This document shows positions 1-51,176 of a DNA stretch of 51,176 bases, one piece after another (the stretch's first letter is position 1; the number at the start of each line of letters is the position of its first letter). The notes below the pieces were generated by a model, which ran no database searches, had not been told where the DNA came from, and worked only from the letters and a program-made list of their open reading frames with translations. This DNA is from Candidatus Nomurabacteria bacterium RIFCSPLOWO2_12_FULL_40_42. Lineage in GTDB: Bacteria > Patescibacteriota > Minisyncoccia > Phycocordibacterales > UBA9973. The stretch covers positions 1 through 51,176 of the forward strand of contig MFVS01000024.1 of assembly GCA_001786195.1 (NCBI GenBank), in the 5' to 3' direction. The position numbers were made by a program, and so were the translations under genes.

Positions 1-177
1 ACACACCTTAAACGAACTAAATGGTTTTGAAGAAGATAAGGAGTGGGCGTTGCGAAGCAACGCCCACGCTGTTTCGCCCGTTTTCGCCAATGAATTCTGG
101 GTTCGGAAGGGAGCCCCGCCTTCGGCGGTGCGCACTGTTTTTTCGCCAAGAAGGAGGTTCGCATCAAATGCAATTTT
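1..177 (-). repeat. Inverted, diverged copy of the recombinase 3' region (matches 1725-1885 and 1664-1678); probably continues beyond the window edge
   Basis: 1-161 is the reverse complement of 1725-1885 with one mismatch; 163-177 matches 1664-1678, i.e. an in-frame 45-bp deletion relative to the gene copy. Confidence 0.93.
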
Positions 178-340
178 AACTAAATACAAAAAGAATTTTT
201 GTTGCATAAATATTTTTGGTATACTGGCTATGCACACAATTATTATTAGTAAATCAGCAGAAATGGTTATGCTAGAACAATTTTGATTTACGTTGAAATT
301 GTGTGCCTAGCATAACCATTTCTGCTCCAAAAATAAATAT

Positions 341-2059
341 ATGCAAAAATTCTTTTTGTATGCTCGCAAGAGTACTGATGTCGAGGACAAGCAAGTGTTA
401 AGTATTGAAGCACAACTCACCGAATTGCGGGAGTATGCCAAGCGAGAGGATATTATCATTTCCGCCGAAGTGGTAGAAAAACAATCTGCGAAATACATTG
501 GTCGTCCATTGTTTAATAAGATGTTAGATGAGATTGAAAAAGTCGGCGGAAACATCCTCGCATGGAACCCCGATCGTCTCGCCCGCAATTCGGTGGACGG
601 AGGTCGGGTGATTTATCTCCTCGACACGGGAAAACTTGCGAGCCTGAAATTTCCTACTTTTTGGTGTGATAACACTGGTCAGGGGAAATTTATGCTCAAC
701 ATGGCTTTCGGGCAAAGCAAATACTATGTGGATTCTCTTTCCGAAAATACAAAGCGTGGACTTCGCCAAAAAGTTAGAAACGGAGAATACCCAACGCTTG
801 CTCCTGTCGGATACATAAATGATTCTCGGATAAAAAGTGTCATTGTTGATAGAAAGAAAGCGAAAATCATCAAGCAAGCGTTTGAGCTGTATGTGAAAGG
901 CAACCAACGACTTGAAGACATCGCAAACTTTTTGGCGAAGAAAAATATAATTTCGAAAAGAGGAAACATAATCCACAAATCCCGTGCGACTTCAATTTTA
1001 TCAAATCCTTTCTACACTGGATTGTTTCGCTATGGTGGCGAACTTCATGAAGGAAAGCACGAGCCAATCATTTCAAAGAAACTTTTTGACCAAGCACAGG
1101 AAATGTTGAAACTTCGTGGTAAACCAGACAGAAAAGCAAAGAATGAACCTCAATCATTTTGCGGACTCATTTCCTGTGCTTCATGCGGAATGATGATAAC
1201 TGGCGAATACAAGGTTAAGAAACAAAAAAATGGAAATGTTCACGAATATATTTACTATCACTGCACCAAGAAAAACAAAAGTGTGAAATGTAAAGAACCT
1301 TGTATTCGCCAAGAGGAATTAAGTAATCAGTTATCATCGATCATTCAAAAAGTTTCTTTGCCCAAAGACTGGGCGGAGGAATTAAATCGCATAGCGTTAG
1401 AAGACCACAAAAACTCCGCCCAGTTTTTAACTGCTGGTGTGAAAGAGAAAGAAGAAAAAATACAAAATATCAAAATCAAACTGGAGCGACTTCTCACAGG
1501 ATACCTTGACCAAGATATTGAAAAAGAAATATATCGTGCTGAAAAATCAAAATTATTATTTTCCAAGAAGTCGCTAGAAGAAGAAATTATCTCTCTTTCA
1601 CACAAGCAAAATGCTTGGCTCGAACCTTTCCAAAACTGGGTAAAAGTCGCACAGGGATTGGACAAAATTGCATTTGATACCGACCTTTTTGCAAAAAAGG
1701 TCGTAGCCAAAGAAATCTTTGGCTCGAACCTGCTTCTTGGCGAAAAAACAGTGCGCACCGCCGAAGGCGGGGCTCCCTTCCGAACCCAGAATTCATTGGC
1801 GAAAACGGGCGAAACAGCGTGGGCGTTGCTTCGCAACGCCCACTCCTTATCTTCTTCAAAACCATTTAGTTCGTTTAAGGTGTGTCTGGAAGGAATCGGA
1901 CCTTCGACCTCTGTCTTATCAGGACAGCGTTCTACCACTGAACTACAGACACAAATTTTACTACCGGGGTCAGGACAGCGTTCTACCACTGAACTACAGA
2001 CACAAATTTTACTACCGGGGTCAGGACAGCGTTCTACCACTGAACTACACACTCGATGA
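341..2059 (+). CDS. Large serine recombinase (resolvase catalytic domain, recombinase domain, Zn-ribbon, coiled coil)
   Basis: N-terminal YARKS and DRLAR motifs, SENTKRG, CASCG...YYHC Zn-ribbon; the C-terminal ~60 codons run antisense through tRNA-Ile and tandem repeats. Confidence 0.93.
   Translation: MQKFFLYARKSTDVEDKQVLSIEAQLTELREYAKREDIIISAEVVEKQSAKYIGRPLFNKMLDEIEKVGGNILAWNPDRLARNSVDGGRVIYLLDTGKLASLKFPTFWCDNTGQGKFMLNMAFGQSKYYVDSLSENTKRGLRQKVRNGEYPTLAPVGYINDSRIKSVIVDRKKAKIIKQAFELYVKGNQRLEDIANFLAKKNIISKRGNIIHKSRATSILSNPFYTGLFRYGGELHEGKHEPIISKKLFDQAQEMLKLRGKPDRKAKNEPQSFCGLISCASCGMMITGEYKVKKQKNGNVHEYIYYHCTKKNKSVKCKEPCIRQEELSNQLSSIIQKVSLPKDWAEELNRIALEDHKNSAQFLTAGVKEKEEKIQNIKIKLERLLTGYLDQDIEKEIYRAEKSKLLFSKKSLEEEIISLSHKQNAWLEPFQNWVKVAQGLDKIAFDTDLFAKKVVAKEIFGSNLLLGEKTVRTAEGGAPFRTQNSLAKTGETAWALLRNAHSLSSSKPFSSFKVCLEGIGPSTSVLSGQRSTTELQTQILLPGSGQRSTTELQTQILLPGSGQRSTTELHTR
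1881..1952 (-). tRNA. tRNA-Ile (GAT)
   Basis: Minus strand GTGTCTG TAGTTCAGTGGTAGAACG CTGTC CTGATAA GACAG AGGTC GAAGG TCCGATT CCTTC CAGACAC A folds into a cloverleaf with anticodon GAT; CCA not encoded (CCT). Confidence 0.92.
1919..2054. repeat. 51-bp tandem repeat (2 full copies plus 1 partial) containing the 5' half of tRNA-Ile
   Basis: Unit tcaggacagcgttctaccactgaactacagacacaaattttactaccgggg at 1919-1969 and 1970-2020; partial, diverged third copy from 2021. Confidence 0.95.
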
Positions 2060-2128
2060 AAAAACTATAACAAAAATACGCTATCCAAGCAAATTTGCTT
2101 GATTTTTAAAATTTGATAAAATTAAATC

Positions 2129-2596
2129 ATGAAAAAGATAGTCATGGTCAGCGGGGGATTTGACCCGGTTCATGTTGGTCATGTGCGAATGTTTGAAGAG
2201 GCTAAGAAATTGGGCGATGAACTGGTGGTGGTGATAAATAATGATGATTGGAAAAGAAAAAAAAGGCGTCACGTTTTTATGCCGGACACTGAGCGTAAAG
2301 AAATAATACAAGCATTTAGATGTGTGGACCGGGTAGTTTTGACGGGGCATAAGAATCCAGAAAACCCGCAAGAAATGAGTGTCATCCAAGAACTACAAAA
2401 AATAAAACCGCACATTTTTGCAAATGGAGGAGACAGAAATGAAGAAGATGCTAGAAATCCAGAGTCGTCTTTGTATTATGAAGTAGAGGTGTGTAAGAAG
2501 CTTGGTATCGAGATGTTTTTCAATATTGGACATGGTGGAAAGGTGCGCAGTTCTTCAGAATTATTAAAAGAATATGCTAAAATAATAAAAAAATAA
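2129..2596 (+). CDS. Cytidylyltransferase-like nucleotidyltransferase (HxGH family, TagD/RfaE/RibL-like)
   Basis: SGGFDPVHVGH motif, ANGGDR, C-terminal SSS motif. Confidence 0.85.
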   Translation: MKKIVMVSGGFDPVHVGHVRMFEEAKKLGDELVVVINNDDWKRKKRRHVFMPDTERKEIIQAFRCVDRVVLTGHKNPENPQEMSVIQELQKIKPHIFANGGDRNEEDARNPESSLYYEVEVCKKLGIEMFFNIGHGGKVRSSSELLKEYAKIIKK

Positions 2597-3394
2597 ATGA
2601 AACCTTTAAATTTCAAAAAACTTCAAAAAAAAGATTTATTTGTTTTTGATTTAGATGGAACTCTGATAGAAACAAAATCACCTCTGGAAGATGATATGTC
2701 TGAATTAATAACTTGGCTTCTGAAGGTAAAAAAAGTCGCTATAATTGGGGGAGGAAAATACGATATTTTTCAAGAATTATTTATTCGCAAACTCAAATGT
2801 CCAAGGGAGCTTCTTAAAAACCTTTTTTTGTTTCCTACTACTGCAACCTCTTTTTATAGGTATAATAATGGTTGGAAAAACGTTTATGCCAAACTTTTGA
2901 CTATTTCTGAAAAAAACAAAATTAAAAAAGCCTTTCTAGATGTATTTAGAGAAATGGGATATAATCATCCTAAAAAAACTTATGGACAAATTATAGAAGA
3001 TCGGGGAACTCAAGTATCTTTCTCTGTATATGGACAGGATTTAGTTCGAGTCTTGGGCGACAAGGGTGTGAGAATAAAAAAAAAATGGATAAAGGATAAA
3101 AATAATTTAAAAACTAAAATGAAAATTGCCAGGCTGATGGCAAAAAAACTTCCTAACCTGAAGGTAGTAGCGGCCGGATTTACAACTATTGATGTAACTA
3201 GGCGGGGAATTGATAAAGCTTACGGTATTCACCAGATTCAAAAGCATTTAAGAATCCCGATAAATAATATGTTTTTTATCGGTGATGCCATATTTCCAGG
3301 TGGGAATGACTATGCGATTGTCAAAACAGGGGTAGATTATGCAGCGGTAAAGGGACCTGCAGAAACAAAAAAAATTATTCTTCAGATATTGTAA
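2597..3394 (+). CDS. HAD-superfamily IIB hydrolase, phosphomannomutase-like
   Basis: FDLDGTL, IEDRGTQ, GFTTIDV..GIDK, FIGDAIFPGGND motifs. Confidence 0.8.
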   Translation: MKPLNFKKLQKKDLFVFDLDGTLIETKSPLEDDMSELITWLLKVKKVAIIGGGKYDIFQELFIRKLKCPRELLKNLFLFPTTATSFYRYNNGWKNVYAKLLTISEKNKIKKAFLDVFREMGYNHPKKTYGQIIEDRGTQVSFSVYGQDLVRVLGDKGVRIKKKWIKDKNNLKTKMKIARLMAKKLPNLKVVAAGFTTIDVTRRGIDKAYGIHQIQKHLRIPINNMFFIGDAIFPGGNDYAIVKTGVDYAAVKGPAETKKIILQIL

Positions 3395-3444
3395 AATTTT
3401 TATGAATTGGATAAAATCTAATATAGTTATATAATATCAAGAAC

Positions 3445-3795
3445 ATGGAAAAGTTTAAACCATTTACAAAAGAGCGTCCTTGGGGAAATTTTAGGCAACT
3501 CACACATAATAGTTCCTCTACCGTAAAAATTCATAAAATTAAACCCGGGGAAGCAACCAGCTGGCAAAGTCACGCTAAACGCTCTGAATTTTGGTATATT
3601 GTAAGTGGCGATGGCCAAGTACTTATTGAAGACAAAAAATACAATGTAACTCCAGGTAATGAATACAATGCTCCGGTTGGGGCGAAGCATCGCTGGATGG
3701 CAGGACCGTCTGGCATGGTATTAGTTGAAGTCGCTAACGGAGACTTTGACGAAGAGGATATAGTTCGTTATGAAGACAAATATGGCCGCGCTTAA
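3445..3795 (+). CDS. Cupin, mannose-6-phosphate isomerase type II C-terminal domain
   Basis: ERPWG, SWQSHAKRSEFW, DEEDIVRYEDKYGR. Confidence 0.88.
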   Translation: MEKFKPFTKERPWGNFRQLTHNSSSTVKIHKIKPGEATSWQSHAKRSEFWYIVSGDGQVLIEDKKYNVTPGNEYNAPVGAKHRWMAGPSGMVLVEVANGDFDEEDIVRYEDKYGRA

Positions 3796-4909
3796 AAAGA
3801 AGAAAAAAATAATAAAGAGAAAGATACCAAAAACCGTTAAACGAAAAACAGTAGTAAAAAAAATAGCTGTCAAAAAGAAAAAGACTTCTGTTCTTAATCT
3901 CAAAAGATCCAACAAAAATCCGATTATCACTCCCACTAGCGGCAGATCCTGGGAATCCAAAGCCAGTTTCAATCCCACTGCTATTTTTCATGATGGAAAG
4001 GTTCACATTATTTACCGGGCCATCGGAGATTCCGATAATTCGGTTTTGGGTTATGCACAAAGCACTGATGGCGTTAGTTTTGACCAAAATTTCAAAGAAC
4101 TGGCGTATTCTCATGCAAATGCCCAATCTTTTTCTAAAACAGAGCCGCAAATTAACTATCTCTCCGGCGGCGGCTGGGGTGGCGGATGTGAAGACCCACG
4201 GTTGACACTTTTGGGCGACCAAGTGTATATGATATACACAGCTTTCGATGGATGGGGATCGGTGCGGATGGCTTTAACTTCGATTAGTTTGGACGATTTT
4301 ATTTCTAAACGTTTCAATTGGAAGAAACCGGTTCTTATTTCTCCGCCCAGTGAAATACATAAAAATTGGGCTCTTTTTCCTGAAAAAATACGAAAAGGCG
4401 GAAAAGAGAAATATGCTATTTTGCACGCCATTTCCCCGAAAATTATGATAGATTATTTTGATAGTTTGAATGAACTAGACGGAAATAAATATATTTACAG
4501 TGTCCACCAAGGCAGTCGCCTGTGGGAATCCCGGGATAAATTGACCCGCGGCATCGGGCCGTCTCCCATCAAAACCAAATATGGCTGGCTGGTTTTGTAT
4601 CACAAAATGGAAAAGCATGAAACGCATCGTTACAAACTTTGGGCCATGTTGCTTGATAGTAAAGATCCAACTAAAATTCTCCATGATTCAGAGCAACCGA
4701 TTTTGGAACCCGACGAATGGTATGAAAATGAGGGATACAAAGGCGGAGTGGTGTATTCCTGCGGCGCGATTGTAAAAAATGGAGAATTATTTGTCTATTA
4801 CGGCGGGGCGGATAAAGTTTCTTGTGTCGCCACGGCAGATTTGGATAAATTTTTGAAAGAGTTGGTTCATAAGAGTGGGTCTAAACTAAAAACTAAAAAG
4901 ATTATTTAG
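3782..4909 (+). CDS. GH130-family glycosidase/beta-mannoside phosphorylase with Lys-rich N-terminal extension
   Basis: FNP, CEDPR, HKNW, YYGGAD motifs; start taken at ATG 3782. Confidence 0.85.
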   Translation: MAALKKKKKIIKRKIPKTVKRKTVVKKIAVKKKKTSVLNLKRSNKNPIITPTSGRSWESKASFNPTAIFHDGKVHIIYRAIGDSDNSVLGYAQSTDGVSFDQNFKELAYSHANAQSFSKTEPQINYLSGGGWGGGCEDPRLTLLGDQVYMIYTAFDGWGSVRMALTSISLDDFISKRFNWKKPVLISPPSEIHKNWALFPEKIRKGGKEKYAILHAISPKIMIDYFDSLNELDGNKYIYSVHQGSRLWESRDKLTRGIGPSPIKTKYGWLVLYHKMEKHETHRYKLWAMLLDSKDPTKILHDSEQPILEPDEWYENEGYKGGVVYSCGAIVKNGELFVYYGGADKVSCVATADLDKFLKELVHKSGSKLKTKKII

Positions 4910-4917
4910 TATTGTTA

Positions 4918-5508
4918 ATGAAGCACGAAATTGTACAAAAACTTCATAAGAATTTTAATGATTATGCTCAAAAAACTGAAAATGGTTTAGAGTTTTGGTT
5001 TGCTCGCGATTTGCAAGCATTACTGGGATACGAACAATGGAAAAATTTCCAAAAAGTAATTGAACGAGCAAAAATAGCTGCTCAAACAGCGAGTTTATCT
5101 GTTGCTGACCATTTTGCCGACGCCGGAAAAATGGTCTTGACAGGATCTGGGGCGAAACGTGAAATTGACGATATAGCTCTTACTCGGCACGCTTGTTATC
5201 TGATAGCGCAAAATGGCGATCCGCGAAAAGAAGAAATTGCTTTTGCAATGGCATATTTTGCGATTCAAACACGCAAACAGGAATTAGTTGAAAAAAGAAT
5301 TCCAGAAATGGAACGCCTTGGTTTTCGAGAAAATCTAACCAACTCTGAAAAAGAATTGTCGGGAATTATATATGAACGCGGAGTAGATAATATGGGTTTT
5401 GCTCGTATTGTTCCTGAAAACTTGCCACCAGAAGAAGATATTAAAAAAGTTGAGAGACGATTGAAATCGGAAGATAGAAAATTTCTAAAAGGGAGCAAGA
5501 AAAAATAA
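4918..5508 (+). CDS. dinD: DinD-like (BRO-N domain) protein, apparently internally shortened
   Basis: WFARDLQ.LLGY, LTRHACYLIAQNGDPRK, YFAIQTRKQE, PENLPPEEDIKK. Confidence 0.75.
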   Translation: MKHEIVQKLHKNFNDYAQKTENGLEFWFARDLQALLGYEQWKNFQKVIERAKIAAQTASLSVADHFADAGKMVLTGSGAKREIDDIALTRHACYLIAQNGDPRKEEIAFAMAYFAIQTRKQELVEKRIPEMERLGFRENLTNSEKELSGIIYERGVDNMGFARIVPENLPPEEDIKKVERRLKSEDRKFLKGSKKK

Positions 5509-5514
5509 AATTTT

Positions 5515-7482
5515 ATGTACGTCGTCAAAAGATCCCATCACAATCCAATTCTTGTTCCCGATAAAGACCATTACTGGGAAGATTTTGCCACTTTCAATAT
5601 GAGCGTGGTGAAAGCTGGCTCTATGTTTTACGGCGTTTACCGAGCTATCTCGGCTCCGGATAGGCTGCGCACCCCGGAGAAGATTTCGATTATAGGCATC
5701 GGTCGGTGCCGGGACGGGGTGCATTTTGAAGAACGGGTGCCGTTTATCATCCCACAGGAAGACTGGGAAAAATACGGCTGTGAAGACCCGCGCATTACTT
5801 TTTTTGAAGGAAATTATTATATATTTTACACCGCGCTTTCCAAATATCCTTTCGAAGCAAGCGGTATTAAAGTCGCGGTCGCCATCTCTAAAGATCTAAA
5901 AAAAATCAAGGAACGGCATTTAGTAACGCCTTTCAATGCCAAAGCCATGACCCTTTTTCCGGAGCGCATTACCGGCAAAATCACCGTGCTATTTTCGCTC
6001 AACACCGATATACCGCCTGCGAAAATCGCCGTCGCGCAAATGGATCGGATCGAAGATTTGTGGAATCCAAAATTTTGGGAAGAATGGTCTAAGGATGTGG
6101 ACAAGCATGTCATCGATTTAAAAAAGTCTCCTTATGACCATATCGAAGTCGGCGCTCCGCCGATCAAAACTTCGTATGGCTGGCTTTTGGTGTATTCGCA
6201 TATTCAAAATTATTTTTCTTCTCCGGAAAATCTGGACCGCATATTTGGAATTGAGGCGGTGATTTTGGACTTGGATAATCCGCTCCGAGTTCTCGGGCGC
6301 ACCCGCGGTCCGCTCCTCGTCCCCCGGGAATCATACGAGCTTTTAGGTCATGTTCCAGATGTGGTTTTTCCTACCGGAGCGATTATCAAAAAGTCTGCTC
6401 GAGGCCTGCCGGGCGGAGATACGCTCTACATATATTATGGGGCGGCGGATATGACCAATTGCGTCGCCCATGTGAATCTGCACGATCTAGTGCGGACTAT
6501 GCTTCCGGGCTGGAGTTCACGTTATCATTTTGCGCGGGCGGCAGAGAACCCTATTATTACCCCTGACAAGACCCACCAGTTTGAAGCCAAGGCGACTTTT
6601 AACCCTGCTGTCATTCGTATACACCACACCACGCATATATTGTATCGAACCCTATCCAATGACAATACTTCTTATATCGGCTATGCCGCGAGCAAGGATG
6701 GGGTTCATATTGACGAGCGATTGTCTGAACCCATATATGGTCCACGGGAGGATTTTGAATTAAAGAAAATCTCTGGAGGTAATTCGGGCTGTGAAGATCC
6801 TCGGGTGACAAAAATAGGAAAAGTTGTTTATATGTGCTACACGGCCTTTGATGGCATAGGCCCGCCTCGAGTCGCAGTTACTTCTATAACCGAAAAAAAT
6901 TTCTTGCGTAAGAATTTTATATGGGAAAAACCGGTTCTCATAACCCCGGTTGGTTTTGATGATAAAGATACCTGCATTTTTCCGGAAAAAGTCAAAGGCA
7001 ATAATCAGAGTCAGTATTTTATTTTACACCGAGTTGGCAATGATCTTTGTGGGGATTATTTGAAAACGCTTAATTTTAAAAAAGACACAGTCAAAAAATG
7101 TATAAGAATTATAGGGCCTAGGATAAACAGCTGGGACAGTTCCAAAGTAGGTATCTCTGCGCCGCCCATAAAAACAAAAGCTGGCTGGCTGCTCTTGTAT
7201 CACGGTGTTTCCAAAAGTCACAATACTTATCGCATTGGAGCTATCCTCTTAGATCTCAAAGATCCAACTATAGTCCTTGCGCGCACGACTGATCCTATCT
7301 TTGAGCCGCAAGAACTGTATGAAAAAGTCGGGGTAGTCAACAACGTAGTTTTTCCCTGCGGGATGGCGGTAAAAGATGGCCTGCTTTATATTTACTACGG
7401 TGGGGCAGATACCGTGGTCGGAGTGGCCACCATCGAATTGGATATTGTTTTGGGAGCTCTTACGAGGGATGTGAAGAAGTAG
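5515..7482 (+). CDS. Tandem double-domain GH130-family glycosidase/phosphorylase
   Basis: Two complete repeats, each with FN, CEDPR, VVFP.G and YYG.AD motifs. Confidence 0.87.
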   Translation: MYVVKRSHHNPILVPDKDHYWEDFATFNMSVVKAGSMFYGVYRAISAPDRLRTPEKISIIGIGRCRDGVHFEERVPFIIPQEDWEKYGCEDPRITFFEGNYYIFYTALSKYPFEASGIKVAVAISKDLKKIKERHLVTPFNAKAMTLFPERITGKITVLFSLNTDIPPAKIAVAQMDRIEDLWNPKFWEEWSKDVDKHVIDLKKSPYDHIEVGAPPIKTSYGWLLVYSHIQNYFSSPENLDRIFGIEAVILDLDNPLRVLGRTRGPLLVPRESYELLGHVPDVVFPTGAIIKKSARGLPGGDTLYIYYGAADMTNCVAHVNLHDLVRTMLPGWSSRYHFARAAENPIITPDKTHQFEAKATFNPAVIRIHHTTHILYRTLSNDNTSYIGYAASKDGVHIDERLSEPIYGPREDFELKKISGGNSGCEDPRVTKIGKVVYMCYTAFDGIGPPRVAVTSITEKNFLRKNFIWEKPVLITPVGFDDKDTCIFPEKVKGNNQSQYFILHRVGNDLCGDYLKTLNFKKDTVKKCIRIIGPRINSWDSSKVGISAPPIKTKAGWLLLYHGVSKSHNTYRIGAILLDLKDPTIVLARTTDPIFEPQELYEKVGVVNNVVFPCGMAVKDGLLYIYYGGADTVVGVATIELDIVLGALTRDVKK

Positions 7483-7505
7483 AAAAGTATGATATGATAT
7501 ATTAT

Positions 7506-7799
7506 ATGAAACCAGAATCATTTAAACCAATAAAAAATAGAATAGATGCCGAAAGAAATAAAAAAATCAAAGATATCTTGTTAAAATTAAGTGCCAGAGG
7601 AGACTATGAATATATGGATGAAATTGCAGAATTTTCTAGAAATTTAGAAAAAAAATACTCCGATGCCAGGAAACATATGATATTTCACGATTTAATAGGA
7701 AGTGGGTTACCTGCAACTTTCGAAGCAACATACGATGATTTTCCAGGTGAAGACTCAGTCGAAGAATTTGTGAATGACTTATCAAAAAAATATAAATAA
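7506..7799 (+). CDS. Hypothetical protein
   Basis: AT-rich ORF filling the gap between GH130 and hpf; start uncertain (7494 or 7506). Confidence 0.6.
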   Translation: MKPESFKPIKNRIDAERNKKIKDILLKLSARGDYEYMDEIAEFSRNLEKKYSDARKHMIFHDLIGSGLPATFEATYDDFPGEDSVEEFVNDLSKKYK

Positions 7800-7800
7800 T

Positions 7801-8196
7801 ATGCAAATAAATTTACTGGGTAAAAATATGGAGGTGACGGAGGCCATACGAGACTATGTGGTAAAGAGAGTTACTAATTTGGGGAAATTGCTCTCTCGGA
7901 TTGAAGAAGGGAAGGGGAAAGTGATGGTAAATTTTGAAGTTGGCAAGAGCACCAATCACCACAAATCAGGCGACATTTTTCATGCGGATTGTTTGATTAA
8001 AATAGATGGGAAAGAATTTTATGGCAGCGCTGACAAGGAAGATTTGTATGAAGCCGTGGATGCCGTCAAGGACAGTCTGTATAACGAAATAAATAAAAAC
8101 AAAGATCGAAAAAAGGCTCTCTTTAAGCGAGGGGCGCTCAAAATCAAAGAAATGATAAAAGGGATCTCTCGAAAAAATTCTTTTACTTCAAAATAA
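7801..8196 (+). CDS. hpf: Ribosome hibernation factor HPF/RaiA
   Basis: GKNMEVTEAIRDYV, EDLYEAVD motifs. Confidence 0.88.
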   Translation: MQINLLGKNMEVTEAIRDYVVKRVTNLGKLLSRIEEGKGKVMVNFEVGKSTNHHKSGDIFHADCLIKIDGKEFYGSADKEDLYEAVDAVKDSLYNEINKNKDRKKALFKRGALKIKEMIKGISRKNSFTSK

Positions 8197-8225
8197 ATTA
8201 GTTACGTAATTAACTACGTAATAGA

Positions 8226-9068
8226 TTACATAACTCTATAATCAATTTCTTTTCCATTTTCCGGAATGATTTTTTCGATGATAAATTTATTATCTTCCAG
8301 TCTAGCTTTGGTGATTATTATTCTCCTGCCATTTTGAAAAAAGAAAGTTCTGGGCCAAAGAGCGTAGGCTCTGAATTTATTGTAATTTTTTATTGCATCG
8401 CCATCTAAATCAATGAGTCCATCTTCTTTTTTTATTTTTTTGCAGTAGGTTGCTTTGGAACCGTCTTGTTTTACCCCTACCCAGCCGGGGGTCTGTAAAA
8501 TTTTTACCAAAAGTTCTCCCCCGATTTTTACCAAGCGTTTGCGCAATTCCGGAGCTTTTTCGTCAGCAAAAATATTTACTTTTTCTTGGGCTATTATATC
8601 GCCAGAATCCAATTCATACGCCATTTTCTGGATGGTGACTCCTGTTTCTGTTTCTCCATTTAAAATAGCTGATTCAACAGGGGAAGCCCCGCGGTATTTT
8701 GGCAGAAGGGAATAGTGAATGTTTAAAGAGCCAAGTTTTGGCATATTTATAATTTTTTCCGGCAGGATTTTTCCATAGGCGATGACTATAAATAGATTAA
8801 ACTCAGCATCCCTACCCAACCTCCCCCTTGATAAGGGGGAGGTGCCGAAGGCGGAGGGGGTAATTTCCCCTGGCTGAATATACGGAATTTTATTTTCTTC
8901 AGCCCAAACTTTCACCGGCGGCGGAGTAACGAGCATTTTGCGCCCCTGCGGTTTGTCCATAGAAGTGACAATAAGCGTTGGCAAAAATCCTTCTTGTTTT
9001 AAAATCTCTAATGTTTCGGAAGCAACATCCGGCGTTCCAAAAAATACAAAATTTAAATTACTGCGCAT
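8226..9068 (-). CDS. fmt: Methionyl-tRNA formyltransferase (with in-frame palindromic insert)
   Basis: FFGTPD, NIHYSLLPKYRGASP, LDSGDI; adjacent to def. Confidence 0.95.
   Translation of the reverse strand: MRSNLNFVFFGTPDVASETLEILKQEGFLPTLIVTSMDKPQGRKMLVTPPPVKVWAEENKIPYIQPGEITPSAFGTSPLSRGRLGRDAEFNLFIVIAYGKILPEKIINMPKLGSLNIHYSLLPKYRGASPVESAILNGETETGVTIQKMAYELDSGDIIAQEKVNIFADEKAPELRKRLVKIGGELLVKILQTPGWVGVKQDGSKATYCKKIKKEDGLIDLDGDAIKNYNKFRAYALWPRTFFFQNGRRIIITKARLEDNKFIIEKIIPENGKEIDYRVM
8810..8862. repeat. Palindromic mini-element family A (CCTCCCCCTTGATAAGGGGGAGG core), in frame inside fmt
   Basis: Related copies at 15905-15980, 31151-31199, 35196-35244. Confidence 0.8.
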
Positions 9069-9073
9069 GGAAT

Positions 9074-9658
9074 TTAATTTGGTTTCGGCTCTTCGGCTTT
9101 GACATCTTTGGCGTGGTCGATAAAGAGGACGCCGTTTAGGTGGTCTGTCTCATGCTGGAAAATCTGCGCGAGCAAACCCGCTGCGCCGCGAGTAAATTTC
9201 TTGCCGTTTTCATCGTAAGCGGTGACGGTGGCCTTGAGGGACCTCCAAGTCTTGCCGTATAGTGGGCGGACCGAAAGACAACCTTCAGGCATCCAAATTT
9301 TTTCCCGGGAAAGTTTAGAAATTTTTGGATTTATGAAAATTAAGTCTTTGGGAACAAAATCTTTCTGTGCGGGGTCGCTATCTGCGCCTTCTGGCGCAGC
9401 GCTGCTTCTCGGCTCGCCAACCTGCGAAACACCCCGTCCAGAAAATTTTGTTCCCAAAACTTTCCCAGACACCACAAAAATCCGCAGTGGATACCCAATT
9501 TGCGGCGCGGCGATAGCCACGCCGTCCCCCTGGCTTTTGAGCGCCTCAGACATTTCTCTTAATATTTTTTTTATTTTAGCTGTTTTTATGTCGCCGATGA
9601 CGACTTCTTTGGCGACTTTACGGAGTATTTTTTCTTCTTTTTGTAAAATTTTCTTCAT
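9074..9658 (-). CDS. def: Peptide deformylase (with ~35-aa in-frame insert)
   Basis: GVAIAAPQIG, EGCLS, QHETDHLNG. Confidence 0.96.
   Translation of the reverse strand: MKKILQKEEKILRKVAKEVVIGDIKTAKIKKILREMSEALKSQGDGVAIAAPQIGYPLRIFVVSGKVLGTKFSGRGVSQVGEPRSSAAPEGADSDPAQKDFVPKDLIFINPKISKLSREKIWMPEGCLSVRPLYGKTWRSLKATVTAYDENGKKFTRGAAGLLAQIFQHETDHLNGVLFIDHAKDVKAEEPKPN
9347..9458. mobile_element. ~112-nt structured mini-element (family B) inserted in frame in def
   Basis: Terminal inverted repeats tttgggaacaaaat/attttgttcccaaa; homologous to 35496-35613. Confidence 0.75.
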
Positions 9659-9665
9659 AATTCTC

Positions 9666-10964
9666 CTACTTCATTTCCTTTAAGTATTCCAGCAATTTTG
9701 GTAGTTTGACTGTATTTTGTGAACGGTTACTCATATCCCGCACGATGACAGAATTATCCAATGCTTCCTTAACTCCAAAAATAAGGGCGTAAGGAATATT
9801 AAGTCGTTCGGCGATGGCGAGCTGGCTCCCTAGGCTGTCTTTCGAAAGAGACTGGGCTATCGGAATATGGGCCTTGCGGAGTATTTCAATTATGTTCAAG
9901 CTTTTTAACCTTGCCTCACTCCCAAGCTGAATGAAATAAATTTTTGGTTTCTTTAATATGCGTGGTGCCAGTTTCTTGTACCAAAGGGAGGCGATGATCC
10001 GGTCGACGCCGATAGATATCCCTACTGCAGGCACGTCTTTTTTTGATCCGATTTGGCGAGCCAAATAGTCATAGCGTCCGCCGCCCGCGAGTGTTAGCGG
10101 CGCGCCGTTTTCTCCGCCTGTTTCCTCGATAATTTCAAAAACAGTGCGGGTATAATAAGAAAGTCCGCGCACTAAATTTTTATTTATATTGTACCCAATA
10201 TTCATTTCTTCCAAATATTCCAATACCTCTTTAAAATGTTTTTTACAGGCAGGACAGAGGAATGAAATCGAGTCCGGGGCATTTTTGTTTATCTCCTTCG
10301 TTTTTTCTTCTTTAGAGTCGAGGATGCGCAACGGATTTATTTTTAAACGTTTGCGGTCAATGGGAGCCAAGTCGTCCACGTGCCTTCGATAATAGCCAGC
10401 AAGTTCTTTGATATAAACATTTCGGCATTCTTTGTCCCCGATGGAATTTAAATCAATCGAAAGATTTTCAGCTCCTGCCTCTTCTAGAATACTTATCCCG
10501 GTTTTAATCACGAGCGCATCCATAATGCTTTTATCACTGCCAAGCGAATCCAGGTCAAACTGCCAAAATTGCCGATAACGGCCGCGCTGGGGTTTGTCAT
10601 GCCTGAACACCGGACCGTATTGGTAGAGCATAACAGGCTGAGGGAAGGTCTGCATTCCGTGTTCGATATAAGCGCGCGCCAACGGAGCGGTGTGTTCTGG
10701 TCGAAGCGCCAAATGGTCTCCGCCTTTGGTTTTTAGCGTATACATTTCTTTGTCCACGATGTCAGTGCCTTCGCCTATTCCGGAGGTAAAAATTTTTTCA
10801 TTTTCCAATATAGGAGTCTCAATTGGCTTAAAACCATAGTATTCCGCCACCTCTTGAGCTTTTTCAAAAAAACCCTGAAAAGCGTAATATTTTTCATTCA
10901 TCAAATCTCTCATTCCTTTGGGCGAGGCAACGTCTTGATTTATATTTTTTATATTTTTTTTCAT
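9666..10964 (-). CDS. hisS: Histidine--tRNA ligase
   Basis: PKGMRD, LRPEHT, FRHDKPQRGRYRQFWQ, LVRGLSYY, GGGRYD. Confidence 0.96.
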   Translation of the reverse strand: MKKNIKNINQDVASPKGMRDLMNEKYYAFQGFFEKAQEVAEYYGFKPIETPILENEKIFTSGIGEGTDIVDKEMYTLKTKGGDHLALRPEHTAPLARAYIEHGMQTFPQPVMLYQYGPVFRHDKPQRGRYRQFWQFDLDSLGSDKSIMDALVIKTGISILEEAGAENLSIDLNSIGDKECRNVYIKELAGYYRRHVDDLAPIDRKRLKINPLRILDSKEEKTKEINKNAPDSISFLCPACKKHFKEVLEYLEEMNIGYNINKNLVRGLSYYTRTVFEIIEETGGENGAPLTLAGGGRYDYLARQIGSKKDVPAVGISIGVDRIIASLWYKKLAPRILKKPKIYFIQLGSEARLKSLNIIEILRKAHIPIAQSLSKDSLGSQLAIAERLNIPYALIFGVKEALDNSVIVRDMSNRSQNTVKLPKLLEYLKEMK

Positions 10965-10997
10965 AATTTTACTTGTTCCGTAGTGAGCTTTGCTCTA

Positions 10998-11603
10998 CTA
11001 CTGGGATTGTTTATCTGATTTTTGATATTGGCCTGGAGATACTCCTATTTTTTTTAGCGGCAGTAAACGCAAGAATGCTTTTCCAGTAATAAATTCTTTT
11101 TTGACCGGCCCCCAAGATCTCGAATCAGAACTGCTACTTCTGTTGTCTCCCATTACAAAATACTCATCACTTGCGAGAGCCACATGTGCATCTATTCCGC
11201 CGATATTTTTTACAAAAGGTTGGTCTAATTCAAACCCGTCCGGATGTTCGTTATTTGTAATTGTGACTTTATTTTGGCTGCTTTCCACGTCGACGGTTTC
11301 ATTTGGTAGGCCGATTATTCTTTTGATGTAATAAACATAAGTTGGTTCAAGCGAGTTGCCAGTTTGATGTTTGAACACTACGACGTCATATCTTTTTGGG
11401 TTGCCTAGTTTATAGGATATCTTATCGACAATCAAATAATTCGCATTATCGAAAATGGGGACCATCGAACTTCCTAATACTACAAACGGTTCCGCCACGA
11501 GAAGGCGAATAGGGACAACTATCAGTATCGCTATGATAGTGAACCGCAAAAGTTCCCAGAATGACTGTCCCTTGGTCGGTTCTTCTATTTTCGTCGGTTC
11601 CAT
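10998..11603 (-). CDS. lepB: Signal peptidase I
   Basis: GSSM.P, YIKRIIGLP, GDNR..S.DSR.WG; start set at ATG 11603, 7 nt after a TGcTATATT box. Confidence 0.93.
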   Translation of the reverse strand: MEPTKIEEPTKGQSFWELLRFTIIAILIVVPIRLLVAEPFVVLGSSMVPIFDNANYLIVDKISYKLGNPKRYDVVVFKHQTGNSLEPTYVYYIKRIIGLPNETVDVESSQNKVTITNNEHPDGFELDQPFVKNIGGIDAHVALASDEYFVMGDNRSSSSDSRSWGPVKKEFITGKAFLRLLPLKKIGVSPGQYQKSDKQSQ

Positions 11604-11704
11604 GTCAATGAATATAGCATAAAATGTCCTTGACATAGTCGTTAAATTTGTGGTATAACTAGAATCTATAACCCAGAACCTAGAACTTTTGCTATCATGT
11701 AATC

Positions 11705-12232
11705 ATGAAATTAGTCGCTGGTTTAGGCAATCCGGGAAAAGAATACGAAAACACACGGCACAACACCGGGCGAATTGTGGTTGGACTGGTGGAAAAAAAA
11801 TTGGAAGACCAAAAAATAAAATTTATTACTCCGGATAATTTTATGAATAATTCCGGTAAGGCCGTCGCCCCATTAGTTAAAACAAAAAAAGATTTGGAAA
11901 ATTTGGTGGTGGTCTATGACGATATTGATCTGCCGCTCGGGAAAATAAAAATTTCCTTCAACCGCTCCGCCGGAGGGCATAATGGTTTGGGTTCAATAAT
12001 CAAAGCTCTCAAAAGCCAAGAATTTTTGCGTATTAGAGTTGGTATTTCTCCCGCCACTCCCAAGGGCGTAGCAAAGAAACCAAAAGGGGAAAAAGCGGTG
12101 ATAAACTTTATTCTAGGTGAATTCAAAAAATCCGAATTGGAAACAATCAAAAAACTTTCCAAAAAAGTCAGCGAAGCAATTGAAACTATTTTCGCCGAAG
12201 GCAAGGATAAAGCAATGTCTCTTTACAATTAA
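11705..12232 (+). CDS. pth: Peptidyl-tRNA hydrolase
   Basis: GLGNPG.EY..TRHN, FMNNSG, DDIDL, GGHNG. Confidence 0.95.
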   Translation: MKLVAGLGNPGKEYENTRHNTGRIVVGLVEKKLEDQKIKFITPDNFMNNSGKAVAPLVKTKKDLENLVVVYDDIDLPLGKIKISFNRSAGGHNGLGSIIKALKSQEFLRIRVGISPATPKGVAKKPKGEKAVINFILGEFKKSELETIKKLSKKVSEAIETIFAEGKDKAMSLYN

Positions 12233-12411
12233 AATAACCATTGACAGGGAATTATATGAAGCTTATAAAATAATGCGTAGCTATGGTGTTTCGGATAACG
12301 ATCTTTTTACTTGAACATGTTTTTAAACTGTAAACTAACTATTTAGCATTAATAAGCGGTCGCGCACTAATGCTATACTAATGCTATTCAGATTTATTTG
12401 CTTCTGAATAT

Positions 12412-12588
12412 TTAGTGAGGGTATGTCCTATTTCTATCTTCTTGCTCTTCGCGCATTTCCTCAACCACAAGTTCTTTTTCTTCGGGATCTAGTTTAGTAT
12501 TTGGACATTTCTTCTCTCTCTTTTTTAAAATATTTTTTTCTAATTCTCTCTTTGTTTTTTTAATTAAATCTAATTGCTCTAATGACAT
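12412..12588 (-). CDS. Small charged hypothetical protein (58 aa, absent from the ORF track)
   Basis: Manual translation MSLEQLDLIKKTKRELEKNILKKREKK...EEQEDRNRTYPH*, directly downstream of dnaE on the same strand. Confidence 0.45.
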   Translation of the reverse strand: MSLEQLDLIKKTKRELEKNILKKREKKCPNTKLDPEEKELVVEEMREEQEDRNRTYPH

Positions 12589-12615
12589 TTTTTTAAAAAA
12601 AGTAATTAATAAAAT

Positions 12616-15600
12616 CTACACCTCTTTCACTGCCTCTATTATAATACTCTTTTCGCCACTGCGCAACGAGACTTTACCCGAGAGGGCTATGCACTTTTCG
12701 GCTACCAGGATACCTATGGATTCTTTGAAGATGGAAGGGAAGCAGACGACTTCGATTGAGCCAGTCAAGTCGGCGATTTTTAGGAAGGCCATTCTTTCGT
12801 TATTTTTTGTTACGACTTGCCTGACATTTTCGATTATGCCGGCGATAGTAACCGGTACTCCATTCCCAATTTCCTCTTTTATTTTTTTTGTGTTCACCTC
12901 CCGGCTTTCTAATTTATTTCGCAGTCGGTCGAGCGGATGCCCAGAAATATACAGCCCCAACAATTCTTTTTCCCAAAGCAGTTTTTCCGCCTGGGTCGCC
13001 TCCGATGCTGGTTTTAATTTAAAAACTGGAACGGATTGTTTTAGGTTGCCAAAAAGCGAAGTCTGGTTGGCATTTTGCGTCGATGTCTCGCGGTGGTAGG
13101 CGAGCATATCTTCCAGATTCGCAAGCAGGACTCCGCGATCCGCCCATTTGTCAATACAGCCGGATTTGATCAACGCCTCCATCGATTTTTTATTTAAATT
13201 TTTATGTTTGATTCGGCCCAGAAAGTCAGCGATGGATTTAAATTTACCATTTGTTTTACGCTCCCGAATAATAGTGTCCGAAATATCCGTCCCTAAATTT
13301 TTTATGGTATAAAACCCAAACCTTATTTTTTTACTTTTATTGTTTTTATTTATTTTGCCTTCTTTCTCCGGTTCGCCTCGCTCTTGTTCCGGCGAAGCAG
13401 GTAAACAGGTGAAGCCCCCATAGCTCTCATTTATGTTTGGGGGTAAAACTGGTATTTTCATATTTCTACACTCTTCAATTATTTCCGCAATTTTTTCCAC
13501 ATCTCCTGATTCAGCGGTCAGAATAGCCGCCATATACTCCACTGGATAATTGGCTTTCATATAAGCCGTCTGGTAGGCGACCTTTCCGTAAGAGGCGGCG
13601 TGCGCTTTGTTGAATCCATAGGCTTGAAATGGTTCAAAAAGTTTCCAGAGTTTTTCCGCGAATTCCGGAGTCTGGCCATTGGAAATGATTCCCTTGGTGA
13701 ATTTTTCTCTTTGGGCGGCCATCTCTGCTGGGATTTTCTTACCGACGGCCTTGCGGAATTTGTCTGTTTCTTCCCAGTTGTAGCCGGCAAGTTCAATCGC
13801 GCAAAAGAGCAGGTCGTCTTGGTACACGATGAGTCCATAAGATTCTCCCAAGAATTTTTTCATCCGTGGATCCAAATATTTCACCAGTTTCGGATTATGT
13901 TTTCTTTTTATATATTCCGGGATAATTTCCATAGGGCCGGGGCGATACAGGGCAACCATGGCGTTGATGTCATGAATCGAAGTTGGTTTTAATTCTTTCA
14001 AATATCGAGTCATGCCGCTACCATTTAATTGAAAGAGCCCTTCGGTTTGTCCAGAAGCCAAGAGTTCAAAAGTTTTCTTATCGTCGAGCGGTATTCGCTC
14101 AATGTCTATATCTATGTTGTAGAAATTTTTTACCAAACTGACCGCATCGGCTAAAATTGCTAAATTTCGGATACCCAGAAAATCAAATTTTAAAAGTCCG
14201 GCACCACCACCATAGTCTGGGTCAAGAGAATACATGTCATATTGAGTAATTATGGCTTCACCCTTGGGATCATATTGAAGTGGAGTGTATTCCGTCAGGG
14301 GCAGGGGAGAGATGACCACTCCCGCCGCATGTACCGAGATGTGTCGGACGCAGCCTTCGAGTTTTTTTGCTAAGTCTATTATTTTTTTTGTATCCACTTC
14401 TTCCTTGTAGGCTTGAGCCAACTCGGGTACTATCTCCATAGCATGATCTAGAGTCATCGGCATACCTTGTGAGCCGAGCGGAATCATTTTAGAAAGTCGG
14501 TCACCGATGGTGTATGGATATCCCAGTGCTCGGGCGACGTCGCGGACGGCGCCGCGGGCCATCATTGTGCCGAAGGTTCCCACTTGAGCCACTTTATCTT
14601 CTCCATATTTTTTCTTTACATATTCAATCATTTCATCCCGCCGATTATCGGCAAAATCCATGTCGATATCTGGTGCCGAGGGACGGTATGGATTCAAAAA
14701 TCTTTCAAACGGCAGTTTGTAGGCTATGGGGTCTACATTGGTGATCCCGAGGAGGTAGGTCGTCATCGAGCCAGCCACCGATCCCCGGATCGTGGTCAAA
14801 ATTCCATTTTCTTTGGCGTAGCGCATAAGGTCTCCCACTACCAGAAAATATGGCGCGTAGCCTTTGTCTTTAATAATTTTTAATTCGTACTCGACTCTTT
14901 CTTTTAATTCCGGTGTGGCGTTAAGTTTTAATCTATTGAAGCCATCATAAGCAAGATGGCGCAATTCTTCATCGTAACTTTTCCCAGATTCAATTTTAAA
15001 ATCCGGGAAAACCCATTTTTTAAGTTCCAGTTCCAGATCACACATTTCCGCTATTTTCATAGTGTTGGTGACTGCTTCCGGAATATCTTTAAAAACTTCG
15101 AGGGCTTTCGCTGTATCGATAAAAGAAAAATCATCGTCAGAAAATTCGAATTTTACTCCATCTTTTACATCGCCTTGGGTGTTTATTTGCAGTAGAGTAT
15201 GGTGCGCATCATGATCATCACTACAAGGATAATGCGAGTCTTGTGTTCCAACAATATCTACATTGTGTTTCCTTGCCAGCTTGATCAGATTTTCTCGCAC
15301 CATTTTGTCACTTTCCACTGATGGATGACACTGAATTTCTATAAAGTAATTTTCTTTGCCAAAAATATTTTGATATTCCTGCACCAGCGCGTCGGTTTTT
15401 TTTGAATCGCCTTTTAAAACTGTCTGAGAAAGTTCACCGCCCAAGCATCCCGAGAGGGCAATAAGACCGCCGGAATATTTTCGCAGGATTTCTTTGTCCA
15501 TCCTAGGCTTGTAATAATATCCCTCCAAGTTAGCGATTGTTACCAACTTCATCAGATTCTTGTAACCTTGCAAATTTTTCGCGAGTAAAGTCAAGTGGTA

Positions 15601-15882
15601 ATATCTTTTAACGCCTCCAGCTTCGGCGGTTCGATCCGTCCGACTTCCAGCCGTCATGTATGCTTCTACTCCGATGATCGGCTTAATTCCTTCTTTTTTT
15701 GCGAGTTTATAAAATTCAATAGCGCCATACATATTGCCATGGTCAGTGATAGCCATCGCCGGCATGTTGAATTTCTTGGCCAGGGCCACTAGATCCTCAA
15801 GCTTAGAAAGGCCGTCCAATAGGGAATAGTGCGAGTGGGTATGGAGGTGGACGAATTGTGGGGTTTCGGATTCTTTTTGCAT
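12616..15882 (-). CDS. dnaE: DNA polymerase III alpha subunit
   Basis: [16 protein letters not shown] domain, [19 protein letters not shown]-terminal OB fold. Confidence 0.97.
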
Positions 15883-15904
15883 TTCTGTATAATAACATAT
15901 TACT

Positions 15905-15980
15905 TAACCCCCTGAATCCCCCTTATCAGGGGGACTTTCTGAATTTTTCCTCCCTTGATAATGGGAGGCTAGGAGGGGTT
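15905..15980. repeat. Intergenic composite of family A palindromes
   Basis: tccccttatcagggggac and cctcccttgataatgggagg inside aacccc...ggggtt ends. Confidence 0.75.
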
Positions 15981-16029
15981 GTATTTTATGATATACTTAA
16001 ACTATTATAATTTATTTATTAAAAAATTT

Positions 16030-16323
16030 ATGAAAAAAAGATATTGGTTGAGGGTCGGTTCTGTATTCTTTGTAGTTAGTTTAATTGTAAGCTCGTATGC
16101 TGCATTTTTAATGTTACAAAATACTGCAAGAGTTAGTGTTATTAGTCAACCTCAACCTTTTGATATTATAGATTATTTACATTTTATCCCTGGTATTAAT
16201 TCTCTCATCTGAGGACCTATTGGAATAATTATCGGTGTGATAATACTATCTTTACTATATGGACTCGTTGGAGCAATAATTGGTGGATTATATGGTAAAA
16301 TTAAAAATAGAAATAAAATTTAG
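16030..16323 (+). pseudogene. Small membrane protein (MKKRYWLR...YGKIKNRNK family) interrupted by in-frame TGA at 16210-16212
   Basis: Reading through the TGA gives GPIGIIIGVIILSLLYGLVGAIIGGLYGKIKNRNKI*, matching the C-terminus of paralogue 18484-18687. Confidence 0.7.
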
Positions 16324-16369
16324 ACAGGAACGGTATTGACAATATCATAACAATGTATATACTTGTAAT

Positions 16370-16642
16370 ATGACTACACAAATAATGTTTAAAATAGAAA
16401 ATAAGCTCAAAAAAGCAGCCCAGAAGAGAGCAAAAAAAGAAGGGATCACCCTCAGTGATTTTTTTCAGTCGGCTACTCGGTCCTTCATAGAAGGACGTTT
16501 GAACGTGGGTCTTACAGGAGAGGATATGCAGGAAGATTTTGAAATGTATAATTCTATAAATTATAAAAAAAGCATAGCCAGGGCCAGAAAATCAAAAAAG
16601 TTTTATACTAGTTCGCAACTCTACAAAAAATTAGGGTTATAA
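16370..16642 (+). CDS. Putative antitoxin (RelB/ribbon-helix-helix-like)
   Basis: N-terminal beta-alpha-alpha pattern, directly upstream of a RelE-like toxin; own TTGACA/TATACT promoter. Confidence 0.7.
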   Translation: MTTQIMFKIENKLKKAAQKRAKKEGITLSDFFQSATRSFIEGRLNVGLTGEDMQEDFEMYNSINYKKSIARARKSKKFYTSSQLYKKLGL

Positions 16643-16645
16643 TAT

Positions 16646-16897
16646 ATGCGTTACTTGGTTACCTCCGAGGGGGTAAAAACTTTATCAATACTTCCAAAAT
16701 CAATTCAGAAAAGAATTCTTCAAAAGTTGGATTTTATTTTTAAAACCAGTAATCCGCTTAATTTCTCGAAAAGGCTCGAGGGTTTTGAATTTGGTGATTA
16801 TCGTATGAGGATAGGAGATTATAGAGCTTCTTTTGATGTAAGACAAAATACGGCTTATTTTTTAAGATTTGGGCACAGAAAAGATTTTTATAAATAA
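16646..16897 (+). CDS. RelE/ParE-family toxin
   Basis: YRMRIGDYR and GHRKDFYK C-terminal motifs, 83 aa. Confidence 0.87.
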   Translation: MRYLVTSEGVKTLSILPKSIQKRILQKLDFIFKTSNPLNFSKRLEGFEFGDYRMRIGDYRASFDVRQNTAYFLRFGHRKDFYK

Positions 16898-16920
16898 AAA
16901 TACATGTTATAATATTGACT

Positions 16921-18018
16921 ATGAAAACAATCAAAGTTGGCATTAATGGTTTTGGGAGAATCGGCAGAGCGTTTTTGAAAGTCGCTTGGGAGCGGCCGGA
17001 GATTGAGATTGTGGCGGTGAATGATCTTGGGTCTGTGGAGAACATGGCATATCTTTTGAAATACGATACTGTCTATCATAAGTGGGATCATCCCGTGCGA
17101 GTCCAGAATTCTCAGGGCTCTAACGGGACAAGCGACAATTATATTGTGATTGGTGATAAAAAGGTAAGAGTTCTAGCGGAAAAAGAGCCGAATAAACTTC
17201 CCTGGAAAGATTTGGGTGTGGATGTAGTGGTGGAATCCACCGGGCTTTTTGTGAATTATGAGAAGGCGAAAGTGCATCTTGACGCAGGGGCAAAAAAAGT
17301 TGTTATTTCTGCGCCTGTCAAAGATTCTGCGGAAGCCTTGCTTCCGCCAGTTGGCGGAAGCAAGGCTTCCGCAACTTCCGCAACTTTAGGCGAGACAATT
17401 TTGATGGGTGTCAATGAAGAAAAATTCGGCACTTGCGATATTACTTCCAACGCGTCTTGCACCACCAACGCCGCTTCGCCTCTGATCGCTATTTTAGACG
17501 AAGCTTTAGGAATTGACAAAGCGCTTTTGAATACGGTGCATGGATATACCGCCAGCCAGTCAATCGTCGATGGGCCAAACAAAAAAGATTTTCGTGAAGG
17601 CCGCGCCGCAGCGCAAAATATCGTGCCGAGCTCGACGGGTGCAGCCATAGCCGTGACCAAAGCGTTTACCAAGCTCTCCGGACTTTTTGATGGCATTTCG
17701 ATGCGGGTGCCGGTGCCTGCCGGGTCAATTGTGGATATCACTTTTATTTCCAAGAAAGGTACGAGCATAGAAGAAGTAAATGAAATTCTCAAAAAAGCGG
17801 CGCAAGAAAAAAGATGGGAAGGAATTTTTAATGTGACCGAAGAAGAACTTGTCTCCAGCGATATTTTAGGCAATCCATATGGATCTATCGCGGACTTAAA
17901 ACTCACCCGTGTCGTCGGCGGAAACCTCATAAAAGTCATGGGTTGGTATGACAACGAGATGGGGTATACGCATACTTTAGTCGAGCATGTGATTAAAACA
18001 GGTAATTCAATAAAATAA
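16921..18018 (+). CDS. gap: Glyceraldehyde-3-phosphate dehydrogenase type I (with in-frame palindromic insert)
   Basis: GINGFGRIGR, SNASCTTN, WYDNEMGY. Confidence 0.97.
   Translation: MKTIKVGINGFGRIGRAFLKVAWERPEIEIVAVNDLGSVENMAYLLKYDTVYHKWDHPVRVQNSQGSNGTSDNYIVIGDKKVRVLAEKEPNKLPWKDLGVDVVVESTGLFVNYEKAKVHLDAGAKKVVISAPVKDSAEALLPPVGGSKASATSATLGETILMGVNEEKFGTCDITSNASCTTNAASPLIAILDEALGIDKALLNTVHGYTASQSIVDGPNKKDFREGRAAAQNIVPSSTGAAIAVTKAFTKLSGLFDGISMRVPVPAGSIVDITFISKKGTSIEEVNEILKKAAQEKRWEGIFNVTEEELVSSDILGNPYGSIADLKLTRVVGGNLIKVMGWYDNEMGYTHTLVEHVIKTGNSIK
17328..17386. repeat. Perfect 22-bp-arm palindrome plus 9-bp tandem duplication inside gap
   Basis: tgcggaagccttgcttccgcca-gt-tggcggaagcaaggcttccgca followed by cttccgcaa x2. 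Confidence 0.9.
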
Positions 18019-18488
18019 ATTTATGAATAGACAAAAAGTTTTAAATTGGATTGGAGGAATTTGGTTTGTGGTGAATCTACCGATTCTTCCTTTTGTTGGA
18101 CCGGCAGTTTATGCAATTTTAGGTAATTATTTTTTTGACCAAAGAGTGCCATATGCGGTTGTCACGCTCATTGTGTTCACAACATTTTTGGTTTTGAGTA
18201 AAAGCTGGTCGGGTAAATATATGAAAACGCCTGTAATTTTGTCTGTGATTGTATTTCTTTATGCAACTTTGCAATTGGTGGTGGTTCAAGATTTTTTAGT
18301 AACACATCGACCCCTACTTTTTTGGATAATATTTGTAGTATTGGTTAGTGTAATTTGTATAGCAGTTATAAAAGCAATGCGTGGAGAACTGAATAAATAA
18401 AATTTTAGTTTTCGCAAGAGTTTTCGCAAGAACCGTTCTTGCGACAGGTGTTATTAAAACAGGTAATTCTATAAAATAAATTTATGAA
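17992..18488 (+). repeat. 36-bp direct repeats (17992-18027, 18453-18488) flanking a membrane-protein gene
   Basis: attaaaacaggtaattc(a/t)ataaaataaatttatgaa, one mismatch. Confidence 0.88.
18023..18400 (+). CDS. Hypothetical membrane protein (about 4 TM segments)
   Basis: Hydrophobic stretches throughout the 125-aa ORF. Confidence 0.7.
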   Translation: MNRQKVLNWIGGIWFVVNLPILPFVGPAVYAILGNYFFDQRVPYAVVTLIVFTTFLVLSKSWSGKYMKTPVILSVIVFLYATLQLVVVQDFLVTHRPLLFWIIFVVLVSVICIAVIKAMRGELNK

Positions 18489-18687
18489 ACAAAAAAGATA
18501 TTGGTTGAGGGGAGGGGTAATTATAACGAGCGTACCTCTTTTATATCAAATTTTTATGTTACCTTTTTCTGAAAGTTATAACCTAAATATTTCCAAAATT
18601 CTTCTTTATATTTTACCCTATTTCATAATCGGAATGTTTTTCGGCTGGATTTACGGAAAAATAAAAAATAGAAATAAAAGTATTTAG
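18484..18687 (+). CDS. Small membrane protein (MKQKRYWLRGG...YGKIKNRNK family)
   Basis: Two hydrophobic segments; N- and C-terminal motifs shared with 16030-16323. Confidence 0.7.
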   Translation: MKQKRYWLRGGVIITSVPLLYQIFMLPFSESYNLNISKILLYILPYFIIGMFFGWIYGKIKNRNKSI

Positions 18688-18695
18688 TTTCAAAA

Positions 18696-19004
18696 ATGGA
18701 AATAAAAAACTTTACAACTGATATAGATAAATTCTTAGATAATTTAGAAGAAACTACTAGAAGTAAAGTTTCAAAAGTTGTGCATATGTTAATGATGGCT
18801 GGGAATGATATTGCGATGCCTTATAGTAAAAGTTTAGGTGAAGGACTTTTTGAATTACGCATATCAGGCAAAATTCCTATTAGGATAATATATTGTTTTT
18901 ATGAAAATTACGCTATTTTGCTTCATGCCCTTATAAAAAAGAGTGACAAGATACCAAAGCGGGAATTGGATTTAGCTAAAAGAAGATATGACACAATTCT
19001 TTAA
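18696..19004 (+). CDS. RelE/HigB (Gp49-like) toxin
   Basis: MPYSKSLGEGLFELR, RIIY, LLHA..KKS.K.P..EL..A. Confidence 0.85.
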   Translation: MEIKNFTTDIDKFLDNLEETTRSKVSKVVHMLMMAGNDIAMPYSKSLGEGLFELRISGKIPIRIIYCFYENYAILLHALIKKSDKIPKRELDLAKRRYDTIL

Positions 19005-19048
19005 GTTATCCACTTGCATAATATAACGCATATGTTATACTCTTAAGT

Positions 19049-19351
19049 ATGAAAAAAGAACAAAAAAAATCAATAAAAGATATGACCAATTTTTCTAATC
19101 TTCATAATAAATGGATGAAGGATCTAAAGTTTAAAAAGGCTTATGATGACCTGGAGCCAGAGTTTGCTATTGTTCGCGCAATGATAAAAATGCGGCTAAA
19201 AAATAAAATGTCTCAGAAAGATTTAGCCAAGAAGCTCGGCACCAAGCAGCCAGCGATAGCTCGGTTCGAATCCGGGGCGTATAACCCAACTATTTCTTTC
19301 TTGAAAAAGCTTTCAACCGCGCTAGGGGGAAAATTAGAAATTAAGATTTAG
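19049..19351 (+). CDS. XRE-family HTH antitoxin (HigA-like)
   Basis: MSQKDLAKKLGTKQPAIARFESG; downstream of the toxin. Confidence 0.87.
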   Translation: MKKEQKKSIKDMTNFSNLHNKWMKDLKFKKAYDDLEPEFAIVRAMIKMRLKNKMSQKDLAKKLGTKQPAIARFESGAYNPTISFLKKLSTALGGKLEIKI

Positions 19352-19375
19352 TGCAAGAGGTGCTATAATAAACTC

Positions 19376-19855
19376 ATGAAAATATTTATTGGAACAGATC
19401 ATGCGGGGTATGTGCTCAAGGAAAAGCTTGTCTCCACTTTGAAGGGAGAGGGATATGAAGTTGTTGATAGGGGCGCCTTTGAATATGATGAGCATGACGA
19501 TTATCCGGACTTTGTGATTCCGGTAGCCGAAGAGGTCTCCAAAGACCCAGAAAATGTGAAGGGCATTATAATCGGAGCGACGGGGCAGGGCGAAGCTATA
19601 GCCGCGAATAAATTTTCGAATGTGCGGGCTATGGTTTATTACGGTAAGACGCCAGTCGTGGTGGACGATGAAGCGGATATCATAGTCCGTTCGCGTGAAC
19701 ACAACAATTCTAATGTTTTATCTTTAGGAGCCCGCTTTTTGACCGAAGAGGCAATGATGATGGCGGTAGATGAGTGGCTCAAGACCCCGTATTCCGGTTC
19801 GGAAAGGCACGTTCGCAGGTTGGCCAAGATAGACAATATTAAATTGCAAAAATAA
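19376..19855 (+). CDS. rpiB: Ribose-5-phosphate isomerase B
   Basis: DHAG, DDYPD, G.GE.IAANK, REHNNSN, RH.RR. Confidence 0.93.
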   Translation: MKIFIGTDHAGYVLKEKLVSTLKGEGYEVVDRGAFEYDEHDDYPDFVIPVAEEVSKDPENVKGIIIGATGQGEAIAANKFSNVRAMVYYGKTPVVVDDEADIIVRSREHNNSNVLSLGARFLTEEAMMMAVDEWLKTPYSGSERHVRRLAKIDNIKLQK

Positions 19856-20667
19856 TGGAAAATAAATCAGAATTCTTAAAAGTAGCGATAAAAGCGGCGC
19901 TCGAGGCAGGAAAGATTCTGGAAAAATATTTTGAGACGGAGATATTGAAAGAATTTAAAGAAGATACCAGCATTGTTACTTTGGCTGATAGAGAATCCGA
20001 AGAAGTAATAAAAAAAATAATACTAAATGCCTTTCCTACTCATTCAATTTTAGGTGAAGAGATGGGTATGGCGGGTCAAGAAAGTGACTATGTATGGCAT
20101 GTTGATCCTGTCGATGGCACAAGAAATTTTGTTAATGGTATTCCTATTTTTGCGGTTTCTATTGCTCTTGTATATCAGGATAAAGTAATTATAGGTGTGG
20201 TTTATAATCCTGTTGCTCGCTCTCTTTTTTATGCATCCAAGGGAAAAGGAGCGTATTTAAATAATAAAAGAATATTTGTTTCAAAAGATGATAAAGATCG
20301 TGCTATTATCACAGTATCTCCTGGAAAGTTGGATGTAGAGAAAAAACTTTTTCTGGAACTTTTTCATGATTTACCCAACATTATTCGTTCGACGAGAAAT
20401 TTGGGGTGTACTGCCCTTGAACTCTCATATATAGCTCGTGGCGGAATAGAGGCAAATATTCAGCTTGGGTGGTCATATACTTACGACTTTGCTGCAGGGA
20501 CTTTGTTAGTGCAAGAAGCAGGAGGTACAATAACAATGCTTGATGGCAGTCCTTGGAAATTTCCCGAACACCACTTCATCTCTTCCAATGGTGTTTTTCA
20601 TAACTTACTCGTCGAGGAAGTTAAAAAACAAAAAGCGAAGTTGAATATCAAACAAAGCTATGAGTGA
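19855..20667 (+). CDS. Inositol monophosphatase/FBPase family protein
   Basis: GEE, VDPVDGTRNF, DFAAG.L.V.EAGG. Confidence 0.9.
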   Translation: MENKSEFLKVAIKAALEAGKILEKYFETEILKEFKEDTSIVTLADRESEEVIKKIILNAFPTHSILGEEMGMAGQESDYVWHVDPVDGTRNFVNGIPIFAVSIALVYQDKVIIGVVYNPVARSLFYASKGKGAYLNNKRIFVSKDDKDRAIITVSPGKLDVEKKLFLELFHDLPNIIRSTRNLGCTALELSYIARGGIEANIQLGWSYTYDFAAGTLLVQEAGGTITMLDGSPWKFPEHHFISSNGVFHNLLVEEVKKQKAKLNIKQSYE

Positions 20668-21367
20668 AATAATTCCGGCAATTTTGGAAAAAAATTTTAA
20701 CGAAATAAAAAACAAGCTGACATCTTTACGTGAGCATGTAAAATGCGTGCATATAGACATTTGCGACGGTGTATTGACGTCTAGCGTCACCTGGCCATAT
20801 GGCGGAGGTCAATTGGGTGGTTTTGAAGACTCGGATTTCAAAAAAATTATAAGTGAAGAAGAAGGAATGCCGTTTTGGGACGATTTTGATTTTGAATTTG
20901 ATTTGATGGTCGCTGATGCGGTGGAGAATTTTGATTTGTATATGAAATTGGGGCCGAGAAGAATGATTTTTCATCCAGATTTGGGAGGGAATATCGAAGA
21001 CTTTGAACAGTTCTTTGAAGGTTTGGATGTGTATATCAGAGATAATGTGGAAATTGGGCTTGCTTTCAAGCCGAGCGATGATTTGTCGATGGTGTCTAGA
21101 CTTTCACACAAAGTTGATTTCTTGCACTGCATGGGTTCGGATAAGATAGGATTTCAAGGTGAAAAGTTTTCCGACCAAGCCTTAGAAAACATAAAACTTC
21201 TTAAAAAAAATCTGCCAGGAATTGTAATATCCGTGGATATTGGTATTAATCTGCAGAATGCAGAAAGTATTGTAGTGGCCGGCGCAGACCGGCTCACCGT
21301 GGGTTCTAGTATCTGGAAGAGCGGAGACCCTATCGGTGTACTACAAAGCTTCCAAAGTTTGGTATAA
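20660..21367 (+). CDS. rpe: Ribulose-phosphate 3-epimerase (divergent)
   Basis: HIDICDG, GFQG.KF, VD.GIN, GAD.L.VGS; pentose-phosphate context. Confidence 0.85.
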   Translation: MSEIIPAILEKNFNEIKNKLTSLREHVKCVHIDICDGVLTSSVTWPYGGGQLGGFEDSDFKKIISEEEGMPFWDDFDFEFDLMVADAVENFDLYMKLGPRRMIFHPDLGGNIEDFEQFFEGLDVYIRDNVEIGLAFKPSDDLSMVSRLSHKVDFLHCMGSDKIGFQGEKFSDQALENIKLLKKNLPGIVISVDIGINLQNAESIVVAGADRLTVGSSIWKSGDPIGVLQSFQSLV

Positions 21368-21374
21368 TGAAGCT

Positions 21375-22238
21375 GTGCTTTTAACTGAAGAAAAAATAAA
21401 AGAGCTAGAAATAAAAGCGAACGAGATTCGCAAAAGTATTATTGAGATGTTGCTCGTTGCGGGGAGCGGGCACACGGCGGGGCCCTTGGGCATGGCGGAT
21501 ATTTTTACGCTTTTTTATTTCCACATTTTAAAACTTGATCCCAAGAAGCCGGATTGGGAAGAGCGCGACAGACTCGTGCTTAGTAACGGACACATCTGTC
21601 CAGTTTTGTATGCAACGATGGCCCACGCTGGATATTTTCCATTAGAAGAACTGAAGACTTTGCGCAAATTTGGTACCCGACTCCAAGGACATCCGCATCG
21701 GGAGTATTTACCATATCTCGAAACTTCTTCCGGGCCGCTTGGCCTTGGGCTTTCGCAGGCGACGGGCATGGCTTTGGCAGACCGGATGGACGGCAAAGAC
21801 AAAGATCGATTTATTTATTGTTTCATGTCGGATGGAGAACATGATGAAGGCAATACTTGGGAAGCGATTATGTTGGCGGGAAAAAATAAATTGCGGAATT
21901 TAATTGCGGTTGTTGACCGAAATAATATTCAGATCGATGGCTTTACCGAAAATATCATGCCGCTCGAGCCGCTGGTAGACAAATGGCGGGCTTTTAACTG
22001 GCATGTGGTTGAGGTCGGCGGGCATGATTTTAGAACGCTCAATGAAGCAGTCGAAGAAGCGCAAGCGATATATGAAAAACCTACGGTCATTATCTCGCAC
22101 AATATTCCAGGCAAGGGCGTGCACGAGTTTGAAAGGGATTATAAGTGGCATGGCAAACCTCCAAATAAAGAAGAAGCCAAGATGGCACTTCACGAATTGC
22201 GAACACTTGGTGGCAAGATTCGAAGCGAGCATCAATAA
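21375..22238 (+). CDS. Transketolase, N-terminal (TPP-binding) subunit
   Basis: SGH, DRLVLSNGH, LQGHP, SDGEHDEG..WE; start set at GTG 21375 after TGgTATAAT. Confidence 0.93.
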   Translation: MLLTEEKIKELEIKANEIRKSIIEMLLVAGSGHTAGPLGMADIFTLFYFHILKLDPKKPDWEERDRLVLSNGHICPVLYATMAHAGYFPLEELKTLRKFGTRLQGHPHREYLPYLETSSGPLGLGLSQATGMALADRMDGKDKDRFIYCFMSDGEHDEGNTWEAIMLAGKNKLRNLIAVVDRNNIQIDGFTENIMPLEPLVDKWRAFNWHVVEVGGHDFRTLNEAVEEAQAIYEKPTVIISHNIPGKGVHEFERDYKWHGKPPNKEEAKMALHELRTLGGKIRSEHQ

Positions 22239-22248
22239 ATTTAAATAT

Positions 22249-22770
22249 ATGAAAGAAAATATATTTGAAACAATAAAAAAATTGGACAATAATGGCAAAG
22301 AATATTGGTCATCTCGTGAACTCTCAGAAATTTTAGAGTATGCTGATTACAGAAAATTTTTAGGAGTTATTGAAAAGGCTAAAATAGCTTGCGAAAATAG
22401 TGGAGAAGTTATCCACAACCATTTTGTCCATACCGACGAAATGGTTCCAATTGGATCTGGCGCGGAAAGACCTGTGGATACCATATATCTTTCTCGCTAC
22501 GCTTGTTATCTAATTGTTCAAAATTCAGATCCCACTAAGGTTGTAGTTGCAAAAGGTCAAACTTACTTTGCCATTCAAACACGAAGACAAGAAAACGCAG
22601 AAAATATTAAAGGTGAAGGAAACGCAAATCTAGCACATTTTAATGTAGGTCAAAAAGTAAGAAATACAATTGTAAGCCTTGGTGGTACAATGCCGGAAGA
22701 GCTTCCTACTCCTGACGCTATCGGCAAAGCGGAGACAAGGATAAGAAGTTCAAAGAAGATAAAAAAATAA
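22249..22770 (+). CDS. dinD: Second DinD-like (BRO-N) protein, apparently internally shortened
   Basis: YWSSRELSEILEY, LSRYACYLIVQN.DP.K, YFAIQTRRQE, GGTMPEELPTP; start set at ATG 22249. Confidence 0.75.
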   Translation: MKENIFETIKKLDNNGKEYWSSRELSEILEYADYRKFLGVIEKAKIACENSGEVIHNHFVHTDEMVPIGSGAERPVDTIYLSRYACYLIVQNSDPTKVVVAKGQTYFAIQTRRQENAENIKGEGNANLAHFNVGQKVRNTIVSLGGTMPEELPTPDAIGKAETRIRSSKKIKK

Positions 22771-22783
22771 AAAATTAAAATTT

Positions 22784-23791
22784 ATGTTAAATCCCAAATT
22801 AAAACTAAACCCTAAAATATTCAATGCAGATTGTGAGCAAGTGCCAATCCGAAAAGGTTTCGGTGAAGGGTTGCTCCGGGCGGGGGAGTTGGATAAAAAC
22901 GTGGTCGCCTTATGCGCAGATTTGACGGAGTCTACCCAAATGATTTTTTTTAAAGAAAAGTTTCCGGAGCGTTTTGTGGAAATTGGGGTGGCGGAGCAAA
23001 ATTTGGCTACAGTTGCTTCTGGTATGGCGGCCATGGGCAAAATTTCTTTTATCTCGAGCTATGCAATGTTCAGCCCTGGGCGCAATTGGGAGCAGATCCG
23101 GACGACTATCGCCTACAATGATCGCAAAGTGGTGGTCGTGGGTTCGCACGGTGGAATCTCAGTGGGGGCTGACGGTGGGACGCATCAGGCGCTGGAAGAT
23201 ATCGCTTTGATGCGGGTAATTCCAAATATGGATGTGGTGAGTCCTTGCGACAGCATCGAAGCGAAAAAGGCGACGCTGGCTTTGGGAACGAGTAAGAGAC
23301 CAGCATATCTCCGCCTTGCGCGGGACAAAACCCCGATCATCACTACCGAAGAAACTCCTTTTGCGCTCGGCAAAGCGGAAATTTATTGGCTGCCGGAGGT
23401 AGGGCTGGCCCAAGTGGGCATCATCGCAACCGGGTCTCTGATGCATCGCGCGCTTCTCGCGGCCAAAGAATTGGAATCCGGAGAAGAATCACAGCGAATC
23501 AAAACAAAAGTTATGAATCTCTCGGGCATCAAGCCCATAGATAAAAATGCCATCATAACTCTTGCCAGAGAGACCAAAAGAATCGTGACTGTCGAAGAGC
23601 ACCAAGTAGCCGGCGGCATGGGTTCGGCCGTAGCCGAAATTCTCGCGCAAAATTTTCCGGTGCCCATCGAATTCATCGGCGTGCAAGATAAATTTGGACA
23701 AAGTGGCACACCAGATGAGCTCGTGGAGCATTATGGTATGGGCGTTCAATTCGTCAAAGAGGCGGTGAAAAAAGTTCTGGGGAGGAAATGA
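22784..23791 (+). CDS. Transketolase, C-terminal subunit
   Basis: ADL..ST, GVAEQN, DGGTHQ, EEHQ..GG.GS. Confidence 0.93.
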   Translation: MLNPKLKLNPKIFNADCEQVPIRKGFGEGLLRAGELDKNVVALCADLTESTQMIFFKEKFPERFVEIGVAEQNLATVASGMAAMGKISFISSYAMFSPGRNWEQIRTTIAYNDRKVVVVGSHGGISVGADGGTHQALEDIALMRVIPNMDVVSPCDSIEAKKATLALGTSKRPAYLRLARDKTPIITTEETPFALGKAEIYWLPEVGLAQVGIIATGSLMHRALLAAKELESGEESQRIKTKVMNLSGIKPIDKNAIITLARETKRIVTVEEHQVAGGMGSAVAEILAQNFPVPIEFIGVQDKFGQSGTPDELVEHYGMGVQFVKEAVKKVLGRK

Positions 23792-23819
23792 GAATCGAGG
23801 GGAACGACATCCATAGTAT

Positions 23820-24218
23820 TTACAAATTTTCCTCTTTTTTAATTTTGTTCTTAATGTCTCTGATTTTTTGCTTGTAGTCCCCGATAATTTTCAAAAATTT
23901 AGAAATTTCTTTATTTTGGCTGTTTGTATTATTTTCTTGGATTTTATTTTTTACTTTAGTTTTCATGTCCTGGTATTTGTCTTTCAGAAAATTAGTGGAC
24001 TTCACATAAAATCGCAGGCTAGTCACTAGCCCGGTGTATCCGTGCTTTCGCATATTTTTCACCATTAGGTGCTTGATTTCTTTCAAGAAAGGAACTTCGA
24101 ACAAGACTTCTTCATGATCTACAATCTGATCATGCTCCATGATGACCAACTTTCTACTGATCATAAGGATAATGGCAGTGAGCGACGCAAAGAATAAAAT
24201 TAATAAAAAATACATCAT
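23820..24218 (-). CDS. Hypothetical protein with N-terminal TM anchor
   Basis: Hydrophobic N-terminus, basic C-terminus; co-oriented downstream of tsf. Confidence 0.7.
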   Translation of the reverse strand: MMYFLLILFFASLTAIILMISRKLVIMEHDQIVDHEEVLFEVPFLKEIKHLMVKNMRKHGYTGLVTSLRFYVKSTNFLKDKYQDMKTKVKNKIQENNTNSQNKEISKFLKIIGDYKQKIRDIKNKIKKEENL

Positions 24219-24228
24219 CGTTTTATTT

Positions 24229-25035
24229 TTAAACTGAACACTGCCTTATCTCCTTTATCTTGGCCTTATTTTTTTGGAGAAGATGGCCCACGGTTTCTCC
24301 AGAATCCTTGATGAATGCCTGCTCCGAGAGCGTCTTTTCTTTGAAGTAAGTTCCTATCTTGCCATCCAGTATTTTCTTTTTTATTTCTTCCGGCTTGTCG
24401 ATGAGAGCAATTTCTTTCTGAAAAACTTCGGTGATTGTTTGCTTGGTGTCGGGAGTTATTTCCTCGCTAGTTATATATTCCGGTTTCATGGCGGCAATAT
24501 GCATGGCTATATCGCGGGCCAGCTCCGCGCTACCTCCTTCCAAACTCGTGATCACCGCGATCTTGTTATTATGTACATAACTTCCCAGATAACCTTTGTC
24601 TTTGTTTGATACTTCATAGGCGTCTCCGAGCTGAATATTTTCTCCAGTTTTTTGGATGATAGGATCGATCAGATCTTTGGCCAAAACTTTCATCTTCTCT
24701 AACCCCTTCGAAAGTGCAATATCGGCGAGTTTGCCGAGGAGAGTGGTAAAGTCCTCATTTCTAGCAACAAAATCCGTCTCACACAAAAGAGAAACTAAGA
24801 CCGCTTTTTTGCCTGCCTGCGCAGGCAGGTCTTTTAGCTTGATCGTTACCGCGCCGTCTTTAACCTCGCGGCTGCCTTTTTTGAGCGCAATGTCCGAGCT
24901 GGTCTTTTTCAAGATTGCTAGCGCTTTTTTCATATCGCCTTCGGCCTCTTCCAGAGCGTGTTTGCACTGCATTACCGAAATACCAGTGGCATCCCTTAAT
25001 TCTTTGATTATCTCGGTTGTTATGGAAAGTGGCAT
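24229..25035 (-). CDS. tsf: Translation elongation factor Ts
   Basis: IKELRDATG....CK.AL, CETDFVARN, IAMHIAA; follows rpsB. Confidence 0.96.
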   Translation of the reverse strand: MPLSITTEIIKELRDATGISVMQCKHALEEAEGDMKKALAILKKTSSDIALKKGSREVKDGAVTIKLKDLPAQAGKKAVLVSLLCETDFVARNEDFTTLLGKLADIALSKGLEKMKVLAKDLIDPIIQKTGENIQLGDAYEVSNKDKGYLGSYVHNNKIAVITSLEGGSAELARDIAMHIAAMKPEYITSEEITPDTKQTITEVFQKEIALIDKPEEIKKKILDGKIGTYFKEKTLSEQAFIKDSGETVGHLLQKNKAKIKEIRQCSV

Positions 25036-25036
25036 A

Positions 25037-25759
25037 TTATTCTTTGATCGGGACGACCACAGTTCCGCTTTTGTAAGCGCTTGCTATGGTCTCTCCGAAG
25101 AACTTTATCGAAGGAATGCTGGAATCATTGCCGATAATAGGGTACTCAATGCCTTTAATGTTTGAATCTGAATTGATCAGAGAAATTATCGGCACATTTG
25201 ATTTTTGAGTTTCGGTAGCGGCAATATGTTCGCCCCTGGCGTCAATAATAAACAGCGCGTCCGGAGCTTTTTTCAAGCCAATCAGCCCGGAATAATATCT
25301 TTCAAGTTTTTCCATTTTTTTCGCCATTACCACTCGTTCTTTTTTGGTATACTTATCAAGATTGCCTTCCGCGCTATCTTTGCGATAATTTTCCAACTCC
25401 ATGATTCTTTTTTTTATTTCAGTAAAATTACTCAAAGTGCCTCCAATCCAGCGCTCAGCAACATAAGGCATATTTAAAGATTCGGCTATGTTTTTAGTTA
25501 TATTTTTGGCTTCGGGCTTAGTGCCGACGAAAAGTATAATTTTACCAGCGGCACCCAAACTTTTGGCAAATTCGGACGCTCTCTCCAGCATCTTGCTCGT
25601 TTTTTCCAAATCAATTATATCTGTTTTATTTTTGGTGGCGTATATATATTTTGACAGACTTGGGTGCCTTCGCGTTTTCGAATAACCATAATGCGCTCCG
25701 ACTTTGAACATTTTTTCAATAATGGTGTCCGAAATTTCAATATCTTTTATTTTTGGCAT
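25037..25759 (-). CDS. rpsB: 30S ribosomal protein S2
   Basis: GAHYG, IIDL.KT, FVGTK, RWIGGTLSN. Confidence 0.96.
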   Translation of the reverse strand: MPKIKDIEISDTIIEKMFKVGAHYGYSKTRRHPSLSKYIYATKNKTDIIDLEKTSKMLERASEFAKSLGAAGKIILFVGTKPEAKNITKNIAESLNMPYVAERWIGGTLSNFTEIKKRIMELENYRKDSAEGNLDKYTKKERVVMAKKMEKLERYYSGLIGLKKAPDALFIIDARGEHIAATETQKSNVPIISLINSDSNIKGIEYPIIGNDSSIPSIKFFGETIASAYKSGTVVVPIKE

Positions 25760-25838
25760 GCAAGCAGTATAGCAGAGACTTACCCACTTTGCAAATTAAT
25801 GTCTTGTTCAATTTAGGGATTAATATTTTTATAGCATC

Positions 25839-26708
25839 TTATGTATAAACAAGTCGTATTTCCCCTAATTCTTCCTTGATCAGTCCTTTGATTTCCATTA
25901 TCGTAAGCATTGCATTAGCGGCTGGAATAGGAAGTTTCATGGTGCGAATCAGATCGTCGCGAAATATTGGTTCGCGCAACAACTCAGTAATTTTTTTTTC
26001 TTCTGGTGACAAATCTGCAAAAAGCCTGGCTTGTTTTTCTTCGTCTTTTGGCAATTCAAAACCAAGCGCCTCCAATACATCTTCCGAGCAAGTGATGGGA
26101 GTGGCGCCCTGCCTCAATAATCTATTTGTGCCTTTAGAATTTGAAGAAAAAATTGACCCTGGCACTGCTAGTAAATCACGATTGTACTCTGTGGTCAGTC
26201 GTGCGGTGATAAGTGTGCCGGACTTTTCTTCGGCTTCAATTATGAGCACCGCTTTCGAAATACCTGCCATCAATCTATTTCGCATCGGGAAGCTCCACTG
26301 GGTCGCTTTGAAATCAGGTTCAAATTCTGAAATTAAACAGCCGCCGGAATCTACGATTTCTTGCATCAACCGCACATTGGTTTTTGGATACATTGCAGAA
26401 GCAGAGAGTCCTGAGCCGGGAAAGACAATCGTTTTCATTCCTATTTGCATCGCCTTCTTGTGAGCGATCGTGTCTATACCCATGGCAAAACCAGAGACTA
26501 TTACTATCGGATATCCTTTTAAGCCAGTAATTATTTTTTCACACGCTTCTTTTCCGTATGAAGTAAATTTTCTCGATCCCACCACGCATAGATAAATTAA
26601 ATTTTCGTTGCTTGGCAAATCGCCGATGATCCAAAGGTCTTCCGGGGGTTGAGGGATTTCCAAAAGCGCTTTAGGAAATTTAGTTTTTGGTAATTTTTTA
26701 ATTTCCAT
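25839..26708 (-). CDS. dprA: DNA-processing protein DprA
   Basis: VVGSR..T.YG, VSG.A.GID..AH, FP.RNRLMAG, SGTLITA. Confidence 0.95.
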   Translation of the reverse strand: MEIKKLPKTKFPKALLEIPQPPEDLWIIGDLPSNENLIYLCVVGSRKFTSYGKEACEKIITGLKGYPIVIVSGFAMGIDTIAHKKAMQIGMKTIVFPGSGLSASAMYPKTNVRLMQEIVDSGGCLISEFEPDFKATQWSFPMRNRLMAGISKAVLIIEAEEKSGTLITARLTTEYNRDLLAVPGSIFSSNSKGTNRLLRQGATPITCSEDVLEALGFELPKDEEKQARLFADLSPEEKKITELLREPIFRDDLIRTMKLPIPAANAMLTIMEIKGLIKEELGEIRLVYT

Positions 26709-26722
26709 GATATGATTATAAC
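26709..26722. promoter_or_regulatory. Overlapping divergent -10 boxes for apparently leaderless dprA and serS
   Basis: Plus strand TATGAT-6nt-ATG(26723); minus strand TGtTATAAT-6nt-ATG(26708). Confidence 0.6.
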
Positions 26723-27997
26723 ATGTTAGACATAAAATTCATTCGGGATAATAAAGACATAGTCCAGGAAGGCGCCAAGAAAAAACGGGTGGAAGTGGAT
26801 ATTGGCCAGCTTATCGCTCTCGACGATGAACGCTTGAAACAGCTCAAAGAAATAGAGGACTTGCGGGCCGAAGTGAATCGAGTCTCAAATGACATCGCTC
26901 GCGACCAAGATTCGGCGCTTAAAATACAGCTGATCGAAGAAATGCGCGGGGTGAAAGAAGATATTAAGAACAAAGAAGAAAAATTAAAAAAAACAATCGA
27001 AGAGTGGCAAAAGATGATGCTCGCGGTGCCGAATGTCCCGGATATGACCGTGCCGGAAGGGAAAGGCGAGGAAGACAACAAAGAAATTCTGACGTGGGGT
27101 GAGAAACCGAAATTTGATTTCCCACCGAAGGACCATGTCGAGCTCATGACCGCACTCAAGATGGTGGATTTTGAAAGGGGTGTCAAAGTGCACGGCTTTC
27201 GAGGTTACTTTTTGCAAAATGACGGAGCGGAAATGAGTTGGGCAATTTGGAATTACGCCCGAGAATTTTTTCAAAAGAAAAAGTTTAGTAATTTTATCGC
27301 CCCGGCAATTGTCCACAAGCAGCATCTCTACGGCACGGGGCATCTGCCTGGCGGCGCTGAAGATATTTATCAGACGCAGGACGGGGATTATCTCTCCGGC
27401 ACCGCGGAGATACCGATGATGGGCTATCATAGTAATGAAATTATCCCGAGAGAAAAATTGCCGAAACGATATTTGGCATTTTCTCCGTGCTATAGAAGAG
27501 AAGCCGGCGCGCATTCCAAAGACACCAAGGGCCTTATCCGGGTGCAGGAATTTTATAAACTCGAACAGCTTATCCTCTGCGAAGCCAGCCACGAAGAGTC
27601 CGTCAAATATCACGAAGAAATAAATAAAAATTTTGAAGAATTTTTAGAATCACTTGGCATTCCGTACCGCCGGCTCGAAATCTGCACCGGAGATTTGAAA
27701 GCGGCCCATGTCAAAAGCTACGACACCGAAGCCTGGATCCCGTCGCAAAATCAATACCGCGAGCTCTCTAGCGCGTCCTATTATCACGATTTTCAAACTA
27801 GAAGATTTAACATCCGCTATAAAGACGCCGAAGGCAAGTCTCGTTTTGTGCATTCCCTAAATAGCACCGCCGTAGCGACTCCGAGGATCCTCGTAGCCAT
27901 TGTAGAAAACTATCAGCAAAAAGATGGCTCCATAAAAATTCCGGAAGTTTTACGAAAATACATGGGGGATAGGGAATTTATTAAAGGACTTGCATAA
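26723..27997 (+). CDS. serS: Serine--tRNA ligase
   Basis: MLDIKFIR, GTAE, YRREAG, GLIRV..F.K.E, H.LN.T. Confidence 0.96.
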   Translation: MLDIKFIRDNKDIVQEGAKKKRVEVDIGQLIALDDERLKQLKEIEDLRAEVNRVSNDIARDQDSALKIQLIEEMRGVKEDIKNKEEKLKKTIEEWQKMMLAVPNVPDMTVPEGKGEEDNKEILTWGEKPKFDFPPKDHVELMTALKMVDFERGVKVHGFRGYFLQNDGAEMSWAIWNYAREFFQKKKFSNFIAPAIVHKQHLYGTGHLPGGAEDIYQTQDGDYLSGTAEIPMMGYHSNEIIPREKLPKRYLAFSPCYRREAGAHSKDTKGLIRVQEFYKLEQLILCEASHEESVKYHEEINKNFEEFLESLGIPYRRLEICTGDLKAAHVKSYDTEAWIPSQNQYRELSSASYYHDFQTRRFNIRYKDAEGKSRFVHSLNSTAVATPRILVAIVENYQQKDGSIKIPEVLRKYMGDREFIKGLA

Positions 27998-28024
27998 AAG
28001 ATGAAAGTGTGAAATAATGAATTT

Positions 28025-28258
28025 ATGACAAAAGTTATCAACATTAATGAACGAGGTACACTGACATTACCTAAGGAAATGCGGCGTATTTTCGGTGGTA
28101 AGAGCCTTAATCAGGTAATTGCCGAAGAAACAAACGAAGGCATTTTGTTGCGTGTCGGAGCTACTTTCCCTGTGGAATTATATTCTGAAAAGCGGCTAGA
28201 AGAATTTCGTCAAAACAACGAAAAAGCTCTTTCTGGGTATCGCTTCAATAAGAAATGA
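28025..28258 (+). CDS. AbrB/MazE-type antitoxin
   Basis: INERGTLTLPKEMR; ATGA overlap with PIN gene. Confidence 0.82.
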   Translation: MTKVININERGTLTLPKEMRRIFGGKSLNQVIAEETNEGILLRVGATFPVELYSEKRLEEFRQNNEKALSGYRFNKK

Positions 28259-28653
28259 GAATTTTTCTAGATGCTAATATCCTTTTTTCAGCAGCCCAAT
28301 CGGGAAGCCGAATGAGTGATTTTTTGGATGTACTTTTTGATCAGGCGAATTGTCTGACGAATGTTTGTGCTGTGGAAGAAGTAAGACGCAATTTAGAATT
28401 AAAATCTCCGGAAGTCCTCTATCGTTTGGATGAGCTAGTCAAAAAATGCAAACTTATTTCCGCAATCGCTACTGATTTAAAAGTCGACTTATCCGCAAAA
28501 GATATTCCAATTCTCGGCGGAGCAATTGCTGGACAAGCGACACACCTTTTGACTGGTGATAAGCGAGATTTTGGTGTTTATTTCGGCAAAACAATTCAAG
28601 GAGTAAAAATTGTTTCGCCTATAATGCTGGTTAAGGAGTTGAAGTTGTCATAA
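28255..28653 (+). CDS. PIN-domain (VapC-like) toxin
   Basis: FLDANILFSA, KD.PIL..A, LLTGDKRDF. Confidence 0.88.
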   Translation: MRIFLDANILFSAAQSGSRMSDFLDVLFDQANCLTNVCAVEEVRRNLELKSPEVLYRLDELVKKCKLISAIATDLKVDLSAKDIPILGGAIAGQATHLLTGDKRDFGVYFGKTIQGVKIVSPIMLVKELKLS

Positions 28654-28679
28654 TACTTATTCATGTTACAGTTACTTAT

Positions 28680-29495
28680 ATGAAAGGTCGAAACATTTTA
28701 AATTCTCCACGGCTTTTGGAGTTAAAGAGAAAGAGGCGCCGGATTTTTTTCGGCAAGTTTTTGCTGGTTGTATTTTCTTTGGCGACTATTTTTGCTGGTT
28801 TGATTTATCTTTCTCGCCTGTCGGCTCTAAACATTAAGGAAGTAAAGATAATATCGAGCGGAGCGATAGATGCGCCCACAGTAAAAACTGCTGTCGAGAC
28901 AGAAATTACCGGAAATTATTTATGGTTTTTACCAAAAACTAATATTTTATTTTACCCGAAAAAGAAAATCGAAACAGAATTGTATCATAAATTTAAAAGG
29001 ATCAAGGACATAGACATATCTATCAAAGATCAAAAAATATTAGAAGTACAACTAACCGAGCGAGAAGCAACTTACCTCTGGTGCGAGGAACCCGAAAAAT
29101 GCTCTTTTATGGATAGTAGCGGCTATGTTTTCGACACGGTGCCGTATTTTTCCGGCAATGTGTATTTCAAATTTTTCGGGCCGCTCTCCGGAGACAATTT
29201 TGCTCCCGAAATTTTCGATAAAGTTATTGCTTTTAAAAATACGCTTCTAGACCTGGGTATCAAGCCGACGTCTCTTTACCTGGTGGGTGAAGACATTGAA
29301 ATTTATCTTTCTTCAAAATCCCCCTACTCTCCTAAAATAATATTTAAAAAAGATTTTAACTTGGAGGCAATTTCAGAAAACCTGCAAACTGCTTTGGATG
29401 CCGAACCCTTGAAATCAAATTTCAAAAATAAATATGCTTCACTAGAATATATCGACCTGCGATATGGAAATAAAGTTTACTATAAATTCAGATAA
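28680..29495 (+). CDS. FtsQ/DivIB-like cell division protein
   Basis: Basic N-terminus, single TM helix, POTRA-like region, C-terminal YIDLRYGNKVY. Confidence 0.75.
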   Translation: MKGRNILNSPRLLELKRKRRRIFFGKFLLVVFSLATIFAGLIYLSRLSALNIKEVKIISSGAIDAPTVKTAVETEITGNYLWFLPKTNILFYPKKKIETELYHKFKRIKDIDISIKDQKILEVQLTEREATYLWCEEPEKCSFMDSSGYVFDTVPYFSGNVYFKFFGPLSGDNFAPEIFDKVIAFKNTLLDLGIKPTSLYLVGEDIEIYLSSKSPYSPKIIFKKDFNLEAISENLQTALDAEPLKSNFKNKYASLEYIDLRYGNKVYYKFR

Positions 29496-30523
29496 TGAAA
29501 AATTTCTGGAAAGAACTCAAAAAACCTTTTTTCTGTCTGGCGCCGATGTCGGATGTTACTGATGTTGCTTTTCGCCGCATCATAGCTAAATACAGCAAGA
29601 ACAGGGAAAATAGAAACAGGATTGTTTTTTGGACTGAATTCGTATCAGCGGATGGTTTGTGCGACAAGCTTGGCAGAAAAAAATTGTCGCATATGCTTGA
29701 ATTTAGCGAGGCGGAAAGACCTATCGTGGCTCAACTTTTTGGTGCCAACCCGGAGAATATGAAAAAGGCTTGCCAATATGTCGCCAGCCTTGGTTTTGAC
29801 GGAATTGATATAAATATGGGTTGCCCGGACAGATCGGTAGTCAGTCAGGGGGCTGGAGCCGGTATGATAAAAAATCCCGAGCGGGCGCGTAAGATAATCC
29901 AAGCAGTCCACGCCGGAATCAAAGCGGCGGGATTAAATATTCCTGTATCGGTAAAAACCAGAATCGGTTTTAATAAAGAAGAAATAGATACTTGGATTCC
30001 AGAACTTTTAAAAGAAAACATCGCCGCTCTGACGATTCATTTGCGTACTTCCAAAGAATTGTCTCTTGTTCCGGCACAATGGGAATATATACAAAAAATA
30101 AAAGAACTTATAAAAAATAGTGGGAAAGAAATTTTACTCATCGGTAACGGCGATGTTAAAGACATTGACGACGGGAGGAAGAAATGTGAAGAATACGGTT
30201 GCGATGGAGTAATGCTCGGGAGAGCGATGTTTGGAAATCCTTGGGTTTTTGCCTGTCAAAGAGACACTTTGACACAGAATCAGATGTCAAAGTGTCTCTT
30301 TGACAAAACTACAGAAGAAAAACTTCGCGTCATGGTCGAACACACCAAACTTTTTGAAAAAATGCTCGGGGCTCACAAAAATTTCGCCATTATGAAAAAA
30401 CATTTCAAGGCGTATGTAAATGGCTTCGATGGAGCAAAGGAATTGCGGGTGAAATTGATGGATACCGTTGATGCAAAGCAGGTGGAAGCTGTAGTGAATG
30501 AATTTTTAATAAAAATAGGGTAG
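29495..30523 (+). CDS. dus: tRNA-dihydrouridine synthase
   Basis: LAPM, TEFVS, DINMGCP, SVKTRIG, GNGD, MLGR. Confidence 0.94.
   Translation: MKNFWKELKKPFFCLAPMSDVTDVAFRRIIAKYSKNRENRNRIVFWTEFVSADGLCDKLGRKKLSHMLEFSEAERPIVAQLFGANPENMKKACQYVASLGFDGIDINMGCPDRSVVSQGAGAGMIKNPERARKIIQAVHAGIKAAGLNIPVSVKTRIGFNKEEIDTWIPELLKENIAALTIHLRTSKELSLVPAQWEYIQKIKELIKNSGKEILLIGNGDVKDIDDGRKKCEEYGCDGVMLGRAMFGNPWVFACQRDTLTQNQMSKCLFDKTTEEKLRVMVEHTKLFEKMLGAHKNFAIMKKHFKAYVNGFDGAKELRVKLMDTVDAKQVEAVVNEFLIKIG
30254..30305. repeat. 21-bp-arm palindrome (two inverted small hairpins) in frame inside dus
   Basis: tgtcaaagagacactttgaca-10nt-tgtcaaagtgtctctttgaca. Confidence 0.88.
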
Positions 30524-30532
30524 AATAATCTC

Positions 30533-31627
30533 ATGCATGATTTGGCATTATATCGCAAATACCGCCCGATAAGCTTCGAAGAAGTCTTGGGGCAGGATCA
30601 TATCGTAAAGGTCTTGGAAAGCTCTGTAGAGACGAATAAGGTCTCGCATGCTTACCTTTTTGTGGGTTCGCGGGGCACGGGCAAGACTTCGGTGGCTCGG
30701 ATTTTTGCTAGTGCTATAGGTGTGTCGGCAAATGATTTGTATGAGATAGACGCTGCCTCGAACAGGGGAATCGAAGACGTCAAGCTCCTGCGCGATGGGG
30801 TACGGGTTCTGCCTTTTGATTCCAAATATAAAGTTTTCATCATTGATGAAGTGCACATGCTCTCCAAGGATGCTTGGGGCGCACTGTTAAAAACTCTGGA
30901 AGAGCCGCCGAAGCATGTCATTTTTATTTTAGCCACCACGGAGCTGCAGAAAGTTCCAGAGACAATTATTTCCCGCTGTCAGGTCTTCACTTTCAAAAAA
31001 GCATCCGACACCGCTCTCAAAAAAATGTTGATGGATGTCGCCAAAGCTGAAGGCTTTGAATTGGATGTCGGCAGCGCCGAGCTTTTAGCAATTTTAGCCG
31101 ATGGATCTTTCCGCGACGGACTAGGGGAATTGCAAAAAGTTTTAAATTTCCACCCCACCCTTCGCCCTCCCCTTGACAAGGGGAGGGTTGGCGAGAGGTC
31201 TGTAAAAATTACTAGAGAAGACGTGGAATCGATCACCGGCGCGCCGAAGACCACGCTGGTGAATAATTTTATTTCCTCGATTGCCGAAAAAAATATAGAG
31301 AAAGGGATTTTGGCAGTGCAAACTGCGGCAGAAGAAAATTTGGATATGCGGCTTTATCTCAAACTCATCATCGAAAAATTCCGCCTGGCGATAATCTTGC
31401 GCTATGCGCCAAAATTATTGGATGGCAGCCTCCCTGCCGGTAGGCAGGGAGATATATCGGAAGCTGATTTGAAATTTTTGCAAGAACTGGTGAAAAAAGA
31501 CTCGGGGGGAATGCTCCGCTCGCCGGCCATATCTACCCTGTTAGAAAGTTACCAAGACATAGATAACGCATTTATAGCCGAATTGCCGCTAGAGCTGGCA
31601 TTAATAAAAATTCTGGGTGAGAATTAA
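30533..31627 (+). CDS. dnaX: DNA polymerase III gamma/tau subunit (short form)
   Basis: LYRKYRP, GSRGTGKT, EIDAAS, IIDEVHML, TIISRC. Confidence 0.95.
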   Translation: MHDLALYRKYRPISFEEVLGQDHIVKVLESSVETNKVSHAYLFVGSRGTGKTSVARIFASAIGVSANDLYEIDAASNRGIEDVKLLRDGVRVLPFDSKYKVFIIDEVHMLSKDAWGALLKTLEEPPKHVIFILATTELQKVPETIISRCQVFTFKKASDTALKKMLMDVAKAEGFELDVGSAELLAILADGSFRDGLGELQKVLNFHPTLRPPLDKGRVGERSVKITREDVESITGAPKTTLVNNFISSIAEKNIEKGILAVQTAAEENLDMRLYLKLIIEKFRLAIILRYAPKLLDGSLPAGRQGDISEADLKFLQELVKKDSGGMLRSPAISTLLESYQDIDNAFIAELPLELALIKILGEN

Positions 31628-31670
31628 ATTTGTCTTTGACCAAAAGCCCTTTTTCGGTTAAGATGAGCTG

Positions 31671-32945
31671 ATGAGACAATCACAACTTTTTACTAAAACT
31701 AGGAAGGAGGCATCTTCCGAGGAGGTTTCCCGCAATGCCGAACTTCTCATACGCGGCGGTTTTATTCACAAGGAGCTCGCAGGGGTTTATAGTTATCTGC
31801 CCTTAGGATTACGAGTGCTCAAGAAAATTGAAAATATCATCAGAGAGGAAATGAACAAGGTGGGCGGCCAGGAAGTTTTGATGTCCTCGATGCAACCAAA
31901 AGAAAATTGGGAAAAAACTGGTCGCTGGGAGACCATGACAGATTTATATAAAGTGAGCGACATCTCGGGCAGAGAGGTTGCGCTCGGGCCGACTCACGAA
32001 GAAATTGTCGTGCCAATTTTGAAAAATTATGTTTCTTCCTATAAAAATTTTCCTAAAAATTCTTCTCTGGCTATTTATCAGATTCAAAACAAGTTTCGGA
32101 TGGAACTCCGAGCTAAAAGTGGCATCTTGCGGGGTCGCGAATTTATGATGAAAGACATGTATTCATTTCATACCTCTGCAGAGGATTTTGAAAAATTTTA
32201 TGAAAAAATGAAGGAGATTTACAAAACCATTTTCGACCGGGTTGGGATTGGCCACTTGACTTATCTCACTTTTGCTTCCGGCGGCACTTTCTCCAAATAT
32301 TCGCACGAATTTCAGACCATCACTTCGCTCGGAGAGGATACCATTTATATTGATGAAGCTAGCGGCACCGCTCTTAATAAAGAAGTGTTGAATGATGAAG
32401 TTTTGATCCAGTTTCATTTAATCAAAGAAAAATTGGTGGAGCATAAATCCATCGAAGTTGGAAATATTTTTGATCTTAAAACAAAATATTCCAAGCCCTT
32501 CGACCTGTCTTTTACTGACGACCAAGAGCAAAAACACCCAGTTTTAATGGGTTGTTATGGCATTGGGCTCTCCCGTCTCATGGGGACGGTGGTGGAAGTT
32601 CTTTCCGACGACAAAGGCATTATTTGGCCGGAATCTATCGCGCCCTTCCAGGTTCATTTGCTTGCGCTCGGTGAAGATAAAGAGGTAAAAGAGCAAGCTG
32701 GGAAAGTTTATGAAAGTTTAGAGAGGAATAATATTGAAGTTTTGTTCGACGATCGTGAGGGTATATCGGCTGGCGAAAAATTTGCCGATGCAGATCTTCT
32801 AGGTATGCCTTACCGAGTAGTTGTGTCAGAGAGGAGTCTGAAGGAGAAGGGCGTAGAGATAAAAAAAAGGAATGAAGAAAAAGGCAAAATTATTTCTTTC
32901 AAAGAATTATTAGCCCAGATAGCGCCTAAAGCCCTATCTATCTAG
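31671..32945 (+). CDS. proS: Proline--tRNA ligase (short form without editing domain)
   Basis: MRQSQLF, LGPTHEE, R.REF.MKD.YSF, MGCYGIG.SR. Confidence 0.95.
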   Translation: MRQSQLFTKTRKEASSEEVSRNAELLIRGGFIHKELAGVYSYLPLGLRVLKKIENIIREEMNKVGGQEVLMSSMQPKENWEKTGRWETMTDLYKVSDISGREVALGPTHEEIVVPILKNYVSSYKNFPKNSSLAIYQIQNKFRMELRAKSGILRGREFMMKDMYSFHTSAEDFEKFYEKMKEIYKTIFDRVGIGHLTYLTFASGGTFSKYSHEFQTITSLGEDTIYIDEASGTALNKEVLNDEVLIQFHLIKEKLVEHKSIEVGNIFDLKTKYSKPFDLSFTDDQEQKHPVLMGCYGIGLSRLMGTVVEVLSDDKGIIWPESIAPFQVHLLALGEDKEVKEQAGKVYESLERNNIEVLFDDREGISAGEKFADADLLGMPYRVVVSERSLKEKGVEIKKRNEEKGKIISFKELLAQIAPKALSI

Positions 32946-32984
32946 ATAGGGCTTTAGGCGCTATCTGCAAGGCGCTATCTGCAA
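32916..32984. repeat. Perfect 25-bp-arm palindrome plus 14-bp tandem duplication; supplies the proS stop codon
   Basis: cagatagcgcctaaagccctatcta-tc-tagatagggctttaggcgctatctg, then aggcgctatctgca x2. Confidence 0.9.
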
Positions 32985-32986
32985 CT

Positions 32987-34033
32987 ATGTTCGAAAAAAT
33001 TTACAAATTAATTTCTAACGACATCGGCATCGACTTAGGCACTTCCAATACCTTAGTGTATTTGAAAGGCCACGGCATTGTTATCAATGAGCCTTCAGTG
33101 GTGGCTGTCAATATCAAGACCAATCAAGTTCTGGCTGTCGGCGCTAAAGCTAAAGAGATGCTTGGCCGCACCCCAGGGCATATCAAGGCCATTCGTCCAT
33201 TAGTGGACGGCGTCATCTCGGACTTTGAAGTTACCGAAGAAATGCTTTCGTATCTGATTAATAAGGCGGATAAAATGTCAAAAAAATTAGCGCGGCCAAG
33301 AGTTTTGGTCGGGGTACCGACTGGCACCACAAATGTGGAAACGCGCGCGGTTTACGATGCGGCCTGTTCGGCTGGCGCGCGTGAAGTTTTCTTGGTAGAA
33401 GAGCCTATGGCGGCGGCGATCGGGGTGCGGCTGCCAATTAAGGATCCGGTCGGCTCAATGATCATCGACATCGGCGGGGGTACGACGGATATTGCCGTGA
33501 TTTCTCTTGGAGGAGTGGTGAAGTCCAAAAACTTAAAAATAGCCGGTGATAGATTGAACGACGATATAATTACCTATATGCGCGATGAATTTAAAATATT
33601 GGTGGGCGAGCGGACTGCTGAGATGGTCAAGATTGCGATTGGTTCGGTTATTCCCGGGGAATATATGGAGGCTGAAGTGCACGGACGGGATATTTTAACT
33701 GGCTTGCCTCGGGCGGTGACCGTGACGGATTCGGATATTCGCGAAGCTCTCGCATTCTCTATCAGAGAATTATGCGACGGGGTGAAAGATATGTTGGAGA
33801 CGACCCCTCCGGAAATTTTGTCGGACATCATGCATCGAGGCATCAATCTCTCTGGCGGCGGGGCCCTGATCTCCGGGCTCGACCAACTATTGCAAAGCGT
33901 TCTAAAAATTCCGGTATACGTGGTGGAAGATCCGCTTTCGGCGGTGGCCCGCGGGACCGGAATAATCCTAGATGATCTGTCATTTTTTAAAGAAGTTCTG
34001 ATTGGAAATCAAGATGAGTTACCTCCTCGATAA
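32987..34033 (+). CDS. mreB: Rod shape-determining protein MreB
   Basis: IGIDLGT.NT, EPSVVA, EEPMAAAIG, DIGGGTT, LSGGGA. Confidence 0.96.
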   Translation: MFEKIYKLISNDIGIDLGTSNTLVYLKGHGIVINEPSVVAVNIKTNQVLAVGAKAKEMLGRTPGHIKAIRPLVDGVISDFEVTEEMLSYLINKADKMSKKLARPRVLVGVPTGTTNVETRAVYDAACSAGAREVFLVEEPMAAAIGVRLPIKDPVGSMIIDIGGGTTDIAVISLGGVVKSKNLKIAGDRLNDDIITYMRDEFKILVGERTAEMVKIAIGSVIPGEYMEAEVHGRDILTGLPRAVTVTDSDIREALAFSIRELCDGVKDMLETTPPEILSDIMHRGINLSGGGALISGLDQLLQSVLKIPVYVVEDPLSAVARGTGIILDDLSFFKEVLIGNQDELPPR

Positions 34034-34832
34034 AAAAATACAAAGAAAGAAAATTTTATACGCCGTATTTTCGGCTATCATTTTGCTCGTCTTATTTTAT
34101 TTTAGATTCGGTTTGTGGAATGGTCTCGCTTATTTCTCCCATACCGTTTTTCGCCCGATTTTGATTTTTGGGAATAATGTTGGTGGAAAATTAAACAGCG
34201 CCCGTTCATATTTTGCTTCCAAAAATTCTCTTTACCTTGAAAATCAAAATTTACAGTCTAAAATAACTGAAAATGAAGCCAGAATGTCAAATTACAATTC
34301 TCTTTTGTATGAAAATGAGAATCTAAAAGAAATTCTGGACAGAAAAGATGAAAAAACAAAGGTGGTTTTAGGGAGCATTTTATCAAAGCCGAACCAAAGC
34401 CCATACGACACTTTAGTTCTCGACATCGGCGCCGATCTAGGCATAAAATCGGGCGAGAGAGTTTTGGCTTTGGGCAATGTGCTGATTGGGAGGATCGCAA
34501 ACATTTACCACAATTCTTCAAAAGTGATTTTGTTTTCGAGTAACGGCGAAAAAACGCAAGTCGTAGTTGTTGAAAAAAACCTGCCTGCCGGTAGGCAAGG
34601 TGTTTTTTTGGAACTAGTCGGGCGCGGGGGCGGGAATTTTGAAATGATCATGCCGAGAGACTTAAAGTTAGAGAAAGGAGACCAAGTAGTTTTGCCTGGA
34701 ATTATCCCCTATGTGGTCGGGATTGTGGAAACCATCATTTCTGACCCGCGCGATCCTTTTGTGAAGGCTCTTCTTACCAGTCCGGTCAATATACAGGAAT
34801 TGAAATTCGTGGAGGTAGAGACGCAAAAGTAA
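34014..34832 (+). CDS. mreC: Rod shape-determining protein MreC
   Basis: TM helix, coiled coil (EN..L), follows mreB; start set at ATG 34014. Confidence 0.88.
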   Translation: MSYLLDKKIQRKKILYAVFSAIILLVLFYFRFGLWNGLAYFSHTVFRPILIFGNNVGGKLNSARSYFASKNSLYLENQNLQSKITENEARMSNYNSLLYENENLKEILDRKDEKTKVVLGSILSKPNQSPYDTLVLDIGADLGIKSGERVLALGNVLIGRIANIYHNSSKVILFSSNGEKTQVVVVEKNLPAGRQGVFLELVGRGGGNFEMIMPRDLKLEKGDQVVLPGIIPYVVGIVETIISDPRDPFVKALLTSPVNIQELKFVEVETQK

Positions 34833-36162
34833 TGCATTTTAAAATTAAAAAAAAATTTCCGCCCGAGACGGATCCGCCTTTAGTGGAAAAAAATATTTAG
34901 GACGTGCAGGAATCTTGACAACTGCGCATGGCGTGATTCATACTCCGGCCTTTGTGCCGGTCGGGACCAAGGCGAGCGTGAAGGCCTTGACCCCAGAGCA
35001 GGTTTTAGACCTTGGCGCGGAAGTTATACTTGCTAATACTTATCATCTTTATTTACAGCCTGGGGATGAATTGGTGGCCGCGACCGGCGGCTTGCACAAA
35101 TTTATGAATTGGCCGGGTCCTTTGATGACGGACTCCGGAGGTTTTCAAGTTTTTTCTTTAGGGGCGGCTTATGGGAAAGAAATCTCAAAGATAAGACCCT
35201 TACCCAACCTCCCCCTTATCAAGGGGGAGGAGAAAGGAGGGGGTGCTGATGATTCAGATGCGCCTCGCCTGGCCAAAATAGGGTCTGACGGCGTCTCCTT
35301 CAAGTCGCATTTGGACGGTAGTGTTCATTACATTACGCCGGAGAAATCGATCCAAATTCAGCACAACCTCGGCGTGGATATAATTTTTGCATTCGACGAA
35401 TGCACTAGCCCAGCCGAAAATTTGAAATATCAAGAAGAAGCACTGGAGCGGACGCACAGATGGGCGGAGAGGAGTTTGGAGGAGCATAAAAGATTAAGCG
35501 CGGAAGAAAAAGCTTTCCTTGCGGGGTCGCTATCTTCGCGTGCTCGCGGAGCGTTGCCTCTCGGCTCGTCAGCCTGCGAGACACCCCACAATGAAACTTT
35601 TTCTTCCGCGCTTTTTGGCATCGTCCAAGGCGGGCGGGATGAAAATTTACGCAAGAGATCTGCAAAATTTTTAAGCGATTTGGATTTTGACGGATATGGC
35701 ATTGGCGGTTCATTTGCCAAAGAGGATATGTTTTCCACTGTCAAATGGGTGAACGAAGTTCTCCCCGAAGACAAACCCCGGCATCTCCTCGGCATCGGCG
35801 AGCCGGAAGATCTATTCGGGGCGATAGAAAATGGCTGTGATTTATTTGACTGTGTCGTGCCCACTCGGATTGCTCGCAATGGCCAGCTTTATACCCGGCA
35901 AGGAAAAATAAATATAACCAACGCTAAATATAAAAAAGACTTCAACCCTCTGGAAGAAGACTGTGGTTGTTATACTTGCAAAAGTTATACTTGCGCATAC
36001 ATTTCCCACCTTTTCCGCGGCAAAGAAATGCTGGCGGCAACTCTCGCTTCGATACACAATTTATATTTCATTGTGAATTTAGTGAAAAAAATCCGGCAAT
36101 CTATTCTAGATGGTAAATTTTTCGAGTTTAAGGAGGAGTTTTTGAAAAAGTACCCAAATTAG
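34832..36162 (+). CDS. tgt: tRNA-guanine transglycosylase; N-terminus out of frame at an A9 run (34847-34855)
   Basis: TPAFVPVGT, NTYHL, TDSGGFQ, GIVQGG, FDC..PTR, C.C..C Zn site; upstream LGRAG motif and ATG 34832 join only with one extra A. Confidence 0.9.
35496..35613. mobile_element. ~118-nt structured mini-element (family B) inserted in frame in tgt
   Basis: Terminal inverted repeats aagcgcggaagaaaaag/ctttttcttccgcgctt; homologous to 9347-9458. Confidence 0.75.
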
Positions 36163-36204
36163 CTTTACATTTTTTTGACAGCTGCTATACTGTTTTTCAG
36201 TTAG

Positions 36205-37623
36205 ATGTCAGACAAAAAAGCGATAAAAATAAAAACCCAAAAGAAGCAGCAGACGAATTGGAAAAAGTTTTGGAAACTCGGGGCGGAAGAATTCAATACC
36301 CAATTTTTCGGCGTTACCGAAGAAGGCGAATTGACTATCCGCGAAGGAAATTATATCTACAACTTAAACGATATTGTCAAGAAATATGGCACGCCGACAG
36401 AGATCGTTTTTCCCTTCATTCTCGAAGAACGTTTGGAAGATCTGCACGATTATTTCCTGGCATATATGAAGATTGGCGGCTATAAAGGTAAATTTTATTA
36501 TCACTATCCGATGAAGGTAAACCAAAATAAGGAATTTATCATGCCGCTTATTTCCGAGGGGGCGCATATGGAAGTGGGTTCCGTGAATGAATTATGGCTA
36601 GTTAAGAAACTTTGGGAAGGAGAAAAATTTTACTCCAAGCTTCGCGTTCTGTGCAATGGTCCGAAGACCGATGTCTATATAAAACTCATCGAGGAGCTTC
36701 GCTTGAAGAATTTAAGCATCATTCCGATTATCGAAGATGAGCACGAACTCGAACGCCTGGTGAAGTATAAAGGCGATGTCGGCATCCGGGTGAACCTAGA
36801 CACCAAGGCGGACACTCACTGGGATAAGAAAGTAGATCGTTTCGGTTTTTTTTCCAAAGAACTTCTAGATCTGCCGAAAATGAGAAATTTGAAACTTTTG
36901 CACTACCATATAGGCTCGCAAATCACTTCAGGGAAAAGCGTTTTGGAGCCAATCGAAGAAGCCATGAATTTATATATTAAGCTTCAAAAAAATCAGCCGA
37001 GTCTCGACACTCTCGATATCGGCGGCGGGTTCGGTATTCCTTACGAAAAAAAACCTTTTTATAATGCCAAAAAGATGTCGGAAAAAATTGTGAAGCTTTT
37101 AAAAAAAATGAGCGACGAAGCCGGTATCCGGCACCCAAACCTGGCTGTGGAGTGGGGAAGATACATCGTCGCCCCGGCGCAGATCACCATTTATAGAGTG
37201 ATTGCCGAGAAGCCAATCCCGAAGGCGAACGCCAAAAGTTGGTATGTCATTGACGGTAGTTTCATGAATGATCTCTTGGATACTTGGGCGATCCATCAAA
37301 AGTGGCACGTGGTGCCAGTCAACAACGCTAACACTCGGGCCTTTAAAAGCGTCTGGCTTGCCGGAAGCTCCTGCGATTCGGATGATAAATATACTGCCGG
37401 CGGTAATTATGTCCTCATGCCCAAGTTGAAAAAAGGCGAGCCGCAATACCTTGCCTTTTTTGACACCGGCGCTTATCAAGACGCGCTCGCTTCGCATCAC
37501 TGCCTGCTTTCCTCTCCAGCCAAGCTGATCGCGCAGGACGGAAATATAAAAATTGCGAGGAAGCGCGAATCGGCCGAATCGATCAGTAAACTTTTCGGCT
37601 GGAGCAACGGGGACCATAAGTAA
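36205..37623 (+). CDS. PLP-dependent fold III decarboxylase, closest in motifs to arginine decarboxylase (SpeA-like)
   Basis: YPMKVNQ (PLP Lys), HYHIGSQ, DIGGGFG, EWGRY, SCDSDD, GAYQD. Confidence 0.8.
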   Translation: MSDKKAIKIKTQKKQQTNWKKFWKLGAEEFNTQFFGVTEEGELTIREGNYIYNLNDIVKKYGTPTEIVFPFILEERLEDLHDYFLAYMKIGGYKGKFYYHYPMKVNQNKEFIMPLISEGAHMEVGSVNELWLVKKLWEGEKFYSKLRVLCNGPKTDVYIKLIEELRLKNLSIIPIIEDEHELERLVKYKGDVGIRVNLDTKADTHWDKKVDRFGFFSKELLDLPKMRNLKLLHYHIGSQITSGKSVLEPIEEAMNLYIKLQKNQPSLDTLDIGGGFGIPYEKKPFYNAKKMSEKIVKLLKKMSDEAGIRHPNLAVEWGRYIVAPAQITIYRVIAEKPIPKANAKSWYVIDGSFMNDLLDTWAIHQKWHVVPVNNANTRAFKSVWLAGSSCDSDDKYTAGGNYVLMPKLKKGEPQYLAFFDTGAYQDALASHHCLLSSPAKLIAQDGNIKIARKRESAESISKLFGWSNGDHK

Positions 37624-37663
37624 ATTAGGTGTTAGGGTCTAACGGCTAGGTTCTAGAAAACAT

Positions 37664-38122
37664 ATGAAAAAAAATTTCGCTATAGTTGTAATTTTTTTTA
37701 TAGTTTTTATTACTCTTAAAAGTTCACCTCACCCCTTAGCCCCTCTCCGAAACTCGGAGAGGGGTTGGGGAGAGGTCAAAATTGCCGGGCAAAATGTAAA
37801 AGTGGAACTAGCGATGACTCCGGAAGAACAGGCGCTAGGTCTTTCGGGACGGGATGAATTAAAAGAAGACGAAGGGATGCTATTTGTTTTTTCTCAACCC
37901 GGAAATTACCCCTTTTGGATGAAGGATATGAATTTCGAAATAGATATTATCTGGATTAGTGAAGATAAAAGAGTAATTTATATAAAAAAAGATGCCAGGC
38001 CGGAATCGTATCCAGAAATTTATGGGCCAGAAAATAGCGTCAAATATGTCTTAGAAGTTGTTTCTGGTTTTTCCGATAAAAATGATTTGCAAGTGGGGGA
38101 TGGGGTTCTATTTACTTACTAA
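37664..38122 (+). CDS. DUF192 family exported protein (with palindromic in-frame insert 37726-37776)
   Basis: Signal-like N-terminus, GLSGR, GMLFVF, FWMKDM.F.IDIIW, YVLE. Confidence 0.88.
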   Translation: MKKNFAIVVIFFIVFITLKSSPHPLAPLRNSERGWGEVKIAGQNVKVELAMTPEEQALGLSGRDELKEDEGMLFVFSQPGNYPFWMKDMNFEIDIIWISEDKRVIYIKKDARPESYPEIYGPENSVKYVLEVVSGFSDKNDLQVGDGVLFTY

Positions 38123-38142
38123 AATTTTGTAGTATAATGTAG

Positions 38143-38480
38143 TTGGTCCTGTATTAGATAGCTACTCCGACTTCGGTCGGGGAGGAAAGTCCGAACACGC
38201 AGTTTCGACCTTGGGTCGGAATTAAACGTAGCGGGTAACGCCCGCCATCCGCAAGGATTGAGGTGAGAACAGTGACGAATCCCTCACCAATTGTTAAATT
38301 GGTGAGGGGGTGAAACGGCAAAATCCTTACGCGCGTGCAAGATCGTGTTCCCTCACCAGTTTAACTTAAACTGGTGAGGGAGAGAATCGCTTGACCCTGA
38401 GAGTAATTGAAGGGCTAGATAAATTGCTATCGTCCGACTTTGGTCGGACTACAAAATTCGGCTTATAGATACAAGACCAA
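38143..38480 (+). ncRNA. rnpB: RNase P RNA
   Basis: GAGGAAAGTCC and ACAAAATTCGGCTTA conserved regions, P1 ttggtcctgtat/atacaagaccaa, TATAAT at 38133-38138 and downstream terminator. Confidence 0.93.
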
Positions 38481-38486
38481 GAACAT

Positions 38487-38516
38487 GAAAAATCCTCTCG
38501 CAAGAGAGGGTTTTTC
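38487..38516 (+). terminator. Intrinsic terminator of rnpB
   Basis: gaaaaatcctctc-gcaa-gagagggtttttc. Confidence 0.75.
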
Positions 38517-38524
38517 TATTGAGC

Positions 38525-38553
38525 TTGCATTAATTTTTAAACTATGCTATGCT
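38525..38553 (+). promoter_or_regulatory. Sigma70-type promoter
   Basis: TTGCAT-17 nt-TATGCT with extended TG. Confidence 0.55.
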
Positions 38554-38559
38554 CACTCC

Positions 38560-38645
38560 GTGAGTGTGAGGTTACACTGACGTCATCTCGCGTTTATCGT
38601 AAACAACATAAGTGCCGCAAAAAACACCGGAAGGTGTTTTTTGTT
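38560..38645 (+). ncRNA. Candidate small RNA or attenuated leader
   Basis: Bounded by the promoter above and terminator caaaaaacacc-ggaa-ggtgttttttg (38618-38643); no convincing ORF. Confidence 0.4.
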
Positions 38646-38721
38646 TCATGCTAACAATTTTTTGATTTTAGACAAGACTTGTATTAGCAAAACGACCTCT
38701 TTTATTATAAAATAGTGCTAT

Positions 38722-40803
38722 ATGGCGGACTTACCTGAAATACCCATAAATAAAGAAATTACATATCTTGGCATCACCACTTATCGAGACAAGAATCAGC
38801 TCTTTGGCATAAAGCGCAAAGATCGGCGTCAGCATGTTTATATTCTCGGAAAATCCGGTACTGGTAAATCCGTCCTGATGTTCAACATGATTATCCAGAA
38901 CATCAAAAACGGCGACGGAGTCTGTATGGTGGATCCGCATGGCGAAAATGTCGAAGCTGTCCTTTCGGCTATTCCGCCGGAGCGTATCAAGGATGTGGTT
39001 TATTTCAATCCGGCCGATGCCGATCACCACATCGGTTTTAATGTTTTGGAATTGATCGATCCGCAATACAAGCACTTGGTGGCCTCGGGACTCATGGGAA
39101 TTTTTACGAAAATTTGGGCCAACGCCTGGAGTGCCCGAATGGAATACATTTTGAATAATGCGATTCTGGCGCTCCTCGATACACCGGGCACGACACTCCT
39201 CGGTATTCCACGTATGCTGGTGGATAAAGATTATCGCCAAAAAATAATTTCCAATTTGAAAGATCCGGTCATCAAAGCTTTCTGGGTGCACGAATACGAA
39301 GCTTGGCAGGATAAATTTCGAAATGAAGCCATCGCGCCGATCCAAAACAAAGTCGGGCAGTTTCTTTCGACTTCGATCATCCGCAATGTCGTCGGCCAAT
39401 CCAAGAGCACGATCAATATCTTTGACATGATGAACGAAAAGAAAATTTTCTTAGTGAATGTTTCCAAGGGGCGTATCGGCGAGGATAATTCCGGCCTTCT
39501 CGGTGGAATGATTATCACCAAAATTCAGCTGGCGGCCATGGAGCGGGTGCGTATTCCCGAAGAATCCCGCCAGGATTTTTACCTGTATGTCGATGAATTC
39601 CAAAATTTCGTAACCGATGCCTTTGCCGGCATTTTGTCGGAAGCTAGAAAATATCGATTGAACTTGACGGTGGCGCACCAGTATACCGCCCAGCTGGTGG
39701 TGGACAAAAGCTCTGCGGTGCGCGACGCGGTTTTCGGCAACGTCGGCACGATGATTGTTTTTCGAGTCGGCGCCGATGATGCGGAATTTTTGGAGTCCGA
39801 ATTTGATCCGGAATTTACGCCGCAGGACTTGGTGAATTTGCCGAACTATAAAATTTATTTGAAACTCATGATTGATGGCGTGACCTCTCGCCCTTTTTCT
39901 TCGAAAACTCTGCCGCCCTTGGTTCACTCCGGCGATAAAAAAATTGAAGAGGCTGTGATTAAATCATCCCGGGCGCTGTATTGCCGGCCAAAGGAAGTGG
40001 TGGAAAGAGAAATTAATGATTGGAGCGGAATGTCTTTGGGCAATGAGGGGGATACCGGGAGCGGAATCTTGGAAAAATTTCCGGTCATCTGTTCAAATTG
40101 TAAAAAAGAAACGACGGTACCCTTCAAGCCGGAACCCGGGCGCCCCGTTTACTGCAAGGACTGCATCGCGAAAATAAAGTCCGGAGAAATAAAAGTTACC
40201 AAGGGATCGGAAAATCAGATCAAGCACGACGAAGTCACTTTCTTCAAACCACTCTCGGATCTTGGAATCGAATTCGAACGGAAATATAAAGGCCATGTGG
40301 AAGAAGAGAACCGGCATCCGGAGCGAGCGTATACTCATGTTAAGGACATTCCAGTTGCACCAAAGCGACCGGGTATATTGGGAGCTATTAAAAAAGTCTT
40401 TACTTCATCGACACCGCAAGCTAAAGTAAATATTCCTCCAAAACAACCACTAAAGCCTGCCCGTCCGACAGGCGGGTCTGCCCGCCCAAGCGGGGCGAAT
40501 ACTGTTTTGCGGGAAGTTTTAAATAAAATAAAAAAGCCGCAACTTTCGCCCAAGGTAGATTCAGTTAATGTTCCGCCGTCGGTTTCCTTGGATACACTCA
40601 AAAATAAAATAAAAGAATCCGCGCCCGCAAGCCATTCCAAAGACCGCGCCGCAAGTCCGGAAGAGATGAATAAATTGAAGGATTTAATCTCCAAAAAAGT
40701 AGAAAATAAAAAAGAAGAAACTACTCCACCTCCGACACTTTCCCCTATACTCAAAAATCCAAAAGAAGTTCCGGAAGATGTGTTAAGAAAAATATTAGAA
40801 TGA
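38722..40803 (+). CDS. TrwB/TraD/VirD4-like P-loop ATPase with C-terminal CxxC-x17-CxxC Zn ribbon and low-complexity tail
   Basis: GKSGTGKS, DPHG, YVDEFQN, EARKY, AHQY..QL; CSNC-x17-CKDC. Confidence 0.88.
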   Translation: MADLPEIPINKEITYLGITTYRDKNQLFGIKRKDRRQHVYILGKSGTGKSVLMFNMIIQNIKNGDGVCMVDPHGENVEAVLSAIPPERIKDVVYFNPADADHHIGFNVLELIDPQYKHLVASGLMGIFTKIWANAWSARMEYILNNAILALLDTPGTTLLGIPRMLVDKDYRQKIISNLKDPVIKAFWVHEYEAWQDKFRNEAIAPIQNKVGQFLSTSIIRNVVGQSKSTINIFDMMNEKKIFLVNVSKGRIGEDNSGLLGGMIITKIQLAAMERVRIPEESRQDFYLYVDEFQNFVTDAFAGILSEARKYRLNLTVAHQYTAQLVVDKSSAVRDAVFGNVGTMIVFRVGADDAEFLESEFDPEFTPQDLVNLPNYKIYLKLMIDGVTSRPFSSKTLPPLVHSGDKKIEEAVIKSSRALYCRPKEVVEREINDWSGMSLGNEGDTGSGILEKFPVICSNCKKETTVPFKPEPGRPVYCKDCIAKIKSGEIKVTKGSENQIKHDEVTFFKPLSDLGIEFERKYKGHVEEENRHPERAYTHVKDIPVAPKRPGILGAIKKVFTSSTPQAKVNIPPKQPLKPARPTGGSARPSGANTVLREVLNKIKKPQLSPKVDSVNVPPSVSLDTLKNKIKESAPASHSKDRAASPEEMNKLKDLISKKVENKKEETTPPPTLSPILKNPKEVPEDVLRKILE

Positions 40804-42470
40804 ATCAAGAAACTAAACAGTGTAAAAAATGTAATCAAGATTTTATTTTAGATTCGGACGATCTGGGTTTTTACGAGAAGATGAAAGTGCCACCACCGAA
40901 AGTCTGTCCTGACTGTCGTTTCAAAATGCGGGCAATGTTCAGAAACGAGATCGTTCTTTATAACCGCATTTGCGAAATGTGCGAAAAATCCACGATTTCA
41001 ATGTATGGGTCGAAATCCCCCTATACTATTTATTGCAAAGATTGCTGGCTCTCTGAAAAGTGGGATCCATTTTCTTATGGAAAAGATTATGATCCCCAAA
41101 AGCCATTTTTTGAACAGATGAAAGAGTTGATGTCGCGCGTTCCAAAAGCGGGAATTTTTGCATCCGAAGATGTTGGCCCAAATATAAATAGCGAGTATAC
41201 CAATTTTGCAGGGGGAAATAAAAATTGCTATTTCATTTTTAATTCAGGACCTAATAATGAAGAATGCGCTTATTCTCGCGGATTAATTTTATGTCGTGAA
41301 GTGCTAGACTCGTATTTTTCAAACAAGACGGAAAAGATCTATGAAGCGATAAATGTAAATTTAAGTTCTGGAATTGTATGGGCTCAGAATTCAGATAATT
41401 GTATTGATTCCGCTTTTCTTTTAAATTGCTCCAATTGCCATAATTGTTTTGGCTGTGTGAATTTACGTCATAAATCGTACCATTTTTTCAACCAACCATT
41501 ATTAAGAGACGAATATCAAAAAAGGATATCGGAAATTATTGGAAGTTATAAAAATATGGAGAAATTTCGGGTCCAGTTTGAAGAATTTTCAATGCGTTTT
41601 CCAAGAAAAGAAAATAACAATTTGAAAAATGAGAATGTTTCCGGAGATTATATTTTTGAATCAAAAAACTGTCACAATTCATATGAAATATCTTTTTGCG
41701 AGGATTCCAAATTTCTTTTTTCAAACAAACGTACAAAGAATTGTTACGATTTAATCGGTCATGGCCGAAGAAGCGAGTTATTATTAGAATGTGTTGCTGT
41801 GGGGACTTCAAGCGATGTCATTGGTTCATGGTGGAGTACTGGATCTCATGATGTTTATTATTCCTTTGCTTTGCGTTCTTGTGAGTATTGCTTCGGGTGC
41901 GATAGCGTCAGAAATGGTAAATATGTGATTTTAAACAAGCGATATAACAAAGAAGAATATGAAAGGATTCGCTTACAAATTATCGCTGAGTTGAAAGAAA
42001 AAAATTTATATGGTCTTTATTTTCCATCCGAGCTAGCGCCTTTTGCCTATAACGAAACAATCGCCCAAGACAATTTTCCGCTCTCCAAAGAAGAAGCGAT
42101 AACGCAAGGTTTTCGCTGGGAAGATGATATCCAAAAAACGGAAGGGAAGGAGACGATGGAGCCCGAAAAAATTCCAGATCATATCAAAGATGTGCTGGAT
42201 TCTATCACCAGTGAAATTTTAAGATGTGTAGATTGCAATCGAAATTATAAAATCATTGCGCAAGAACTTTTGTTTTATAGAAAAATGAATCTTCCGATAC
42301 CCCGGAAATGTTTTTACTGCCGGCACCAAGACCGCATTACCCGCCGCGGGCCGTATAAATTCTGGAATCGCAATTGCGCTAAGTGCGAAAAAGAAATCAC
42401 CACGAATTATTCTCCCAACCGGCCGGAAATAGTATACTGTGAAAAGTGTTACCAGCAGGAAGTTTACTGA
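40800..42470 (+). CDS. Cys-rich hypothetical protein, paralogue 1 (terminal Zn-ribbon pairs, repetitive Cys/Asn core)
   Basis: CxxC..FYEK..VPPP..CPDCR N-terminus, CFGC repeats, PEIVYCEKCYQQEVY C-terminus; ATGA overlap with the ATPase. Confidence 0.85.
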   Translation: MNQETKQCKKCNQDFILDSDDLGFYEKMKVPPPKVCPDCRFKMRAMFRNEIVLYNRICEMCEKSTISMYGSKSPYTIYCKDCWLSEKWDPFSYGKDYDPQKPFFEQMKELMSRVPKAGIFASEDVGPNINSEYTNFAGGNKNCYFIFNSGPNNEECAYSRGLILCREVLDSYFSNKTEKIYEAINVNLSSGIVWAQNSDNCIDSAFLLNCSNCHNCFGCVNLRHKSYHFFNQPLLRDEYQKRISEIIGSYKNMEKFRVQFEEFSMRFPRKENNNLKNENVSGDYIFESKNCHNSYEISFCEDSKFLFSNKRTKNCYDLIGHGRRSELLLECVAVGTSSDVIGSWWSTGSHDVYYSFALRSCEYCFGCDSVRNGKYVILNKRYNKEEYERIRLQIIAELKEKNLYGLYFPSELAPFAYNETIAQDNFPLSKEEAITQGFRWEDDIQKTEGKETMEPEKIPDHIKDVLDSITSEILRCVDCNRNYKIIAQELLFYRKMNLPIPRKCFYCRHQDRITRRGPYKFWNRNCAKCEKEITTNYSPNRPEIVYCEKCYQQEVY

Positions 42471-42590
42471 AGATCCACGCCAGATTAGTATCAGCGTACT
42501 ATGAGTATATGAAAAATGTTGACGAAAACCGAATATGCCAGAACCCCGAACGAAAGCAAAGCTTCGTACGGGGCAGGCTGCAAAAAAATT

Positions 42591-44356
42591 ATGAAATATA
42601 AATCACAAAATGTAGTGTGTCAGAATTGTAAGGTTAGCTTCACAATCGATCCGGAGGATTTTAATTTTTACGAGAAAATCAAAGTCCCGCCGCCGACCTT
42701 TTGTCCGCTTTGCCGAGCGCAGAGGCGGATGGCTTTCAGGAATGAGCGGAAACTTTTTAAAGTCAAAGATCATTTTACCGGAGAAGATATTTTTTCTACC
42801 TATCCAGCAGAAAGCGGAAGGAAAATAATTACTCGCGAAGAATGGTTTGGGGACAATTGGGATCTAATGGAATATGGAGCTTCGTATGATTTTTCCAGAA
42901 ATTTTTTTGAACAGCTGATGGAACTTCAGAAAAAAGTGCCCATGTATAATTTCAATGTTATAAGAATGGTCAACAGCCCTTATTCTTTCAATGCCACGGC
43001 GCTCAAAAATTGCTATCTCTTATGCAACTCCAATAGTTCAGAAGATTGTATGTATGGCAATGCGGTGGATTTTTCCAAAGATTGTGTGGATAATTCTCAT
43101 ATAAATCATTCTGAGCGGTGTTATGAATCTTTTTGGTTGGAGAATTGTTACCAATGCTATTTTACTACTAGGTCTATGGAATCCAGAAATCTTTATTTCT
43201 GCAGAGGTTGTGTGGGATGTAGTGATTGTTTTGGTTGTACCAATCTACGTAGTACTTCTTATTGCATTTTTAACCAAAATTATTCCAAAGAAGAATATTA
43301 CGAAAAAATAAAAAGTATGCAACTCGATACTTTTTCCGGAAACAAAAAAGCCAGGGAAAAAGCTCGAGCATTTTGGGATACGCAACCTGTCAAATATCAT
43401 CAAGGACTTAAAAATTTAAATTCAACCGGTTCTTATGTCACAAACTGCAAAAATGTTAATGACAGCTACCTGGTTCGAGAAAGTGAAAATATGCGTTATT
43501 GTCAATACCTGCAAGTGCCTAAAAATAAGGATAATTATGATGTCACAAATTGGGGAGAATATATTGAACTGTGCTATGAAACAATAGAGTGCGGGGAAAA
43601 TTCTTATAATAATAAATTTTCCAGAAATTGCTGGCCGGCTTGTAAGCACAATGAATATTGTATGGATAATTTTAGCTCCTCGGATTGTTTCGGTTGCGTG
43701 GGATTAAAGAAAAAACAATATTGTATTTTGAATAAACAATACACTAAGGAAGAATACGAAAAAATGGTAGAAAAAATTAAAAAAAATATGGATGAAATGC
43801 CTTATGTTGATGCACAAGGTTTGGTCTACAAATATGGCGAGTTTTTTCCTATAGAACTCTCACCGTTCGGATACAACAATTCGTTAGCGGTTCAACATTT
43901 CCCAATGACTCAAGAAGAGGCGCAAGATAAAAAGTATCCTTGGATAGAAGTGGGAAGGGGAGAATACAACATCACTAAAAAAGCGCGCGAACTTCCCGAT
44001 TCAATCAATGAAGTTTCAGATCAAATATTAAAAGAAGTGATTGAATGCGAAAATTGCAAAAATGCTTATCGTATATTAGAAAATGAATTAATTTTTTACG
44101 CAAAGAAAAACTGCCGCTTCCACGAATGTGCAATGAATGCAGACATGAGCGCAGAATAGAGGATAGGCTGAAATTGCATTTATATGAAAGGTCTTGTATG
44201 TGTGCTGGAACTATTGACTCAACCAATACATACAAAAATACTGTTTCCCATATCCACAAAGATTCTCCTTGTGCGGAAAAATTCAAAACTGGATATGCGC
44301 CAGGTCAACCAGAAATTGTCTACTGTGAAAAGTGTTATCAGCAGGAGGTTTACTAG
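42591..44356 (+). pseudogene. Cys-rich paralogue 2, frameshifted at T6 run 44092-44097 (or sequencing error)
   Basis: One extra T joins ORF 42591-44159 to 44126-44356, giving ELIFLRKEKLPLPRMCNECR...YCEKCYQQEVY like the paralogues. Confidence 0.8.
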
Positions 44357-44381
44357 CCTTTGGCTAGTGTATTAAAATACG

Positions 44382-44423
44382 AAGATAGCATAATGGCAGC
44401 GGTCGCTGCCATTATGCTATCTT
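44382..44423. terminator. Perfect 20-bp-arm hairpin between convergent genes
   Basis: aagatagcataatggcagcg-gt-cgctgccattatgctatctt; related hairpin at 12344-12375. Confidence 0.65.
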
Positions 44424-44449
44424 GAGTTTTTTTTGTTTGCCGTAAATTC

Positions 44450-45160
44450 TTAGATTCCATGAACTGCGCGATAAGTCGCCACGATGGCTGCGGTAACGCC
44501 CGTGAGAATGAGTGATCCAAGGGAAGCGACAGAGAAGCCGCAATCTTTTGCCAATTCTATTTCTCGCTCGGTGAAGCCGCCTTCCGGTCCGATAAAAATG
44601 CTCACATTTTTTGCATTTTTACCTGCCCCGTTCTTTTCGGGGTCGGGTATGTATTCTTTCGCTCCCGGGTGAAAAATAATTTTTTCGCCTTCTGCTTTTT
44701 TAAGCGTGTCTTCAAAATTTAAAATAGGGGAGATGGTCGGCGTGAAATTTTGTCCGCATTGCTCGCTCGCTTCCAAAATTATTTTCTCCAAGCGGGGAAG
44801 ATTCAAGCCGGTTTTGATCGTTCGCTCGGTGATGATCGGCGTGATAGAGGAGACTCCACACTCGACCGCTTTTTGCGCCGCTAATTCAAAATTTTCTTTT
44901 TTGAGAATTGCTAAATACAAATGCACTTTCTTAGCAATTTCTTTTTCCGTATGTACTTCCAAAACCTGGCCAGTGATTTTTTCTTGGTAAATTTTATCTA
45001 GCCGAACTTTGGCGCTTTGACCCCTCCCATCTCCAAGAATTACCAAATCGTCAACTTTAAGCTCCAAAACGTCCTTTATTTGCTTGATAATTTTGTTATC
45101 TTTGATTTCTATCTCCTGTTTCTGTAAGTCGAAATTTCCAATAAACCTGTGTAATTTCAT
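44450..45160 (-). CDS. rsmE: 16S rRNA m3U1498 methyltransferase (SPOUT)
   Basis: QKAVECGV..I.P..TER, EASEQC, IGPEGGF; the LRxETA motif reads LTGVTA. Confidence 0.9.
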   Translation of the reverse strand: MKLHRFIGNFDLQKQEIEIKDNKIIKQIKDVLELKVDDLVILGDGRGQSAKVRLDKIYQEKITGQVLEVHTEKEIAKKVHLYLAILKKENFELAAQKAVECGVSSITPIITERTIKTGLNLPRLEKIILEASEQCGQNFTPTISPILNFEDTLKKAEGEKIIFHPGAKEYIPDPEKNGAGKNAKNVSIFIGPEGGFTEREIELAKDCGFSVASLGSLILTGVTAAIVATYRAVHGI

Positions 45161-45267
45161 AATTTATATGATACACTTTTAGAGCAAAGATTCAAAATAT
45201 ATGGAAACTAGAAACTGCCATCCCGAACGAAAGCAAAGCTTCGTACGGGGCAGGCTGCAAAAAAATT

Positions 45268-46944
45268 ATGAAATATAAATCACAAAATGTAGTGTGTCAG
45301 AATTGTAAGGTTAGCTTCATAATCGATCCGGAGGATTTTAATTTTTACGAGAAAATCAAAGTCCCGCCGCCGACCTTTTGCCCGGAATGCCGTTATATTC
45401 GTCGGCTTTTGGATAGAAACGAATACAATCTATATAAAAGAAAATGTGATGCAACTGGAAAGGATATTATTTCTATCTATCGATCGGATGCGCCGTTTCC
45501 GGTATATAATCAAGAATATTGGAAATCCGATAAATTTGATGGAATGGAATACGGACGCAATTTTGACTTTGATCGTTCATTTTTTGAGCAATACGAAAAA
45601 CTTCGCCGAGTAGTGCCGCATTTGGCGATCGTAAATTCTAACAGCGTTAATAGCGAATACACAAATCAATCACAAGACAATAAAGATTGTTATATGCTTG
45701 TCACCAGCGAATCTTGTGAAAAGTGCATGTATGGAAGCTGGTGTCAGCGAGGATGTTATTTTTTAAGTGATTGTTACATGGCGGAGAAAAGTGAGTTTTG
45801 TTATGAATGTATAAATATCAAAAAATGTTCAAAATGTATGTGGGCATATGATTGTTCAGACTGCGTAAATGTTTATTTTTCGAGAGATTGTCGCGGATGC
45901 ACTGACTGTTTTGGATGCGTCGGGCTAAGAAGTAAACAATACTATTATTTTAATGAAAATCTAGGAAAAGAAGAGTATGAGAAAAAAGTTGGCAAAATAA
46001 TTTGGAATAGAAGTTTTATAAAAGAAACAAAAGAAAAATTTTTCAAATTTCGAGCAAGTTTTCCGGTCAAATATTACCACGGCTCGCAAATTCAAAATTC
46101 TTTCGGGGATTATATTGAAAATTGCGAACGAACGCGCCACGCATTTAATTGCAAAGATAATAAAGATACAGCGTACATGCAGGATGCGTGGCAGCAAATA
46201 GAAGACTGTAGAGATTGCACTGAAATAATTACTGCTCAATTAGCTTATGAAATTCAAGGTGTTGAAATTCCACATAGAACAATAGTGGCTCGGAGTTGTT
46301 TTAACACTATCACTGACTCGTATTATTGCGACATGTGTTTTACTACACAGGATTGTTTTGGTTGTTTTGGTCTAAAGCAAAAACAGTACTGTATTTTTAA
46401 CAAACAATACCCCAAAGAAGAATATTTTATTTTGAAAGAAAAAATTATTGAGCACATGCGGCAAACAAAAGAATGGGGTGAATATTTTCCTGCTCGTGTG
46501 TCGCCATTTGCTTATAACGAATCAATGGCGCAGGATTATTTTCCTTTGACGAAAGAGCAGGCCATAAAGGCTAGATACACTTGGTATGATCGACCACCCA
46601 GGGATTATAAAATTACCGAAGGGATTTACAAATGTGCCACTCAAGATTCATCGGAGAAAGAGAAATATCCTTTATGCACTACTGCCTTTCGAACTACCGA
46701 CATGGAGTTATCTTTGTACAAAATTCTGAAATTGCCGATTCCAGAAAAATGCTTTCCCTGCCGTAGGCAAGATCGTTTTAAGTTGCGAAATCCTCGCAAA
46801 CTTTGGCACCGATCTTGTATGTGCGAAAAAGGAAATCATTTACACGGGGGAGAGAAATGTGAAGTAGAATTTGAAACCAGCTATGCTCCAGACCGTCCGG
46901 AAATTGTCTATTGCGAGAAGTGTTACCAGCAGGAGGTGTATTAA
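45268..46944 (+). CDS. Cys-rich hypothetical protein, paralogue 3
   Basis: Same terminal motifs and CFGC repeats as 40800-42470. Confidence 0.87.
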   Translation: MKYKSQNVVCQNCKVSFIIDPEDFNFYEKIKVPPPTFCPECRYIRRLLDRNEYNLYKRKCDATGKDIISIYRSDAPFPVYNQEYWKSDKFDGMEYGRNFDFDRSFFEQYEKLRRVVPHLAIVNSNSVNSEYTNQSQDNKDCYMLVTSESCEKCMYGSWCQRGCYFLSDCYMAEKSEFCYECINIKKCSKCMWAYDCSDCVNVYFSRDCRGCTDCFGCVGLRSKQYYYFNENLGKEEYEKKVGKIIWNRSFIKETKEKFFKFRASFPVKYYHGSQIQNSFGDYIENCERTRHAFNCKDNKDTAYMQDAWQQIEDCRDCTEIITAQLAYEIQGVEIPHRTIVARSCFNTITDSYYCDMCFTTQDCFGCFGLKQKQYCIFNKQYPKEEYFILKEKIIEHMRQTKEWGEYFPARVSPFAYNESMAQDYFPLTKEQAIKARYTWYDRPPRDYKITEGIYKCATQDSSEKEKYPLCTTAFRTTDMELSLYKILKLPIPEKCFPCRRQDRFKLRNPRKLWHRSCMCEKGNHLHGGEKCEVEFETSYAPDRPEIVYCEKCYQQEVY

Positions 46945-47025
46945 TTCTCCTCTTCCTGAGTACCCTTTAGGGGGAGGTGGATAAAATTTTCCACCCCGGC
47001 TAAAGCCACCCCTCAAGAGGGGAAT
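46944..47025. repeat. Intergenic composite palindromic element
   Basis: attctcctctt...aagaggggaat ends, internal ggtgga/tccacc and ggc-taaa-gcc hairpins. Confidence 0.55.
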
Positions 47026-47041
47026 ATGATACAATATATAT

Positions 47042-48586
47042 ATGCCCAAGCCGAATCGAGTGCAAATAATCAAATACGGACCGCCGCCGCCAGAGCTGCC
47101 TGTTTTCGGCAAGGTCAAGCCCGAGGAGGTTTCTTTTATCGGACGGACGAATTACGTGGCCTCACTCGAAGAAAAAAAATTTATTTTCGGAATCAAGCGA
47201 GTGGACCGCCGCCGTCATCTTTATATCATCGGAAAGTCTGGTGTCGGCAAGACCAAACTTCTTGAGCTCATGCTCCGGCAGGATATTACTTACGATCACG
47301 GGCTTTGCTTGATCGATCCGCACGGGGATGTGATCGAAGCGATGCTGGATTATATTCCCAAAGAACGCATGGAGGATGTTTGCATTATCGATCCGACCGA
47401 TCTTGATTTTCCGGCTTCCTTCAATCCGCTGGCCAATGTCGATCCCTTATTTAAATTTCAATTAACCCAAGGGCTGATCGAAGTCTTTCAAAAGCAATTC
47501 GGAGCCAATTGGACACCTCGGCTCGAGCACGTCTTTCGCTTTACTTGTCTGGCGCTCCTTGATTATCCGCACGCGACCATGCGGGGGATGATCTCGATGC
47601 TGACGGACAGAAATTACCGGCAGAAAGTGGTGGAGTATATTACCGACGACATGGTCAAAAGATTCTTCGCAATCGAATTCGCGGACTGGTCCGAAAAGTT
47701 TGACACTGACGCGATTATTCCCTTGGTCAACAAGCTCGGACAATTTCTCTCCGATCCGCTCCTTCGAAATATTTTCGGTCAGAAGCAAAACAAGATAGAC
47801 ATCAGTAAGTTAATGAACGAGGAAAAAATTATTTTAATTAATCTCTCCAAGGGCCGCCTCGGCGAAGAAAATTCCTCTTTCTTGGGATCTATATTTTTGA
47901 CTAAGATCAAGCAAGCCGGCATGGAGCGCGCCGCAATTCCCGAACGTGACCGCAAAGATTTTTATATTTATGTCGACGAGTTCCAAAACGTCGTGACTCA
48001 AACTTTTGAAAATATTTTGTCCGAGGCTCGCAAATACGGGCTCAACTTGACCATGGCGCACCAATACGTAGGCCAGATTATTACCAAAGTCCATCAAGCC
48101 GTGCTCGGCAACTGCGGAAGCATTATTACTTTTCGTATTGGCGGTGAAGACGCAGTGAAAATGAAGCCAGAATTCGCGCCGCTTTTTGATGTCAAAGATA
48201 TGATCAATCTAGCGGTGACGGAATTTTATGTCAAAATGACTATTGACGGCGAATCTTACGATCCGTTTTCGGCCGAAACCCTTCGGGTCCTGCCGCCGAC
48301 CCATCCTTCCTATCGGAAAGAAATCATCGCGGCTTCGCGAGATAAATATTCCATACCAAAAGGCGATGCTGCGAGGTTGATTGCCGAAGAAGAAGCCACC
48401 ATCATCCGCAGTGCCGAAGAAAAAGCCATCATTGAAGGCCGGGCCAAAAGAAAAGAAAAAGAAAAAAAAGGAAATAAAGAAGAAGAGGAAGGAATCGAGG
48501 AATCTGCCACCGCTGAAAGCTCTGGCGAGATGAAAGAAGAAAAACCAAAAGCCAAAGCTTCCCAAGAAGCCGAGCCTATGATATAG
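47042..48586 (+). CDS. Second TrwB/TraD/VirD4-like P-loop ATPase
   Basis: GKSGVGKT, DPHG, YVDEFQN, EARKY, AHQY; colinear with 38722-40803 but lacks the Zn ribbon. Confidence 0.88.
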   Translation: MPKPNRVQIIKYGPPPPELPVFGKVKPEEVSFIGRTNYVASLEEKKFIFGIKRVDRRRHLYIIGKSGVGKTKLLELMLRQDITYDHGLCLIDPHGDVIEAMLDYIPKERMEDVCIIDPTDLDFPASFNPLANVDPLFKFQLTQGLIEVFQKQFGANWTPRLEHVFRFTCLALLDYPHATMRGMISMLTDRNYRQKVVEYITDDMVKRFFAIEFADWSEKFDTDAIIPLVNKLGQFLSDPLLRNIFGQKQNKIDISKLMNEEKIILINLSKGRLGEENSSFLGSIFLTKIKQAGMERAAIPERDRKDFYIYVDEFQNVVTQTFENILSEARKYGLNLTMAHQYVGQIITKVHQAVLGNCGSIITFRIGGEDAVKMKPEFAPLFDVKDMINLAVTEFYVKMTIDGESYDPFSAETLRVLPPTHPSYRKEIIAASRDKYSIPKGDAARLIAEEEATIIRSAEEKAIIEGRAKRKEKEKKGNKEEEEGIEESATAESSGEMKEEKPKAKASQEAEPMI

Positions 48587-48618
48587 TCTAATTTATATTA
48601 GACGTTTAAGAAATTTTT

Positions 48619-48852
48619 ATGAAAAATGTAACTATTTATTCTACTCCAACCTGTCATTTTTGTCACATGGCCAAAGAGTTTTTTAAGGAAAAAAATGTCG
48701 CTTATACCGAGCATGATGTGGCGAGCGATATGGTCAAGCGCAAAGAAATGGTGGAAAGAAGCGGTCAGCTTGGCGTGCCGGTTATTATCATCGGCGACGA
48801 GCTGATTGTCGGTTTTAACCAATCCAAAATCGCGCAACTTTTGGGTATCTAA
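48619..48852 (+). CDS. Glutaredoxin-like protein (NrdH/YruB type)
   Basis: YSTPTCHFC, GVPV, IVGF. Confidence 0.92.
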   Translation: MKNVTIYSTPTCHFCHMAKEFFKEKNVAYTEHDVASDMVKRKEMVERSGQLGVPVIIIGDELIVGFNQSKIAQLLGI

Positions 48853-50601
48853 TTATTCTTTTTTATCTTTTAAAATTTTTTCGTTTAACACAGGGAGACT
48901 AACAGTGAAAGTACTGCCTTTTCCCTCGATACTTTTCACCTCAATATTCCCTCCGTGTTCTTCCGTTACCCTTTTTGATATTGCAAGCCCTAGACCTGAA
49001 TGTTTGTCCGACGAGTACTTGTGAGCTTTTTCTGATTTAAAAAATCTTTTAAATATTTTTGGTAGATCCTCTTTAGATATTCCAATGCCATTATCCGTTA
49101 TTTCTGTTTTGATAGTATCTTTTTCTTTGAGCATTTTAATACTGATTTTCCCATTATTTTTTCCATAATTGATCGCGTTTTTTATTACATTAAGAAATAG
49201 TTTTTCCAAATGTTCTTTATTTCCAAAAATAAAAAAGTCTATTTGTTCCTTTTTAAAATCAATTGACATATTTTTTTCTTGCGCGATAGATTCCAATCTC
49301 CTTACTATTTTTCTTAGTAAATCATTTAAATTTACACGATTGTTGTAAATTGCCAATTTATTTTCTTTATTGTCCAAGGTTAGAATTTCCATTTCTGAAA
49401 GAATATTGGATAAATGTTTTATTTCATTATTAATTTCCAAAAGGGCGTTTTTCGTGAATTTAGGATCTTTTTTGCCTCTCCGTAGCGCCAGATCAGTATT
49501 ACCTTTTATGATTGCAAGCGGAGTACGAAGTTCGTGCGTGGCGTTGGCGATAAATTCAGTTTTGATTTTTTCGGTTTCTTTTTCTTTTGTAATGTCACGA
49601 AATATAAGTATCGCGCCAACAATTTCATTCTTATTAAGAAAGGGAGTTACAGTTATAGTGACTGGAAATCGTCTCACTTTTTTAGTATTAAAATACAGAG
49701 AAGAAATATTAACGAGAGTGGTAATTTTTTTCTTTGTTGACAATGCCAGTCGAATCGGAAGCTGATTTTCAGATATAGAATTACCTTTTTCATCCCCCAT
49801 TTTTATCACTTCACTGATATGCCGGTCGACAACATCTGACATTTTCAACCCAGTTATTTCTTCTGCAGATTTATTGAAAAATGTAATTTTACGTTTGTTG
49901 TTTGTAATAATCATTCCGTCCCCGATACTTTCAAAAATAGCTTTATCTCTAGCTTTCCCTATTGCAAGTAAACTGTTTGTTTTTTCTAAATCCTCCATAA
50001 CATTGAGGAGCGTTTTTTTTGATTTTTTCTGTAATTCATCAAATTTTATTAACTTTGTGACCTTACCCTCTAATTTTAAAGATATTTCTCCTTCTTGTCT
50101 GAGAGCTGAACTCAAATTATGAAAATTAACTTCCATTTCTGCCCAATAAGCTAGTTCTTTCAGCATCACCATATCGTTTTTCGAAAATTCTCGCGGTTCG
50201 ATGTCTTTTATGCAAAAAACCCCAACTCGTTCTCCATCGGTTGACATGATAGGCACACCGGCATAAAAACGTATATATGGTTTATTAACCACCATAGGGT
50301 TGTCTGAAAACCTAGCATCTTTTTTTGTGTCTGGTATGACAAATATTTTATTAGCAAGAAGCGCATGTCCACAAAAGGAAATAGCGCGAGCATTTTCATA
50401 TTTTTTAAGTCCTTGGCAAGATTTAAACCATTCTCGTCTTGCATCAATGAGAGTTAACGTACAGATTGGAACACGAAAAATTCTAACAGCGGCTCTGGTA
50501 ATTACATCAAATCGTTTTTCGGGCATAGTATCAAGCAACCCCAATGTATGTAAGGAGAGAAGGCGTTTTTTTTCGTTTTTAGGAATTGGCGCTAGTTGCA
50601 T
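48853..50601 (-). CDS. GAF-PAS sensor histidine kinase
   Basis: E..RL..L...LLDT GAF start, FCGH, RFYAG.P; PAS (FN..AE.ITG); HELRTPL, NAINY, D.G.GI, GLGL, G.GSTF. Confidence 0.92.
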   Translation of the reverse strand: MQLAPIPKNEKKRLLSLHTLGLLDTMPEKRFDVITRAAVRIFRVPICTLTLIDARREWFKSCQGLKKYENARAISFCGHALLANKIFVIPDTKKDARFSDNPMVVNKPYIRFYAGVPIMSTDGERVGVFCIKDIEPREFSKNDMVMLKELAYWAEMEVNFHNLSSALRQEGEISLKLEGKVTKLIKFDELQKKSKKTLLNVMEDLEKTNSLLAIGKARDKAIFESIGDGMIITNNKRKITFFNKSAEEITGLKMSDVVDRHISEVIKMGDEKGNSISENQLPIRLALSTKKKITTLVNISSLYFNTKKVRRFPVTITVTPFLNKNEIVGAILIFRDITKEKETEKIKTEFIANATHELRTPLAIIKGNTDLALRRGKKDPKFTKNALLEINNEIKHLSNILSEMEILTLDNKENKLAIYNNRVNLNDLLRKIVRRLESIAQEKNMSIDFKKEQIDFFIFGNKEHLEKLFLNVIKNAINYGKNNGKISIKMLKEKDTIKTEITDNGIGISKEDLPKIFKRFFKSEKAHKYSSDKHSGLGLAISKRVTEEHGGNIEVKSIEGKGSTFTVSLPVLNEKILKDKKE

Positions 50602-50907
50602 GATGTATGCAATAAAATTGCCGTGACGTTATTTTTCATATTTTTATATTACCACGACACCAAAGAATATCAATACTTCAGGCAAGGAAAAAATTTTTAT
50701 TGTTAGATTTAATCCTTATTTAACAATTTCTCAATTAACGCCGTACTAAAGACAAAAACATTACAATACTTCCGCGTTTGTAATATTTTATTTTTTCTAA
50801 CGTCTCATCTATAAAGGTCGTATTTTATTACTAATTTATAATTAAAAAACAAAATTTATATGACTTAATAAGATAAAAATAGGTAAAAATAAATAATTTA
50901 GGACAGT

Positions 50908-50957
50908 AATCCACCAAAAAAAGAAGCAGAAAGGAGTGCTTCTTTTTTTGGTGGATT
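50908..50957. terminator. 21-bp-arm hairpin (possible bidirectional terminator or element end)
   Basis: aatccaccaaaaaaagaagca-gaaaggag-tgcttctttttttggtggatt. Confidence 0.6.
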
Positions 50958-51047
50958 TGATTTTATAATGCACCATGGGTAAAAATTATTAATGCAGAAT
51001 TAATCATTCCTTGTGTACTTAATAGCTCATATTAAAACATCAGTGAA

Positions 51048-51176
51048 CTAAATCTGTATTTGCTTTGCTTCCATAGCGAGTCGATTAGCTTTTAATATAT
51101 CACTTTTCATTTTAATTAGCTTGTCATGTAGGGTTTTTGGATTCAATTTTTCGTGTTCAATTTTTAATTTTGTTTT
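51048..51176 (-). CDS. C-terminal fragment of a gene entering from the right edge, possibly an integrase-core transposase
   Basis: Open frame KTKLKIEHEKLNPKTLHDKLIKMK...QI*; K.KL..EH..LNP..L recalls transposase C-termini (from memory, unverified). Confidence 0.35.
   Translation of the reverse strand, partial: KTKLKIEHEKLNPKTLHDKLIKMKSDILKANRLAMEAKQIQI

What the first reader, a model, noticed from the sequence alone, without database searches (positions are those of the whole stretch)
9347..35613. A ~115-nt structured element with compensatory changes sits in frame in both def and tgt, in opposite orientations
Seen: 9347-9458 (def, minus-strand gene) and 35496-35613 (tgt, plus-strand gene) share TGCGGGGTCGCTATCT, TCTCGGCTCG and CCTGCGARACACCCC. 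Their outer stems differ in sequence but pair within each copy (tttgggaacaaaat/attttgttcccaaa vs aagcgcggaagaaaaag/ctttttcttccgcgctt). The inner hairpin covaries (CTGCGCC-ttct-GGCGCAG vs CTTCGCG-tgct-CGCGGAG), and GGGGT/ACCCC and TCGC/GCGA close a branched fold. It is read on opposite strands (GRGVSQVGEPRSSAAPEGADSDPAQ vs AGSLSSRARGALPLGSSACETPHN), so conservation is at nucleic-acid level. Inference: an uncharacterised mobile ssDNA/RNA element or structured RNA, possibly removed from or tolerated in mRNA.
Basis: partly seen in the sequence, partly recalled or inferred. Interest (0 to 1): 0.8.

Follow-up and report, generated by a model that had tools for sequence, protein, structure and literature searches.

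The report
In-frame palindromic mobile element in CPR genes

Summary
Window 9347-9458 (inside def, antisense) and 35496-35613 (inside tgt, sense) are two copies of one repeat: a conserved core of about 70 nt (stems P1, P2, P3) flanked by 14-25 bp arms that differ between copies.

A covariance model finds a third strong copy in this genome (in recG) and 4 weaker variants. It finds about 638 matches in 129 of 151 genomes of the genus, hits in 22 of 150 genomes from the rest of the order, and 2 weak hits in 150 from the rest of the phylum. No Rfam family matches.

Of 90 copies examined, 89 lie in open frames. The hosts are UvrD, TGT, TsaD, PDF, class I aaRS, UvrB, RecG and others. Only one frame is used per orientation.

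The same site holds both orientations, empty alleles and other hairpin inserts, scattered over the host-gene tree. One genome of another family has about 10 copies with identical 24-nt arms, which indicates a recent burst.

Stems are kept almost purely Watson-Crick, with no G-U preference and no link to transcription direction. I therefore read it as a DNA-level, MITE/RPE-like element that is translated, not as an RNA or an intron. What mobilises it is unknown; RAYT-like Y1 transposases are candidates. It is a new variant of a known kind.

The parts
9347..9458 (+). Element copy 1: a whole hairpin of 112 nt inside def. The model strand is +, so it is antisense to the gene. It is translated as ..LGTKFSGRGVSQVGEPRSSAAPEGADSDPAQKDFVPK..
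   Evidence: covariance model R1 gives 123.1 bits at 9340-9464
9368..9436 (+). Conserved core of copy 1: GGGGU/ACCCC closing stem, P2 hairpin 9382-9399 (CTGCGCC-ttct-GGCGCAG), CUC/GAG stem, and P3 GGCT-cgcc-AACC, which carries one C-A mismatch in this copy
35496..35613 (+). Element copy 2: a whole hairpin of 118 nt inside tgt, sense to the gene. It is translated as ..SAEEKAFLAGSLSSRARGALPLGSSACETPHNETFSSA..
   Evidence: R1 gives 124.2 bits at 35492-35616
35520..35588 (+). Conserved core of copy 2. Metagenome contigs from other loci or organisms share 35522-35591 and then run on into unlike sequence. Summed depth is about 5 to 30 times that of the flanks.
   Evidence: tables 2, 7, 8
9074..9658 (-). 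Host gene def (peptide deformylase). Residues 66-101 (36 aa, which include the element) stand where a solved PDF has 11 residues
   Evidence: PF01327; 1sv2_A aligned in two blocks: query 2-65 to chain 3-65, query 102-187 to chain 77-161
34915..36162 (+). Host gene tgt (queuine tRNA-ribosyltransferase). Residues 191-225 (the element) lie between chain residues 184 and 190 of a solved TGT
   Evidence: PF01702; 4hsh_A aligned in three blocks

Best explanation
The two stretches are copies of a non-autonomous, hairpin-forming mobile DNA element. The unit is about 110-114 nt: roughly 24-nt terminal inverted repeats around a conserved 70-nt core that folds into a three-stem junction. The family is specific to a Nomurabacteria-like (Parcubacteria, CPR) genus and occurs patchily in its order.

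Shown:
- It is multi-copy.
- It occupies unrelated genes.
- It is present, absent or inverted at orthologous sites.
- In one genome it occurs as a fresh burst of near-identical copies.

Inferred:
- Only insertions that fall in permissive surface loops, keep the frame and use one of two stop-free, Gly/Ser/Ala/Pro/Asp/Glu-rich readings survive. The element therefore ends up translated as a 30-40 aa loop in housekeeping enzymes, as Rickettsia palindromic elements do.
- The two readings are inversion partners about the hairpin axis, so the core can flip between its inverted arms, or insert either way round, without breaking the gene.
- The arms diverge from the original terminal repeat but are kept complementary by a DNA-level process. 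Candidates are arm-to-arm templated correction, or selection for a DNA or ssDNA hairpin. An RNA-level process does not fit.
- The invariant junction and loop bases are the recognition surface for whatever mobilises the element. The only transposase class found in all five element-rich genomes tested is the Y1/HUH (RAYT-like) class, which works on ssDNA hairpins. That link is a guess.
For: Copies and spread:
- Own genome: 3 strong and 4 weaker matches.
- Genus: 129 of 151 genomes, 150 matches listed plus 488 more, 1-22 per genome. The tally includes the unpublished genomes G084 and G146.
- Rest of the order: 22 of 150. Rest of the phylum: 2 of 150, both weak.

Burst in G210 (another family of the order): the 17-nt arm pattern occurs 19 times, against 0 for the control. 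It occurs as pairs about 98 nt apart or as single arms. The flanks are unique and most copies are not in long ORFs.

In-frame location:
- 89 of 90 copies lie in an open frame of at least 100 aa.
- Of the 86 host ORFs, 84 have Pfam families: UvrD 18, TGT 20, TsaD 13, class I aaRS 7, PDF 6, UvrB 4, RecG 4, Fmt 3, CCA/PolyA polymerase 2, MnmA 2, and one each of KsgA, PolA, PseudoU synthase, DS and SQHop.

Frames:
- The reading GSLS..ALPLG.S.CETP is used in 48 of 51 sense copies. The exceptions are L036, L185 and, in part, L081.
- The reading G[VLI]SQ..PRGSA..DSDP is used in 38 of 38 antisense copies.
- These two frames carry stops in 5 and 4 of 89 copies. The other four frames carry stops in 23-60 of 89.

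Site dynamics:
- Both orientations occur at one site in 6 of 21 site clusters: tgt 16 sense/4 antisense, uvrD 6/10, tsaD 6/7, def 2/4, recG 1/3, fmt 2/1.
- At the tgt site, 37 loci give 12 sense, 4 antisense, 6 empty and 15 other inserts. One 'other' is a type-A copy with a 2-nt deletion.
- These states need 17 changes on the TGT tree, against a shuffled mean of 18.5. Well-supported branches pair an empty allele with a filled one.

DNA level rather than RNA level:
- Inner stems: 1495 Watson-Crick, 18 G-T, 14 A-C.
- Arms: 1427 Watson-Crick, 28 G-T, 66 A-C.

Arms:
- The G210 arms are identical between copies, and the consensus of the genus copies agrees with them at its conserved columns.
- Inner-arm identity is 0.64 within a site and 0.50 between sites. 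Outer-arm identity is 0.44 and 0.29.
- 22 of 25 arm/P1 pairs show double changes, and 90.6% of cells are paired.

Loops: the inserts fall between aligned blocks of solved PDF and TGT chains.

Transposases:
- Y1_Tnp matches: 5, 3, 5, 3 and 3 in G000, G098, G085, G132 and G210.
- DDE_Tnp_1, DDE_3 and rve: none found in G210.
Against: - No mobilising enzyme is tied to the element. None of about 130 element loci (with 1.2-1.5 kb flanks) holds a Y1 gene; the single hit among 2376 ORFs was in a locus without a type-A copy.
- Every Y1 gene looked at is flanked by its own simple hairpins, not by this element.
- No longer autonomous unit carries the G210 arms.
- Target-site duplication is unclear. A direct TAG/CTA repeat is seen in 3 of 12 G210 copies, with one mismatch in 2 more. 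If real, it would fit a DDE enzyme better than a Y1 enzyme.
- At orthologous sites the core is far more alike (0.81-0.86) than third codon positions of the flanking gene (0.50-0.57). A purely selfish, long-resident copy should have decayed. Turnover, and the fact that I only aligned copies that still match the model, may explain this. Host-level selection on the core is not excluded.
- Same-genome copies are no more alike than copies of different genomes (0.817 against 0.811), so recent within-genome spread is not visible in the window's genus.
- Translation of the insert is inferred from open frames only. There are no RNA or protein data.
- The TGT tree is poorly resolved: 5 of 34 inner branches are well supported.
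Confidence: 0.7

Rival explanations
1. The core is a functional DNA (or single-stranded DNA) site kept by selection in each copy. It could be a binding or processing site for a host protein, or for a domesticated HUH enzyme. Its placement in DNA-repair and tRNA-modification genes would then not be accidental. Mobility would be ancient or secondary.
For: - At orthologous sites the core is 0.81-0.86 identical while flanking third codon positions are 0.50-0.57.
- Junction and loop bases are invariant or nearly so in 90 copies.
- The structure is kept regardless of orientation.
- Variants with an AT-rich P2 keep the same architecture and the CTCGG..CGTC..CCTGCG motif.
- Hosts are mostly enzymes that act on nucleic acids. 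The same bias is reported for intragenic REPs in other phyla (PMC3733652, section 15 read).
Against: - Copy number varies from 0 to 22 per genome. 22 of 151 genus genomes had no match, and most of the order had none.
- Empty alleles of tgt and def exist in close relatives.
- The same sites hold unrelated hairpin inserts.
- The conservation estimate is biased, because only copies that match the model were aligned.
- G210 shows a plain burst, mostly outside long ORFs.
Confidence: 0.15
2. It is a structured RNA that acts within, or is removed from, the host mRNA. This is the reader's alternative: a cis-regulatory element, ribozyme or intron-like insert.
For: - Very stable predicted folds (z -7 to -9.5).
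- Strong covariation in P2, P3 and the arms.
- Conserved loop and junction bases.
Against: - No Rfam family matches. In E-value mode the best score is 23.6 bits against a gathering score of 150, and all matches are generic hairpin models.
- 38 of 89 genic copies are antisense to the message.
- There is no G-U tolerance on either strand.
- Frame and stop-codon constraints hold in 89 of 90 copies.
- The CUGACGAG string on the reverse strand, which recalls a hammerhead core, lies in the covarying P3 stem and is not conserved.
Confidence: 0.05
3. The variable arms are made from the target at each insertion, or grow outward from the core by fold-back or template-switch copying. They would then not be diverged terminal repeats. 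Hairpins already in place would attract further hairpin elements into their apex.
For: - The outermost arm columns are no more alike between sites than chance (0.29), yet they are paired in 71-83 of 90 copies.
- In tgt the right arm overlaps the conserved Ala-Leu of ALFGIVQG, and the left arm mirrors it.
- Filled tgt alleles exceed the 47-51 aa empty ones by 29-33 aa, which is less than the 38 codons of the full G210 unit.
- At the tgt site similar left arms (..ENQKQ..) go with different cores, and double or nested inserts occur.
- Two G210 copies carry a nested 30-nt hairpin.
Against: - The G210 copies carry the same 24-nt arms at unrelated loci, so the arms can travel with the element.
- The inner arm columns of the genus copies share a consensus with those arms.
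- Sister taxa can differ in both arms and core.
Confidence: 0.08
4. The insert is a protein module selected for what the peptide does.
For: Only one frame per orientation is used, and those frames encode hydrophilic peptides rich in small residues.
Against: - The two orientations give unrelated peptides at the same site of the same protein.
- The nucleotides are conserved, not the residues.
- Empty alleles are common.
Confidence: 0.02

Closest known systems
[quoted passage not shown] 2000, 2002; known to me through the MITE review PMC10969869, passages read, and from recall)
   Same: - A palindromic repeat of about 100-150 nt in a small-genome bacterium.
- Inserted in frame in many unrelated housekeeping genes.
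- Translated as a conserved peptide.
- Thought to sit where the fold tolerates it.
   Different: - A different phylum (CPR) and no known sequence relation. I had no RPE sequence to compare.
- Both orientations are used at the same sites, with paired frames.
- A branched three-stem core whose junction bases are invariant.
- Arms that differ from site to site.
- In the window's genus nearly all strong copies are genic (89 of 90).
Intragenic REPs, GTAG- and CGTC-tagged (Di Nocera et al. 2013, PMC3733652; abstract, sections 6, 13, 15 and passages read; supplements not looked at)
   Same: - Palindromic repeats found inside ORFs, notably uvrA/B/D, polA, recBCD, tRNA synthetases and pseudouridine synthases. 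This is the same kind of host as here: UvrD, UvrB, RecG, PolA, aaRS and a pseudoU synthase.
- The transposase is uncertain.
- Y1 transposase genes are present in the genome.
   Different: - REPs are 20-40 bp simple hairpins with an unpaired GTAG or CGTC tag at one end.
- Here the unit is about 110 nt with three stems, and CGTC is the P3 loop, not a terminal tag.
Bacterial MITEs (Correia/NEMIS, ERIC, RUP and the like; review PMC10969869, passages read)
   Same: - Small size and no coding capacity of its own.
- Terminal inverted repeats of about 24 nt (G210).
- Multi-copy, folds into a long hairpin, and sometimes fuses in frame with ORFs.
   Different: - No autonomous partner with the same ends was found.
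- Target duplication is not established.
- The core is conserved and structured rather than being mere filler.
REPIN/RAYT and TIR-associated Y1 transposase systems (Bertels and Rainey 2011, Nunvar 2010 and Ton-Hoang 2012 recalled, not read; TIRYT passage in PMC3733652 read)
   Same: - A hairpin repeat in a genome that carries several single-copy Y1/HUH genes, each flanked by hairpins.
- Behaviour at the DNA level.
   Different: - The defining linkage is missing: a RAYT gene flanked by the same repeat.
- The Y1 proteins score below NCBIfam's RAYT cut-off (at most 66.2 bits against 80).

Membership tests
RPE-like protein-coding palindromic repeat (the kind, not the Rickettsia families themselves) | Repeated palindromic element of about 100-150 nt | tested here: met
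   Hairpins of 112 and 118 nt. About 638 matches in the genus.
RPE-like protein-coding palindromic repeat (the kind, not the Rickettsia families themselves) | Inserted in frame in ORFs of unrelated, conserved genes | tested here: met
   89 of 90 copies lie in open frames. 84 of 86 host ORFs have Pfam families of 15 kinds.
RPE-like protein-coding palindromic repeat (the kind, not the Rickettsia families themselves) | Insert lies where the host fold tolerates it (surface loop) | tested here: inconclusive
   The insert falls between aligned blocks of solved PDF and TGT chains. My own model of Def was too poor to use (mean pLDDT 44.6).
RPE-like protein-coding palindromic repeat (the kind, not the Rickettsia families themselves) | Sequence relation to RPE-1 to RPE-10 | not tested
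MITE | Terminal inverted repeats of 15-30 bp shared by the copies | tested here: met
   G210: the arms CTGTCCGGGGAAAATTC.. occur 19 times, against 0 for the control. They are aligned. In the window's genus the arms have diverged.
MITE | Target-site duplication | tested here: inconclusive
   In G210 a direct TAG/CTA repeat flanks 3 of 12 copies, 2 more have one mismatch, and the rest have none or are masked.
MITE | Autonomous IS with the same ends | tested here: not met
   All arm matches in G210 are pairs about 98 nt apart or single arms. DDE_Tnp_1, DDE_3 and rve were not found in G210.
REP / REPIN with RAYT | 20-40 bp imperfect palindrome with an unpaired GTAG or CGTC tag at one end | tested here: not met
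   The unit is about 110 nt with three stems. CGTC is the loop of P3. The definition is taken from PMC3733652.
REP / REPIN with RAYT | Y1 transposase gene flanked by the same repeat | tested here: not met
   Only weak generic hairpin hits of R1 lie next to 11 Y1 loci (at most 23.2 bits). Their flanking hairpins are different sequences. No Y1 gene lies in the loci that carry the element.
REP / REPIN with RAYT | Y1/HUH transposase present in the genome | tested here: met
   PF01797 gives 5 matches over the cut-off in G000 and 3-5 in four other genomes. The best NCBIfam family is the REP-associated tyrosine transposase, below its cut-off.
Known structured RNA (Rfam) or self-cleaving ribozyme | Match to a curated family | tested here: not met
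   Nothing at gathering level. In E-value mode only miRNA-hairpin or sRNA fragments appear, far below gathering.
Known structured RNA (Rfam) or self-cleaving ribozyme | One functional strand: fixed orientation to transcription and tolerance of G-U | tested here: not met
   51 sense against 38 antisense copies. Inner stems have 18 G-T and 14 A-C mismatches.
Intron or intervening sequence removed from RNA | No need for an open frame; exon junction reads | tested here: not met
   Frame and stop constraints hold in 89 of 90 copies. Junction reads cannot be tested, because no RNA run holds the locus.

The most novel reading that the evidence does not exclude
The three-stem core is not junk. It is a maintained DNA or single-stranded-DNA structure recognised by a HUH/Y1 enzyme or another factor. 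The element has evolved two frame-matched, stop-free readings so that it can insert, flip and leave inside essential genes without harm. That would make it a self-contained 'gene-safe' hairpin transposon system of ultra-small bacteria, one that prefers DNA-repair and tRNA-modification genes and drives loop evolution in their proteins. A stronger form: hairpins already in place serve as landing pads, so that single sites, such as the tgt loop, collect successive unrelated hairpin families.
Probability: 0.2. Interest if true: 0.85.

Novelty: new variant of a known kind. Interest (0 to 1): 0.6.

Why it matters
CPR/Patescibacteria genomes are among the smallest and most streamlined known. Even so, this genus carries up to 22 copies of a 110-nt repeat inside essential genes, and further hairpin families at the same sites.

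[quoted passage not shown] The host-gene bias is the same: uvrB/D, polA, recG, aaRS and tRNA-modifying enzymes. This hints at a general rule about where hairpin repeats can live.
- It explains many unexplained 30-40 aa insertions in CPR proteins. These disturb alignments, domain calls and structure predictions, and they break assemblies at the repeat.
- The frame-paired, flippable design, and arms that stay complementary without any RNA signature, give a natural system for studying how palindromes are maintained in DNA.
- The covariance model gives a marker for tracking these lineages and their exchange of mobile DNA.

Tried and rejected
- BLAST of the core against the own genome found only the two window copies. 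The covariance model was needed to find the recG copy.
- The search of earlier findings was not open.
- RNA evidence: no RNA holder was listed for the tgt stretch.
- Four DNA runs were laid as contigs. They showed the repeat's excess depth and its boundaries, but no joint across the element and no strand-change joint. Contigs cannot show rare forms.
- AlphaFold2 of Def with 26 close relatives gave mean pLDDT 44.6 and was not used. No fold search was run.
- Viral contigs: the core pattern gave 0 matches.
- Hammerhead idea: CUGACGAG on the reverse strand lies in the covarying P3 stem, and no GAAA or cleavage-site context is present. Dropped.
- CGTC-tagged REP idea: CGTC is a loop here, not an end tag. 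Dropped as membership.
- TIRYT motif GGGGWSAS: GGGGTCGC and GGGGTGTC each miss it by one base. The TIRs of the C18 Y1 gene (GGGGACAG..) fit it and share CTGTCC with the G210 arms. This is too short to count.
- Gene conversion among copies of one genome: core identity is 0.817 for same-genome pairs and 0.811 for others, and identical P2 stems occur in 13.9% against 9.4%. The signal is weak at best.
- A rule tying orientation to the replication direction could not be tested. Two copies 500 nt apart in one TGT gene of G155 point opposite ways.
- One literature query failed on a term-length rule and was not repeated.
- Complex prediction, the protein atlas and the large protein searches were not needed.

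Full report
**1. What is at the coordinates**

- The shared 16-mer occurs exactly twice. Shuffles expect 0.17 matches at up to three mismatches, and none of 100 reach the three found. The third match, at 32128, has three mismatches and no hairpin around it.
- The two stretches align at 81% mean column identity.
- Each folds far better than its shuffles, on either strand (z -7.1 to -9.5).
- Each lies inside an intact gene. def is 9074-9658 on the minus strand (194 aa). tgt is 34915-36162 on the plus strand (415 aa).
- Both copies point the same way on the DNA. They are opposite only with respect to their host genes.

**2. It is a large repeat family, not a pair**

BLAST with the core found strong matches in nine of 60 relatives, all of the same genus. 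In every copy the outer stem was different but self-complementary. Twenty-five copies aligned without a gap (A2). RNAalifold gave 42 pairs, 32 of them with double changes that keep the pair. The structure has these parts:
- a long arm stem that runs into GGGGU/ACCCC;
- a two-pair stem, GC/GC;
- hairpin P2 (7 bp, loop TGCT);
- a CUC/GAG stem;
- hairpin P3 (4-5 bp, loop CGYC).

The covariance model R1 built from A2 gave the following.
- Own genome: three strong copies. Two are in the window. The third is at contig C4:6229-6353, in recG, read antisense. There are four weaker variants. C19:15556 lies in tsaD and C17:7822 in an aminopeptidase-N-like ORF, both in frame. C8:52789 and C5:8509 lie outside long ORFs.
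- Genus: 129 of 151 genomes have a match at E <= 0.001. There are 638 matches in all (150 listed, 488 more), 1 to 22 per genome. The tally includes two unpublished genomes, G084 and G146.
- Rest of the order: 22 of 150 genomes, patchy across families.
- Rest of the phylum: 2 of 150, both weak.
- IMG/VR viral contigs: the core pattern gave no match.

Relatives' record titles name Candidatus Nomurabacteria, Paceibacterota and Parcubacteria. Runs that hold the locus are groundwater and soil metagenomes. In four such runs the summed contig depth over 35516-35603 is about 5 to 30 times that of the flanks. Contigs that share 35522-35591 run on into unlike sequence. This independently marks the repeat's core and shows that it breaks assemblies.

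Rfam holds nothing like it.

**3. Where the copies sit**

I gathered 90 strong copies (at least 100 bits) from 45 genus genomes (A4). They were chosen from the top of the hit list and from multi-copy genomes, so they are not a random sample.
- 89 lie in a stop-free frame of at least 100 aa: 51 sense and 38 antisense.
- The 86 distinct host ORFs were scanned against Pfam, and 84 have families: UvrD/PcrA 18, TGT 20, TsaD 13, class I aaRS 7, PDF 6, UvrB 4, RecG 4, Fmt 3, CCA/poly(A) polymerase 2, MnmA 2, and one each of KsgA, PolA, a pseudouridine synthase, a deoxyhypusine-synthase-like protein and a cyclase-like protein. Two short ORFs (L034, L036) have none and are probably not genes.
- Sense copies are read as ..GSLS....ALPLG.S.CETP.. 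in 48 of 51. The exceptions are L036, L185 and, in part, L081. Antisense copies are read as ..G(V/L/I)SQ....PRGSA....DSDP.. in 38 of 38.
- Over the whole hairpin these two frames carry a stop in 5 and 4 of 89 copies. The other four frames carry one in 23 to 60 of 89. The used frames are 58-64% Gly/Ser/Ala/Pro/Asp/Glu, against 32-36% for the others.
- The G005 tgt copy has lost two bases, runs for a while in another frame and returns, so the gene stays open.

All this says the insert is read through by the ribosome. That is an inference from frames, not a measurement.

Against solved structures, the def insert replaces an 11-residue stretch between two aligned blocks of a peptide deformylase. 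The tgt insert lies between chain residues 184 and 190 of a tRNA-guanine transglycosylase. My own Def model was too poor to use.

**4. Sites are dynamic**

Clustering by flanking protein sequence gives 21 sites. Six of them hold both orientations: tgt 16 sense/4 antisense, uvrD 6/10, tsaD 6/7, def 2/4, recG 1/3, fmt 2/1.

From the columns of A2 I worked out that the two frames in use are exact partners under inversion about the hairpin axis. Sense codons start at columns congruent to 0 mod 3. After i -> 127-i the codons fall on columns congruent to 2 mod 3, which is the antisense frame seen. A flip between the arms, or an insertion the other way round at the same point, therefore keeps the gene open. 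This is my arithmetic, not a tool result.

Empty alleles exist. The tgt span FDEC..GIVQG is 47-51 aa in six genomes and 79-82 aa when filled. The def loop varies from 62 to 88 aa.

Over 37 tgt loci the site is sense in 12, antisense in 4, empty in 6 and 'other' in 15. One 'other' is the 2-nt-deleted type-A copy. On a TGT tree built without the insert these states need 17 changes, no fewer than shuffled labels (mean 18.5). Well-supported branches join an empty allele with a filled one. The tree is weak, with 5 of 34 inner branches well supported.

Most of the 'other' inserts also fold into long-armed hairpins, but with different cores. Some loci carry two elements.

**5. A fresh burst elsewhere**

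G210 belongs to another family of the order. It has 12 matches, about ten of them with identical arms (CTGTCCGGGGAAAATTCTCTTTTT and its complement), unique flanks, and mostly no long ORF across them. The arm pattern occurs 19 times there, against 0 for the control. It always occurs as pairs about 98 nt apart or as single arms, never around a longer unit.

The arms can therefore travel with the core, and the mobile unit is about 114 nt. Three of the 12 copies have a direct TAG or CTA repeat on both sides, and two more have one mismatch. I leave target duplication open. Relative to the outer bases CATAG..TAGTG, the core occurs in both orientations.

**6. The variable arms**

In the window's genus the arm consensus agrees with the G210 arms at its conserved columns.
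- Inner-arm columns are 0.64 identical within a site and 0.50 between sites. Outer columns are 0.44 and 0.29.
- 90.6% of arm/P1 cells pair, and 22 of 25 pairs show double changes.

I read the arms as diverged terminal repeats that are kept complementary. A rival is not excluded: that the outermost bases are copied from the target, or that the palindrome grows outward (see the rival explanations).

**7. DNA or RNA**

Mismatches in the stems show no wobble bias. Inner stems have 1495 Watson-Crick pairs, 18 G-T and 14 A-C. Arms have 1427, 28 and 66. A functional RNA of either polarity should tolerate G-U and not A-C. A function in the host message should also fix the orientation, and it does not. 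The structure is therefore kept at the DNA level, on both strands or as duplex symmetry. Arm-to-arm templated correction of quasi-palindromes is a known mutational process (recalled, not read here) and would do this without selection.

**8. What moves it**

PF01797 (Y1_Tnp) matches 5, 3, 5, 3 and 3 ORFs in G000, G098, G085, G132 and G210. Their best NCBIfam family is the REP-associated tyrosine transposase, but all score below its cut-off (at most 66.2 bits against 80). Each gene is flanked on both sides by its own simple hairpin or TIR, some with a few further copies in the genome.

DDE_Tnp_1, DDE_3 and rve are absent from G210 and sporadic elsewhere. Y1 enzymes are thus the only class found in all five genomes, and they act on ssDNA hairpins.

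No Y1 gene is flanked by this element, however. None lies within 1.2-1.5 kb of about 130 copies. The link is a lead only.

**9. The open puzzle**

At orthologous sites the core is 0.81-0.86 identical, while third codon positions next door are 0.50-0.57. Copies of one genome are no more alike than copies of different genomes. Either copies turn over fast at a few permissive sites, or the core is under selection in place. My sample is also biased towards copies that still match the model. I give the second reading 0.15-0.2.

**10. Comparison with what is known**

The closest kinds are these.
- Rickettsia palindromic elements, which insert in frame in many unrelated genes (review PMC10969869, passages read; Ogata 2000 and 2002 not read).
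- Intragenic GTAG/CGTC REPs. These lie notably in uvrA/B/D, polA, recBCD, tRNA synthetase and pseudouridine synthase genes (PMC3733652; abstract, sections 6, 13, 15 and passages read; its supplementary tables not looked at). The host-gene bias here is the same.

The element fails the REP definition on size, tag position and RAYT linkage. It meets only part of the MITE definition. Three literature searches (listings only) turned up no paper describing such elements in CPR/Patescibacteria.

**Verdict**

It is a new family and a new architectural variant of a known kind of selfish, protein-coding palindromic DNA. It is not a structured RNA and not an intron.

Noticed in passing
window 35208-35230 (within tgt): A second small in-frame palindrome, CCTCCCCCTT-atc-AAGGGGGAGG, encodes ..NLPLIKGEE.. 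It lies in a 34-aa stretch (TGT residues 85-118, about 35167-35268) that the solved Z. mobilis TGT lacks. Metagenome depth is also raised over 35208-35251, so it is another multi-copy repeat. The stretch ends in ..GGADDSDAP.., which faintly recalls the antisense peptide of the main element.
   Followed up: partly
G000 contigs C18:20929, C13:445, C28:689, C5:19812, C9:12172 (loci L220-L224): A 767-kb genome carries five Y1/HUH (RAYT-like) ORFs of 225-252 aa. Each is flanked on both sides by its own perfect hairpin or TIR. The C5 hairpin has 5 copies in the genome and the C9 hairpin lies at 4 loci. The TIRs of the C18 gene fit the GGGGWSAS motif reported for TIR-associated Y1 transposases.
   Followed up: partly
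tgt loop in loci L084-L116 and L194 (other genomes of the genus): The same tgt site holds at least four other long-armed hairpin inserts with unrelated cores, for example one read as ..SQDLLLRNVDRSPE.. Some loci have double or nested inserts (L115, L116, L140, L194). The def loop likewise varies from 62 to 88 aa.
   Followed up: partly
L215:1249-1403 and L216:1208-1360 (G210): Two copies of the element carry the same extra hairpin of about 30 nt (CCCCGCCTGCGCCGAGGCTTCGGCGGGCAGG), nested between the CUC strand and P3.
   Followed up: no
G000 C8:52789-52914, C5:8509-8630, C17:7822-7943, C19:15556-15677; loci L015, L016, L037-L044: Variant subfamilies have an AT-rich P2 and different P1 sequences. 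They keep the motif TTCTCGGCTCGYCAGCCTGCG and the three-stem layout. Many are intergenic and some are in frame (tsaD, an aminopeptidase-N-like ORF).
   Followed up: partly
loci L130, L181, L189 and L035, L165, L178: Class I aaRS genes of this genus carry extra domains by Pfam. A NUDIX domain lies inside a LeuRS-like ORF. A histidine-phosphatase (His_Phos_1) domain follows an IleRS/ValRS-like catalytic domain in the same open frame.
   Followed up: no
window 38146-38481 (+) and 1881-1952 (-): RNase P RNA class A (122 bits) and a tRNA are the only Rfam matches at gathering level in the window.
   Followed up: no
L013 (G015 uvrD), residues around ..ATKILEILDSSATEQFF..: Other species carry the element at uvrD site 1. 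G015 has a different 40-aa insert there (..RSSGRPHKNSLKVRAQPDTQKLFGGY..), and it carries the element at a second uvrD site.
   Followed up: no

Follow-up and report, generated by a model that had tools for sequence, protein, structure and literature searches.

A soluble coupling-protein-like ATPase and a cysteine-rich Zn-ribbon family as a recurring pair in Patescibacteria

In a contig from the ultra-small genome of Candidatus Nomurabacteria bacterium RIFCSPLOWO2_12_FULL_40_42, analysed over its whole 51,176 nucleotides (the window), two ATPases resembling VirD4-type coupling proteins (T4CPs) lie on either side of three large cysteine-rich proteins. The question raised by this locus is which of its genes belong together, and what ATPases of this kind might do with such partners. 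The features of the block are:

38722-40803, plus strand: ATPase 1 (A1), 693 aa
40800-42470, plus strand: Cys-rich 1, 556 aa by translation
42544-42580, plus strand: leader hairpin, copy 1, 37 nt, conserved, upstream of Cys-rich 2
42591-44356, plus strand: Cys-rich 2, frameshifted (42516-44159 in the ORF list)
44450-45160, minus strand: rsmE, 16S rRNA U1498 methyltransferase (Methyltrans_RNA, 135 bits; TIGR00046, 134.5 bits)
45221-45257, plus strand: leader hairpin, copy 2, upstream of Cys-rich 3
45268-46944, plus strand: Cys-rich 3, 558 aa, 40 Cys
47042-48586, plus strand: ATPase 2 (A2), 514 aa, short-form T4CP-like ATPase
48619-48852, plus strand: glutaredoxin (CxxC), 77 aa (Pfam match, 74.1 bits)

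Layout of the block

The anatomy given in the first-pass annotation is real, with two corrections, a frameshift in Cys-rich 2 and the interruption of the block by rsmE. The start of Cys-rich 1 overlaps the stop of A1 by 4 nt (ATGA), and the three CxxC-x17-CxxC spacings, as well as the CxxC..FY.K..P..CxxCR ribbons preceding them, all read as described in the translations. The absence of relaxase and VirB genes also stands: family searches covering the local genes and the 40 ORFs upstream found neither. In Cys-rich 2, a one-base deficit in an A5 run at 44106-44110 shifts the frame: the C-terminal Zn module and the ...PEIVYCEKCYQQEVY end common to the three proteins are still encoded downstream, as far as 44356, but out of frame. 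Contigs from 4 public runs carry this frameshifted sequence without a single difference or gap, and the gene probably starts at 42591 and not at 42516. A 171-nt direct repeat (42545-42715 and 45222-45392) extends over the leader and initial codons of Cys-rich 2 and Cys-rich 3, including the leader hairpin (fold energy -20 kcal/mol, z -3.24), and its 97% identity points to ongoing recombination among the Cys-rich copies. Between these two genes, rsmE on the minus strand splits the block and is an interposed housekeeping gene outside the module; the divergent rsmE/A2 pair is conserved synteny in the genus, adjoining A2 in L011, L012, L014, L019, L020 and G018.

The ATPases and the cysteine-rich proteins

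Both A1 and A2 score above the Pfam cut-offs for TrwB_AAD_bind, T4SS-DNA_transf, TraG-D_C and DUF87; scores against the NCBIfam TraD and VirD4 models are far under cut-off. An AF2 model of A1 (pLDDT 76.5) has TrwB deltaN70 as its best Foldseek match (E 3.9e-14, TMt 0.62-0.65, ~415 columns), ahead of HerA, Cag-beta and DotL, and the likeness to TrwB of R388 (PDB 1e9s, 1e9r, 1gl6) spans the entire soluble part, nucleotide-binding and all-alpha domains alike, while the profile match of the ATPase sequence to TrwB is confined to the surroundings of the P-loop (E 5.5e-7). No membrane anchor was found in any of three ATPase paralogues, A1, A2 and A3 (no 19-residue window with Kyte-Doolittle >= 1.6), which agrees with the earlier description of coupling-protein-like ATPases lacking a TM anchor. 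A1 and A2 are soluble P-loop ATPases of the TrwB/VirD4 coupling-protein fold, which differ from TrwB, VirD4, TraD and TraG in having no N-terminal anchor and no relaxase or mating-pair genes nearby.

In A1, the ATPase domain (~residues 11-440, Walker A at residue 43) is followed by a CxxC-x17-CxxC Zn finger at residues 452-485 (bases 40075-40173), which matches zf_Tbcl_2 (50.1 bits, cut-off 27) and TIGR04272 (52.7 bits, cut-off 36), and by a K/P-rich, basic, disordered tail (residues 490-693, pI 9.8). A2 has its Walker A at residue 64 and an acidic tail. The two had been taken for a simple paralogous pair, but in an ATPase tree of 66 rows A2 of the genus groups with ATPases of ~750 aa from other classes (SH-aLRT 100, 22 rows), and A1 falls in a separate, near-universal clade; on this tree they are members of different old clades. 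It had likewise been suggested that the Zn module tags the ATPase and its partners generally. All nine zf_Tbcl_2 matches in this genome are indeed A1 or Cys-rich genes, but outside this genus an A1 with the module is seen in a single distant genome (G398) only; A1 is a member of its clade that acquired one Zn module of the Cys-rich type.

The Cys-rich proteins (~556 aa) carry a paired Zn-ribbon module (ZnA-ZnB) at either end of a beta-solenoid core, with which the AF2 model of Cys-rich 1 (pLDDT 83, pTM 0.85) is consistent. The three paralogues are 33-39% identical overall and conserved at their ends, much as the first-pass annotation had described them. They contain 31-40 Cys each, their terminal Zn modules are basic (pI 8.1 and 9.2), no invariant His was seen, and searches of Pfam, NCBIfam and PADLOC revealed neither a PADLOC match nor a nuclease or any other effector domain. 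The family is large and unnamed, ~550-600 aa in length, and known only from Patescibacteria. This genome has nine loci, six of them on contigs without an ATPase and three damaged, and up to 26-32 copies occur in genomes of ~0.8-0.9 Mb. Orthologues of Cys-rich 1 in the genus are 56-64% identical (orthogroup support 100), and the paralogues are old conserved orthogroups and not fast-evolving species-specific expansions, so that an effector arms race fits less well. Small CxxC-x17-CxxC proteins (TIGR04272 / PF23477) of Methanosarcina mazei carry the same Zn module, and two of them bind zinc by ICP-MS (PMC12704099); these are stand-alone archaeal proteins of unknown function, whereas in the present locus the module makes up one of the four Zn ribbons of a 556-aa protein and is appended to an ATPase as well.

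Gene neighbourhoods across the phylum

It had been proposed that the block is a single seven-gene machine, in which both ATPases bracket interchangeable partners and the glutaredoxin keeps these partners reduced. The local gene order fits this proposal, as does the fact that the glutaredoxin (88.1 bits against the YruB family, under the cut-off of 88.55) is the only one in the genome by tblastn. However, the neighbourhood comparison already contradicts it: none of 113 related loci, 21 of them carrying A2 of the genus, has a glutaredoxin homologue (E <= 0.01), and in genus relatives A1 and A2 lie between Hsp70 and DnaJ genes, with DnaJ following A2. With an opposite-strand rsmE dividing the block and ATPases that are no duplicated pair, the seven-gene machine is highly improbable, and the glutaredoxin looks like an incidental neighbour in this genome only.

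The link between ATPases and Cys-rich proteins fares differently. In a sample of 401 genomes across the phylum, 18 of the 19 with the best-scoring A2 matches (E <= 2e-143) have a Cys-rich match; among the remaining 382, full-length copies occur only in G187 and G353 and a partial copy in G433, and 13 further genomes have short Zn-module matches only. Within the same order and class, this sample and the genus searches gave no genome outside the genus with either gene type. No more than ~5 kb separates ATPase and Cys-rich genes in 13 of the 20 non-genus genomes with Cys-rich matches (G283, G340, G122, G071, G326, G205, G238, G067, G398, G113, G159, G391 and, counted as adjacent, G182), and a Cys-rich gene is found within ~5 kb in 18 of the 22 A2-clade tree rows. 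The A2 clade adjoins Cys-rich genes in at least nine families, usually with one or more same-strand Cys-rich genes immediately preceding the ATPase, as Cys-rich 3 precedes A2 here; the other neighbours at non-genus loci are unrelated housekeeping genes, none of them conserved. Adjacency to an A2-clade ATPase was not seen in seven of the 20 genomes (among them G187, G353, G060, G088, G064 and G433), some of whose assemblies are fragmented. In the genus, 41 of the 150 Cys-rich copies listed are no more than 5 kb from A1 or A2, where ~4.6 would be expected, and ~73% of those listed lie away from both. A1 or A2 is in the flanks of 26 of 65 Cys-rich loci from other species' genomes, the low-copy genomes G002, G016, G017 and G019 have a Cys-rich copy at or near the ATPase locus, and A1 is separated from the Cys-rich gene by at most 4 nt, or overlaps it, in 7 of 15 related loci.

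These counts bear on whether there is a functional link at all, since the ATPase locus could be a permissive or ancestral site for a proliferating family, the two gene types travelling together by chance or linkage. Most Cys-rich copies are indeed elsewhere, copies recombine, a third of the loci in this genome are damaged, and some genomes have the ATPases without the family, such as the complete genus genomes G323 (no Cys-rich gene) and G018 (a 33-aa remnant), which retain A1 and A2 without an intact copy. Chance or linkage nevertheless fits poorly with a nearly exclusive co-occurrence, with these two gene types as the sole common neighbours in so many families, with a retained same-strand, upstream arrangement and with the abutting or overlapping orthologues of A1 and Cys-rich 1, and it is distinctly improbable. 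Many copies are scattered, yet not independently of the ATPases, and the earlier proposal that the two belong together is borne out by co-occurrence with the A2 clade and adjacency. A functional link of some kind is likely. The core would be a two-part module, a soluble A2-clade ATPase and one or more members of the Cys-rich family, and since distant relatives show the same pairing, the Cys-rich proteins are probably what the ATPase acts on. In the genus, the module may have a local variant to which A1 is added, tightly juxtaposed with Cys-rich 1.

This module appears to be undescribed in the literature searched. The closest known proteins are the orphan VirD4-like T4CPs of Patescibacteria, which are of the same kind and from the same phylum, and likewise multicopy, generally distant from virB4 and unaccompanied by relaxases (Quinonero-Coronel et al. 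2025, PMC12102498). The accessible text of that study raises exaptation of these homologues as a possibility; it does not split them into clades or mention a link between a clade and Cys-rich proteins, and in its main text the word zinc is absent and cysteine refers only to a peptidase domain.

What the ATPase may do with its partners

Conflict systems commonly include multicopy paralogue families with a patchy phyletic distribution, and the module could be such a cytoplasmic defence system, in which a HerA/FtsK-superfamily motor works with Zn-ribbon/solenoid sensors of foreign nucleic acid or protein and nothing is secreted. HerA-effector defence pairs, such as SIR2-HerA and MAD7-MAD8 of MADS, combine an ATPase of the same P-loop superfamily with a partner protein; the ATPase domains weakly match PADLOC mad8 (49 and 43 bits) and several HerA models, the structural matches of the A1 model include SIR2-HerA and DndH-C, and the basic terminal Zn modules would suit this role. 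MAD7-MAD8 is described as an ATPase-nuclease module in PMC13662399, whereas the Cys-rich partners have no enzymatic domain, PADLOC match or invariant His, their surroundings contain no methyltransferase or other MADS gene and do not form a defence island, and TrwB fits the A1 model better than HerA does. Single copies scattered among housekeeping genes are also unusual for defence islands, and a defence role is unlikely.

Another explanation is that the pair serves intracellular assembly or remodelling, with the ATPase loading, unfolding or recycling Cys-rich solenoids of a structural or metal-handling role. Soluble ATPases, the many Cys on a predicted solenoid, the zinc binding of the domain in M. 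mazei, the genus context of Hsp70 and DnaJ genes and the age of the orthogroups all favour it. That chaperone context is confined to the genus, however, and missing here (dnaK is on contig C26 and dnaJ on C10), the highest copy numbers would be costly for a housekeeping scaffold in such small genomes, and two genus genomes manage without the family. To our knowledge no ATPase of the T4CP fold has been described as a chaperone, and a remodelling role is quite unlikely.

The reading tentatively preferred, at somewhat less than an even chance, makes the Cys-rich proteins the clients of a soluble T4CP dedicated to them, which would hand them to a T4SS. In ESX/type VII secretion, the locus of the FtsK-like ATPase EccC anchors the PE/PPE multigene families, which have conserved ends and dispersed copies; this is an analogy only, the proteins, ATPase branch and secretion apparatus all being unrelated to the module. 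The T4SS effectors of Xanthomonas and Stenotrophomonas are a varied set with a common VirD4-interacting C-terminal domain that is recognised by the coupling protein. These effectors, the subject of PMC8740702, serve as the working analogy for the conserved Zn-ribbon ends; they carry toxin domains and have immunity genes, whereas no enzyme can be recognised in the solenoid core of the Cys-rich proteins, nothing resembling an immunity gene adjoins them, and conservation extends to both of their ends. On the model of TrwB, a hexamer is presumed for the ATPase. It would recognise the conserved terminal Zn-ribbon modules, and ATP would drive the engagement or unfolding of the Cys-rich proteins, most likely so that they can be delivered to the Patescibacteria T4SS, whose genes lie elsewhere in the genome.

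In this genome, the T4SS genes (VirB4-like, PrgI and VirB2-like) are on another contig (C8), and a VirB4 homologue is present in all 20 module-bearing genomes searched. According to PMC12102498, only 148 of 5,713 VirD4-like T4CP homologues in 2,918 Patescibacteria genomes are near virB4, relaxases are rare, and T4CP genes often adjoin the gene of their substrate. Several observations speak against the client reading. Canonical T4CPs are membrane proteins, whereas A1, A2 and A3 have no anchor; the module was never near virB4 in this genome or the module-bearing genomes searched, and it is found in ~5% of sampled genomes whereas T4SS are widespread in the phylum; G323 and G018 keep A1 and A2 without an intact Cys-rich gene, and most copies lie elsewhere. 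Zn-stabilised folded domains would also be awkward T4SS substrates, and in Southlakia the T4CP homologue is reported as non-essential whereas the T4SS genes are essential (PMC12102498). The Cys-rich proteins are possibly T4SS substrates, and if they are clients of the ATPase, this family would represent a repertoire of candidate T4SS substrates in Patescibacteria.

Gene layout of the locus and its surroundings

The first-pass annotation had placed two coupling-protein-like ATPase genes, three cysteine-rich genes and a glutaredoxin gene in one block, and their positions agreed with the gene layout. The observation holds with two corrections, a frameshift in the second cysteine-rich gene and an rsmE gene inside the block, while the interpretation attached to it was supported only in part. 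The features are as follows, with the module understood as an ATPase of the A2 clade together with its Cys-rich gene or genes.

38722-40803, plus strand: ATPase 1 (A1), 693 aa
40800-42470, plus strand: Cys-rich 1
42591-44356, plus strand: Cys-rich 2, frameshifted
44450-45160, minus strand: rsmE, between Cys-rich 2 and Cys-rich 3, interrupting the block
45268-46944, plus strand: Cys-rich 3
47042-48586, plus strand: ATPase 2 (A2), 514 aa
48619-48852, plus strand: glutaredoxin gene

The window is one contig (C24) of a genome of 767,545 bases in 32 contigs that is 95% complete, and the rest of it is ordinary chromosome, including dnaE, gap, transketolase, several tRNA synthetase genes, mreBC, tgt and speA. 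Names among the nearest protein relatives include Candidatus Nomurabacteria, Paceibacterota and Minisyncoccia, which places the genome in the Patescibacteria (CPR). A gene for bacterial class A RNase P RNA (38146-38481, plus strand; 122 bits, gathering score 100) occupies most of the 600-nt gap 5' of A1. At the contig start lies a large serine recombinase gene (341-2059, plus strand; domains Resolvase, Recombinase and Zn_ribbon_recom), which overlaps with a tRNA-Ile gene on the minus strand (1879-1952); an integrated element may have its edge here. Elsewhere (18696-19351, plus strand), an HTH_3 gene adjoins a Gp49-like (DUF891) gene, as is typical of a toxin-antitoxin pair.

The glutaredoxin gene product scored 74.1 bits against PF00462 (cut-off 22.9), has a CxxC active site and falls just short of the YruB subfamily cut-off (88.1 against 88.55). 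It had been proposed to be a component of the system, a proposal that did not survive comparison, since none of 113 related loci showed a glutaredoxin homologue (E <= 0.01) and dnaJ follows A2 in relatives; the glutaredoxin is incidental to the module. In genus relatives an Hsp70 gene also precedes A1, and in four genus genomes (G018, G021, G022 and G002; loci L087-L090) A1 and A2 are seen together, flanked by Hsp70 (dnaK) and dnaJ. In the genome studied here dnaK lies on contig C26 and dnaJ on C10, which indicates that the dnaK/A1/A2/dnaJ block has been rearranged there. Conservation of rsmE next to A2 is confined to the genus.

Cys-rich 2, which probably starts at 42591, is broken, being one base short in an A5 run (44106-44110), with its C-terminal Zn modules in another frame to 44356. 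Contigs from four public runs, which may include the source sample and which hide rare variants, carry exactly the same frameshifted sequence; this agreement makes an assembly error unlikely, and the frameshift is probably real. Three of the nine Cys-rich loci in the genome are damaged. Genes 2 and 3 are 97% identical over 171 nt, made up of 46 leader nucleotides and ~125 bases at the start of the coding sequence; beyond this, identity collapses, a pattern that indicates recent gene conversion.

Conserved hairpins of 37 nt (-20 kcal/mol, z -3.24), ending ~10 nt 5' of the start codon, lie at 42544-42580 and 45221-45257 in the window and at C2:5900-5936 and C17:10825-10861 in the same genome, that is, in front of four of nine Cys-rich genes and nowhere else in that genome. 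Related copies precede Cys-rich genes in two other loci (L009 and L015), and a variant in which both sides of the stem are changed stands 5' of dnaJ in L008; the hairpin may serve as a leader or have a regulatory function.

Coupling-protein-like ATPases without a membrane anchor

Both ATPases share with type IV coupling proteins (T4CPs) an FtsK/HerA-superfamily P-loop domain with a Walker A motif (residue 43 in A1, residue 64 in A2) and matches to the T4CP Pfam families. A1 scored 37 bits against TrwB_AAD_bind (cut-off 20.5), 28.6 against T4SS-DNA_transf (20.1) and 24.3 against TraG-D_C (22), and A2 is likewise above the cut-offs for all three; the NCBIfam TraD/VirD4 cut-offs were not reached (at best 47.9 bits against 366 for TIGR03743 and 49.8 against 250 for CD1115). 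The predicted model of A1 is confident at residues 1-437 and in a zinc finger, and disordered beyond about residue 500. Its top Foldseek matches were all TrwB deltaN70 chains (E 3.9e-14 to 5.6e-13, TMt 0.61-0.65, ~415 columns), with HerA next (2.6e-12) and TrwB also above Cag-beta, SIR2-HerA, DotL and DndH-C. The soluble part of A1 is thus predicted by the model to have the T4CP fold, including the all-alpha domain. The match of the A1 sequence profile to TrwB is confined to the P-loop region, and the A2 sequence had no match among PDB chains.

Unlike the T4CPs VirD4, TrwB, TraD and TraG, the ATPases described here have no N-terminal transmembrane anchor by hydropathy scan and are not encoded with a type IV secretion system (T4SS) or a relaxase, both of which had been remarked on from the sequence and were confirmed. 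In a simple hydropathy scan, as distinct from a dedicated transmembrane predictor, no 19-residue stretch with a Kyte-Doolittle mean of at least 1.6 was present in A1, A2, the third paralogue (A3) or the long-form homologues of A2. There are no relaxase or T4SS genes, VirB genes included, in the window, and the T4SS genes of this organism lie elsewhere, on contig C8. A3 (923 aa; L007:7632-10403, contig C18), which likewise has no hydrophobic segment, matches phrog_5156 (function unassigned in PHROG) over nearly its full length with 271 bits, and its relatives at ~22% identity come from phages of Bacillus (SPO1-like; SPO1 gp27.4) and of Geobacillus.

The ATPases fell into three old clades in a tree of 66 rows (quick IQ-TREE search, LG+G4), and the view of A1 and A2 as a duplicated pair had to be given up, as they belong to separate old clades and are not recent duplicates. 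A2 clusters with ~750-aa ATPases of other classes (SH-aLRT 100), which are extended at the N-terminus by ~300 aa and likewise lack a membrane anchor. All 25 genomes surveyed in the genus, including the one studied here, have the A1, A2 and A3 types, and 398 of 401 genomes in a phylum sample have some ATPase match, the only tally in which G194, flagged as unpublished, is counted. Other families of the same order have a single A1-clade ATPase without the Zn finger (L075-L086), in a conserved, cell-envelope-like context: Mur ligase, small membrane protein and DUF4015 (putative glycosyl hydrolase) come, in this order, before the ATPase, and an LTD/PKD protein followed by GT4 glycosyltransferases comes after it.

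A cysteine-rich family with conserved ends

The CxxC-x17-CxxC finger ascribed to A1 in the first-pass annotation was recovered well above cut-off by both TIGR04272 (52.7 bits, cut-off 36) and zf_Tbcl_2 (PF23477; 50.1 bits, cut-off 27). Cys-rich 1 remained under both cut-offs (16.8 and 20.2 bits), and other Cys-rich paralogues of the genome, on C6 (30.4 bits) and C8 (29.3 bits), pass; zf_Tbcl_2 in this genome is limited to A1 and the Cys-rich genes. Zinc binding by this domain has been demonstrated for two small proteins of Methanosarcina mazei only (PMC12704099).

Cys-rich 1, 2 and 3 have conserved ends and a divergent remainder, as had been described, with pairwise identities of 33-39%. The C-terminal motif shared by the Cys-rich genes varies at synonymous sites, which indicates that it is maintained by selection on the protein. 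For Cys-rich 1 the predicted model (pLDDT 83, pTM 0.85) has the following parts.

Parts of the predicted model of Cys-rich 1
Residues 1-115: Zn-ribbon pair and helices
Residues 116-235: beta-solenoid, then helices
Residues 270-380: second solenoid stretch, less confident, then a helical part
Residues 470-556: second Zn-ribbon pair

With this model Foldseek gave no match at E <= 0.001, left-handed beta-helix proteins making up all of its weak rows, and the best VIA-align scores of the core (Z 5.1 for 1m8n and 4.9 for 1ezg) are under the informative level of the tool and reflect a generic solenoid likeness. Among 8,000 candidates scored, 4,117 proteins matched the family at E <= 1e-5, all of them unnamed. 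A clustered search gave 2,286 clusters (50% identity, E <= 1e-30), of which the best 150 are all 530-602 aa long, so that the family is both very large and strict in its length. Just two longer forms were seen (1,727 and 1,114 aa), and both look like tandem copies read through rather than fusions hinting at function. The family had no Pfam or PADLOC match and no meaningful PHROG match, searches of the ESM Atlas returned unnamed clusters only, and a phage origin was not supported by tblastn against 50,697 phage records, which gave no match.

Stand-alone proteins of ~90-160 aa that consist of the paired Zn-ribbon module alone occur in the phylum sample (G190, G077, G241, G256, G070, G296, G377, G208 and G069); they were considered as ATPase neighbours and rejected (none of five genomes checked). 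Besides the contigs that match the region throughout, many others from public runs pile up only at 43702-43769 and 44314-44381, two short conserved stretches of the Cys-rich gene, which shows that these metagenomes contain numerous further members of the family. The idea that the paralogues diversified rapidly within single species was likewise rejected, since the six intact copies fall in six separate old orthogroups shared with other genomes of the genus.

Association with the ATPases and possible roles

Six of the nine Cys-rich loci of the genome lie on contigs without an ATPase, which at first seemed to refute a link between the two; wider sampling led to the opposite conclusion. Within the genus, the family occurs in 24 of 25 genomes, with 1 to 26 matches each, and of the 150 listed copies (a count that leaves out 56 weaker matches) 41 are no more than 5 kb away from A1 or A2, where ~4.6 would be expected for the size of the genomes. 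A1 or A2 is found in the flanks of 26 of 65 loci from genomes of other species in the genus, the recurring order being A1, Cys-rich gene(s), rsmE on the minus strand in some cases, and A2. A1 abuts or overlaps the Cys-rich 1 orthologue in 7 of 15 loci, and the low-copy genomes G002, G016, G017 and G019 retain a Cys-rich copy in or close to the ATPase locus.

Across the phylum sample, full-length Cys-rich genes occur in 19 of 401 genomes from about a dozen families; the genus itself apart, none of them belongs to its order or class. The 19 genomes with the best A2 matches (E <= 2e-143, a threshold set after seeing the ranking that coincides with a shift from frames of 485-770 aa to lower-identity frames of >1,000 aa) comprise 17 of these 19, G182, where partial Cys-rich copies adjoin the ATPase, and G323, the only one with the ATPase and no Cys-rich family. 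Among the 20 non-genus genomes with full-length or partial matches, 13 have a Cys-rich gene or remnant within ~5 kb of an A2-clade ATPase, mostly directly upstream on the same strand, like Cys-rich 3 relative to A2; no such adjacency was seen in G187, G353, G060, G088 or G064, and the partial copy of G433 is 2.2 kb away from an ATPase that is of a different type. The remaining neighbours of these non-genus ATPases vary from lineage to lineage, and a distant genome (G398) mirrors the local layout, with a fingered A1, a short A2 and an array of distant Cys-rich genes (25% identical). The co-occurrence check proposed for this locus therefore came out in favour of the association, in the 401-genome sample and by adjacency in the 13 genomes. 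As far as comparative genomics reaches, the link is real, with a nearly exclusive co-occurrence and a recurrent adjacency of the two gene types, and linkage without any shared function is improbable.

The function of the module is a hypothesis. The Cys-rich proteins would be targets of the ATPase, which would probably engage them by their conserved ends and may hand them to the T4SS. It is tentatively suggested, as a possibility on the unlikely side, that the Zn-ribbon/solenoid proteins are T4SS substrates of Patescibacteria, selected by a clade of anchor-less coupling ATPases through the conserved terminal Zn modules. Orphan T4CP homologues number in the thousands in Patescibacteria with no role assigned, relaxases are mostly missing and exaptation has been suggested (PMC12102498). 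The T4SS of Southlakia is reported to be essential for epibiotic growth, a point stressed in a recent review (PMC12857230). The organism studied here has a monoderm-type T4SS cluster on contig C8 (~18-32 kb; L073), with a VirB4-like ATPase (P-loop_TraG, 89 bits), PrgI-like, VirB2/T4SS-pilin-like and ORF6N genes and several unassigned ORFs, and FtsK and RecA are encoded at ~101-105 kb of the same contig. Against this reading stand the missing anchor, the position of the module, which is never near virB4 (present at a separate place in all 20 module genomes searched), its occurrence in only ~5% of sampled genomes, two genus genomes that retain the ATPases without the Cys-rich family, and paralogues that are old orthogroups rather than fast-evolving.

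Complex prediction for Cys-rich 1 and residues 11-450 of A1, with a separate alignment for each chain, gave a score of 0.00 (mark 0.32) and weighs neither for nor against binding. An intracellular remodelling pair is regarded as improbable, if less so than linkage alone. Somewhat less improbable, and still unlikely, is a cytoplasmic conflict module, to which the weak HerA and mad8 matches point: in PADLOC the ATPase domain alone matches mad8 (49 bits; no curated PADLOC cut-off), and neither the Cys-rich proteins nor the glutaredoxin have a match. The full gene set of MADS or HerA-effector systems, with a methyltransferase and nuclease partner, was not found around the ATPase, where the neighbours are housekeeping genes.

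The module looks undescribed: its ATPase is of a known kind and its partner family is new. Literature searches on the domain names returned nothing beyond the Methanosarcina paper and a single unrelated preprint, and those on cysteine-rich, zinc-finger and paralogue families of Patescibacteria nothing relevant. Searches on the T4SS and coupling proteins of Patescibacteria led to PMC12102498 and PMC12857230, which do not mention the family in the available portions; the supplementary tables of PMC12102498 on gene families near virB4 and T4CPs could bear on it. The locus bears on the cargo of T4SSs in Patescibacteria, as it links one clade of orphan ATPases to a specific uncharacterised family and so provides concrete candidate clients. 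Even without secretion, the ATPase would be the first functional partner for a family that takes up an estimated ~5% or less of some tiny genomes (26 matches of ~1.7 kb in ~0.8 Mb). If the T4SS-substrate reading is true, genomes with up to ~30 copies would hold a large arsenal, injected or displayed on the surface, directed toward their hosts.
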